A DNA stretch of 64,000 nucleotides from Tubulanus polymorphus (GCF_964204645.1 NC_134026.1:9695950-9759949); one strand, 5' to 3'. Counted from the first letter of the stretch, positions 1 through 64,000 are shown. A program made the numbers and translations. Notes: generated by a model not told the origin, from the sequence alone.

Positions 1-341
1 CGTCTTATTCATAACAGCTTTTACTCTCTATTTCAACGGTTCCAAGCCGCAAATAGCAGTTCATGTTATCCCTGCCTAGACTACGGATAAATGTGCTTTC
101 TGAGGCTATGGGTGGGGACTAGCAGCTGACATCTCAACAATACGAATGTACGTATATGGTATATTCATTTTAGTTAATTTTCGGCTCGACTTTGTAATAA
201 GCGCTTATCAAAATTACTGTGGAATGAATCATGAATTTATTGTTGAACATGTCTGCCAACATGTGCTGGGCACATAATAATCAACTAAATGATGTATCTG
301 GCATCTGTATTAATTTACGTCGTTGATTAAGTCGGTGATGA

Positions 342-548
342 AAGTCACCCAAACCACCAAAGGTTGTCAGAAAAGGTCCAGTGAGTGATGTTCAGAAAGA
401 CCGCTATGCACATTGGCCAGCCAAACTTCAGAAACGGGGACGTTGTAAGAACTGTACGGATGGATACACAGATACCGCCTGCGAAAAATGCAATGTCCGT
501 CTCTGTTTCAATGATAAGAGGAATTGTTATATGATGTATCATACATAA
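342..548 (+). pseudogene. piggyBac (PGBD3-like) transposase C-terminal cysteine-rich domain fragment
   Basis: Manual translation gives KGPVSDVQKDRYAHWPAKLQKRGRCKNCTDGYTDTACEKCNVRLCFNDKRNCYMMYHT*, which has the piggyBac CRD pattern (HWP..RCxxC..CxxCxxxLC..NC..YH). It has no ATG, so it is absent from the ORF track. Confidence 0.85.
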
Positions 549-690
549 ATGTACTGAAAAGGTGTCAGTTACAATAGAAAATTAATCTGTAGTGTGAATA
601 AAGTCTTGAATTGATGTCGTTTCAGTTCTCATCCAAGAGATATGTATCCTATTGCCTTTAATCCCACTTTTAAGTTCCGTCGATTTGACG

Positions 691-963
691 TCACATACAA
701 ACATCTACATTCAAAGAGCAAATATACAGGCAAACGTCCAATATTAACTGGACCTGTCCATTTACAATATTGTAAAACTATATGTGGATGATTATAGCCA
801 ACTATCTTTTACAATGTCAAAGTGCTGTTCAAATATTAGTGATATTTTATCATTTGGTACTGATGGAGAAAGTGCGTTAAGTGATGCTGACAATCAGTTT
901 ATCACACATGCTGTTCATTTGAGATGCACACGCCATTTCGAATCTCATTTGAAAAATCATATT
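691..963 (+). pseudogene. MULE (Mutator-like) transposase fragment
   Basis: TYKHL..TGKRPILTGPV followed by FGTDGESAL..F..AVHLRCTRH, matching the second catalytic Asp region and CxxH motif of MULE transposases. Confidence 0.7.
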
Positions 964-1764
964 TTACCTACGGAAGCTCCTAGGTTACATATGGGATAAT
1001 TTTTTCTCAATTTCCACAAGTCGAAATTCGACTTATTAATTATTACAATTTTTCCGCAAACCATTACGGTTTGTGCAAACCCGTTTAAAACAAATGCACC
1101 TATTGATAAATGAGGAGTGTTGATAGAGGAAATCCCCAGTAGATGGCGCCACATGCATACAGGACCAGAGAGTTCACTTCGTGGTTCTGTATTGTATTAG
1201 CGTAACAAAGTCACAATAGCTTTTGTGCAAATTATCATATCAAAGGGATTCCAGACAATTGTTGTTCGGTGTATGGATGTAGTAATCGAGGTGGACATTT
1301 ATTCCTAGTTGACAAGGATCACCGAAGATGAATGGATGCCGAATAAACACAGCATAGTCTGTACAAAACACTTTAAACCTGATGGTTATATACAGCTAGG
1401 TAAGCATAAAATTGAATAAAGATGAATGTTAATATAATGATTTTAAAATTTCTGGCTGTGTTGTAGGTAGCTAGGCTTAATTTTTATCTTTTATAGAAAA
1501 AACTGTTAAAAAATGTTAACTTTCATAATAATGGTTAACGATTGATAGAACACTACATAGAATACTACTGATTTCAAGTTCTAATTTATATTTATACTCA
1601 CTATTGTTGTTTATAATTACCCCCTAGTTTGCTTCACTTTTAATCTATTTTAGCGTGTAACTGTATCTACGTTAATTTTCCTTTAGTTTGTATCATCTCT
1701 GATTACTTGAATTAGTCTCTTTGTCTCTGAATTGTATATATATCTCATAATTTTTGTAGTTTCT

Positions 1765-1815
1765 CATTATTCCTGAAGATGACTATTAGGATATAGTCGA
1801 AACATTGAAATAAAC
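1765..1815 (+). ncRNA. Degenerate minimal hammerhead ribozyme core, typical of Penelope-like element pseudo-LTRs
   Basis: CTGAAGA (1773-1779), then stem GACTAT/ATAGTC (1781-1798), then GAAAC (1799-1803). Flanks TTATTC and GAAATAA give an imperfect stem I. Confidence 0.55.
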
Positions 1816-1817
1816 TA

Positions 1818-2473
1818 CCGTATTTTCCGGTGTACAAGTCGAACCGGTGTATAAGTCAAGGTCAAATTTTCAGTTTAAAAAGTTGTGCTAGGGCTATAGT
1901 CGGTGTATAAGTCGAGTCGCTTCTTCATAAGTTTACATATGTCACATTGAAAACAGTGCCGATGTCATTCTCATAGTAGTTGAGAGTATTTACCACTAAT
2001 TGCATTATTAAATCATTGGGATCTGTTGTTTCTAATATTAAATTACCGGATTAGTGCTCATTGTTTGTATCCATGTGTTGAATGTATAGTGTATACGTTG
2101 AATGCTGTAGCGCCTGTAGTCTATTATTAGACTGACTGTGTATTTTATTGGCACGCTGCCACAGCATCGCAGCTTATATAAACACTGTACAATGAATATA
2201 CGCGGTTTTCTTTCTCTTTTGATTTTTAACATTAGTTAATTTTGAAACATTTCCAAACTATAAGAAACTATTTTTATCAACATCCTAAACTCTAATTGGT
2301 ATATGAGTGTAGCCTAACATAAATTAATATTCCATTTCATCATGGCGACCTTGAACTCTAAACATCGTCAGTTTAAAACGATATCGAAAGTGTAGCCGGT
2401 GTATAAGTCGACCTACGTTTTTTGGACATGATTTTTGGTCTCAAAAACTCGACTTATACACCAGAAAATACGG
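1818..2473. mobile_element. Tc1/mariner-pogo type MITE
   Basis: TIRs CCGTATTTTCCGGTGTACAAGTCG and CGACTTATACACCAGAAAATACGG, repeated GGTGTATAAGTCG subterminal motifs, TA on the left flank (TT on the right). Confidence 0.85.
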
Positions 2474-2824
2474 TTCTATCTCCAAGTTTCATTTTCGGAC
2501 TTTTTCGTCATAATTGTGGGATTCTCCTACATCTACGATAATGGTTAAATTTCTATATATCATACATACATTGGTCCTACACAGTATATATGATCTAATA
2601 CCACTAAAAGGCATTATTTGTTGTTGTATTGTAATGTTTTTTATTCAATCTACTTTTTTTGTTGATCTTTTATTTCCAGGTCAAAGAAAGAGGTTAATAT
2701 CAACAGCTATCCCTACCATTTTTGAATGGACCAAACCTGAACCCTAAGTGTCACTACCACAAGAGCACGATCGAGGAAGAGACTAGAATTCAACGACACC
2801 TCCTGTGGAAAACGAATCAACATA

Positions 2825-4225
2825 TGTTAGCATGTGCAGATGCCATCGGGATAAGTGGTTAGCAAGTGAGTGACCGAAAAATAAAGCAGTTTCTTATCAT
2901 CTGTAGAATGAACCCGTTGTGTTCTATTCTTTCTCTTACTTCTCATCGAACCTGGTTTTCTTCGTGACTCACAACTTCACATGACCAGGATCACCCGAAA
3001 CATGGAAGATACTCAACTGAACCGGCAGAAAGTGGATGATTTCGCGAAATCATCAAAAATCATCGAGGATTTACGAATGACCGAAGACATAGATTTGTCA
3101 AATATTTACACCGAGCAGATCACTAGAAAAGCTAGACTCGACGATCAAGGATCTAACTCCCTTAACTCATCTATCAGACATGATCCGGGAAGCAGAGGTC
3201 TAGCGTCATCGAAAAATGCAGCCAGATGATCAGATTCGTAGAAAAAACGACAAACACAACGCAACCACATAATTCGTCAATGAACAATTCTGGTGCTTCT
3301 GCGGTGTCATTTCGTTCGAACAATGTTAAGCGTAAGTCCAAAAGCTATTGGACTTACGTTTAAACTTACGCTCGCAAAGTTTGACAGCAATTTACTTTAA
3401 TGGCAGGAATTTATTGACGGATTTAATTCAGCGGTCAATGACGACCCAAATCTCGACGATGTCGTTAAGTTCCAATACTTTCACGCGCAACTTATCGGCG
3501 AAGCTTACCGAACGATTGAGGGACTGGCCCTCACCGTTTCAAATTATGCGAACGCGCTTTAAGTCCTAATAAAAAGGTATGGGCAACCGCAAATAATCAT
3601 CAGTGCATATATGCAGGCGTTATGGGAACTTACGTGACTGACAGAAGACATAGAGTCTCATGGAATTTTTGGAAAAACTCGAACCATATATCCAAGGACT
3701 AAAGGTTGGCTTATGTCGACAAGCAACGCGAAGCCTATCGACGCAAGTGGGTTAATCGTCGATTAGCGGCCTACAAGAGGCCGCCAGTTGCTGATCTATC
3801 TGTTCAACATAAGCCGGCTCGCGACGGCAATCTGACACCTACCAACTCGTCGCAAGCTGTATCCGGCCATCCATGTTCTACTCCGGCCTACAGTAGGCGG
3901 ACAGTTGCTTCTGACCGGAACCGACATAAGCTCATATGCGACGCGACGGAACTGAGCGCAAGGTTTCCAGCCAATAAGAAACAGCATATACAGTACAAGT
4001 TATGACGGCTAGTTAGCTTCATAAACTAAGTATTTCGAAACGTTAACCAAACCTTCAACACGGCAGGTGACTGGACTGAAGATCTAGAAGCGTAGTTGGT
4101 AGAATTATGGTGTGAGCAGCCTCTCGTAGGCCGCTAGTTGCCCCTAATCGGTGATAAACCCAGTTGTGTCGGTAGGCATCGCGTTGCTTGTCGACATAAG
4201 CCAGCCTTTACAGACACTTGGTCCT
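2825..4225 (+). mobile_element. BEL/Pao LTR retrotransposon 5' fragment (LTR remnant plus gag, DUF1759-like)
   Basis: TGTTAG...CA segment with AATAAA (about 2825-2945), then WQEFIDGFNSAVNDDPNLDDVVKFQYFHAQLIGEAYRTIEGL...RYGQPQIIISAYMQAL...YIQGL|QTLG, interrupted by a MITE. Confidence 0.8.
3702..4208. mobile_element. MITE with long TIRs inserted into BEL gag
   Basis: AAGGTTGGCTTATGTCGACAAGCAACGCGA and TCGCGTTGCTTGTCGACATAAGCCAGCCTT termini, flanked by TA on both sides. Removing it restores in-frame gag GLQTLG. Confidence 0.9.
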
Positions 4226-4747
4226 GCAGCATACGACTTAGATTATAGATACAGTAACTGTAAAAATCTATCCATGGAGGATCAGTTTTTTCTATCACCG
4301 ATTGGCGATATATAATTCACAGAGAACCGCCCGACAGCTACGGTTGTACCTGTTGTTGTATCAGTTTCTTATCTAAGTTGATGGTTACTTATGCATGGTT
4401 CCGTAAGTAAATTCCCTCTGTGTAGAAAAGGGAGTGCCAAAAATTTCATTTATTTATGAATTCCCTGAACGACTAGTTTACATGACCCGCAGTACCGGTG
4501 ATCATCGCCAAAGGCTGTTACTGCAGTCCGCAAAAAACTACGTCCAACTGGATTTTTTTTCGAATATGCAACGAAATTTCTCATTGATTCGATCAAATGA
4601 TACATTTCTTTATAATACGTAAAATTTACATGGATTCAGCATTTTTAAGAATAAATTCAATGATTCAGCGAAATTGATATAATAATCATCGTTTCAGCGA
4701 TACAGTGATTCAGCGATTCAGCGAAGTTCGAATGCCCGCCTTACAGG

Positions 4748-5830
4748 CTAACTCAGGAGAAGCCTATGACCTTGTGCACGACTTGTAGATATTGAATTTG
4801 TCACATCAGACAACATTAAGGGATTTCTCCCACCACCTCGCCCAACACCTGGATTTTTGACTGATTTCATCGAATTCATCAAGAAAGACATTGATCTGAC
4901 CAGCTTCGACCATTTGAAAAAAATTTTATAATTGCGTTCCATGAAATTAAAATCAAACAAGGACACACATATACGACTGAAACTGGCGAACTTATTGGGT
5001 TTATAAATTTTGGCAACTTTCTAAATGAGATTGAAGATTTAGATTCTGAAAATTCTGTAAGTGCAACCAAGGTTCAAGGGCCACATGTTACATCTTGTGG
5101 TCTGTGGCATATTTACCCATTTAAACACTGTTTTTGCATATTTTCTAAGTGCAGGCTTCACGAGTCAACAATTGTATGTTGCTGTATGGGAAGAAATTAA
5201 AATTCTAGAACTAAATGATTTTCATGTTAGAGGAGTCGTTTTGGACAGAGCAGCTCTGAACAGAGAATTGCACAGAATACACGGACATTGAAGAAAATGA
5301 TATATTCTATATACATTCTATATAAACGTATATTCTACCGACAATCAAGAGCGTATTGGATCCAATTTCTACTTTTTCTGCAATGTACCACATCTCCTGA
5401 AAACTAACAGAAACAATATCGAAAATTCTAATTGGCGCAACAAGACAAGAAACTTTGAGGAAACGTTGGTATTTTCTTTCATTGATAACATTTCGTTTAT
5501 CTAATAAAAATGCTTACTTATGTTTCACATGATTTTTGACCGCTATATTGTAAGCAATCCATACAACCACACTCGTCAAAGAAACGAGTATTTGAAGCCT
5601 TATACCAAAGATAACCTTGAGAGATAAGATGTAAGTATTGGTAGTGAATATGAAAATGATCAAAGATTGAAGGATGAATGGTAAGATATCAACTCCCTTT
5701 TCAGTGGCTGATTCATACCGTTTTTCGATTCACTGGAGTGTCTTAGGAGAATAGAAGTGCCGATTGATTATCGCAGGCAAATAATGTGTCTGAGTCATGA
5801 AACTCTAGGAGGAATTCAGATTCCATACAA
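4748..5830 (+). pseudogene. P-element/THAP9-like transposase remnant
   Basis: FHEIKIKQG...TGELIGF; HMLHLVVCGIFT...QLYVAVWEEIKILE..F.V..VVLDRAALNR; FFCNVPHLLKTNRNN (decayed DxxH motif). Frameshifted, probably with introns. Confidence 0.8.
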
Positions 5831-5844
5831 TTATATAGTAAAGC

Positions 5845-6295
5845 GGTATTTAAAGAACTTTTAAAGTTTGCCTCTTCTGGTATTTTCATGTATAACAATC
5901 ATTTGTTCCGTCAAGTGGATGGCGTCACCATGAGCAGCCCTCTAGGTCCCACGTTTGCAAATTTCTGCAAGCACACTTAGAAAACAGCTTATTGACTGAA
6001 TCAAAATTCAAGCCAGCTTTATACTTGAGATATGTAGATGATGTATTTTGTGTATTTAGAGACCACTCCACATATCCACAGTTCTTTCAACAATAAACTG
6101 TTTACATTCTTGTTTAGAATTCACTTATGAAATTGGTCCTAACATTCTACCGTTCTTTGACACTCAAATAGAGACTCCTTTAGAAATAGGTAAAAATTTC
6201 AAAATAAGTGTCTACCGAAAATGTTCAAATATGGGTCTTTTACTCAACTTTAATGCATTGTGTCCATTTAAGTGGAAAACTGGTTTAGTCTATTT
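5845..6295 (+). pseudogene. Penelope-like element reverse transcriptase fragment
   Basis: FMYNNHLFRQVDGVTMSSPLGPTFANF...YLRYVDDVFCVF...LPFFD...SVYRK..NMGLLLNFNALCP.KWKTGL. Confidence 0.9.
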
Positions 6296-6739
6296 AGTCA
6301 ATATGCTAACCCGAAAACGTTCGACTAATTAAACATGATTTGGCAAATGAAACTGTTCTTTTATGGATTTTTAATCATCTGACCTCTCTACCGAGGATAT
6401 AAAGATTTGTACGGATTTATAAAGATTATTTTCTGAGTTATCTGAGGTGAATTACTCGGTGAAACTAGAAAATGGAAAGCATTTCAACGTGTGGCAACAG
6501 TGGAACCAGTCAAACAACCACCACCAATCCTGATGGAAACGATACCAATGATGCAGATCAATTTCCTCATGGAAAAATGAGTCAGGAGTCTGAATCGACT
6601 AAAAATCAGGTGTAATTGAAATTATTTTTAAGAAGAGTCTCAAAAATGATATCATTATTCATATTTTGTGTTTTGTCATGCTAGTATTGAGCTTTTGGTT
6701 GGCTGTAGAATATCAGACGACAGGAAAAGATCAGATCAG

Positions 6740-7040
6740 AAATGTCGACCAATTTCTCCGTCAAATTGGGACTTTCAGAGTTTGTTACCACGAGTTAACG
6801 CAGTTCCAGAGATGCTGAACAATTTCTCTGTCAAATCAGGGCTTTCAGTGTTTGTTACTGTGAGTTAGCGTAGTTCCAGAGATGCTGAACAATTTCTCTG
6901 TCAAATCAGGACTTTCAGTGTTTGTTACCGCAAGTTAGCGTAGTTCCAGAGATGTCGAACAATTTCTCTGTCAAATCAGGACTTTCAATGTTTGTTACCG
7001 CGAGTTAGCGTAGTTCCAGAGATGCTGAACAATTTCTCTG
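6740..7040. repeat. 70-bp minisatellite, about 4.3 copies
   Basis: AATTTCTCYG recurs at 6751, 6821, 6891, 6961 and 7031 with a conserved intervening sequence. Confidence 0.95.
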
Positions 7041-8074
7041 AGGCTGAAAGCTTCAGGTATAGGTTGAATGTAAATACACATTGTACATCTATTGGAAAAT
7101 AAATATGAACTGATGGTTTGATTGGCTGGTTTGTTGTTGAATCTGATTGTGGGTTATTAATTACTGATGTGCTGCGACTTTGCGTCTTAAATGCATACAT
7201 TTCAAAGGGCTTCTCTTGTTTTTGTTGTGCTGGTTAAATTATTTTGTAAATGAAAATTGAGGATGTCAAACTTTGGTTTAGAGTTTTGTTACAGTGATTA
7301 ATGAATGCACTGTATATGTGGAGATTATGTAATGATAATTTGCTTGCAGTAGTATAGTAGAACATTCCCCTGTGTGTACTGTCATGGCAAATAACACTTT
7401 TTTCGATCAGTTTATGCTCCACATCGATGAAGTCATGTGCCTGCAAAGCATGTTGAAAATCAACTGGATTCCCTTCTTGATAAGCAGGAAGGGGTCATCG
7501 ATTGGCCCTCCAGGTCTTACGACCAGGAATACAGGTTAATCTGGTCGAATACAGATTAATCAGAAAGGATACATTTTGAAATCATGAATAATATGGGCAC
7601 TTCATCATCTTCTATAGATTATTTTGATGGAAGATAAAACTAAAACTTCATTTTATTTCAGGCAGCAGTTAGAGCCATCACAGCTAAAGTAATCAACATA
7701 CAGATTTAGAATGGAATTTTGAAAGGTAAGAAGAATATGTGGATGTGAATGAATATGTGAATGGTGATTATCGGTTTGTACATGAACTGAAAACCTAAAA
7801 ATCAATGAGTCCATGGTCCGTACTACCATGACACAGTTTTATGATTCTAGTTCAGTGATGACATGTTTTTCATTACACAACATCCATTTACTTCCTGGCA
7901 AGGGCCTTGCCTATCAGCTCTGCTGATACTGATCTTTCATTTACTGTATCTATTATGTTACCAATATCTAATGTCTGATTTCTAAATGAGTGTCTATAAC
8001 CTGTTTTTTCCAGTGGTAGGAACAGCAGCAAAAAGTTATTTTAAACATTGACTGGGATAAAAACAAAAAGAAAC

Positions 8075-8300
8075 AAGGGGCCAATGTTTTAGCGCTAGAC
8101 TTCATGTCATCAGAGAAAAGTGATGCTGAGGATCAATCGATGAGGATTTAAGTACAATTTTTGTGGAGTCAAACAGACTGTCGAAAGCCAAATGTAATTT
8201 GGATTGTACCAATAAAAACTCTCTCCATTCACATTTAGCAATGCTTCTAGTTGAGCCAACCACAAAGGAAGGAGTCGCATGCGATGAAATCCCTAAAAAC
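8075..8300 (+). pseudogene. Possible fragment of a C14orf93/DUF4616-like protein
   Basis: VLALDFMSSEKSDAE...ESNRLSKAKCNLD resembles the MSxExD...xRSxxL...LD motif. Recognised from memory only. Confidence 0.3.
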
Positions 8301-8521
8301 ATTCTAATATCTCTACTTTACTTCCTGATGACAATACAGCACCTAAGTATCTTCAAGTATATTTCATTGACAACCGAGAGGCTCAGCTCCAAAGCCGTGT
8401 GTCTATTTTCAATGACTACAGACCAGATATATTGGGCAAACTGTATCCAATTATGAGTGAACAAACTGAAGAACTATTAGCAGATGACAATTCAATGGGT
8501 GGCGAACCTTAAAAACCAAAC

Positions 8522-8875
8522 ATGATAGTCAATGAATTTCTATGCTTTTGTATGAACAGCAAGAAAACTGATCCATTAAATATGGTGAGAGACATGTGTG
8601 AAAGTTTCTATGATATATCAGCTATAGAGTTTGCGAAGAAAGCCCTGTTCACCTGCATTGATAAGCGTTGGAATATAAGAAAAGGCCAAGGTGCGGAGAA
8701 GAAACACATGGAAGATATTTTGCAAGTATTATTGACTATTGATGCAGACAAGCTACCTTACTTGGTGGCTTTGAACTTGGATAATATCCCTTCTGCTATA
8801 GGGAAAGCGCCTGATATTAACTCTTTAATGAAGGAAATAAAGAAAATTAACCAAATAAATATCGGTCACAACTAA
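8522..8875 (+). pseudogene. CR1-group LINE ORF1 N-terminal fragment
   Basis: IVNEFLCF...C.SFY...I..AKK.LF...RKG...EDI...LP.LVA.NL.NIP pattern, characteristic of invertebrate CR1 ORF1. Confidence 0.75.
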
Positions 8876-9558
8876 TGCAACACAAGATCATCTTATAAAA
8901 GAAATCGCTCCAGCAGGGAACAATTATGTTGGAGCTTCCCCAGATGGACTTTTGTCCTGTGACTGTTGCGGACAGGGTGTTCTCAAAATAAAATGCCCCT
9001 ACTGCAAGGCGAACAAAACAATAATGGATCAACTGGTGACAAGCATTTTTGTTTGGAGACTGTTTATAATCTAACACGTCTAAAGGGAGATTATCAGTAT
9101 TACATCAGGTTCAATGCCTATGGCTATAACGGGCAGAAACTATTGCAACTAGAGTGTGGACTGGAAGAAGCTATTTGTAGAATGAATGCTATGTGACAAT
9201 GAATTTTTCTTCAGATAAGTTTCCACAGTTACCGACTTATATTTCGTGCATTTTACCAGAGTAACTGGGCAAATATTTCACCGACATTCATGTTCTTACA
9301 GAGACAACAAACAGTAATGATGCCACTGTGAATATTTGTATTTGTCAGGTCGACTTTCCGACAAATATTTTGTTCGCATCCAGAGCGCAAAATGAAATAA
9401 ATCAAATTAACATAAATATCTTAAACATTACATTAATTCTTATTCTGACTTAACCACTGAAGTAGATGCGTTACAGAGAGAGTTACAGGCAATTTTCACA
9501 ATTTTTTCCATTGTAGTCATAGTTGATGTTACACTCGTTTGGAGTACATTATATTACT

Positions 9559-10279
<721 letters not shown>

Positions 10280-10412
10280 GTGGCATCTGTCTACATATGA
10301 TCCTTAGGACCTATATAATCAATCTAGCAGAGCTGCAAAGTGGTACTAAAAATGCCATCAAAACTGCTTTCTAGAACCCTATTTCAGATTGACTCCCTCA
10401 CTATTATTTGTT

Positions 10413-12268
10413 ATCACTGCATTGGGGGTAAGTCACCCCTCAATGACGCTCGGAATTAAACTATTTTTGCGTTTTGATTTCCCAGAAAACGTATAACCCA
10501 GAATAAAACCTGCCCGGAAAACCTGGAGTCAAAAATCCTGGAGGGTATCATGGGTGAGGGTTGGATGGGATTCGTGGGTGTTTGATATTTGGGCAGAGAT
10601 ATTATGATTCGGATTAATCAACACTAGTATGCAGTTTTCGAAAAAACGCCAAATATAGGCTAAACTAGAAACCATAAACCTGACTTAATGTTTGCATTAG
10701 TGGACATTGTAGTATGAAAACCATTGTTGTGCGGGTGCGAACAAAACAACTTTATTTTCCTTTAACTAAACAAAGTTCAACAACAAATAACAAAGAATTC
10801 TTTAAAATGCTAATTTTGGCTTTTGAACTGTTTTTACGAACAGAATATTGACAAAAAGCGATACGGAAAGGACACAAACTATGGAAATTGACAATCATTT
10901 ACTCCTGTTTAAATCCGTAGTAATTGAGATTTGCGTGCGCACAGAACGAAAAAATGAAAACAGTACTGATAATATGGGTATCTTTTATCTGAAATCAGCA
11001 GCTCATAAAACCTAATTTTGACAGTGAATTGGCATCGACCTAATGTGGAGAATCGCCAACGAAAAAAGAGGCATCGATATATCGATAGTACGGATTGGCA
11101 CCATCGGAGAAGGAAGGAGTTGGTGAGACAGAAATCATCAATTTTATGCTTTCTATACACACATATCATATTGACGGCAATTGGATCTCCTTCGCTGATG
11201 CCGAGTCGCGGTGTCGTAATGCAAGGGAGGATATTGTCCAGTTCCGTGTCCTTTTAATATCACTATAACCTGAACATTTTTCCCATTTTATTTTGAATTC
11301 GTGACATCTAATAAGGATGCAATAATTCATTGAACAACACAAAGAAAATCATAAGTATTTTGAATCAAGTGTTGAAATAAATTCGAATTCAGTGATGGTG
11401 AAACCAATGATCACTTAACGACAATGCTGTGCCCTGAAACCTATGAAAGATCAAGGTAATTGATTGAAGCCAGTCAACCAAAGCTATCATATTTGGTTTC
11501 AAAAATATCAGAAATTTTTGATAGCCCTTTACATGTGTCATGCGTTTTTTTTCAGTTAACGAGAAGAATCAGAACATAAAGAGATTCAAAAATAAAGATC
11601 ATAGTAAATATTAATAGGCCTAACTATTGTGGTATGGGAACCTTTGCTAACTTTTCTGTTCTTCTTCTATGACATCACCAACGCGGCTGAGGGTGAATTT
11701 GAATTGTGTCATAAATAAGGAGAAAAAAGCCGATAAAAACTAAGTACATGGAAGATAGTTAGACGTCAAATACAACCAAATGGAATACGAGCTACTGGGA
11801 GTGGATGAACTGTATATTGCAACTGATAATTCCCGTGAGTTATTCCCCTTAAAACTTGGTTGTTAAATTCGTGAGGGAACAAAGAAGAGCAATCCAACAA
11901 TGCAGACAATGGTTTGTCGAAATCAAACAATATGTCGAGGCACAATTACGCGCTACACTGAAATCAGAAAGAACGCTCGGATGCAGAGGAAGTAGATATC
12001 CGCAAAACAGGGAACTTACTCCTAAAAAGCCTTGTAAATCGAAAAAGTAAAACTAGATTTTAAATCGTCACTGCATCGAGGGAATGTCGCCCCTCAATGA
12101 CGGTTGGAAATACACTTCGAAAGATTTAGGATGCAGAACATGAAACCTGGAATAAAAAATCCCGGAGGGTATTATCGGTGATAGTGGGTGGGAGATTATG
12201 GATGTGGGAGATTATGGGTGTTGCATATTTGGCCAGACGTATTATGATCCTGATTCATTGATGCTAGA
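10413..12268 (+). repeat. Two diverged direct copies of an unclassified ~200-bp repeat (10413-10628 and 12067-12268)
   Basis: Both share TCACTGCAT..GGG...GTC.CCCCTCAATGACG, AAAAATCC.GGAGGGTAT and ATATTTGG.CAGA..TATTATGAT...CTAG. Confidence 0.75.
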
Positions 12269-12274
12269 ATTAGG

Positions 12275-13115
12275 AGACTGAAAAGAAAAGTTCCCCTTAA
12301 AAAGGTTCAGGCCCCAGTACAACCACACGAAATACGGGACGGACCATTTGTGAAGGTAATGGTGGATTGTGTAGGCCCGTTGACCGAGTCCCATAATGGT
12401 ATGAAACAGATCGTAGTATTTTCTGTCATTTCACAAGGTATGCAGAGGCATTCGCTTTTCCAGACATAACAGCTCCAACAATTGCATACTTGTTGCTCAA
12501 TCAGATCATCCTACGGTATGGATTCATGGCAGAGTTGCTTAGTGATAGAGGGAGTAATTTTATGAGTGAATTAGTGTCAGAGATTTTGAAATTAAAACAT
12601 GTAAAGTATAAAAGAACTAGTTCCCTTAACCCGCGTTGCAATGGGCTTTGTGAGAAAACAAATAAAATCTTAGGTGATCTTCTCAGTATGATGGTTTTAG
12701 AAAAGCAAACAGATTGGTCAGACTTCTTGCAATCAGCTTTATATGCATATAACGGAAGCGCAATGAAATCCATAGCAAATTATTCTCTGTTTTATCTTAT
12801 GTTTTTGAGACACCCAAAGACACGTTTGGACTACGCGCTTAGAACCTGCCGACAGAGCAAAGAATGTCGATAGTTATGTAAATATGGCCACTGAAAGACT
12901 TAGATAGGCATATGCATTAGCTAGGGAAGGAATCTTAGAAGCTAAGGTTCAATTTGAGAAGCAGAGTGACAAAAAGGCAACCGATGTTCTGTTCAAAGTT
13001 CGGGATCATTGCTGTGTATTTTTCGCTAATTACATAAAGGGTTAAGCAGGAAACTTGAGAAATGAAAAGAGGGCCTGTATCAGATTACTCAGGTGTTAGG
13101 TCCAGCTACTTTCAG
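12275..13115 (+). pseudogene. Gypsy integrase fragment
   Basis: PFVKVMVDCVGPL...FTRYAEAF...LLSDRGSNF...NPRCNGLCEKTN...W...L.AYN (D,D35E core) plus a GPY motif near 13070. Clearly homologous to the integrase at 46.6-47.4 kb. Confidence 0.92.
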
Positions 13116-15680
13116 TTTTCTTTCATATAGTTAAGAGATGAAGATTTCGCTCCTAATGCTGCTTCTCGTCAGCTGACTTTCAGGGATAGTATTTAATAAA
13201 TTCACGGCAATATTCAATGGTGTTTCCAAGTATGACCACACTTTTTGCATTCCATGGCTCGAGTTAGATTTTGAACCATACAACTCTTTAATTGTGAGAA
13301 AAATTTGTATGATGGCTGCCCTCCTTAAAATTCAATAATAGGGAAACTTAATATTGAGATACAAACGATAATGCATTCAAGGGAGACAATAATCGGTTCC
13401 GGTTAAAATAGATAAAAACGGGTAAAGAGAACATTGCTTGGTTTTGTTGCACTTTAAAAAGTAATTCGGCAAAGTCAGTCAGTTGTTGGAATTTTTCCTA
13501 TGATTTTTTAAAAATACATAACAGTTGAGGGAAATCATATCGTGACTTGCCCGATAACTAACATTTTCCATTAGTGGAGACGTTCATATATATCCCGAAA
13601 TAAAAAAAGCAACCAAACTCCAATGATATGCGGGAAGGCTCCATCTATCCCAAGATGTAACCAACAACTAAAGGGGTATATCTTGTAGTTGACTATGAAA
13701 TTCCGATGTATGCGGGAAAGGTCCTCTCGTTCTATGAAATGAACCGACGCTTGCTGGAAAAAACCAACCACAACATGGATGGCACGGACGGCAGCATGAG
13801 CGAAGCCGAGGATTTCAGCACTTTATCAGTAAGTTTTCCATATCATTCACTCATAAAATTGGGTTCTTCAAGCCTTGAATGCACTAGAGAAAGTATGGAT
13901 GTAGTCGCTATGTATCCTTGGTAGTATAGCATCTTGAAATCTGAGGACTGCATGGTGGACAAGGTGACCCGATCAGTCACGTCAGTCAGTCTGCACTATG
14001 AAATCCCACTAAGAGAAAATATAGATGACAGAATGAGGCCTGTGGACCTATGGGCCTATAAATCTACCCAGCATGTCGACATGTAGCCTCGTAGATAGCA
14101 TTTAAGTCCTAATTCCCCTTATGCAATCGTGTTTTAATTCATCATGCAGTTTAAAGCCTGGTGTAGGTTGGCCTACATAAGGAAATATTTTTTACAGTGT
14201 GGCTGAGGACGAAAAACTATGTTTGGTACAGCCACTATGGATGACATAACACTGTTACAAAAACACATATTGAAAATGGAGTCAGGGGTAACCATTTTAA
14301 CGAATCAAATTGTCCAAGAAAGAAAAGGTTTGGATTCTTTCATGAACGTAACTGATGAGCGCATCGAAAATGCAGTATAAAACAGTATAAAATCAAATCA
14401 TTTACTGGAACTTGCAAAGAACTATAAGAGTTTTACAACTACTTATAATACGGAAAGCAGAGATCTGACAGGCTAGTTTTCATGAATAACACTTTAATGA
14501 ATAGCAGGACTTCCACATTTCATAGATGTGACTCGTGATTCCAAAATTACACTGAATTCGATAGCGATTTCCTGGCTTCATGTCAGGGTCGAGATTTAAA
14601 AATTCGTAAAACGACTAAATTCTTAAATTCCAGAAATAAGCTGTTGTGTGCTTTATTTTGCGATCAACGTGCTAAAATAATGCAATTCTGTGATATAAGA
14701 TATGATAAAAATAGCTTAATGGTAGGTAGCATTGAACTAGCTGATGGCAGCTATCTTTAATCATCCATGGACCATACACGGACGATGCAATGTGCAAATC
14801 GAAGAGTAAAGTCTATCACCACCTTTAAGCATTGTGTCATGAAAGTCCATGCAATCAGAATTCTCTACCAATTTTAAGAAAAAATCACACATGCTCACAA
14901 AATAAGTTGGAGTTATTTGCTTCTAAAACCAACACGCTGAAGAATCTAAGAAATGATTTCTAATTAGCAGACTATATCTCTTCACCTACTTCAGTCGGGA
15001 TGTTTTCAGTACCGACTATCTTATCCCTTATTTCAATAATTTTGTCAGTTAGGCCTAATCTAATTTGTGTAAGGAAAATGACAACCCGAAATTATTTGCC
15101 AGTTGCAGCAGCTGCAGTGGCCCAACATATTCCCATGAAAAAAGCTGTTGTCATTTCGTCAAATAGAACATTTGAATTATTGGTACTAAATCTGCAGTCA
15201 GTAAAACTTTAAAAGAAATAAATATAGACCTTTCTATTGATATGTTCATGATAGTTGCAGTTATTTATTGTTTGGTTCATTATATATATGATGATGTTAG
15301 GTACATATGTTCCCTACTATGGTCCTTTAAATCATTTATTACCTGTCGATCTACAATTGTCATAGAAGTATGAATGGAAGAGATTGTATACTACAACCTC
15401 TACTCGAGATATGCGTGTGTCTGGGGGACATAATTTTGACTATGCCTCCTGCCACTTAAAGCTAGAATTAGCTTTCGGATATTTCTTTAGATGGTGTATC
15501 AGGTTTAAATGGGCTACTGTGGTAAAGGTATCTACTGATTGCAATCAGTTCCCCCTTCCAGAAGAAGTAAGTGTCTGTCCATCTACATTTAAACGTTTCA
15601 AGAAAATGTGCCCTCAAGAAAACGGATTGTGGTTTTATGTCCACCAATATGATCTCTCATTTATCTCTCAAATTTAGTTT

Positions 15681-16013
15681 TAGTTTTTGATCTGGCTGGC
15701 AACAAGGCAACTTGACCGTATTTTCAGATCCTGAAGATCGTCGTCTTACTTGTTTTTATTTTGGACTTTCGAAATAATGCCTTTACTTTCATGGCACCAA
15801 CTTTATGGAATGTCTTACCACAGGAAATTCGTGAAAGTCCAACTGTCTCATGTTTTAAATCACGTTTAAAAACTTTTCATTTTAGAAACCTGTACAATTA
15901 GTGTTTTAATCTGCTTCTGTCTTAAATGTTTTAATAATGTGAAGTGCAATGATTATGTTTTATAGAAATGCGCTTTATAAGTAAATAAATTATTATTATT
16001 TTTATTATTATTA
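15681..16013 (+). mobile_element. L2-type LINE 3' end
   Basis: AFTFMAPTLWNVLPQEIRESPTVSCFKSRLKTF, then a 3' UTR with GTGAAGTGC..TGCGCTTTATAA and a (TTA)n tail. Confidence 0.85.
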
Positions 16014-16027
16014 ATGCGGCAAGCATT

Positions 16028-17950
16028 TGGCGGAGTACCTGGGCACAAACAAATTTGGAAAAACAGAAGATATTTTAAAATGAAGAATAAAACCAAGAAA
16101 ACGAGCAAGTAAGTCAACTTAATTCGACAAAGATGAATGTACCAGTATTTTCAATAGAAAGAGAGAAGGGCCAGGCGAGCAAAGATCAACACCAGCATAT
16201 CGATTTTAGGTCAGACTGATGCAAATTCAGTCTCAAATTTCTGCGTTAGAGACATCGCCTGATAGATTAACATTTAGGCCAGATACCACCTATTCCGGTG
16301 ATGCAGATGAGGATATTAATAGATTTATTCAAGATTTTGAAGAGCGGGTAGAATTTGGGGGTTGGAAAAAATCAAAAGCTCTAGCTGCTAACCCTATGTT
16401 TTTAAAAGGGAAAGCTATGGATCACTACTATTTTCTAAAGTGTAATCCAAAATGTGACGCAGAAGGGAAGAATGTTGAGTATACTTTTGATGAGGTTTGG
16501 AAGAATTCAAAAGAAAGTTCAATACACACAGACACACAGTGGGTAGCTCTACAGCAATTTTACAGTTTAAAGATGATTGAGGGTGAATCAATTGATTGTT
16601 ACATATCTCGGTTGGTTGAGCTGGCAGGGAAATTAGGTAAGGTGGAAAATTATCAATTACAGCCTTTTATTCATGGCCTGCTGCCAAGCACAAAGGCATT
16701 TGTGTTAGGGAAATGTCCAAATTCTATCGACCAGGCGATTAATAATGCCTGTTTGGCGCTTGAATTAGAAAAACTAGTGCCATCACATGCTCAAATTAGA
16801 GCCATAGATTTGGACTTTACTAGGCAGGTAGCTTTGGAAATGGAGGTGAAAGGGTTGAATGATAAACTTTCTCAACTTTTATCACTACAATAAATGACCA
16901 ATTACCAGAGAGACAAAGGGCTATACGGCTTTCTGATGGTCGTCCATATTGTGAAAATTGTTGTACCGCTGGACATACAATGATGAGATGTTGGCAAAAT
17001 CCATCGATAATTTGTCACTATTGTGGCAGACAAGGGCATATAGCCAGACAATGTCGATCTACTGGACAAAAACTATGGATTGCAGCCTCGATACTCGCCA
17101 GCCTATCGTCCACCGCCACGAAAATTCACGGATAGAACACGCCAATTTGGATATACAGCAAGGGGTTATAATCCTATTCCTGCTAGATTTAATTTTGAAA
17201 CAAACTATAGTCTCAGTTTCAACTGAGGGAGTTTTGAACTGGCTATCCACCTAGAGATAGGCCCACTCAGATTAACCAAGTTGATAGGGATGATGTTTCG
17301 GGAGACTAGGTTGGGCCTATGATTATGAGGTAAATCATGGGCTGTAGGCCAACAGTCAGAATATCGGGCATTATAAAAATGAAAACGATTTTTATGAAGT
17401 AGGCCTAAATTATCAACGTACATTTAACCACGAACATAATATTGATCGAGATTTTGACTATGAACCTTATTTTGAGAATGATTATGCAAGTTATGAACTA
17501 GATATGAAAAATGATGATTACTATTTTAACAAACAACTCTCTTAAGTTTATGAACCTATGCTAATGAAGAATGTGGACAGTAGCACTGCCATGAACCATG
17601 AACAAACTGGGAATTTGAGTGAACTCCCTGGGAAACTTGATACTGATTGCTGAGAATAATAGTGAATATTGTGAATTAGAGATGCCATCAGTCGGTAAGG
17701 ATGAGATAATATAGATATAAGTACAGTTTTTTTTACACAACACAGATACAGATTTGCCTAGGGATAGTGCTGAAATGATTTCTAGTGAATGTAGAATTTT
17801 GAAAGATGATGGTTTTAATGAGAAACAATGTCTGCTAAGAAATGAGTTAAATTTGAATGAAGTGAGAATTAAATGGAAGATGCCGATTCTGAGACTGAAC
17901 TCAGAAGATATGAGAAACAATCAAATAGGAATTAATGATTTAGTAGATAT
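16028..17950 (+). mobile_element. Gypsy 5' internal fragment: PBS, gag with two CCHC knuckles, decayed gag-protease spacer
   Basis: TGGCGGAG PBS-like site at 16028. ORF 16219-16893 (YSGDADEDINRFIQDFEER..GW..FLKGKA...FIHGL) is followed after a stop by CENCCTAGHTMMRC and CHYCGRQGHIARQC. Homologous to the gag at 51.2-51.6 kb. Confidence 0.85.
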
Positions 17951-18101
17951 TTAACGTGTTGATAGTAATGAGGAGCCGGTCAGAATGAGCGCCAGATGGA
18001 GCCACTATGCAATCGGATAGACAGTCGCATCAACCGCGTGAACACAAACAGTCTAAGCCGTTTTTTCCGTGTTAGCATCGTTGAAAAGCCATAAATTGAA
18101 T

Positions 18102-18590
18102 ATGGAAGAGAATAATTACACTTGTCAAACCCTCAACAAATTGAAAGAGATACTAAGGAACCGAAATCTGAAAGTTTCTGGGAAAATGAAAGACTTAATT
18201 GAATGGTATTTCTATTTTAAAACGATGCACATGGTAGATTTATTTTATTTCATTTTACTTCCGGGTTCATCACGAACGAAATATTGGGCCTACATCAAGC
18301 TAATTTTAATTTAGAGCATGGATGCAACCTAGTAAATGATATAAATGTTGCAAATTTAATGAAGTATATCCATCGTCTTCTCTTAAGGTCGATTTTACGA
18401 TCAGTTGAATCGCCACGACGAACCCGATGTCGAGTTCTTCATGAATACGCCTGATTACTCGGCATTTAAAGATTTGCATGCCGACAGCAAAGATGCATTT
18501 CCGAAATTTACAGAGATGAGATTCAGTGAGTTCTTGCAGACGAACAACCTGAGCAATTCTGGAAAAGCAGATGAGCTTTACAAGGGAAGG
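18102..18590 (+). pseudogene. SAP-domain gene 5' exons, probably the accessory gene of a DNA transposon
   Basis: YTCQTLNKLKEILRNRNLKVSGKMKDLIE is a SAP motif, followed by a GT donor. A second exon-like block begins after the AG at about 18404 and ends in GTAG. Confidence 0.65.
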
Positions 18591-18678
18591 TAGGAACTAG
18601 TTAAATGTCCTTCCGGATTAAAAAGAAAATCTGTTGTAAAATGTATCTAATATAGTGGTTATTTTTATTCTTTCAGAC

Positions 18679-20484
18679 AAAAGGTTTGGAAGTGGACGAA
18701 AGGTGATTTACCAATCTCCAGTGATTTGCCCGATAATGTTTTCACTTTGAAAGAGCCAGCACGCAATGCACAGATAGCCGTAGATTTGATTATGACCTTG
18801 TTAGGTGAAGAAAGTGTAGAACTAATGACTGTGGAAAGTAATCGAAAGAAACAACAGATAAAAAGGGAACACGTAAAATCCATAAGTGAAGCCGAGATGA
18901 AAAAGTTTGTAGGTATCGTACTTTATATGTCTGTCGTAGACCTCCCTGGACGAAGGCATTAATGGTCGGCAAAATTGAGGCAGCCGGTCGTGGCTGAAAC
19001 CATGTCCGTAAATAGATTCGAAGAGATTATTCACTATTCCATGTTAGCGATAATACATTGGCCAAAAAAAAAGACGAACCTGGTTATGATAGACTGTTCA
19101 AAGTAAGACCTCTTTTGAATATTTTGGCTAATAACTTTAGAGACTGTGCTGAGCCAGAAACTCATATGCCTGAGGATGAACAAATGGTTCCCTTCAAAGG
19201 AAGACACTCGCTAAAAGTATATATGAAAAACAACCCCGTAAATGGGGATATAAAATTTGGGCTTTAGCGGGCCAATCTGGCTATTTGTATGAATTCATTG
19301 TGTATGGTGACAATCTTCACCAAAGTAACCCAGTACCCAACATTGGTAAGAGTGGTCAGGTTGTCGTTGATTTATCCATTGGCCTGCCAGATAATACTCA
19401 CTTGTATTTTGATAATTATTTTGCCTCCATAGACCTTTTGGTGTACCTGAAAAGCCAAAACCTCTATGCCACTTGCACAATTCGAAAGAATCGTCGTGGT
19501 AACTGTCCACTAAAAAATGGAGAAAGAGATGCAAAAGGCTGGTAGAGGCCAATGTGACTACCAGACCACCGAAAATGTAGTCTGTCAGTGGTTTGATAAT
19601 AAAGTTGTGTCTGTCGCATCTAACAAGGTATCAGTAAATCCAAAACAGGCGGTCAGGAGGTTTTCTCGGAAAGAGAGAAAATATATTGAAGTCGATTGTC
19701 CTAGTTTGATAATAGCGTATAACAAATGCATGGGGGGAGTAGAAAAGTGCGACATGCTTTTAGCACTCTACAGAATTCATATGAAAAGTAGGAAATGGTA
19801 TCACCATGTAATCTTCAACTTCATTGATCTCTGTGTCGTCAATGCGTGGACATTATTCATAGCTAAAACTGGCAGGAAGTATCCCGCCTTTCACTTCAAA
19901 TTAGATATTGCCTGCTGGATGATGCAATGTATTGAAAATCCACAGCCTCAGCGTAGATAGACAACCCTTGCAGCTTGATGCCCGCAGTAACAGAAACTTA
20001 TCTGACTATATAAGGTTGGATGGGGTAGGGCATTTGCCAAGGCAGTTGGCGTTGGTCACAAAAAGATGTTAAATGAGCCAATGCAGCCGTAGATCGAAAT
20101 TCATGTGTGTAAAATGTCAGGTATACCTTTGCATCGACAATAAATCTGACTGTTTTTTCAAGTTTCATACTGTTGAGTAAACCCACTGTAAAAGTTCCAT
20201 GGATGTGAACTAACTGGCCTATATGTATTTAGAAGTTTTCACATTGATGTAGGACTCATGAAATAAAAATGACAGGCACTGAATAAATCATATTGTGTTT
20301 ATCCATATTTGAGGATTCCGTTGTCTCGGTGCATGAGGGTCATAAGATTAACCATCCCAAATTTACAGAAAGTTGGCCCGGGTGACAAAAATTTCACCAT
20401 TTTTGTCTTATATGATCCCATTGTACCCCAAATCTAGATTTATAGAAAAATCAAAGGTGATAAAAGCTGTCATGCAATAAAGGG
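18679..20484 (+). mobile_element. piggyBac (PGBD3-like) element, decayed transposase and right end
   Basis: DRLFKVRPL...DEQMVPFKGRHSLKVYM, YFDNYFAS, YNKCMGGVEKCD, NAW and the terminal CRD (GHLP..RC..C..CVKCQVYLC..CFFKFH). Ends in AAAGGG at 20484, with the TTAA not intact. Confidence 0.9.
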
Positions 20485-21445
20485 ATATCATCTCACTAAG
20501 AGCACACACGCGAAAACTTTTTTTTATAGTTTTTGATCTGGTTGGCAACAAGGCAACTTGACCGTATTTTTAGGTCCTGAAGATCATTGTCTTACTTGTT
20601 TCTATTTTGGACTTTCGGAATAAGGCGGCGAGCACCATACTATCTACTCAAACAGTTCCATGGCTATGAGACCACTATTACATAGTGAATATCAACTTAA
20701 TCCCGCTTTTCTAGCTTATGACTAACGGCTTAGCTTAACGTTCGAAAACACACGTTAATGGGGTAGGGTGTTACTTGGAATGGATTATCCTCTTATTAAA
20801 TTCATATTGAATAAAAAGAAGGGAATTGTTCGGAAATCCCTCAGTGGATTTGTAGGGAGGCTAATACTGAGCCTGACGGGCACATCACAAGACGTGCTTT
20901 TGAGAACGTAATTCCACATGAGGCTGTGGAAAATCCATGGTGATATTTAGATCAGGAAATGCGAGTGTAAATAGTGAGTTGTTTCGAGATGTGTAGGCAG
21001 CGTAAGAACATAGTTGCAGCGGTGGGATCTTCACCGATAGCCAAAATAAATCTTATCGTATTTGTGATAAATGCTTGACAAGGAATTCGATGTTTGTTGT
21101 TGGTGGCTACAAATATTTCTTGAAATTTTGACAATCATTGTTGCCAGTGGTCGTACAAATAAAAGCCGAAAATTCGATATTTATAATAATTGTAGAACAG
21201 ATGACACTTTCATTATATTGTTGTAATTGAATTTCAATTTTTTCATATTCTTTTCTTTCATTGATTTGGTATTTGAATATAATTTGTAATTATAGGTTAA
21301 ATACCTGAAAAGATGTAGATGAACTTAAGGATGTAATGGCAACAATTGATATGTAATGCTTAAGATGTAATGGTAATAATTGATATGTAATGGTAATAAT
21401 CGATATGTGATCATGTGATATGTAATGCTTAAGTCTTAATTGTAA

Positions 21446-22165
21446 TCTATACTATAAGCGGCAAAGCGTCTTAACTTTGTAAAGGGGCAATCTCTGCTTG
21501 TGTGGCTTTGATAATGCAGTCCGAAAAAAAAGACACCAGTAAGTTAGATACTGATGCAATAGCCGAAACCAGGCTATGAGTGAAAAACTTTTGCACTGAT
21601 ATCAAAGAGTAACTGGGGCAGCTGCATACTGACTGCAGAGTAACTGTTGCAAAACTGATAACACTGAATGCAAGATTCAGTTCTCCGTCAAAAAATTACC
21701 TGGCAAAGTCCATGCCACTTAAAAACAAAAGGGCAGAAGAAGAAAGCACCGAAACCTCTGCTACTGCTAAAGCGGAGATGATGCCAGTCTCTCCAATGCA
21801 CTGGATGCATCGCAGGCTGATAAGCCACCGCAGCTGGTTCATTCAGAATAAAAATAAATGGATGTATGCCAAACTGAACATGCGACGGAAAAGGAGGCAA
21901 TGGCATTAATCGACTCAGAATAGATGTGCTTTTCTGGTAATCTGTTATTAAATCTAACTAAATTCTTTCATTTCTTTCATTGCAGAATTCAATTTAATAA
22001 ATTTTTTATTGGTCTCTCTAAAAATGCATCTGAAGAAATATGCTTCGGGTGGAAGCAGCCCCAAAACGAAACGTGTCCAGCACTGTACACTGTATTAAAA
22101 AAAATTGTGCAAGAAAGTCGACTTCGTCACTTTCGTTGGGGCGAATACCATGGAGGTGAGTAGCC
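21446..22165 (+). mobile_element. Helitron 5' end fragment
   Basis: A^TCTATACTATAAGCGGCAAAGCGTCTTAACTTTGTAA is nearly identical to the 5' end of the Helitron at 26316. The 3' extent is uncertain. Confidence 0.7.
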
Positions 22166-24724
22166 ATTGATTGTGTAAATAAGTCACATTTACAATTGTC
22201 GTTAATATTTAATCATGTCTTTTTCTACAATTAGCTATTACTTGAGTCGCAAGAAGATACGAAAATATGCAACGGCATTTTGTCTGTTGTGGCTGATGTG
22301 TCGAAAGAAATGCAGCACGTGTCTTCGAAATAATTGCCACGCCGTTAGTTCATGACTTTTTGTACTTTTTTGCTTTTGTGCACATTGGACTATGTTATGT
22401 TTGGCATTTGTGCACATTGAACTTGATGAAATTTTGATTGTTTGCAGTAACAGACATTAACCAAAATATTCCAACAGCACTTGCTTGACTCGAGCGGCAT
22501 TAATCTGATGGGAACGAGGATTGTAAGTAACATATTCCATTGTAGGAACAAACTTTATTGTATTACACTTGAACACAATATGTGGCACACATTTTCAGTG
22601 ATGGAGCGAAAGGGAAATAAGATGCTCCAAAACAAAGTGATCGGTACAGGAATTTAATGCGACTCTAAGGCCTTCTCATTTCATGTTTTGATCTAATAAC
22701 CCATTGAAGTTTTATGTTTGTAGGTTAGTTTGTTTAGTGTTTGCAGCTTGTATTTGCGAATACCCACATATTGCATTGTAGAAATCAATAAAGATTACAT
22801 TAAAGGACACCTGAACACTTAGAATTTTTTCTAGATATCAAAGATAATGTTATTTCTAATTTGAAAATCAATAATTAGATTTAAAGTATTAAGTTAAGAG
22901 TTCATGCAGAATCATGCATAGTTAACTTCTATTGGATTAGATCAATGTGCATTTAAGATGGGCTGAATTGGGCACTCAAAGCTTTGTACCTCATTCCTTA
23001 TGTACACTTTGCCCCTGTTGCTTGGGAACAAGCACTAGGTACTAAAAGTAGTTTCGGATGATTTCAGAATTGATTCATTTTGTGATATTTAGAACAAGAT
23101 TAGGTCGTTAGATAGTTTAACAATGAACCGCGTTGATCGAACGAGTTGAAAATAGCTGAAATTCCCTTAGCAACCAGAGCGAACTCATAATAACAAACGC
23201 GCCCGGTTTTGCAACGCGCACGGGTTCGAATCCCGCGGAACGCTCTCGCGCACGTCAACCCCAGCCGCAGGACTGAAACGTAATTAGGGTTTTCTGTTAC
23301 ATCACAGAAAACCCTATTGAGATTCGCGTGTTTCTTAGGCCTATTATTATTATTATTTTTTTCCACACTTTTTTTGTCAAAAGTACATAGGTTTTTTTAC
23401 ATTACCGCTGTTGCCGATACAATCCGTCTGATATCATTCATTTCACTTCGATCTACAAATACTCCGTGCGAATTTTGAAGAATCAACGTTACAAAAGCAC
23501 TGTCGGGCCGTAAACATCAAAAATTGAGCCCCATTCAAAGAGCCGACATGTTTTTCTAAATCGTCTTTACGAAATCTACCGCACGTTTCTTGTCACGTCG
23601 ATTATCAATTCAAGCATAAATTAACAAATTTATTACCTAGAGATTACATAGTCTGTCGCAGTTTTTAAAAACTAATTTTAACAATAGCCCATTTTCCTCA
23701 TCAAATCATATTACCGATATACAGGAAATTTACAACTTTAGATTTTAAAAGCACTGTCGAGCCGTAAACATCGACGAATCGACGTGTGTCCCTACATCGT
23801 CGTTCAGGGGATCAGCTGCGAGTTTCTCATCATGAGAATCGATTCGAGTACAAATTAATTTATTACTACCAGTGATTTGGTTGCGGGCTTCAAGCAGTTA
23901 GTTTAACAATACCTATTTTTCTTTCAATACCAAATTAACCGTGTATTTACTAAGATAATCATAAGTATACCGGGGAGTCGTAGGCCTAAACGAAACACGC
24001 CGAAGAGATATAGCTGAGAAAAGCTGTTATGTCGACGAGCTATCAAAATAAAAGAATATATTACTTTATTCGGCCGTGGGCTTCAACCTCTATATCAATA
24101 CCATCAATACTCGATATTTCCTACAGTACATACCGATCATTGTCAAATGAACAAGGTATTCACTAAATACAAGTATATAACAAACTCCTTTCCGTATGCT
24201 GGACTCGTCACATTCGGAGTAAGCGTTCGCTGTGGGGGAAAGGAGATCGTTCGCTGTGTCGCTTGAAGTGTTTATCGAGTTTTACGTGGCTTTAGGCATA
24301 CCGGTACTGAGCTTTACTGTCTCAAACAAACACAGTATAATTGTTGCGTTTATTAACGGACTCATTGGATTGAACTTCAAAACAAAATTTACAATATTTA
24401 GGTGGGTTGTTATTCAATAGGCCTACGACCAATCTGTCCGGATGTTAGGCCTACGCATATACATAGGCCTACATAGGCTAGTAGCCTCTACTAGGTTAAA
24501 GCTAAGTTCACTGTAAAGGAGGAATCAGATTTATTAAAATGCATGTTAATTAGTGATTAACTGGTTGTGATTTGCAACTATCAATCACAATTATCAATTT
24601 TATTGCCAAAAATGAAGATTTTTTTGAAAATTTCGTCTGAGCAGACAGCTTTATGAGCCAGACTTTTCATTTGAGTTTTTTCATCATAAATGAAACTGGT
24701 ATTTCATTAATTCCTAATGACTTA

Positions 24725-25605
24725 AGCAGGGCTTAAGTCGACCTTGCGACGGCTTGTGACTCACTGCGATGCCAATCACAGCGACCGCCAGTGACGATTG
24801 TGTCGCAACGACTCATCGACCTACGCTCCCTTGCGACGGGTTGCGACTTTCAGCAACGCCAGTCACAAGAGTCGCATGTGTTCTACTTTCTGCAACGCGA
24901 CACGACTGTCACAACCAACCGACGCGCTCTTGCGACTGGCAGAAACTAGTCGCACACAATCGTATCACAACCGACTTGAACCGAAATTTGCGATGCGACA
25001 CGATAAGCAGGGCGTAGGTCGGCCTTGCGACGGCTTGTGACTCACTGCGACGCCAATCACTGCGACCGCCAGCGACGATTGTGTCGCCACGACTCATCGA
25101 CCTACGCTCCCTTGCGACGGGTTGCGACTTTCAGCAGCGCCAGTCACAAGGAGTCGCACGTGTTCTACTTTCTGCGACGCGACACGACTGTCACAACCAA
25201 CAGACGCACTCTTGCGACTGGCAGAAACTAGTCGCACACAATCGTATCGCAACCGACTTGAACCGAAACTTGCGATGCGACACGATAAGCTGGGTGTAGT
25301 TCGGCCTTGCGACGGCTTGTGACTCACTGCGACGCCAATCACTGCGACCGCCAGCGACGATTGTGTCGCCACAACTCATCGACCTACACTCCCTTGCGAC
25401 GGGTTGCGACTTTCGGCAACGCCAGTCACAAGGAGTCGCACGTGTTCTACTTTCTGTGACGCGACACGACTGTCACAACCAACCGACACGCTCTTGCGAC
25501 TGGCAGAAACTAGTCGCACACAATCGTATCGCAACCGACTTGCATCGAAACTTGCGATGCAACGCGAGGATCGCATCGTGTCACAAGACCAACCTACGTC
25601 CGGCT
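24725..25605. mobile_element. PIF/Harbinger-type MITE containing three tandem 281-282 bp units
   Basis: TTA target duplication (24722-24724 and 25606-25608). Units start at 24725, 25006 and 25288, each with the left TIR (AGCAGGGCGTAGGTCGGCCTTGCGAC). A single right TIR (GTCACAAGACCAACCTACGTCCGGCT) closes the array. Confidence 0.85.
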
Positions 25606-26315
25606 TTAAGTTACTGCGGAGCACCAGAAATATCTTTTTTTTCGTTCAAAAGACCTTTCGCTTGAAAATTCTTTCATCGGAACAAAATTTATTTCGTTCG
25701 AACCAATAATATTCTATTCGATTGAACCAATTTGAAAAAAATCGTTAGAACAAAGTTGAACAAACTGCGTTTCAATGCATCTTCCATTTTTTCTCTTAGG
25801 TATACCGTAATTAAAAAAATTCAATCTAGGTCATTATCATTACAATAATTTCTAAATTAACAACCAGTGCAAAATTCTTCAATTTTGCAAAAGACCGGTC
25901 TCAGAGTTTCACCTTCAAAATGTCGGTCTCTCAAGTTTCAGTTTCATTGACAACAATTAATTTTCTCTGTCCCTAGTCAGCAATGACTTAATATTTTGAG
26001 TGTTTTCGTTTGCACTCCTTTATATGTGAACGAGGTTGATTTCGAATCCCTATGAATTCCTAGTACGAAAAATTAAATCAAGCTGTGACGAAGCGTCCGT
26101 CACTTAGATTTCATCTAGGCCTAGGGCCTATAACATATTAATGGGTGTATTCAAATCAATTTGCAATATAGACCTGACTGACACACCTTGACAATCATGG
26201 TTGATTCATTTCAATAATTATGTAGTGAAAAAAATAATTTCAGCTGAAATTTTATCAATATTTCTCAATATTTCACAATTTTTCTTGTTGTACCATGGAA
26301 ACCAAATAATAATAA

Positions 26316-27210
26316 TCTATATTATAAGCGGCAAGGCGTCTTTACTTTGTAACACGTAATCTACGGTCGTGTGGCTTCGATTACCCGTTGAGTGGTATGG
26401 ATTGAAAGAGGATGGTCTGATCTGTGTTTTAGAATCGATTTCGTGCCGATACGATAAAGTTTAGGTAGACTTTTGGACCATTTAAGTTTGGACGCTCCGC
26501 GTGACGTCACTGCGCGCGCTGATCAAAACAAACATTTGAGCGTCGGTTTTTGTATAGTGTGCTTGACCACAGAGACGCGGGTGACCTCAATTCTGGGGAT
26601 CTAATACATGTAGTGGAGATTACTGCGATGCGGTGAGCATCAGCTGTTGCTTGGCTTTTGACAACAGAGACGCTGGTGACCTCCTCTCTCTGCCTGGAAT
26701 CTAATAGTGGAGACTGTATGTATTCGAGCTCACCACAGCGCCACTTCCCTAAGAAAAGCATGCCAATCCATTCTTCTAAGAATCACCGAGATTTAATAGC
26801 CTGATCTGTTATTGTTTTCGGATTGAAAGGTATGAAAGAGTAATTCCAGTTACGTCCCTGTTTTGCCATGACATGCAGTTAACAAAGCACAGGGCCAAAC
26901 ATTCAGATACATTGGACTGGACTTCCGGAATTCACCATTCACACATGGCATGAACTATGTTTCCCTTTCCAGAGTACCCAGTACTCACCCAAACAAACCA
27001 AAAACATAGTTTACAGCGAAATATTTAATACTTTTCCTCTTCTTTGATATTTTTTTCTAATGCCAGACTTATAGTGTATATTTCATATCGATAAATAAAT
27101 ATATATATATATGATATTATATTACATATTATTATATATTATATTATTTTTATCCGCACCTTAGTGATTCATTATAATCTACCCGTGCGCCAGGACGGGT
27201 AGTTTGCTAG
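26316..27210 (+). mobile_element. Internally deleted Helitron with both termini and a Pif1 helicase remnant
   Basis: 5' TC after A. The 3' hairpin ACCCGT-GCGCCAGG-ACGGGT is followed by CTAG^T. 26835-26980 encodes PCFAMT..NKAQGQTFRYIGLDF..PFTHGMNYVSLSRV (helicase motifs V-VI). Confidence 0.92.
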
Positions 27211-28281
27211 TAATATATATAATAGGCCTAATAGATATTCCTAGATAAACTTAGGGCAAACATAAACAATTGATACTAATAATTCTATCCCATTTATACA
27301 TCATAACTTTTGATCTAACATCGGTATTTTCATTATTTTACCATTTTTCGGCTTGTTTCCATGGAAACCATAGGCATTTAGGTGAGATAAACATTTGGGG
27401 TCTTTCAATTTTACCTGAAAGTGCTATGAGTGTATTGCTCTTTAAATTTTTAAGTCTATCTCTTTTAGTTTGAGAGATATTGAGGTTTGGTTTACAAGAA
27501 ATCTTGTTTACATGAAATATTGCCATCTTATAGATCGCAGTTTTTGTGTATTGCTGAAACATGAGAAGACACGTTTCGCTCAAATTTTCGTGTGCGACAT
27601 CTCGAAAACTACTGAAGATGATTCAAAAATTTTAAAAGCATATTGTTATTTAAGCCCACCCCATTCAAACAAGCTTTCTTTCAGTAAGATTGGTACTATT
27701 TGAATTTTTCATGGATATAGTTTCGGGCCCTATATAACGAGGACCGTATAGCTCTACCCAGTAGGGCCAATTCTATTTTATATAGGCTAATTAAATTCAT
27801 TTCATGCACCTTCCAATCTATTTCTAACGTCACAGAAAGTTAGACAAGACTCTGTTCCTAACAATCACGGGAACGTTATGTTCGATCACAATTCACAGTA
27901 CTTACTTTATGAATTTCAATAGCGTATATCAATTGCACATCGTGTAAACTGCGCCCGTAAACTGTAAGGTTACCAAATTTGAATTGACTTGAAATGGAGC
28001 AGAGCACCCTCTCGTGGACAAAATATATATTTATATTAATTGAATTGGATTGAAAATTGACTCGGGAACCAGATCCGAAGATCCAAGAAAGAGGCCAAAG
28101 ACAACGGTAAAAGCATTTCTAGATATTAATTTTATCGAAGTAATCTCAAAATAAATGAGTTACTGTTTAAAAGAAAGATAACGTGTGAGAAAGAAGGCTC
28201 TCAGAGGGTCAAGATCTGTTCTCTAGTCGTACTAATTAGCGTCAACAACCGTCATCAAAAGCGTCAACGGACGTTTTTGTT

Positions 28282-29050
28282 CACAGGGGCTTGTAAACTG
28301 GCGAATTGGATAGTGACGAAGTCTTTATCAGAACTTCATAGCGGATAAATAAACAATATCAACACAAGGGGTGAAGTGCAGATGTGCACCTCTCGTAAAT
28401 GGTTCAATCAATCACGTTAAAAATCGCTGTTTCAGACTCAGAATTTCATTAGGAATTATTCAGTACAGTGGTTTATTTTATGATATCTCCACTAGAAATT
28501 AGATTTTTTTGCCTGGATTTTGTCTCAAAATCGTCGCAATTTTTAACCAGACGCCATATTTATTGGATGAGTGAATCTAAAGTGAAGATTTGTTTGAAAT
28601 ATTTGCTGAAACAATCTTTCATGACTCACTCAATTTGAGGAAGAAATGTAAAAATTTATTGTCAATTTCAATAATGATATCAGATTACCCCTCACATCGT
28701 TTCAGCGAATACTTTTCACAAATCTCTACTTGAGATTTACCAATCCAATATGGCGTCCTATTGAAAGATCGTCATGATTTCAAGATAAAAACCCTGGCCA
28801 AATACCATTTTCTAGTAGAGATATCATAAAATTAATCACTGCATTGGATTCTGTGAGACATTCTGAAGCTAGAACAGCGATTTGTAATTCAGTAGATTGC
28901 GTCAATCACGAGAGGTGCAGATCTGCACTTTAACCACACAAGGTATTCCCATGGTATTTTGAATTTATTTGCAGTGCAAATTTAGCGCCAATCTCACGCG
29001 ATTAACAACATCCCGGAATTAAAATCCAAGCCAGTTTACAAGCCCCCGTG
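28282..29050. mobile_element. Non-autonomous DNA transposon with CAC..GTG termini (possibly P superfamily)
   Basis: TIRs CACAGGGGCTTGTAAACTGGC and GCCAGTTTACAAGCCCCCGTG. Flanks TTTTGTT and ATTTGTT suggest a 7-bp TSD with one mismatch. Confidence 0.8.
28370..28935. mobile_element. Fold-back MITE with ~200-bp imperfect TIRs, nested in the previous element (MULE- or Merlin-like)
   Basis: GGTGAAGTGCAGATGTGCACCTCTCGT and ACGAGAGGTGCAGATCTGCACTTTAACC termini, perfect 8-bp TSD ACACAAGG, and further internal inverted matches. Confidence 0.88.
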
Positions 29051-29306
29051 ATTTGTTCAGGGTTTAGCATCAACAAACGTCGGGATATGTGCAGGATTTG
29101 CAGGATGTTGACTATTGTCTGAATCCCCTTGATAAAAAAACAACTTGATATTCTAAAAACTTTTATTATTAATTATTAAGAAGACACTCATTACTCAGAA
29201 GTTAGAAACAACTTTAATAATATTCAAGACATATCTCAATACTAGCGCGTAGTATAGGTACTATGATTGAATATGCGTTGATATTGAAATAGAAAGCAAA
29301 TAGAAA

Positions 29307-30385
29307 AATATAGCTGCATAGCAACGATAACGGGTTTTCTGCCTAATTGGTTCATATGTCAAACTGGGAAGCGTACGAAGATTTCATCGAAATAATTAGA
29401 GCCCATAACATATGACTATTGCCAAGAAGCGCAACCTGGGTCAACATTATGCTGGATATATGGATATTAGGAGTCCATTTGTCAAAGCATCGAAGCAATA
29501 CAGTCCAACTTGTTTATGTCTCAGATGGAGCGCGTGGGGCTGGGCCGTCATTATATTACTGACTTATCCAAATTACACTTACACAGCGCAACGTTTTTCA
29601 GTGTGTAAACTCCGTCGTACTCGGCATTATAGGACAGTGAGGAATTGAAATTTAGCCACCTGAGCCCTTGGCTTGATTCGAGCAAAAGACCTTAAATGAC
29701 TTCACAGAATTTTATTATGGGTCTAGGATTTTCTAAATTTTCGAAGAATGCTTTCTCTGGTTTTGAGATCAATTAAAATTCACTCCTGAATACATTAGTA
29801 AAAAATTAGTCAAATAGATTCTTATTTTATTGAAAGAAATTCTACTGAACACAGATTTTGAAATGAATTATGTGTCGATTGATCCAGACGAAATAATTAC
29901 AGCTAAATCAACTGACGATCAACAAGGTGGAGTTTTCATTTATCTTCGGATAATTTGTCTACCCCTGATGATACAAGCATTTTGGCGACATCTTTTGAAA
30001 CCTCAACGCTTTATCTGCGCGCGTCAATTAGTCAGCCACAGTCGATTTTCATGCCATCTGACCTCTTTCCACCTGTAATTAAGCAATCTAATCCTGGATC
30101 CTGGATCCACCGCTGGAAAATAGTTGAATTTAATAAGGTTATTTATAGGTGCCTAAATATATTTTTTGCTTGGTATGGGCTAATAAGTATGCCAAGTGTT
30201 CTACGGGTACTGTTTTATGTATCAATTAGGTTTGCGCCATGAAAAATGACCCTCAGATTTTGTGATCATACCCTCAAAAGCCCCTCAAATACCCCTCAAA
30301 TTTCATATCGATGGTTCTGTAGGAACCAAGATGTAAGAATTACTCAGTTATGTAATATAATAGAGGAGTGAAAGAAAGTATAATA
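29307..30385. repeat. Interspersed repeat, copy 1 (homologous to 57669-58720; Helentron/HINE-like end)
   Basis: Begins AATATAGCTGCATAGCAACGAT and aligns by eye with 57.67-58.72 kb. Carries an extra ~240-bp insert (about 30088-30328) ending in a hAT-like GTAGGAACC. Confidence 0.85.
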
Positions 30386-30390
30386 AATAT

Positions 30391-31649
30391 TTAAACCATG
30401 AGATCAAAACTGGTATACCAGTTGGCGGTGACCAAATAATAACCAAGATCGTGGTATGGTTCACATAAGTTCATAACCGTGGTAATTATTTTTCGACCAG
30501 CTGGAACATTTTTGTCTGGCTGAGCTATTTGAACATTGGCAATATAACCATTAGATTCAGCTAACATGTATATCTTCATACCGAACCTTATTGGTTTATT
30601 TGGCATAAAATGACGCCCGGGAGTACGTCCCTTACTTTTAATCATACTCTCATCTAAGGACAAATCTCTCTTTGGCTGATACACGTCCCTAAACTTTGGT
30701 ACAATTACATCAAACAGATACCGAACCTTGTAATATATGTCATATTGGTTTCCATCACGAACTGGGGCCTGGTGTTCATCTGTGAAATGTAAATATCTCA
30801 TTATTTGAAGAAACCGATTGCGGGGGAAAATTTCAGCGATTCCTGGGATATGGGTTAGACGACGAGATGAGCTCCACAATTTTGACAATCTTCCTCTGAA
30901 CTGAATCAGACCAATTACAATTATAACACCCATAAACGTTTTGAGTTCATCAACTGTGATATCTACCCATAGTGACTTATGTTTATTTGGTTCAGCATCA
31001 TGTTTAGCTTCATAATTGCGGTTTGTTTCTCTGACGATGTGCTGGAGTACATCATTGTCAAAATATAACTCAAATAATTCTAGAGCAGACAGATCTTGCA
31101 CATTTACTTTAGGCCCATTCTGTCCCACTCTAAATCTCTTTTCAGTAGGAGCTGTTATATTAGTTGTCCATCCCTCATCAGGATGTTCTAGAACTAGATT
31201 GCTCCCCTTAACAACATTTTCCTCACCTCCATCGACATTATTATTATTGCCAGCATCAATCGGCGGTGCAGCAATACCAATGGGCCTACGATTATTATTG
31301 CCATCGTCACTGTTATTTCCATCAGATTCAGAGTCATTTTCGGCATCAAAATCGGAGGAATAATCACCTTCAAATTCACTGTCACTTCGGTTATCATTTT
31401 CACTTTCGTCACTACTTTCGGTGTTCTCAAAACCATCCAAAAAATTATCAAAAACGTTCCTATTTTGACGAAATGCCATTTTAATAATATAAACGTTGCG
31501 TCCGGTTGATGATTAGTTCGTTACTTTAGCGGTAGATGGCAGCACGTCCTAGTGGGAGGCTTCTAAAATTAGCGACTTAAAATTCCGTCTCCTGGTAATG
31601 CTACAGTTTATGTCATCGACGTAATATTACGCTTCCTGAAACCATCGGG
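30391..31649 (-). mobile_element. piggyBac (PGBD4-like) 5' half: left terminus plus truncated transposase ORF (30391-31479, 362 aa)
   Basis: TTAA-CCCGATGG terminus at 31649, an acidic N-terminus, then ELFELYF..IVRETNRN, RNRFLQIMRYLHF, SLDESMI..KGR, KPIRFGMK and VTANWYTS (second catalytic D replaced by A). Confidence 0.93.
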
Positions 31650-32215
31650 TTAATACAGTGTTGTAAAATGACTATATTTAGTATCTGAATAAAGTTTATA
31701 ATTCTTGAACTCCTTAGTGCTTTGTGAGATCAGATATTTGGATCTACCTCAGCCTTCTGATTTCCTGATACAGACAGCAAGTTGGGACAGTCAAATTAAG
31801 AGACTTGGTCAAGACAAGTTACTCAGATCACACTGGAAATTCGCAATATCCTCTTTCCTCATGGACCACACAATGGCAATGTTGACTTTGCTAGAGATTT
31901 ATTATAAAATTCATCACGACCAATTCTTTTTCACTGAATTCAATATTTATTGTTCACTTCTGGTACAAAATCTTGTTCAGCCCCTGACAAGAGAATAAGC
32001 AATGACACTACGTATTTCATGACATAGAACGGTAGTTTTTTTTTTCATCGACAAATTGGGACTATCCTGATATCCCTGATTTGAATGATAGTGTCTTTAG
32101 AATCATAAAAACCATGTCTCGACCAGACGGATAATCCAATCACAATTCAAATTGAAAGCTCGCTAGTGCAGTTATTCACAGAATCCAGCTCTTTAAACCT
32201 CATCAGTTTATCAGA

Positions 32216-32300
32216 TCGTGAGCATCGGAGAAATATAGTACACAACATCTTGGCGCAGCGGCGCATGCTGATGTAACTGATGATGATGATGATGATGATG
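32216..32300 (+). mobile_element. 85-bp 5'-truncated non-LTR (RTE-like) insertion with (GAT)n tail
   Basis: 11-bp TSD AGTTTATCAGA (32205-32215 and 32301-32311). Encodes an RTE-like C-terminus (D)REHRRNIV and ends in a (GAT)n tail. Confidence 0.75.
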
Positions 32301-32832
32301 AGTTTATCAGAATCAAGGAGTTTCACCGCCTGTTATTTGGAATCTCATTTCATGACGGCTAGTGCTGATTCTTTATTCTCTTCAATTACTGTTTGATGTT
32401 ATCATTCTGAAATTGAAATACATATCACACTTACAATTAAACCTGGATTGACTTTACAATTAATGGTTCAGAATCCATTTTTCAAACTTACCTTGATGCA
32501 TTGCAATCTATTCTTTTCATGTTGAGCTAATTTGATGCGCATTACTTCAATTTCTTAAAACATCCTATAAGTTGTGACTCACAAAATCATCACTAAAACG
32601 CTTACAATAATCTACAATAGATAATCAATATAGTGATTGTGAAATAGCACTCATATTCAATGTTCACATTTTTACGAAGTAAGTAAGTAGGTGAAGTCAC
32701 CTTGTTGATGTCATTATTTTCACTGGATCAACTGCTGATGTCCAATGTGACATTAAGAACAATCAATCAATCGCCTCGAGTGAACAAACAAGTAGCCTCT
32801 GCTGCATGGTTCAGTATGTCAGTTGTGGTATA

Positions 32833-35800
32833 CAGAGGCGCCGGAAGCAAATATTTATTCCCCCGACCTATTTTTAAAACCAGTATCTCAGCAAACAAGT
32901 GGGGGGTTCTGGGGATCACCCCCGAGAAAATTTTGAGAAAATTAAGCCGTTTCATGCATTCTGGGGGGGCATCTGGAATAAGACGACACTGAACAATTCT
33001 GACCTATTTTGAAGCAAGTAAAAAAGTAGTGGCTTACCATAAAAAATTTCACAGTCCAATCTCCCTTCACCAAACATATTTATTCACATAACTTGTATAA
33101 AATAACCGATAAATTCGTGTCTGTCCTAGTCTCTCAGTCTCTATCCTACGGTTTATGTACTGTACTCCAAGATATAATATTTAGTACTTGAATATTTACA
33201 CTATATACAATAATAATCCGAGCTAAGTACTGGTATCCAATTAAACGTTTCCAAAAATTGAGAGCCGATGCTCTGAGTGCTTTACAAAGTCTCTAATTGC
33301 TTCGTTGATGTTAATTTTATCTGTCTGTTCTATGTGCACGTGCAGCAACAGGAGGTCATTCAGTTATGTTTGCGTTAAGGTGGAACGTAAATATGTTTTC
33401 AGTCTTTTCAGTGCATATATCAGTCTTCTCAGAGGTGGCATTTGTAGCAGGTAGCACAAGTATCAGATTTAGAACAGTGCATATTTCTGATAAGTAGCAA
33501 CGGACAGCTGTCAGCATCGCTTTGAAGTGATCAATGATATCCTGCAGTGTTACATCTGAGTCACGGTCACAAAACTTTACTTCCAAAGTTTTTAGTTGTG
33601 TTTGTAATAAATCACTGTCAAAATCGGATCCATAGAAACTAACAACAGCCGAAAATTGTTCTTCGTAATCCCGACCATTGCATGCATTGATAATAAGATC
33701 CTGTAGATGTTTATACTGATTAAATCCCTCCTGATCAAATCGACTTTCGATAGAAATTATAATTCTGTCCAAAACATCAAAGTACTGAGATCTGAAGTAG
33801 TCACGTGGAGTTCCAGGATGCTCTGGAGCTGCATTCCCCATTTCAAATCTAGCTGGTGTATTTCGTCTCCGTGGAAGTTTAGGATCACTTATTTCCAGCT
33901 TTGGATATCCATCTTCATCAGTTTGTTGTGCCATTTTTAATACTGTATCATAAAACAAATCGAAGTCTCTATCAGTTCGTATTGCCCGTAGAGTTGAGAG
34001 TGTATCCATAGCACATTTTTGACCAGCAGCTGCAGTAAGATTTGGATTCTGGAGTGTTTTACTGAGATTATCCGCATGTCTCAGGACTAATCTGGCCAAG
34101 TTGACTCCCCAGAAAAAATCCCACTGTTTCATCTGTGATTGAACGCCAATAATCCTTGCTTTTGTATCAGTGTCTTTGACATAATCTGTTTGCTCCCATA
34201 ACTCTAGTAAAATCTGATAATTATCCAAGATACTACTGAGGGAAGCGGCTCGTACAGTCCATCTAGTAGGACACAGAACACGGAGACCAGGTGTATTAGG
34301 TTCCAGCTCTTCTTTAATCTTATGAAATATTCCATCTCTACGCGGAGAATATTTCACCAGTTTGCATATTTCGTGGGAAATATCATCCTTCGTAACTTTT
34401 ACAGCTTTAATGGCATCATTTGCTGCGAGATTTAGTGAATGCCCGTAACAATGAATGAATACAGCTCGCGGTTCATGAGCTTGGACTTTTGCTGCGAGCC
34501 CACTTTTTTTTCCAGTCATATTACTGGCGCCATCATAACATTGTCCTCTGCACTGAGAATAGCTCAAATTGAGACGAGTGAGCACATCGTGTACCACGGC
34601 CGCTAAAGTGTCCACAGTTATATCTGACACATGGTACATACCAATGAAATCCTCATGAACTGAAAGGTCACTAGCTACCCATCTCAAGACTATGACCATT
34701 TGTTCTTTATTTGAATTATCGGTTGCCTCATCCACCATAATACTAAAGAATGGCGATTCTTTAATTCTGGATACGATAGTACGCAGTACTTTCATGGCAA
34801 GGACGTTGATGAGTTCATTCTGGCTATCATGGCTAACATATTTATTACGTTTTTTGTCCAGCCATCTTAACATTGACGAATCATCAGAAGCACGTAACTT
34901 AAACAGCTGTATGAAATGGCCACTTTCAGTATCGTGCCCTCTGAATGGAAGTCCTTGCCGACCTAGGAATCTGACATTCTCAAAGAGTTTTCTCAGCATA
35001 CTCTTGTTGTGGATTTTTTCTTTAGCATGAATTTCACTAAGAGACTCTCCAACGTCTTTTGTACTATTCGGCAGTGTAATGACTCTCTCCATGGCCTCCT
35101 TGTGACACTTAGTTCCCTCGTGATCCTTGAATACTCTATTCGCCTCTTTCCAATTTGAAAATCCTCTCTCGATGAAAGCTTTATCAGTTTTTGAATTTGC
35201 CAGTTTATTTTCATTTTTTGCTCTTGTGCAAACATAACATAGAACGATGTCGTCGTTCTCGCGGTAGTCCAACCAAGGATACTTGTCAAACCACTCCTAT
35301 TGGAATCTCCTTTTCAGTTTACTTTTTTTGCCGAATTCTCTGTATGGAAATTCCAGATTTTTTGGCTGATTTGGTGCATTTAGTCCAGCAGAACCGAGGC
35401 TGGAATCTGGCTGCTGTTTATCGGTTGAAACATGACCAGTCATCTGAGTTTCTAGCTGTCATTCTTGACTAAGAGAATCACAATCAGTAGTCGGGGTTTC
35501 TAGCTCAACAGAATTAGATTCTTGACTATCAATGGATCTCTTTCGTTTTTTGAAATAACTTAGTATTGAAGACATCTTAGCCCTGTTGTGATAAGGTCTC
35601 TAATGAGGAAGCATGGTCGGAAAAATAAAGGTAGTCATGCTATGGTCTAGACATAATAAATCAGCAATTAGTGGATTTGACAGCTTTTAAGAACTGTTTA
35701 CATACTTTGGATCTTGCTGTGAATACTACTAGTACTGACGTACTGTTGTTTATATGGTCCAGACTTCACACTCACACAGTCACATACACTCACACTTGTA

Positions 35801-35925
35801 AACAGCTGTGGTCGGGAAGCTGGGAAATGCTTTGATGTTTGAAACTTAATTAGGAAAATGTCATGATCTGAAAAATTATTGCCCCGACCTTGGTCGGGGT
35901 GGTCGGGGCGGTTCCGGCGCCTCTG
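32833..35925 (-). mobile_element. Near full-length hAT transposon (ZMYM1/Tip100-like)
   Basis: TIRs CAGAGGCGCCGGAA and TTCCGGCGCCTCTG enclose a single transposase gene. The TSD is degenerate. Confidence 0.93.
33233..35575 (-). pseudogene. hAT transposase (TTF-type zinc finger, DUF4371, DDE, dimerisation domain), lightly disabled
   Basis: ATG at 35575 (MSSILSYFKK), two in-frame stops before the 638-aa ORF 33356-35272 (FRGH, FSIMVDEATD, GQCYDGAS, HCYGHSLNL, TRW, PATNATSE), and a frameshift in the dimerisation domain. Confidence 0.92.
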
Positions 35926-37322
35926 CGTGGAGAAATACTCCTTCGTTGGAGCACCAGCATCATATCTAAAATTTGGAATTGTAAATTCAAAGATATCAAA
36001 ACACTCAATGATACACTATATAGTGACAACAATTTAATTATTTGCAAATAATGAACTATCGGTTATAAGGAACATATTTTCCAGTCCCCTGAAGTTCATT
36101 GCAGCATTCACTATTAATAATGCCCCAAAATTAGTGGTTTGGGAAAAGAATGTCCAACATTTAAAAAATGCTGTCATATCTTTTAATATGATGATAACAT
36201 AAACTCTCCTGCTAAATATCTATCGGGTGCATGTGAAGTTCCGTGCCCTTTTCTTCCCTTCTAATTTTGTATACATTTTTGATTTGTCGCCTAACTAAGT
36301 TACTATTAATTTTCTAAGAATTCAAATTGAACAATCTACTGCGCGTTACCTACCCTTCTTCCCCAGCAAATATGACCTTTGGCTGCCTTCTAAGGTTTAC
36401 AGTTGGCCTCTTATAGAGGCCAAGAACTTGGGATAAAACACAAGAGTCTCCCATTCGATCCACATGGAGCTTTTGTTGCCTAGCTCCATAGTCAGGTTCC
36501 TTGGCGTTTGACACAAACTTTTCAATAGTATCGAATTCATCAGCTGAAAATGAGTTGAAATTTTATATACCCATCAAAAATTTCAATGAAAAATGGCAAA
36601 CCATTCAGAAGCTACGGGTTTTGAAATTCAGTGCAGAAATGAACTTTTTAGGCACTAAAATCAAAGGACGGCCATCTTGTACCCGATCGTAACTTAAAAA
36701 CAGATATGCGAAAAATGAAATTCATTTAATTCGGTTGTAATGGAAAACTTAATTAGCAAAATTGTTGGTTCAACCACAGAGCTAGGACTCAAGATTACGC
36801 CAACTCGCATAGCCTCCCATATACTTACATACAGATAATGTGTTAACAACTGAACAACTATCAATGGTTCCCTCTACATTAGTATTAGCTCGGACTGCAC
36901 AAACAATTTCTTCCTCTGTACGATTGGGAAACATTTCAACCAGGTTTCTCGTAAATTCTTAATCACTGAGGCCCTGAATCAAGGAAATATCGAAAATATG
37001 GGACAAACTACAATTGTATCACAACTTCATTCTTGGGGATAAAGATAGTTTCAAGGGTCGGTTGCTTGTTGGTTTACCAGCAGATAAATGCAATCATAAC
37101 AATGGTTGTTTAATTGATATATCAACAATCCAAAGATTAATTGAAACCAACTTTTGAGCATCCGAGCCCATATATTTAGCCAATATACCACTTACCTGGT
37201 CTGTCTTAAGAATACATTCAGCGATAATTTCAGGTTCCTATGAATACATAAAGAATATCTTAATCTATACATTTGCGATAGTCTGGGAAAAAAGAAATCA
37301 AGACAAGGCCCACTAACTTCAG

Positions 37323-37472
37323 GAGTCAATTGCTCAAAATTTGGTTAAAATAACCAATGGATAAATACAAAAATTCATAAAGACTATGAATTTTTGATAA
37401 ATACCATAGTAACAATGAATTTTTGTCACCTCACTGGTGGTTAACCCTAACCAACTTTTGAGTAACTGGCCC
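37323..37472. mobile_element. Small Harbinger-like MITE
   Basis: Imperfect TIRs GAGTCAATTGCTCAAAATTTGGTTA and TAACCAACTTTTGAGTAACTGGCCC. TSD not resolved. Confidence 0.65.
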
Positions 37473-37707
37473 CTAGACAGGCAATTAATTGGCTTGCAAT
37501 TCAAAAAACAAGCTATATTTTAGTCAATTTATTGAGTGTATATCACTATAGGGTGATTCATTTATTATGTACATCATAAAGAGTATGTAAGCAACGGTTG
37601 GTACGTATTAATAAAATAAATTATTTGCTCAAATTTGAAAGCGTCCACTGGAAAGGAGCGTTGTGATAATTAATGAGAGGTGTATACAAAAGGTATTGGA
37701 CCTCATA

Positions 37708-37988
37708 AACAAGGAGCCTGTCGGCTTACATAGCTCCGCTGTGTGATTTGAAGGAATAACTGCCCTATACCTAGGGCCCCTATACTTGATTGTAGATATT
37801 GGTCCACAGAATATTCATGCAAAATTTGGAATTGATCTGATTAAAACTGTAGGACAAGTAGCGATTTGAAGAAATAGAAGCTCCACCCCAAGAGGCGCCC
37901 CCTGGGGAACGAACGAACGGACGGACGACAACGGCTCACCCCCTTACCCATCAGCTCCGCTGACCTTCGGTCACAGCGGAGTTAAAAA
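37708..37988. mobile_element. Helentron-associated (HINE/DINE-1-like) non-autonomous element
   Basis: AACAAG start, subterminal repeat AGCTCCGCTG at both ends, (ACGA/ACGG)n microsatellite, terminal hairpin CTCCGCTG..CAGCGGAG and an A-run. Confidence 0.75.
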
Positions 37989-38339
37989 CAGCACATTTTT
38001 GCATACTTAAAAAAATGACTGAAAATGATCCCTATGTAAATGCAGCCATCAGTCGTTTTTATTTTCTGGCCCATTGAACATTTGTAATATTTTGCACTAC
38101 TCAATTAGGTCATATAACGAACTGGATGGGAAAACTGCGCAGTATGGCTTGTAGTATTGTTCTATTGTTTTATTCCCTTCACATTGCCAAAAGTTAAATT
38201 GAGAAAATACCAACGATGGTAAATCATGAGCCTGCTCTAGTAAAGTACTAACAATTATCAGATATTAATATTTTAAGTTAAAAGTTGAAGTAAAAATGAA
38301 ATATTCCTCAAAAAATCTAATCTTCCATCTAAGCACAAG

Positions 38340-39946
38340 GTGACTCCTGAAACTTAAAACTGCATACAAACCGTCTCGGAAACTTGCTGAATTGCTGGCT
38401 CTGTAGTTGATTCTGCATCTTGACTCTGAAAAAACGTTTTTTTTAGTATTAGGCCTACAATATTAACTTAACTCTGTGATATATTTAACTGTTGTGTATA
38501 TACTCACCATCAAATCATCATTTGGCAACATGTACAATGACTTTGTGGTTCCAAATATCCTGTGGATGGATTGTCCATCAAGACAATCACTGGTGGCAGG
38601 CACAAGTATTCTGCCACAAGCAATCATTATTTTGAATCTTCAACAAAAGATAAACAAAAATTTAAGGAAACTGTTTCGAGCAAAAGTACCATAGGCTAGT
38701 CTTACGTAACATGTAATATATTGTATTTCTATCGTTAGACATTAGAAAATTAAGTCATGTGAAAATTTAGTCCATCGTTCGTATGACTTACTTAGGTAAT
38801 GAATTGATACAGCAAAGCTTTTCTGCGAAACACTCCTCGAGAAGACGAAACATCTCCTGTTCACTAGCATTTTTGCTAAATTGTTTTCCATCAATTACAT
38901 TGCCCAAAAGTGCCAGATCTGCCTTCAATGAGTGGCTGACAACCATCGTATCACTAGACTTTTTGAGTAATATAATCTCTTTGAGATGAAACGTATTTCC
39001 TGGAAATATCATATAGGCCTAGGAATGGCTTTTCCCGGCCTAAATAACAGTGTCAATTTGACCATTATTGGTTTATCACCGTACATATCCATATGTGAAC
39101 ATTCTTAAAAAATAACCTGGGCTGAGCCTAAAATTCATTACCAGCGGACGTGCTTATTCTGAAAATGGCTGTAAGACGTTTTAGGCCTTGAGCTATTGTT
39201 TTCTAATCATCAAAAATCATGCGATCGATAGACATGGAAACATTGAACATTCAAATAGCCACTTTTTTCTATTTAGCCTAACCCCAGGGGCTGCAGTTGC
39301 TCAAAGGTTTAAGGTAAAAAGCCATAGGCCTAGTTACCATGCAATCTCACTGTGTCACTGTCAACTATCCACTGATAAACTGGCAAATTTTGAGCAACTG
39401 GCCTCAGGCATTTTGACAATCCTTCATTAAAAAAATCGATGTTTAGTTCAACTGCTCATCTGTCCTGGCCCAAGACCAAATCAGGTCTACTAAAACTGAC
39501 CTCAGGCCTTATTGGCTCAGAGAAAATTTGAACTTACCACAATCAGAGGCTATATTTTGTCGGCCACCGCCACGGCCACTACCGGCTCTTCTACTACTAG
39601 TACTAGTATTAGTACTAGTAGTAGGCCTGCTGAAATGACCCTGGCTGAAGTAGGGGTGGTAGTGGTAACCCAGCCCTACTCGCCGAAGACTCGCTGTAGT
39701 CGGCCGTGATGAAGTAGCAGTCGCAGTCGTATTACTACGGGCATTTATTAATCTATTAGTATTATTAACATTACCACTGGCACTCGCGACGGCAAAAAAA
39801 GGTCTTGAAGACACACCACTGGCACTATGACTTGTAGTAGTAGTAGTAGCATTAGTTGTCACCGACCGGATAGCGGTAACACGCTCTATAAATTCGGAAT
39901 TGTTAAGTAGTTCATCCACTACTTGGCGCAAGCTTACATTCGACAT
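38340..39946 (-). pseudogene. 5' exons of an unidentified multi-exon gene, probably transposon cargo
   Basis: Exon-like blocks with GT/AG boundaries: MSNVSLRQVVDELLNN...(T/S-rich) ending in GTAAG at about 39537; FHLKEIILLKK...QFSKNASEQEMFRLLEECFAEKL at about 38790-39040; FKIMIACGRILV...DGQSIHRIF..KSLYMLP at about 38508-38638. Confidence 0.55.
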
Positions 39947-40399
39947 TTCGACAGGATAATAATAGCAGTAGTGAACCGTGTTAAAAGCGCGCTGCGCGCG
40001 TGTCTCCAACACCTAAGCCTATTTAGACTGGTTCCGTCGTCATTACAGAACAATTCCGATCCAGTTTTCCGATCTAGGACGGCCGTTGAGGTCTGGGTGG
40101 AATAGGGCTAAAGTAAGGGTCAGGGTAAGATTATGCATTTGGGTGCGGTATATCAAGTTGTTTCGTTGACTCTAGTGGTTTATAGAGAGCTAGCACTGTG
40201 CATAGAACCCCACTGCGTTCGAAATTGGCTAAGTATCTTTGCGCATGCGCACTCAATTGATTTTCCTCGGCAATGGTATATATAGTCTGCACTTAATTTA
40301 ATAGAAGATGGCGCATGGATCAGCTTTAGTATACATTAAAACCGTTGTATTATGAGTAGATGGCGCATGTGTACGTCTAAAACCGTCTAATACATTATA

Positions 40400-40625
40400 T
40401 CGATGAAATATCAAATGCATATATCTTTAAAAAGCAAATGTGTATGTCGTAAAAATCAAATGTATGTCTTAAAATATCAAATGCATATGTCTTAAAAAAC
40501 AAATGTGTATGTCGTAAATATCAAATGCATATGTCTAAAAAAATCAAATGTATATGTCTGAAAAAGCAAATGTGTATGGATTAAAAATCAAATGTATGTC
40601 TTAAATTCATATCTATGCCTTACAT
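40400..40625. repeat. Tandem ~20-bp repeats (AAATCAAATGTATATGTCT-like), possibly a subterminal array of a DNA transposon
   Basis: About nine CAAATG-containing units are directly visible. Confidence 0.85.
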
Positions 40626-41640
40626 TCAGAACATATCTAAGATGAATATTATATATATATATAGTATAAGAATATTATATAATTTTGTCTTGAATTTCAT
40701 TCCATACTGATAAACAACTGTGAACAATCACTGAGCACTAACATAAGTGGGAACTCTGACTTTCCTGTGTCCCCTGTGAAATCTTTTTCCTTAAAAAATA
40801 CAAATCATTCACTGTTGAAGACATGATAACTGACAAATAAAGTAGCCTGATAACCTTCTACGTACATCAATGATTTTAATGAATCCCTTCGAATAATTAT
40901 AGCTTGTTTCTATTATCAAGAAATCAATCTTAAAGTAACACAGATATTTACTTCAAATTAATTAGACAAAGTGTACTAATTCTAGCTATTTACTCTAGGA
41001 CTGCTTTAAAGTTTTTGATTGGCTAAAGTAACACTAATTCCAATAAATTAGCCAACGTTAACTGCTGCACTAATAAGTGGACTTACTAGTTTCCTATAAT
41101 TTGGTAAGTGAATTATAATTACATAAGGACTGATTTAAAGCTTTTGATCTGCACACAACATCTGTATTTCTATATCTTATAAATCTATATTCGATAATAT
41201 ACAAATGAATTTCTAAGTAAAGTATTTAGGTGGTGTTAATCCAAATCAAAAAGGATTTTATTCGGGGGGGGGGGCAATTGTCCTAGGGGGGCAGTTATCC
41301 GGGGGGCAATTTGTCAAAAGAATCAACTTGAAGCCTTGACCTCCGTATAACAACTAACTATATATTTTATTCTATACTAAAAAGATACATCATTTAACTG
41401 CGCATGCGCTGGGGGGATGGAGACGTGGATGACACCTGGTTATCTAGTGTTTGCATTAAAGGATTGAATTACGGTGATGCCTGACTGAAAGTGAACTGAT
41501 AAGGAGAGTTGAATCAATAAATTAGTAGAAATTTAACCTAAACCCCTGCCAGAGATAAGTAAGCGGTTACACGTGCTACATATATTTGCCTATCGTTTTA
41601 TTATTGGAGTTAAAAGTTCTGATTTCGCTAAGTAAAGTTT

Positions 41641-41642
<2 letters not shown>

Positions 41643-41703
<61 letters not shown>
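41643..41703. repeat. (TA)n microsatellite
   Basis: Directly visible. Confidence 0.99.
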
Positions 41704-41708
<5 letters not shown>

Positions 41709-41879
41709 TACATATACGTATATACATATATATGCACAGTTATTAAAGTTCACACCCGCGCTAATCGTCCTCAATTGTTCGAATTTTTTGACGTGCAACA
41801 ATCGCCGCTTTACGTTGAGGTTTTGAATCTAATGTCCGATCTCTCTCATTTCGTACCATCTTATTCTCAATGATGAGAT

Positions 41880-43650
41880 GTTCTACGTTGTTTTCCAATG
41901 GTTATAACTTGGCAATTGCCCTACATGACATGTGCGGCCCTTATGAAGCCGTCCGGCCCCAGTAATAACGATGTAATGAGGCCTAATTTCCATTTTTGTC
42001 TGGGTATTGTAATAGTTTCTGACTATAATATAAGATGATAACAACTGGATATTTGTGAACCGTTGTCTTTATTCAAGACGCCATGATGTACATCTAATTA
42101 TAATAATTTGAACAGGGAACGTATCATATTTTAACAGGGACCGTATCATATTATTATAGGTATGTCCTTGTCATATATGACCACGATATCACCGATTTTT
42201 GATGTGTTTGCTGTAGAATTTCGTTTTTTGATTTCTTGGCTATGCCATTCTCTAAGAGCGGCTAAGTATTCATTTTTGAACCTTCGTTGAAAGTGACAGA
42301 GTAATTGTGATCTACGGTGTGCCATTTTCTGTAGTTTTTCGTTAGTTTGACCAAATTCTGGATCGAATATATCCTTTTCGTCCACTTCTTCATTTGGTAT
42401 TAATGAAATTATACGACCAAACAATAGCTGGTTTGGTGTAAGGGGCTGGAGGTCGTCATTGGAGGAGGGCTTTACAGTTAAGGGGCGGTTATTCACAATA
42501 GCCTGTACCTCCTTAATCAGAGTTTGGAGTTCTTCTAATGATGAGAGAGTTTCCTAGTACTTTTTAATGCGTTGTCAGACCTGCCAACCCGTATGTTTTA
42601 TCCATATTTTCATACAGCTGTGGGCTTTTTTGTAGGGTGTTACAGTCACTCTCTATTTAGTATGGTCTTGAATAGAATTTTGAGCCTGATAAAAATGAGT
42701 GGAATGGATCTAAATCTTTTCTCCAAAAAATGAAGAGAGCATTGTCTCTAGCCAAAAACGTGGCACCCAAACTACTGTCCAATCACAAAGCTCTATTGTA
42801 ACTATACAAAAAATGACTCACTTGCTATTATGCTTCAAATTACAATAGATAGCAGCACTATCAAAGTTAAACTAATTACCAAAATAAACAGGCAAAAAAT
42901 ACAACATCAATTGCCAAAACTATATTATGTCATGACAGGACACTCCTCTGTGAAAAGGCGTTTTCTAAAAAAACGAGTTTTCATAATACATCTAACGCAA
43001 TAATGCCAAAATTCATTCTTCATTCTTCTATTTCCAACAAGTGCAATCTTTGTACTGGTCAACGCGAAATTCCATTTTTGTTTTTAACAGACACTGATCG
43101 CATGATCAAACCTGCTACAATTTTCTTTTCATTTTCTTTGATGTCAAACATTCTTACAAGAAGGTCAGCTGATTTCTTGAATGATAATGCATTATCTGAC
43201 CACATAGTACAAGGTTTTCCTCGACGATTCATCATTCTTTCAAGTGACTTCAAAAATTCCTCGGCTGTCATGTCTTCTAGCAATTCTAAGTGAACAGCCT
43301 GAACACATATACATGTATATATCAAAATGTAAACCTTATTGGTCTTTTTTTCAGTTGACTTAATATACAGAGGTCCTGCGTAGTCACAACTGTCATGACG
43401 GTTTGGACTGTCTACATCTACACTTGTGCAGTATTCTCTGTATTTCTTTTACACCCTTCAAAATCCAATATCTCTGAGCGTAGCAAGGGTTTGAACTGGA
43501 CTGGTGTGTCCGTCTACTTCTTGGTACCATAACACCAATTTGTTGACCAATGTTTCCTCAGCTGGTAAGATGAGTGGATGTTTCTGCTCGTCAGAAAGCA
43601 ATGAGTTATTCAGGCGACCACCAACTCGCAGTATGAAATAGAACTCTCAC
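41880..43650 (-). pseudogene. BEL/Pao integrase and DUF5641 remnant, interrupted by a hAT-like insert (about 42576-43060)
   Basis: LRVGGRL..KHPLILP; DYAGPLYIK; QAVHLEL..RRGKP..MWSDNA; VNNRPLT..LTPNQLLFGR..EYLAALRE..GDIV; PRQKWKLG. The insert begins CAGACCTGCCAAC. Confidence 0.9.
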
Positions 43651-43805
43651 AACAGCTGACGAAAACTTGGACTCACATAGCCCAACAGCAGACTGCATCA
43701 ATAATTTCTTGTTCACATAATTCATCACCGGTTGGACCCTTGACAACTGGGCAGCTATACCGCCAGATTCATCAATATTCGATTTTTCGTCAAACTTCGT
43801 ATCAG

Positions 43806-44040
43806 TTAGTATGGAAGGCTTTTTGCCTCATAGTGAACGAGTACATGATGAGCTCCATTACATCGAGTACATGAGGGTTCTGTACATGCAGCTGCATGAT
43901 GTCCAACTAAGAAGCATATGGAACATGCCCCACCATCCTTCAACATTTTTCGACATTCTGTAATGGTCATTTTCTTCATTGCAAAACAGGTAGCTGGAGC
44001 ATGAGTTTGCTTTTTGCAAAATGTGCAGGGCAATCTCTTC
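43806..44040 (-). pseudogene. BEL/Pao gag triple zinc-knuckle fragment
   Basis: CTFCKKQTHAPATC...CSICFLVGHHAAAC...CTRCNGAHHVLVH. Confidence 0.85.
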
Positions 44041-44089
44041 TGATTAACTGAAGAACTTCCCCTGTAGCATGGGGTCGTTGATGATAATA

Positions 44090-44372
44090 ACCAGGTTTTC
44101 TTTCGCCCAAAGTTTTTTCATGGCAATCCATTTAAGAGCCGATGAAAACCTGTCGAAGATAGAGCATGAGTGAGAGCATGAGCTCGTGGCCCCCATTGGC
44201 AAGCAGGCATCCATGAAGTACTGTCTTTCCCATTGGAAACCAAGCAGATGTTGGTCTAGACAGCTAACTGGTAAAATCCAAAAAGCTGAATGGATGTCAG
44301 TTTTGGCCAGGAAAACCCCATGACCCAGCTGCTTGATGCCCTTTGAGACGGGTCGGTAGTCCACCTGATTTA
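44090..44372 (-). pseudogene. Ngaro-type (DIRS order) reverse transcriptase fragment
   Basis: LAKTDIHSAF.ILPV..D.HLLGFQW..QYFMD.CLPMG..SSC.IFDRFSSAL.WI. Confidence 0.85.
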
Positions 44373-44502
44373 TCATTTGAGACGGGTCGGTAGTCCACCT
44401 GATATATTATTTGAGATGGGTCGGCAGTCCACCCGAGAGATTATTTGAGATGGGTTAGTAGTCCTACCAATATATTATTTGAAAAGGGTCGGTAGTCCAC
44501 CC
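44342..44502. repeat. ~34-bp minisatellite, about 5 copies
   Basis: Unit TTTGAGACGGGTCGGTAGTCCACCTGATWTATYA. Confidence 0.9.
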
Positions 44503-44679
44503 AAAAAAAAGAGGCAAGGGCCAAGCGCTCGAAGACAACGTCAGCTTCAGCAGCCGAAGACAATGTCAACTTCAGCAGTTGAAGGGTCAGCTAATACGGT
44601 GGTGCCACTGATGCAGACTCTCACAGAAGATCAACTGAACTGGCCACTGCAGCAACTACGAAACCAGATACAGCAGATA

Positions 44680-45646
44680 CACACATGTCTCATGTGTCCT
44701 GCTTTTAAACACTTAAAACACAGGTTGTTCGTTCTCAGGAAAGTAAACTTATCCTGGAAAACTAGAGCATCAAATTTTTTGCAAACCGAGAGCACATGAC
44801 CTGGGATTCTGCAGTATGAGCAACTGTTAGATTGAAAGGTGGCACCCATCTTGTGTTTATTTACATGGCTAAAAGTAGGATTTCCTGAAGTTAAATGACC
44901 CGAATTCCCAGTTACATTTGTCTCATTACTCATTTTAGACAGATTTCTTCCGGGAAATTTGTATCTGTTATGAATGCCGGATGTTTTGAAACTCTTGATT
45001 GGTTGCCAATGAACCCTTTCCAAAAATCGGATCATTAACTTTTCTAGCTTCCCTTCTAACTAGATCAACCAAATCCTGGAAATTGATGTTTGAACCCACT
45101 TCTTTCTTGTTAAACCCCACTTCACCATTTGTCATGCAAATAATAGGGTAGCTTTTCGATTAGTATTTTCATATTATCTGGGTATTCTAGTACCCTCATA
45201 GCGTCAATGCACGCTACTGCATTTTGACACTCATGTAGGAATATTTGAAATTCATCAAGAGATTTGGGGTTATTTGATCTTATCTGTGGCCAATCAAGGG
45301 CCTTTTTGACAAATGCATTTGCAACGACATCTAAGTTACCATGCCTCGACTGCAATTCACCTAAAGCAGCCTTATATCCTCCTTCAGAATCTAGATAGCT
45401 ATAACCTACCACTATTTTATTAGCCTCACTGCATGTATATTGTACTAAGTACGTCATCCTTTCATCATCGTTTTCACAGAGTTCACCTATTTTGGTCTTG
45501 AACTGTCTGATAAACCGGTTGTATTCCAGGGGATTTCCCGCGAACTGTTTTAGTTCAGTCAGCGGTCTTTTTATGTGCCGTATCACTGAAGTTAACGCAT
45601 CCGAGCTCGCCTGCTGATAGTTGTTTCCTGACCCGCGGACAGTCAC
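44680..45646 (-). pseudogene. BEL/Pao gag (central part and zinc knuckles)
   Basis: FAGNPLEYNRF...ERMTYLVQYT..EA...ALDWPQI..KLPYYLHDKW...NDPIFG...CSYC..GH...C..LCFKCLKAGH...C. Confidence 0.9.
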
Positions 45647-45938
45647 ATAAAAGCAAAACGGCCCCAGGAATATAGCTAATTAGTATGAAACCACCACCTA
45701 AAAATTCTGACACACCGGTAAGCAATCCCAGCGGTAGATATACGCAGCTGACGAAAACAAATTTCTACTCAGGAATAATATATAAGATAAGTATATAGAG
45801 AAAATATGTGGATATATATAGGAGACTAATGGAAACAACCACTATACGCAAATAATGTCGCAGGGTATCGGCCCATCCCAATACAAAAATTAATTGAACA
45901 CTTCTATGCATTTCAGACCACTCCGAAAAAGATCAAAA

Positions 45939-46660
45939 CTAAATCTCGTCAGCGAGCGCCGGATACAGGTTATTTGCTTTGAATAGTAATGGCATATTTG
46001 CCAGGTTTCCCTGACCATTGTTTTGAGGTCCATTGTCTATTTGGGGCAATGAAAGGTGTTGGCTACGGTTAGCCAAAAGAGGAGTCATCAATTCGTGATG
46101 AATCACATACAAACGAAGGGAATAGGGGGCATCCAGTATGCGTCTTAGACACTTGTATGTCGAAGGTTTGATGCAAATCTTCTCTGGGAAATCTAAATCA
46201 ATCTGGGCTGAGGTAGTCAGTGAACATTTCGTTGCCCATTGGAAATAAACATATAATTTAAAAAAATACGTTGAACAGTGGGCCCTCCGAATGGCGGGAA
46301 GTCCATTCAAAACTATGTCCCCAGGACAATCAGAAAACGCACATAAAGGAATTAGCAGACAATCTTTCGCACTCACGATCTCAATAGCCACTTTAGACCG
46401 AGTATCTCTAGGTGGCCTATAGTTACGTAAAACGTTGACTACCCAAAGTAGATCGTCATACAAATAATGGAGTAAACAATAGATGACCGCCAGTAGTATA
46501 AATGTGTCTAGGTCGATCGCAATTTCAATACTTTTAAGCTAATGGATGACGGAGGCACTATCCTCAAAAAAACTATGCGTAGCATTTGAAACTACGATAT
46601 CTGCGCCTACTAACGGAATATTTTGCGCCGCCGCGGCTATCGGCAAGAGCGCGCCTGAAT
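45939..46660 (-). pseudogene. Putative env-like/ORF3 C-terminal remnant (transmembrane segment plus tail)
   Basis: Lies 3' of integrase. The hydrophobic stretch TFILLAVIYCLLHYLY immediately precedes, in frame, the 174-aa ORF 45939-46463. Confidence 0.5.
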
Positions 46661-47782
46661 CACCACAACGGAAAGGCACGATGGTGGATTTCTTATCCCG
46701 CATTGCCTTCACATGAGCCTGTGCCGTTTTCATATTCGCACTTGCTACTTTATGGACTAACTTTAATTTTTCTCTAGTCTGAGCGATGTGTTCGTCCATA
46801 TCTGACGGTGTGTCAGGCAATTCAAGAAGTGCATTATCTAGGGGTGTTGGCGGGTGCCGAAGAAACAGTAAGAAGAACGGACTATAGCCAATTTCAACCA
46901 TTGGCGTCGTTTCATGGCAAAAATGGCTGGTGGCAGAAAATCAGACCATCGGTCATGTTTGTCATCTCAAGCCATGGCTATCCTATCAATACATCGTTTA
47001 TTTGCCGACTCACAGAGACTGTTACAGCGCGGATTAAAAGAGGCTGTTTTCTTGTGCTTCATTTTAGCCAGTTTTAATACTTCTGCAACTGTTTCCGACA
47101 TAAAGTTTGAGCCGTGATCACTTAAAAGTTCTTGCGGGAAACCGTACCTACAGATTATCTCGTCAAACAGAAGTTTAGCTACTGTCAGTGCAGTGATATT
47201 TTCAACAGCGAATGCCTCAGCCCAACGCGTAAAGTTGCAAATAAACATCAAAATCTTAACCTTATTGTCGTGAGATTTAACTATCGGACCAATTGCATCA
47301 ATCGAAATCTTAACAAAAACCCGTCTGGAATCTCCTGTGGCTGACTAGATGGCTGAATCTTTTTTCGTGGGACTTTCCTCTTATTACATTCCGGACAAGA
47401 ATTGACATAATGCACTACATCCCGGTACAAGTTTTCCCAGAAATGTGACAGGTATATCCTAGCGCAAGTTTTTGGTATGCCAAAATGGCCCCCAATAAGA
47501 GTGTCATGGAAATTTTCGAGTGTATCCATTTTTAGAGAATCTGGAATAACTAATTGTAGACCCGTATCGGTTGAACCCGCCTTTTTCGCGATATGATGTA
47601 ATATCCCCTCTTCATCCAATGTATAAAATTCAGATGAAAGAATGACCCGCCGAGCGTCCTGGTCATCATCAGGCAGTTCTTTTGAATTTAAAAAGGTGAT
47701 CATGTGGGCTAACTTTTCATCTTTCATCTGTTCGTGGATGAGGGTGTCATAACTGATACTCGAAACTTCAGGCGAAGGTTGA

Positions 47783-48181
47783 TGTGCGAACCATGTTATA
47801 TCGGCGAATACAAAGAATAGTTTCGGGTCTATTATAAATGCGTTTATTCTACTAATCTCTAAAGCTACGTCCAGCGAATTCACTTGAGTAACGATTTACT
47901 AAAAAATACAAAATTAAGGATACTAAGTACATGAAACAGACTAATTCAACCGCGCTAAATAAACCAAACAGTTGTAGTTTCTACAATCATAAAGGGGAAG
48001 AGACACTTACCAAACCATTCGACCTCTATTCCAACTAGAAAATATTACAGAGCTGCACAGCAATCATCAACACAAGAAACTACTAAAACAATGCCACGTA
48101 TACAATGTTTTGACGTACTATTTTCCAACGAAAACCGACCAAGATCTTGAAGTCTTGTGCGGGAAGCATTTGGCCGCAACA
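47783..48181 (-). mobile_element. 399-bp solo LTR of an unrelated family inserted in Gypsy pol
   Basis: TGTGCG...CGCAACA termini and a 5-bp TSD GTTGA (47778-47782 and 48182-48186). The empty site is visible in the duplicate copy at about 48705. AATAAA lies on the minus strand. Confidence 0.88.
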
Positions 48182-51100
48182 GTTGATACTGCATTCGGCT
48201 CAACCCATCACAGTTATTATGTATTCTACCCGGTTTATACCTGATCTCAAATGAATATTCGGCTAATTCCTCTAAGTAACTAGCAAATTGAGGGGTAGGG
48301 TCTTTCATATGCCGAAGGAATGTAAGAGCCCTATGATCTGTATCAATCACAAAATGCCTACCATATGAAAATTGCCTATAATGGCGTATGCCATGTAAAA
48401 TTGCCAATAATTCGCGCCTGAAAGTGGACAAGTTTTCCCAGAAATATGACAGGTATATCCTAGCGCAAGTTTTTGGTATGCCTAAATGGCCCCCAATAAG
48501 AGTTTCATGGAAATTTTCGAGATATGATGTAATATCCCCTCTCCAATGTATAAAATTCAGATGAAAGAATGACCCGCCGAGCATCCTGGTCATCATCAGG
48601 CAGTTCTTTTGAATTTAAAAAGGTGGTCATGTGGGCTAACTTTTCATCTTTCATCTGTTCGTGGATGAGGGTGTCGTAACTGATACTCGAAACTTCAGAC
48701 GAAGGTTGATACTGCATTCGGCTCAACCCATCACAGTTATTATGTATTCTACCCGGTTTATACCTGATCACGAACGAATATTCGGCTAATTCCTCTAAGT
48801 ACCTAGCAAATTGAGGGGTAGGGTCTTTCATATGCCGAAGGAATGTAAGAGCCCTATGATCTGTTTCAATCACAAAATGCCTACCATATAGAAATTGCCT
48901 AAAATGGCCTATGCCATGTAAAATTGCCAATAATTCGCGCCTGAAAGTGGACAGGTTGCATTCTGACTTTGAAAATTGTTTTGAACCATATGCTATAGGG
49001 TGTTCTTTCCCATCGTCGCCCATTTGAGATAATACCATTCCACTCGCAAAATTCGACGCATCCCTTTGTAATATGAATTGCTTATCAAAATCTGGAAAAC
49101 GGTACGAGCGGGGATACTAAGAACGATTTAAGAGTGTCAAACGCTCCTTGACACTCATCAGACCATTCAAACTTAACATCTTACTGTAATAGTCTAGTTA
49201 AAGGCTTCGCTATGGTTGCAAAATCCTTCACAGAAGACCGGTAGAAACCCGCCAATCCCAAGAACACCTGCACAGTTTTTTGTCCCGTGGCAGCAGCAAA
49301 GCCTCTGATAGATAAGATCTTATCGTCACAGGGCAATAATCCTAACTCGGTGACTATGTGACCTAAGTATTTTACCCTATCACAGAAGAAGTGACATTTA
49401 GATGGTTTCAATTTCAAATTTGCCTGACGTAACCGCTCGAAAACTAACTGTAGGTGCTTATAATGCGACTCCTCATCTTCCGAGAAGATTATGATATCGT
49501 CCAAAAATACTTCACAGATTTTGTGTAAAAGACCTTTTCAAACAGTGAGTAATATTTTTCCAGAATGTAGCCGGAGCATTCATCAGACCCTGGGGCATCA
49601 TCAAATATTCCCATTGATGTTGTCACAAAAGATGTTTTGTGAATTGAATCCACATGCATAGGGATTTGGAAATACCCGGAGAATAAATCTACAGTCGAAA
49701 ATATCCTTGCTTTCTTCTTCCCTATACTAGTGAATATTTCAGTGATATTTTGGCCTGGAAAATAATCTACTTGAGATCGCATTGAGTTTCCGATAATCGT
49801 GTACTATACGATACGCAGGTGTACCGTCTGGGTTTGACTGGGCTTTCTTAACTAATAAACAAGGTGCAGCCCATTCTGATGAACACTCCCGGATTATACC
49901 TTGACTAAATAATTCCTGAACGAGTTTATCTTCTTCTTCCCTCAAAGCAATGGGTGAGCGATAAGGCCTTTGTTTTATAGGAGGACTGGACCCAGTGTGA
50001 ATCATGTGTTTCCATCGTAGGTCCGCTCTAGATAATTCAGATGAGTTATTTGCAACTACTTCTCGGTGTTCTTTCAAAAATTTCCTAAACTTTTTCCTGC
50101 CCTCCTCTGATAAAATCGAATCACTCATATCAACATTTGGATTTTCATCTGTTTCGATTGATTGAACTGCTTGTTCCCCTCGATTTTCACACTTATTCAA
50201 TTCAGGTACTACCCAAAAATTCTCTGAGACAAAGCCTAATGTAGTGTATTTGTGTATCTTTCGGGGGCTATCTGACAAATTAAATATTGTAATAGGCACC
50301 CGTTTATTTCGAGCTTCAACCACCGATTCATCTATATTTAAATTATACCTCCCTTTTACATAGCATGAGGGTTCCAACAACACGCATGTTTGATCCATTA
50401 TATGGTCTGACAATTTTCCTTGAATTACACATTCTGATCTAGGGGGAATAACTGTGCCCTCACTTTCGCCCTGCGACCAAGTCCTATTTGCTTTTGTAAT
50501 GCTATAGGAGGACCATTGTCTAAAGTTAAAATCCCATTTTGAAAATCTAAATGAGCACCATGGTCATTTAGGAAATCTAACCCTAAAATTAACTGCTGCT
50601 GTAATGGATTTGCCAGATAAGTGTCATGTTCATTTATTTCATCTCCCAACTGAACTGGCAATTTAACAATTCCTTCTAATTTTATGCCCAAACCATTTGC
50701 AGACTGTGCTGATTTGAGCGGTGCCTCATGGATTTTTATTCCTTGAGTGATGAAACATGAATGGAAAAATTCTGAGTCCATACATGAAATTACCGCTCCA
50801 CTATCTATCAATATATTTAAGTGTTTACCCTCTATTTTGCCTGGAATTGTATTTGCTATCAAAGCTAACAATACCAGACTTTCATCATCGCTGTTTAGTA
50901 TTTCCATTGTCCCTTTTGACTCTCTGTCTAATGTGTGATCAGCCAATCTGTCTGATCTATTTCTATCAACTGAACTCATCTGTTTCAAGGTACTATTTCC
51001 CCGCGAGCTATTCATACTATCTTCAAATTCATCGAATGCAACATTGCCCTTTATTTCTTTTAACCTTTCATCTTTTAATTCCTTTTTTCGATTTTCTTTG

Positions 51101-51836
51101 TCATCTAAAGTCTCAATTTTCCCTTCCAGGGTATCTGAAATACCCGTGTTATTCCGACTATCCTTTTCAACGTTAGAACGAAATTCCCTTTCCACAGATT
51201 CTAACGTTTGAACCTCACTTTTCTCCACCCCTGTTAAGTCATAATAATAATAGTCTAACGCCCTAGATTTCAAATACATGGGAAACGCTGCAAACCGCTT
51301 TTTCTGCGACCACCCACCAAAATCAGCCCGTGCCTTGAAAGCCCTGTCAAAGCTTTCCGTAGCTCCCCCACTGAACGAAATGTCCGGATTAAAAGCCAGG
51401 CGGTCGGACCCATCCGCCAACGCGTTCAGTTGCACCTGCATGCCTCGCAACATAGCCTGCAGGTCCGTCGGGTCTACATTCGCTGGGGTGGGCATAACTG
51501 GTACAGCCGCCGTGCCACCCTCCTGACTCATCAGACCAACCACACCATTCCCCAAAACACAGATCGGTACATTCATAGTTTTTTCAATTTTACATTCAAA
51601 CTTACGTACACAGAGCCGGGTTCTCCACCAGTGAAACGGTTTTGTCTTTGAATCGAGTTGTTCTTCCCTGTTCGAGTGAGTAGTTCTCTTCGGGGTGTTT
51701 CCTATGGAATACGATGCAAGTAACGAAAAACAGTTGATTTAGTATATCTGCTTATCGTTTATTCTTCCGGTGTTCTCTCCGATGAGTGTCACCCGCAATA
51801 TAACAAAAAGGGGGAGTACAAAGGGATTTCTACACA

Positions 51837-52480
51837 TCAAAGATCTGAATCTAGCTTCTGTTTAAATCTGATTTCTGCACTCACACGTTGTTTATCAATA
51901 GCTAGTTGTTCCTTCATCTTCTGCATATTTGCTTCTAAGCCGTGTTGTGAAGCAGCAGCATCAATACAACGAGAAACTAGATTGCTGCTTGTAGTACTAC
52001 TAGTTTGACTAGCAGAGTCATCTGGGTGAATTTCATTAATAACTGGGGACATCGGCCACGTTTTGTTCTCTTTCGGGGGATACGGAACAGTTTCTTGCAT
52101 ATCACTCAGCTGACCTTGTCCTTGTATCTCTTCAATTTCATTCTGTAATATTCTTCGTGTTGTTTCTGAGGTATTCATCGTTCTTAATTCTTACTTGTAG
52201 CCGTGTTTAAACTGTAAACTTTGGATGTTGACGATCAGACTTGACGAAGATTCAAGGCTTCATTTTTCAGACATCATTCATAACCAGTAGATACATACAG
52301 CGTTTAGTACTGTTACATAACAACGAGACAGCGAGAGAGGTTTCTACAAAGAGAACCGCAATAAACCTAACTTAATACATATCTTAGCATACATTAGAAT
52401 TATCTTGTAGAGAAAAAAAAACTATAGTAAATAATATTTCAGTAATATTTTCTACTTACAAACACGTAAAGCTTATGTCA
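51837..52480 (-). mobile_element. BEL/Pao 5' region and gag N-terminus (likely the same element as 44680-45646)
   Basis: EIHPDDSASQTSSTTSS followed by a coiled coil, typical of BEL gag N-termini. Lies directly beyond the Gypsy 5' LTR. Confidence 0.7.
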
Positions 52481-52489
52481 TCTTTAGAA

Positions 52490-53622
52490 TATGCTGAAAC
52501 TTTTAACACAGAAAACTAACAGACTTTCATCCCTCCATGTTTCTTTATGTAGGTGGCAGCCCTTCCGGGAATCGTATTTTACACATGTCAACAGGTGTTT
52601 TTTTTTGTATCTACCTCGTTCGATTTTTAAAATGTGATTAGAGGTACGTAGCCATGCATATGTAGATACCAAGGAGTTATCAGCACTCTAGATCTAATAC
52701 TTTGAGTAGGTAACGTATTCGGCCATCAAAAGATTTATCATGATTATCCATAATACATTTACCAGAAAGCCTATTAAGGCCTTCTTGTTGCTATTATTAA
52801 TGGAGAGCCAATATTTCATAGAGAGCGAATAGCAGTAATACTCAAAGGTAATCTGCCAAGATCAGCCTTAGTGGCCTAAGTTGGCGGCCTTTCTATTAAT
52901 GCCCAAGATGTATTTACAGAATTTTGTATGTATGGAAGAAGGCTTCATATAGGTTTTCCAGTTTGAAACTGTCGGTACTTTTAAAAGCAGATTGGACATT
53001 CGAGTGAAATACGGACGACAGTTCGGCAGCATATAATAATATTGGTTTTAGACATACATCAAACAATTTTAGTAATAAAGCTGCATTACAATTATAAGAC
53101 TGGAATTTGTTTCTTAACATAAAGGTCACCTTTAGGGCCTTTTGACCTAGAGACTCGACCCATAGATGTAAGAGCCTGATGCCGACAAGACCAAAATGAG
53201 GTATTTATATCTTTGAATAATGGCGAGTACTTGGTTATCAAAATAGAAATTGTTACCCTTATTATTGAGAGCTTTGCTATTTTTGTTGAAGATCATTATT
53301 TAAGTCTTAGATATATTAATCTCGAGTTTCCATGTCCTATAAAAGTGCTCAAGTTTATTCAGACATGATTGAAGACCATTTTTGACCGAGATATAAGCAC
53401 TAGGTCATCTGCGCACATGATGACACTTATAGTTTTGTCATGGATTTGGACGGGGTCACAGCAATCATGTCTAAGGTACAATGGTAAGTCGTTAATAAAC
53501 AAGTAAAACAAGGGACTGATGAAACACCCTCGTTTTAGACCGAGGGCTGAAGGGATACATTTTGTGATCCCATTTGGGAGCTAAACAGAATAATTTACTG
53601 AGCTATACATATTTTTTAATAT
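52490..53622 (-). pseudogene. CR1/L2-group LINE ORF2 RT and C-terminal remnant
   Basis: GCFISPLFYLFINDL...CADDLVLIS...GLQSCLNKL...W.LEINISKT...YKYL...KLFD...KPILLYAAE...SNHILKIERGRY. Confidence 0.9.
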
Positions 53623-53626
53623 TTAA

Positions 53627-53940
53627 GGGGAGACACTGGTCGGGAAATGAAATTTTTGAAATTAACAGATATGACCAATCTGACCACATATCATAGTATG
53701 AGTAATATTAATTATTAAAAAATTTTATTTTAATTAGTTCATCGGAAGTAGGTCAATGGTGGCCATATTGGATCCGAGAAGTGACACTAGAAAAACCAGT
53801 CTATCTTGAAAAATAATACAGATATCAAGATGCAGTCTTCTACACTATGTATATAATACATATATCTATATTTTGTCTGTTCCCTTTTGTTCAATTTATA
53901 AAAATTGTGGCTTTGAGATATATTTTACTAGAATACGAGG
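53627..53940. mobile_element. Probable Kolobok terminus
   Basis: TTAA (53623-53626) followed by GGGGAGACACTGG, which truncates the LINE. A Kolobok-type transposase lies 1.4 kb further on. Confidence 0.55.
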
Positions 53941-54125
53941 CTCGTGTTTGTGGTCATTCGTAGAATTACCATCAAACTTCACCTCACACAGGTAAGTCTC
54001 GTTTAATTGTATAATTCTACTCATTCCCACAATTCCCTCCGAATTCTACGAGATTTCAAAGCAAAAAATTCATTTTGTCTAAACCAACGGTTCATACCGA
54101 TTGTCCTGCAGACAAAACAACCCTC

Positions 54126-54677
54126 GCTAGCGTATCCTCAGATGTTCTGACTATTGGTTTATTATAAAAGCGTGCAAACGTATCTTCGCATGACCATCCG
54201 ACCGCATTCATGATTGTGTTAATCGGAACCTGAGCAGCCACAGCAGCAGAAGCCATAGCCGCTCGAGTCGAATGACTTCCATATCTAGAAGTATCTAATC
54301 CTGCTTCATGCTAGCGTATCCTCAGATGTTCTGACTATTGGTTTATTATAAAAGCGTGCAAACGTATCTTCGCACGACCATCCGACACCATTCATGATTG
54401 TATTAATTGGAACCTGAGCAGCCGCAGCAGCAGAAGCCATAGCCGCTCGAGTGGAATGACTTCCATATCTAGAAGTACCTAATCCTGCTACATGCTAGAG
54501 TATCCTCAGATGTTCTGACTATTGGTTTATTATAAAAGCGTGCAAACGTATCTTCGCACGACCATCCGACCGCATTCATGATTGTATTAATCGGAACCTG
54601 AGCAGCCACAGCAGCAGAAGCCATAGCCGCTCGAGTCGAATGACTTCCATATCTAGAAGTATCTAATCCTGCTTCAG
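54126..54677 (-). repeat. Three tandem 184-bp copies of the YR C-terminus
   Basis: Unit starts GCTAG.GTATCCTCAGATG at 54126, 54310 and 54494. Confidence 0.95.
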
Positions 54678-55275
54678 ACATAACTTCTCTTATCCACGAC
54701 GAGATCATATCTCCAGATACCCCCGGATGAGGCCTGATACAACCGATAAATAATTGATCGCAACTCCCACGAATGGGAAAAGTTACATGTAAATATCTAG
54801 AAAAACATTCAACCACACAAATCTTGTCGTCCGCAGTATATTTGTGAAACTGAATCGGTTTAATCACGTTCCCCGGTCTAAAGTGTTTCTCTATAACCTT
54901 AGAAAAAATAATACGATCCTCCGACAACTTCATATCTGATAAAGATAGTTGATGAAGAACATTTCTTCCACGTTTGCCTGAAATTAACGCCATAAGCATA
55001 ACTGTTTTCTTTGCTAACTGCCGTAATGATAAGTTCTGTAACGGCGACTTTGTACGTAAATAATCTAGTACAATTCGTACATCCCAAATTTCTGAAAACT
55101 TCGGTGAAGGAGTCCGTTGTTCGAAAACCCCTTTCATAAACCGTTTCACTAATTTATTCGTTCCAACATCCTCTCGGTCCGAAGCCAAACTGAATGTTGA
55201 TACTGCTGACCTAGCAGTTCCGCTCGCACTGTACGACAGGCCTTTGTTATACAAAGAAACCAGAAATTCTATCAA
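54469..55275 (-). CDS. DIRS-type tyrosine recombinase (5'-truncated, 268 aa)
   Basis: EFL..L..KGLSYS..TARSAVS...LVKRFMKGVF..R..P...WDV..VL.YL; catalytic R (SGKR), HSTR, GWS and FARFY. Confidence 0.92.
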   Translation of the reverse strand: MIEFLVSLYNKGLSYSASGTARSAVSTFSLASDREDVGTNKLVKRFMKGVFEQRTPSPKFSEIWDVRIVLDYLRTKSPLQNLSLRQLAKKTVMLMALISGKRGRNVLHQLSLSDMKLSEDRIIFSKVIEKHFRPGNVIKPIQFHKYTADDKICVVECFSRYLHVTFPIRGSCDQLFIGCIRPHPGVSGDMISSWIREVMSEAGLDTSRYGSHSTRAAMASAAVAAQVPINTIMNAVGWSCEDTFARFYNKPIVRTSEDTLACSRIRYF

Positions 55276-55289
55276 CCTTACAGGCGAAG

Positions 55290-56660
55290 GATTGTGATTG
55301 AAGTTAATTGTGGTAACTTATAACCAGTGTTGTGGGTCGCAATAACTGTTGACCAGGGATGGCTTAGGGCTGAGACAAGACCGGGAACCTGAGAGAGTAA
55401 CAAGTCCAAACACGTTGTAATGTAAGCTTTCGTTGGCGTTTGGTGTTTTGCCCTTTGAAAGTCGCCTGAGCAAAGCTTCATCCGAAACTCTAGTATTAAT
55501 TGGCACCATAGCTGAAGCAACATCATGAGCTAAGGGATTTCTGTGATTGTCCTTATGTGATCCAGTTTGTTGATCATTGGCCATTGCCTTATGCCAAAAA
55601 CACCATAATTCTGCTCCCGACGGACATCACATGTGATGAGGGTCATCATCTGTACTAGCACAGTATAGCAGACTAGCCCATATTACTGCTCTCATACTAT
55701 CCGGATTACCTATATTGGCTAGGACTGCTCCCCTGTAATAATTTTGGAAGGTTTTGGCCTTCGCGGCAGTCCGACGACCAAAACCTTTACCGCCAAGTTT
55801 CTCCTTTTTAGACAGTTCTCTGAGTGCCTTGCCAACGCGTTTATGTGTATGGTTCACACAGTCGTCTTTTGTTATAGGGTTATCGTCCCCATATGGATTC
55901 AAGGCCACTATATCATCGTACGCATTAGAATCGCTGTCACATAACATTGTTGTATACCTAAAGTTATTTTCTTATGATCGTGGCCATAAACGCAAGGCAG
56001 CTTCCCGTTCCATCGCATTAGAAATGCCATCATAATTCTTGCAGCAATTGTCGTATGATTGAAACCAAGTTTTGAATTCGTCGGAGTCCTTTGATTTGAA
56101 TTTATTTTCATGACTTGCACAGGACTGGCAATAATTTGAAAGTACTTCATAATCAATGACCAGTCCTGTCAATAAATCTATCACACAACCGATTCCATAG
56201 TGTTATAAATGGCCTCTAGTCAGCCACGAACCGTCAAAACTAACATCTATATCATAAACACTATCCACAGAAAGTGAGGGGTCCAGATCAAGGTACGCAA
56301 TTTTAACAAATTCCTTGGCATCATTTAAAATTTTTTCTGTTGTCTGAAGGGTATTGTTACTTATAGAATTGGATATTGTTTGATAAGATTTCTGGTGCAA
56401 GTTATGACATGAAAACACAGCTGAAAATTTTTCAAGAGCCGCATGTCCTAGGCCGAGTTCATGTGCAAATAACACCATTAATTTATTTACAGCAAATCCG
56501 ACACGACTGTCATTAGAATTGCCCTCCTTGGGTGATGAAAAATCGGCAGAGATAATGTTATTGCAAGATCTACAAAAAAGTTCTATTCTGTTACAGAACC
56601 CTATCTTGCGAGCAGATTTTCTAAACACTAAATCCATTTCGTTACAATTTGTACATGATA
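55290..56660 (-). pseudogene. Kolobok (Hydra-type; Pfam 'Mutator-like') transposase remnant
   Basis: CxxC..CxxC N-terminus, VSFDGSWLTRGH, TGLVIDYEVLS.YC..C, KNYDG.S.AME, RYTTMLCDSDS, DCVNHTHKRVG, LGGKG, STDDDPHH..CP..WC and GKTPNANESLH. Several frameshifts. Confidence 0.8.
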
Positions 56661-57570
56661 AATTATACAATTAAACGAGACTTACCTGTGTAAGGTGAAG
56701 TTTGATGGTAATTCTACGAATGACCACAAACACGAGGAATCATATGACAATGACAAATTATATAACACGATGGCGGGCCCAAGTCTAGGGTGGGCGTATA
56801 ATTCCTCGTGTTTGTGTTCATTCGTAGAATTACCATCAAACTTCACCTTACACAGGTAAGTCTCGTTTAATTGTATAATTCTACTCATTCCCACAATTCC
56901 CTCCGAATTCTACGAGATTTCAAAGCAAAAAATTCATTTTGTCTAAACCAACGGTTCATACCGATTGTCCTGCAGACAAAACCTCGCTAGCGTATCCTCA
57001 GATGTTCTGACTATTGGTTTATTATAAAAGCGTGCAAACATATCTTCGCATGACCATCCGACCGCATTCATGATTGTGTTAATCGGAACCTGAGCAGCCA
57101 CAGCAGCAGAAGCCATAGCCGCTCGAGTCGAATGACTTCCATATCTAGAAGTATCTAATCCTGCTTCATGCTAGCGTATCCTCAGATGTTCCGACTATTG
57201 GTTTATTATAAAAGCGTGCAAATGTATCTTCGCACGACCATCCGACCGCATTCATGATTGTATTAATCAGAAGCTTAGCAGCCACAGCAGCAGAAGCCAT
57301 AGCCGCTCGAGTCGAATGACTTCCATATCTAGAAGTATCTAATCTTGCTTCATGCTAGCGTATCCTCAGATGTTCTGACTATTGGTTTATTATAAAAGCG
57401 TGCAAACGTATCTTCGCACGACCATCCGACCGCATTCATGATTGTATTAATCGGAACCTGAGCAGCCACAGCAGCAGAAGCCATAGCCGCTCGAGTCGAA
57501 TGACTTCCATATCTAGAAGTATCTAATCCTGCTTCAGACATAACTTCTCTTATCCACGAGGAGATCGTAT
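56661..57570 (-). mobile_element. DIRS1-like 3' end (copy B) with complete terminal inverted structure and three 184-bp YR repeats
   Basis: 80-bp inverted arms (56661-56740 and 56801-56880) around a 60-bp loop. 56804-57567 is nearly identical to 53941-54707. Repeat units start at 56986, 57170 and 57354. Confidence 0.9.
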
Positions 57571-57668
57571 TGCAGACAAAACATGAAGCCTTGATGGCCG
57601 TTTACAAAAACATTATAGCAATCACAATTGAAACATAATAATGATATGCCGGTACAACTTAAGTTTAA

Positions 57669-58720
57669 AATATAGCTGCATAGCAGCGATAGCGGGTTTC
57701 TGCCTAACTGGTTCATATGTTGCAATGGGAAGCGTAAAAAAGATTTCATCGAAATTATTCAAATCCGTCCATAACATAGGACTATTTCCAAGAAGCGCAA
57801 CCTGGGTCAACAATATGCTGGATTATGTGGATCCAAAAGGGCTACCATGTAAAAAGTACTGATGTACCAAGTCTAATCAAAATGGCTTTGAGGATACCGA
57901 AGATATGGTCCCCCGGTGGCAGTTGTATCAATTTAAACGTCGCGTGTCGAGGCAGGTGGTGGCCAGAAAAAGAAATATTTCCGGGAAAATTTTTTTGAAG
58001 ACGCAAGGCATTGACTGATCAATTGTGTTGTTTTCTTTCTTAATTTACATTTGATTTGGCAGGTCATCTTGCTTAGGAGTCTGTTCATCGAAGCAACACA
58101 GTCTAACTTGTTCATGTCTCAGATGCAGCGGGCCAGGGCGGTCATTATATTGCTAACTTATCCAAATTACACTTACACAGCCCAACGTTTTTCAGTGTGT
58201 AAACTTTATCATACTCTGCATTATAGGACATTGAGGAATTGAATTTTAGCCATCTGAGCCCTCGGTTTGATTCGAGCAAAAGACCTTAACTGACTTCACA
58301 GAATTTGATTATGAGTCTAGGATTTTCTAAATTTCTGAAGAATGCTTTCTCTGGTTTTTAGATCCATTCAATTTCAATCTTGAATACATAAAAATAAGTC
58401 AATTAAATTTCCATTTTATTGAAAGAAATACTACTGAACACAGATTTTGAACTGAATGACGTGTTGATTTATCCAGGCGAAAAAATTACAGCAAAATCAA
58501 CTGATGATCAACGAGGTGAAGTTTTCATTTATCTTCGGATATTTGTCTACTCCCTGATGATACAAGCTTTTTGGCTTGATTTTTTTCTGATCTAATCGCA
58601 CCAATTAGTCAGCCACAGTCGATTTTCATGCCATCTGACCTCTTTCCACCTGCAATTAAGCAATGAAATGTAATAATTACTCGGTTGTTTAATATCATAG
58701 AGGAGTGAAAAAAAGTATGA
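57669..58720. repeat. Interspersed repeat, copy 2 (homologous to 29307-30385; a third short end at about 61074-61115)
   Basis: Shares AATATAGCTGCATAGCAGCGAT...GGTTCATATG...AAGAAGCGCAACCTGGGTCAACA and a long downstream block. Confidence 0.85.
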
Positions 58721-59056
58721 TAACTGATTAATTATCCAAATATTGTAAACATGGCAACTGAAAAAATAACAATTACATAAAACGTCAAGTGCTTACAGCA
58801 TCTGAGACAGTTGCGCTTAAGTTACGACAATGACGAAAAAGCTTGATTTGGAATGACACTTGCACACTGTGGTTTAAATTTATTTCCACCAGCTGCAAGA
58901 ATAGGCAAAGGAATTGAAGACCGTAGTGACCAGTTCATTCCACGAATAATAGCTGGAAAGAAAGTAATCAAAATAAATAGTCGTACACATAAGTGTAAAG
59001 CAGCCCCTTACTAACAACTTAGGCTTTCCATTGTCTCTATTCACTACATTTAGGGC

Positions 59057-59580
59057 TTATTGATGGGTTTCGTCGTCAGACGAACCCATCTATGGCATCG
59101 TCGTCATGTCTGTCTGTCTGTCTGTCTGTGGATGTTTCTTTATGACACGATTTAAGCTGTTTGTGTGGACCGAAAATTCTGTAATTTCACACAGGTATTC
59201 TCTACTTGATGTAGATGGTGCAGCTTGGTTTATATTTGATTCCGATGGTTATATGTGCTCTAATTTGGTTAAAAGATAATTAACGTTACTCGCTAGTTCA
59301 AGCCGCTGTATAGCGCGTTGCTACGACGACGCTCGATCAACATACTGGTACTCGCTGTGTAATACTGAACACGTATACACCTGTAGATATTGATCGTACT
59401 AGCACCGGTTTTAGATAGCGCGCGCTGATCGGTCTTAACACTTCTCGGAACTGCTGTGCTAAATGCTGAGAGGCCGAATCTATGCGCAATCATTTATTGG
59501 GCTCGTCACATTTGATAGTGAATGGATAAATAACCGGTGTCAATGACGGTCGCTACTCCCCATCAGTATAACTCATCAGT
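59057..59580. mobile_element. HINE/DINE-1-like element
   Basis: Terminal hairpin GATGGGTTTCGTC-GTCA-GACGAACCCATC, (TGTC)n microsatellite, and CCCATC repeated at the far end. Confidence 0.65.
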
Positions 59581-62546
59581 ATAAGAAATAATTCTTTCGA
59601 GTTTTTTTTTTCAATCCCCGAAGTTGTTGTTACTATGTTGACCTTGCCGTTTTATAAGCTTACCGATGATTCTTCTAGTATTTTCAGGGTCACAAGACAT
59701 GACGAAGTCGCAAAGTTTTGTACAAATTTCACGAAACAAACAATTATTTAGGCGGCACCTGATCTATTGATTAATTATGATAAATAATGTTTATTTCATT
59801 AAAAATTTGTTTTATTCAAACACTACTTTCATCGCACATAGCGTGATCGGTAGGCCCTACTATTCTACGGTAGGCCATGGACTCTTTCATGTGGTAGGCC
59901 TATTACAAATGATACAATCCGCGTGTCCGTGAATAAGTGACACGTGGTGGGGCGGGTTGTGAGGAGCATCGAAACTAATCCGACACAAATAATAGATAGA
60001 AAACAATACCTTTAGAGGTTAACTTTTATTAACATTATTACCAAATCAAAACCTGCACATCCTATCAAAAATAGAAATTCTAAGAATTTATTTCAAAGAA
60101 TAATAAATTACGTCTAAATATTGGGATTCGAACTCGTAGCATCGATTCAGGTGCCTTTTCCAAAAGCGGGTATCCCGCGGGGAAAACCCATTACTATTTA
60201 TATCGAGAATCGCCTTTTTGACAGCGAGTTCGGTGAATGAAACAGAAACAATTACACAGAAACCCATCATGGAAAGTTTCTTTCTGGTTCTAGGTGTATC
60301 CCCCAAAAAAGTTAGGGAAAGTAGCTAGCCAACAATGATCATTGCTTCACCGAGTACTCATTTGCTACCATATGTACTAATATTATAAAGAAATTATGTA
60401 AAACATTCCCTGGTTAACGGATTCTCACCTTATATTACGTAAAAACTGCTGTCGTTGTCATCGATCCGAGTCGTCGAGTGAACGCGGAAGTAAATTTCCG
60501 TATGAAAATTCCTACTATTTCTGTCCATATTACGATGAATCGAGCCAGAAATCTTCAGGAAATGTAGCCAACGTAAATTGATTTACGAATAGAATTAACC
60601 AATTGACTCATTTTAAGGATCATGGTTTCGTGAAATTCATTAAGGTCCTAAAACTCGCGATAAATTTAAGCCGAAAATGATTTCAACCATCCGCCATGTT
60701 TCATTCATAAGACACTTATTACGCACCGGCTGTAGTTATCGTTCGTGGGAAATGACGGATCCGGACTAATTGTAAGTCCGATTCTGTGATTTACGGTTGA
60801 CTCAAGGTCGTGCGGTAAATTTTAGGCTTTTCGGGGTGCACTTTTATCAATGGATGACGATTCTTTGCGTTATTCTTGTCGCTGTTTAGACCCGGTAATT
60901 ATGCGGGATTAATTGATAATAGATTACTATACGCAAATTCGAAATGGTCAGGCGCTGAGTTATATTTCTGACAGAATTTAAACTTACGTTTATAAGCTGT
61001 TGGTAGTCGAATCTGAGAGGAGTTACATTTTATGAAAAATTTTTGGCTGGAAGGTGGACCATAAATAATAATAAATATAGCTGCCAAGCAGCGATGACGG
61101 GTTTTCTGCAAAGCCATTCAGAAAGATGGGAATTGTAGTAAATTGAAATATCGATACATAGAATAAAATGCATTGACAGATTCGAACCTAATATGCTACC
61201 ACTGTGTAAACATCAAATATGATTCAGCTTTGAAACCGAACATACGCAGACGTACAATCAACAAATATTAATTCATTTGACCAGGCATTTATTTTGGCAT
61301 TCAAACATCATGATACTGTATTATCACCATACTTAAAAATGGATCTGTCCTATTAAGAACTCATCTTAAGCACCTGCTGAGTCGATAGATTGAGTGAATT
61401 TACAGATAAGAACGTATTATGATTTAGAATAGATTTAAGAAGTTAATGTTTTTATTGAAATATTTGAATAAATACATTTATTGTAGTGTAGATTCAATCA
61501 ATAAATTATGAATTGATCTGGTTTGGGTTTCCGGCTGATGTTGATTTTGGCTTTTATGGATTACAAATTCTATAGTGATAAACAACTGATACCTGCAACA
61601 TGTGTGTAAATCAAACCTATTCCACTAGTTGCGTGTGTTTCCTAATAAACGGGAGAGTCACTCTTGATCTGAGTTATTAGAAAAATAATGTTCATTTAGT
61701 TATAGAAATTCATTGCCATTTTGGAAATTCTGTAATAATATTTGTTCTGTCCTAATTTATATTACTGTATGAACCAATGATATGCTTTGTAAATATGATG
61801 TAATAAAATAAATTTGAATTTGAATTAAATTTGAACATGAGAATCAAGCATAACTTGTGTTTTTTCAACTTGTCTTTTGTTAACAGTTCCAGAGTTTCAA
61901 TTACAATCAAATCCAAATTGGCTAAAAAGTACATAAGACTAAATGAAATGAACCGTTAGTTACTGCAAACCTATTCCAGTGTTATGTCGATCGTGTTGAA
62001 TCACTTTCCTTGAGTTGAAAGAATCAGATCTTCTATGGTGCAACATCGGTCGAAGAGAGATAACTTGGTGTTGACGGTCCTTGACCATCTAACTTCATGC
62101 GTTTGACATTGGAATCAGCATCATACCCATTTGAACTGCAAAATATTCATACAACATGAAAACCTACAGTACATGTATACAGTAATCAAAATTTCACCGA
62201 TGTTGGATATTTGAATGAACGTTGGGCTTATTTCAGTATTCTAAAGCAGGAAATAATAAGCCCAATCAATAGGCCCTATTCCCATTGGAACAATTGTATA
62301 ATTCGTACGCTATACTGTACACTTATCAGTCAAGAATGGAGAAATCGGTATACCAAACCTACGAACAGCAAAATGTACAGGCCTCAAAATGTACAGGCCT
62401 ACAATGATTTCTGGTATACAAGCCGTGACCACATGAACGTTTTGGTTTGACTATTAATGTCAGCAGGTCAGAGAAGGCCTGGCCAAATTTAATCACATGG
62501 CTCAAATCGATTAGCCTTTCTGCGTGTGAATACTTCACTGTATTGT

Positions 62547-62700
62547 GGGATCATTCATTGATTACGTACGAGGGGGAGGGGTCAGGGCAATTACGTACTG
62601 TAATGCTTAATGTACATGAAAAAATGGCAGATTTTGCGTACAGAGGGAGAGGGGGTTGAAATAATCAAATTTTATGCGTACGTAATAAATGAATGATCCC
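62547..62700. mobile_element. 154-bp PIF/Harbinger-type MITE
   Basis: TIRs GGGATCATTCATTGATTACGTACG and CGTACGTAATAAATGAATGATCCC with a 3-bp TSD TGT. Confidence 0.9.
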
Positions 62701-62839
62701 TGTTTTAAAAATAGGCCTATCGAGTGAATTAGTACATAGACTGAATTAGACTTTAGGCTAGTCCTGGCCAAATCCTATCCATGTTATAATTGCACCAGTT
62801 ATAGTAACATCACTGTAGGGCCGACGAGAGGGAAAAAGT

Positions 62840-63410
62840 TGTGTTTGTAGTACATAGGCGTGGTTTTGGCAGTTTTTTAGACAATTCACTTCCAACAGTA
62901 CTGAAATATTTACAAAATGCATTACTTATTGTTGATTTGTTTTTACATAATACGCCGTCTACCTTAAAAATATCAGGGACACAGTCTTTATTATGAGATT
63001 TTCCCAACACATCTTTCATGGTAGCCCAGAGTTTACGGCTATTGTTTTTGAACTTTAATAATTTATTACTATAAATTGCTGTTTTGCTGCCCTTTAAGCG
63101 GTGTTATAAGTATTTCTATAAGCCACATACAATTTATAGCGTGGGTGACTTTTATCTAAACAAACCTATTATGGTCTTGTACAGGGAATTACATTTTCGA
63201 GCAGAATTTAAAAGGGTCTGTGTCATCCATGGTTCGCGAATGTTATGGTGTTTGAGTTTAACAATTTCTTCTGGTGCATAATAATCAATAATACGCGTTA
63301 GATTATCATTAAAGTACACATATGCAGCATTAACATCTAGCTGATTTATCGGTGACCAATCGGTCACCAAAATAGCACGGTTGATAAAATTTATATTTAC
63401 AATTTTTCTT
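62840..63410 (-). pseudogene. CR1/L2-group LINE ORF2 linker (between APE and RT)
   Basis: DWS...DVN.AY..F...L..IID.YAP...EPWMT..LLNS.RK.N.LYK...KNNSRKLW...ISNAFCKYFSTVG. Confidence 0.85.
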
Positions 63411-63417
63411 CGCTTAA

Positions 63418-64000
63418 CCCTTAGCCTGCGTCACCTGGTTACCCATAGACAGCGTCACCAGATTTACCCTATAAATCACCCTATAGTATCCCTATATGAA
63501 ATATGCTGTAGTGACCATACCTGAAGAGATACCAACATCAAACTTCCCCAATATGTTGGAAACATATAATACTACATTTCTGCATAAAAAATTTAGCCTC
63601 AATAATGGTTACCATGGCAACCGAATATTTAAATATGGCCGACATTTAATATAAATTGGTAGAAAATGGCATATTTTGTAACATTACACATATTGGGGAA
63701 GAGTCAGACATTGTAAATGCATGTTTCTACACACCTTATAATGTTTTCTTTATGATTATATAAGTTTATAACTGAAGGAAACATTAGAAGGCATAAATTT
63801 GATGATTTTAGAAAATTCCAAAATAAGAAAATTTGATGAAAAATTTTTTTTTTATACAGAATTGTATTTATTTGTATTTCCCTGCAAATCTATTCATAAC
63901 TCTCATAATATAATCAGTGAGCATATATATTCAATATCAAGCCATGGAAATGCTATAAATGCAATTCCTTTGATCCTACCATCATTCAGTTGTTGAACTG
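63418..64000. mobile_element. Probable piggyBac-type non-autonomous element, left end (runs off the window)
   Basis: TTAA-CCCTTAG terminus (63414-63424) truncates the LINE. Confidence 0.6.

What the first reader, a model, noticed from the sequence alone, without database searches (positions are those of the whole stretch)
342..63410. Window-wide transposon orientation switch: candidate bidirectional antisense piRNA (transposon-trap) cluster
Seen: by my manual count about 15 orientable remnants between 0.3 and 27 kb are all on + (piggyBac x2, MULE, THAP, hammerhead, BEL gag, P transposase, Penelope RT, CR1 ORF1, Gypsy INT, Gypsy gag, L2 tail, SAP gene, Helitron x2). About 13 between 30.4 and 63.4 kb are on - (piggyBac, hAT, cargo gene, BEL INT, BEL gag x2, Ngaro RT, Gypsy, solo LTR, LINE x2, DIRS x2, Kolobok). 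The only clear exception is an 85-bp RTE tail. The same superfamilies (piggyBac, BEL, Gypsy, CR1/L2) flip sign across the switch, and nested younger insertions follow the rule too. Established: uni-strand piRNA clusters such as Drosophila flamenco accumulate TE fragments antisense to their transcription, and divergent bidirectional clusters exist in animals. Inference: transcripts diverging from about 27-30 kb would be antisense to almost every element on both arms, so this may be an undescribed master locus of transposon immunity.
Basis: partly seen in the sequence, partly recalled or inferred. Interest (0 to 1): 0.88.

Follow-up and report, generated by a model that had tools for sequence, protein, structure and literature searches.

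The report
Back-to-back antisense transposon traps, ribbon worm
In this 64-kb stretch of a likely ribbon-worm genome, broken jumping genes of many unrelated kinds nearly all point towards one central spot, a layout that would let two RNAs running outwards from that spot yield transposon-silencing small RNAs (piRNAs), though no RNA data were available to show that they do.

Summary
The strand switch is real. A two-strand Pfam scan gives 15 of 15 elements on + left of 20.2 kb and on - right of 30.4 kb (change-point P=9e-4). Adding motif-called remnants gives 23 of 24 coding remnants (P about 8e-5; 25.5 kb inward against 61 bases outward), and 7 of 8 rolling-circle elements follow. The flip lies between 27.2 and 29.3 kb, around a single-copy stretch at about 27.8-28.2 kb. 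The arms are not inverted copies of each other, and no host exon was detected on the outward strands. Best reading (0.55): two uni-strand piRNA precursors transcribed outwards from a central promoter. This is untested: no RNA run, small-RNA run or genome was available. Rivals are divergent long non-piRNA transcripts, or one polarised cluster cut by an inversion or misjoin. Antisense-packed uni-strand clusters (slug, fly) and bidirectional pairs (mammals) are each published. This scan already holds 90 notes with the words piRNA/flamenco in at least 16 genomes, including one mirror-image pair. Only the combination, TE-dense arms of all classes back to back, was not found in my searches. 'Master locus' is unsupported.

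The parts
342..545 (+). piggyBac C-terminal cysteine-rich remnant
   Evidence: tblastn to the piggyBac end at 20,010-20,171, E 8e-4; no Pfam hit
748..996 (+). MULE transposase fragment
   Evidence: recalled motif only (translation); no Pfam hit
1206..5501 (+). THAP domain plus P-type transposase, probably one element with nested insertions
   Evidence: THAP E 0.012; TNP-like RNaseH_N E 8e-6
1773..1805 (+). hammerhead-like core
   Evidence: pattern with paired helix II; no Rfam hit
3401..3600 (+). BEL/Pao gag fragment
   Evidence: DUF1759 E 1.9e-11
5801..6329 (+). Penelope-type RT fragment
   Evidence: recalled motif incl. YVDD; no Pfam or PDB hit
8297..9193 (+). YqaJ-domain remnant interrupted by a 120-aa ORF (8,513-8,872) resembling a CR1-type ORF1
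   Evidence: YqaJ E 0.004; ORF1 label recalled, no homologue found
12203..15674 (+). Gypsy integrase and downstream ORF remnants
   Evidence: rve E 0.003; tblastn to the right-arm Gypsy, E 7e-39
15770..16010 (+). L2-type ORF2 C-terminus and tail
   Evidence: translation and ATT tail; family label recalled
16210..17250 (+). Gypsy gag
   Evidence: zf-CCHC E 3.8e-5; tblastn to 51.4 kb, E 1e-17
18057..18590 (+). SAP-domain gene remnant
   Evidence: SAP E 5e-6
18651..20170 (+). piggyBac transposase; last Pfam-called element of the left arm
   Evidence: DDE_Tnp_1_7 on four ORFs, best E 2.7e-17
21446..22350 (+). Helitron 5' end followed by exon-like pieces; 3' end not found
   Evidence: 80% match to the Helitron start at 26,316
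23285..23360 (+). HINE-like 5' end (subTIR, IR, microsatellite)
   Evidence: orientation convention from PMC7492417
26316..27210 (+). non-autonomous Helitron (5' TC, 3' hairpin and CTAG); last orientable + element
   Evidence: defining ends from PMC4067079
27211..29304 (.). switch zone: inverted-repeat elements around a single-copy stretch at about 27.8-28.2 kb; inferred site of a bidirectional promoter
   Evidence: depth 35-40 in X1 at 27,845-28,184 against hundreds to thousands in neighbouring bins; no MYB-site excess
29305..30394 (-). high-copy HINE-like element; first orientable - element; same family and orientation at 57,667-58,731 and 61,073
   Evidence: depth up to 38,955 in X1
30394..31650 (-). 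3'-truncated piggyBac, at single-copy depth in run X1
   Evidence: DDE_Tnp_1_7 E 3e-52; depth 38-66
32215..32300 (+). RTE-type 3' tail: exception to the rule
   Evidence: translation and TGA-repeat tail; family label recalled
32832..35925 (-). hAT element with terminal inverted repeats and a 646-aa ORF
   Evidence: DUF4371 E 5.5e-28; ends
36037..40012 (-). multi-exon gene remnant with a CUE domain (probable TE cargo), holding a complete HINE at 37,700-37,990 on -
   Evidence: CUE E 2.9e-5; no homologue found for one exon; HINE structure
41924..44117 (-). BEL/Pao integrase region and gag knuckle
   Evidence: DUF5641 E 8e-4; zf-CCHC_4 E 0.012
44047..44406 (-). RT fragment (Ngaro/DIRS type by recalled motif)
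   Evidence: RVT_1 E 0.017; no homologue
44634..52190 (-). BEL gag (44,634-45,679; probable N-terminus at 51,840-52,190) with a Gypsy element (45.9-51.8 kb) nested in the same orientation
   Evidence: DUF1759, rve, Integrase_H2C2, RT_RNaseH, RVT_1, protease; N-terminus label recalled
52487..53622 (-). LINE RT fragment
   Evidence: 594 relatives; tblastn E 5e-35
53941..57601 (-). tyrosine-recombinase element end, duplicated at 97%, with a Mutator/Kolobok-type transposase (55,321-56,670) between the copies
   Evidence: Phage_integrase E 1e-4, PF20700 E 1e-11; repeats
59056..59130 (+). HINE-like 5' end with GTCT microsatellite: second exception
   Evidence: convention
62813..63430 (-). LINE endonuclease-RT linker remnant
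   Evidence: recalled motif only; no hit

Best explanation
Transposon remnants of many unrelated classes point inwards from both sides towards a centre at 27.2-29.3 kb, and the locus is likely a back-to-back pair of uni-strand piRNA precursors that would be transcribed outwards from that centre. Shown: the polarity, the place of the flip, its reach across DNA transposons, LTR, non-LTR, recombinase and rolling-circle elements, and nested insertions that keep it. Inferred: a bidirectional promoter in or near the single-copy stretch at about 27.8-28.2 kb; two long RNAs cut into 25-29 nt piRNAs; retention of antisense insertions because they add silencing guides, and loss of sense insertions because their poly(A) and splice signals would cut the precursor short.
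For: 15 of 15 Pfam-called elements and 23 of 24 coding remnants follow the rule; 25,522 coding bases inward against 61 outward; 0 TE domains in 256 contrary-strand or central short ORFs. Cut-and-paste transposons with symmetrical ends obey it too, which points to selection on a transcript rather than to insertion chemistry (inference). No host exon was detected on the outward strands. AATAAA is at Markov expectation outward (29 vs 25.9; 30 vs 32.9) and about 1.6-fold above it inward. A top slug cluster has this antisense-packed layout with piRNAs (PMC11615739 section 9); loci picked by strand bias in Drosophila produced piRNAs where tested (PMC10643416 section 8); a nemertean makes 25-29 nt piRNAs (PMC11114477 section 7). 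CpG o/e outside coding parts is 0.88-1.27 at 22.8-30.4 kb against 0.70-0.74 in the adjoining arms, weakly like an unmethylated centre.
Against: No transcript, start site or small RNA was observed. No MYB-site excess in the central single-copy stretch (27-28% of 500-bp windows have as many). The poly(A)-signal asymmetry fades when TE coding parts are masked (53 vs 39, P=0.21), so it is not independent. After masking the inward strand is still G-rich (P=0.004), the reverse of the transcription-linked skew I recall for outward transcription in vertebrates; unmasked TE sequence may explain it. CpG o/e is also high at the window's ends (1.10 and 0.95). Short non-coding elements give two clear and three doubtful exceptions. 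No contig bridges the switch. The bias is stronger than in verified moth uni-strand clusters (57% of insertions, 80% of bases; PMC5844692), which may point to a further cause.
Confidence: 0.55

Rival explanations
1. The arms are long first introns or bodies of two divergent host genes or lncRNAs; sense insertions are purged because they disturb processing, and no piRNAs are made.
For: Antisense bias of intronic LINEs and LTR elements is established in mammals (PMC3088655, passages). It needs the same central divergent promoter, and coding exons could lie beyond the window.
Against: No exon hit on the outward strands among the ORFs scanned. At an assumed intronic bias of 70%, 22 of 22 has P 4e-4; at 90%, 0.10. 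5' splice-site motifs are rarer on the outward strands (24 vs 48; masked 16 vs 34). About 40% of the window is TE coding remnant.
Confidence: 0.17
2. One uniformly oriented (uni-strand) cluster was cut in two by an inversion or an assembly misjoin, or two unrelated polarised loci were brought together; the centre is then a breakpoint and not a promoter.
For: No single contig spans from the last + element to the first - element; pieces break at inverted-repeat elements. The piggyBac at 30.4 kb lacks its 3' part.
Against: X1 contigs match the window exactly over 27,420-28,769 (three overlapping pieces) and 28,902-29,379 at even depth 35-40. No inverted homology between the arms and no element split across the centre was seen. 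Each arm is polarised on its own (12 of 12, P 5e-4; 11 of 12, P 0.006), so a strand-selecting cause is needed anyway.
Confidence: 0.15
3. Chance plus non-independent nesting: elements insert into each other in the same orientation, and a scan of many windows picks an extreme case.
For: The window was chosen after the fact from a very large scan; Gypsy-in-BEL nesting and the duplicated recombinase end show that not all events are independent; no genome background was available.
Against: P between 2.5e-6 and 9e-4 after merging obvious non-independent pieces; oyster HINEs are found in both orientations genome-wide (PMC7492417), yet 5 of 6 follow the rule here.
Confidence: 0.06
4. An insertion bias tied to replication direction, or to converging read-through from flanking genes, orients the elements without selection for antisense RNA.
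For: GC skew changes sign at the centre, and part of it remains after masking.
Against: piggyBac, hAT, P and LTR integration use symmetrical ends and have no known strong fork polarity (recalled); the skew mostly tracks TE coding strands.
Confidence: 0.07

Closest known systems
Uni-strand piRNA clusters of slugs (Arion vulgaris, PMC11615739 section 9 read; Deroceras laeve, PMC12506671 passages read)
   Same: [quoted passage not shown]
   Different: piRNAs are shown there and not here; the passages I read describe one-directional clusters, not back-to-back pairs.
Drosophila flamenco and flam-like clusters (PMC10643416, passages and section 8 read)
   Same: Strong TE strand bias; such loci can be found from sequence polarity alone.
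   Different: [quoted passage not shown]
Bidirectional pachytene piRNA cluster pairs of mammals (PMC11615739, PMC4408798, PMC4105748; passages read)
   Same: Two uni-strand arms on opposite strands with polarity switching at a central promoter.
   Different: Tupaia clusters are TE-depleted and have A-MYB sites near the centre; this locus is TE-dense and shows no MYB-site excess.
Trichoplusia ni uni-strand clusters (PMC5844692, passages read)
   Same: Antisense enrichment of insertions attributed to selection.
   Different: Much weaker bias (57.1% of insertions, 79.7% of TE bases) than 23 of 24 remnants and 99.8% of coding bases here.

Membership tests
uni-strand (flamenco-like) piRNA cluster | dense TE fragments of many families | tested here: met
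   about 40% of the window is TE coding remnant; most bins of 27.2-32.2 kb outside the piggyBac are high-copy repeats
uni-strand (flamenco-like) piRNA cluster | fragments share one orientation within each arm | tested here: met
   12 of 12 left, 11 of 12 right coding remnants; Pfam
uni-strand (flamenco-like) piRNA cluster | abundant uniquely mapping 24-32 nt 1U reads from one strand | not testable with these tools
   no small-RNA run served
uni-strand (flamenco-like) piRNA cluster | long precursor antisense to the TEs | not testable with these tools
   no run on record as RNA; contigs cannot show strand
Drosophila flam-like cluster, strict sense | strand bias confined to Gypsy elements | tested here: not met
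   all classes are biased here; criterion from PMC10643416
bidirectional piRNA cluster pair (mammalian pachytene type) | polarity switches once at a central point | tested here: met
   met for TE polarity only, switch at 27.2-29.3 kb; piRNA polarity not seen
bidirectional piRNA cluster pair (mammalian pachytene type) | shared central promoter with divergent start sites | not testable with these tools
   only indirect signs: single-copy stretch, CpG o/e 1.12 from 20 CpGs
bidirectional piRNA cluster pair (mammalian pachytene type) | A-MYB sites near the centre | tested here: not met
   2-3 YAACNG-type sites in 27,780-28,280, reached by 27-28% of windows; motif recalled; need not apply to an invertebrate
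introns of divergent host genes | host exons on the outward strands | tested here: inconclusive
   none detected by Pfam; short, non-coding or out-of-window exons would be missed

The most novel reading that the evidence does not exclude
A single central promoter drives two long antisense precursors whose arms have kept remnants of nearly every transposon class of the genome, DNA transposons and rolling-circle elements included, at over 95% polarity. It would join the mammalian bidirectional layout with flamenco-type content in a spiralian, and be a major piRNA source that can be mapped from sequence polarity alone.
Probability: 0.3. Interest if true: 0.65.

Novelty: new variant of a known kind. 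Interest (0 to 1): 0.45.

Why it matters
If confirmed, it would be a piRNA cluster mapped in a phylum for which my searches found no cluster map, and a clean natural test of the trap model: two arms under one promoter let selection for antisense insertions be told from regional effects, and the flip narrows the promoter to about 2 kb. That DNA transposons and non-autonomous rolling-circle elements obey the polarity, unlike in flamenco-type clusters, would say that the precursor selects on any polar signal and not only on retroviral targets. The parts are each known, and the scan has found many one-armed candidates, so the surprise is moderate.

Tried and rejected
No RNA holder listed; this says nothing on expression. 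Runs X2-X4 scale with X1 over repeats like DNA and showed no informative splice joint; only 27.2-32.2 kb was laid, so the rest of the window has no read check. Rfam: 0 hits at gathering score, 0 and 3 chance-level hits at E up to 1. Giant palindrome or inverted duplication rejected: no inverted DNA match between arms. MYB, CRE and NRF1 motif scans showed nothing special at the centre; the one CRE nearby lies inside a Helitron. Homologue searches for the cargo-gene exon, the Ngaro-type RT and the CR1-like ORF1 found nothing (weak evidence by the tool's own note); PDB searches gave nothing meaningful; the Atlas was unavailable. Weak non-TE Pfam hits on contrary strands (6 of 256 short ORFs at E 0.005-0.05; PARP/Ctr on a CT microsatellite; DUF2827 over a BEL frame) were treated as chance, since 7 of 240 expected-strand short ORFs gave similar non-TE hits. 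Literature searches for a TE-dense bidirectional cluster in an invertebrate returned no such description in the listings; the library lacks most subscription papers, and I did not read supplements, where cluster tables of PMC11615739, PMC12506671 and PMC6128900 may list such pairs. Earlier-finding searches for a bidirectional case gave 0 full matches.
Full report
Setting. The window is eukaryotic, 34-44% GC, without N. An earlier AI note on the same genome calls it a ribbon worm; I did not test this.

Independent annotation. I cut all six frames into stop-free ORFs and scanned all 407 of 50 aa or more against Pfam. Every TE-type domain left of 20.2 kb is on +: BEL gag, P-type transposase, YqaJ, Gypsy integrase, Gypsy gag knuckle, SAP, piggyBac. 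Every one right of 30.4 kb is on -: piggyBac, hAT, BEL gag, a Gypsy pol series, LINE RT, tyrosine recombinase, Mutator/Kolobok-type transposase. To look for exceptions I scanned 256 short ORFs on the contrary strand or in the centre, outside known coding parts: no TE domain. The matching 240 expected-strand ORFs gave THAP (+, left) and the BEL domain DUF5641 (-, right). 150 LINE proteins found with the 53-kb RT fragment hit only the - strand on the right. With separate elements counted once, 15 of 15 fit one change point (exact P 9.2e-4; 3.2e-3 for 13 without YqaJ and SAP).

Fuller count. Adding remnants read by motif from translations (labels recalled, not confirmed) and the weak RT hit at 44.0-44.4 kb gives 12 coding remnants on + at left and 11 on - at right, with one exception, an RTE-type tail at about 32.2 kb: P about 8e-5, and 25,522 against 61 coding bases (the cargo gene is not in the base count). 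Rolling-circle elements can be oriented from their ends (PMC4067079 and PMC7492417, passages). Two Helitrons and one HINE-like end on the left are +; four HINE-like elements on the right are -, and one at 59.06 kb is +. With these and the hammerhead-like core at 1,773 the count is 31 of 33 (P 2.5e-6), or 31 of 36 if three doubtful short elements count against (P 3e-4).

The switch. The last orientable + element ends at 27,210 and the first - element begins at 29,305. Between them lie inverted-repeat elements and one single-copy stretch at about 27.8-28.2 kb, at depth 35-40 in run X1 while neighbouring bins reach hundreds to thousands. X1 contigs match the window exactly over 27,420-28,769 in three overlapping pieces and over 28,902-29,379, but none bridges a + element to a - element. 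The arms share no inverted DNA; related families on the two arms are only 34-62% alike as protein, so they are separate insertions and not a mirror duplication. One 110-bp repeat lies in the same orientation on both arms (9.8 and 36.6 kb).

Signals of transcription. None is direct. Four runs hold the stretch, none on record as RNA. AATAAA is rarer on the outward strands (59 vs 94, P 0.009), but the difference fades after masking TE coding parts (39 vs 53, P 0.21); 5' splice-site motifs are also rarer outward (24 vs 48; masked 16 vs 34). Both follow from the TE orientation itself, so they describe outward strands poor in stop and splice signals but do not prove that they are read. CpG o/e outside coding parts is higher at 22.8-30.4 kb (0.88-1.27) than in the adjoining arms (0.70-0.74), but also high at the window ends. 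MYB-type sites are not enriched at the centre. A residual G excess on the inward strand does not favour outward transcription.

Mechanism. Elements with unrelated insertion chemistries flip at one place, which is best explained by selection acting through transcripts that start there (inference). Two forms are possible: antisense copies are kept because they supply piRNAs, and sense copies are lost because they end or mis-splice a long RNA. Both act in a piRNA precursor; only the second acts in an ordinary gene or lncRNA. The TE density, the lack of detected outward exons and a polarity above what a 70% intronic bias would give (the 70% is my assumed value) favour the precursor. A nemertean expresses 25-29 nt piRNAs (PMC11114477 section 7). 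I put the back-to-back piRNA pair at 0.55, divergent non-piRNA transcripts at 0.17, an inverted or misjoined single cluster at 0.15, and chance or insertion bias at about 0.13 together.

Comparison. It works like the slug uni-strand cluster whose piRNAs come from the strand opposite densely packed fragments (PMC11615739 section 9) and like flam-like loci, which were found by strand bias and produced piRNAs where tested (PMC10643416), but the bias there is confined to Gypsy. Its two-armed shape matches mammalian bidirectional pairs, which in tupaia are TE-depleted with central A-MYB sites. Snail clusters are enriched for Gypsy, Kolobok and hAT elements (PMC6128900, passages), all present here. 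Membership of any piRNA cluster class is unproven, as the defining reads are missing. Of the other papers I saw only listings and abstract openings.

Novelty. The scan already holds 90 notes with the words piRNA cluster, flamenco, strand and transposon in at least 16 genomes, among them a mirror-image pair around a U2 array; these are unchecked AI notes. A TE-dense, all-class, back-to-back pair in an invertebrate did not turn up in my literature searches or in the scan's notes. I rate it a likely new variant of a known kind, of moderate interest, and directly testable with one small-RNA library.

Noticed in passing
window 53,941-57,601: A Mutator/Kolobok-type transposase lies between two 97% identical copies of a tyrosine-recombinase gene end, each with a 3 x 184-bp tandem; a 76-bp inverted repeat encloses recombinase and transposase, and an 84-bp-arm hairpin sits at 56,661-56,880. 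Could be nesting plus duplication or a composite element.
   Followed up: partly
window 36,037-40,012 (-): Multi-exon gene remnant with a CUE domain and an NRF1-like TGCGCATGCGCA just upstream (about 40,240); no homologue found for one exon. Probable TE cargo; a host gene is not excluded.
   Followed up: partly
window 30,394-31,650: The truncated piggyBac is at single-copy depth in run X1, so no copy over 90% alike seems to exist elsewhere in that sample: a relic of a rare or extinct family.
   Followed up: partly
window 24,723-25,567: Three 282-bp, CpG-rich tandem units (94% alike), possibly the central array of the HINE-like element starting at 23,285.
   Followed up: no
window 21,613-22,350 (+): Exon-like pieces with splice-like ends behind a Helitron 5' end; possibly a captured gene fragment; no Pfam hit.
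   Followed up: no
window 47,427-48,957: Internal duplications of 94-253 bp (96-98% alike) in the RNase H-integrase region of the Gypsy element.
   Followed up: no
window 12,900-15,674 (+) and 45,942-46,538 (-): Both Gypsy elements carry related sequence downstream of integrase (30-43% aa), possibly an envelope-like ORF; label not tested.
   Followed up: no
window 26,502: A CRE palindrome (TGACGTCA) in a CpG-rich patch inside the Helitron next to the switch; could act as a TE-donated promoter element.
   Followed up: no
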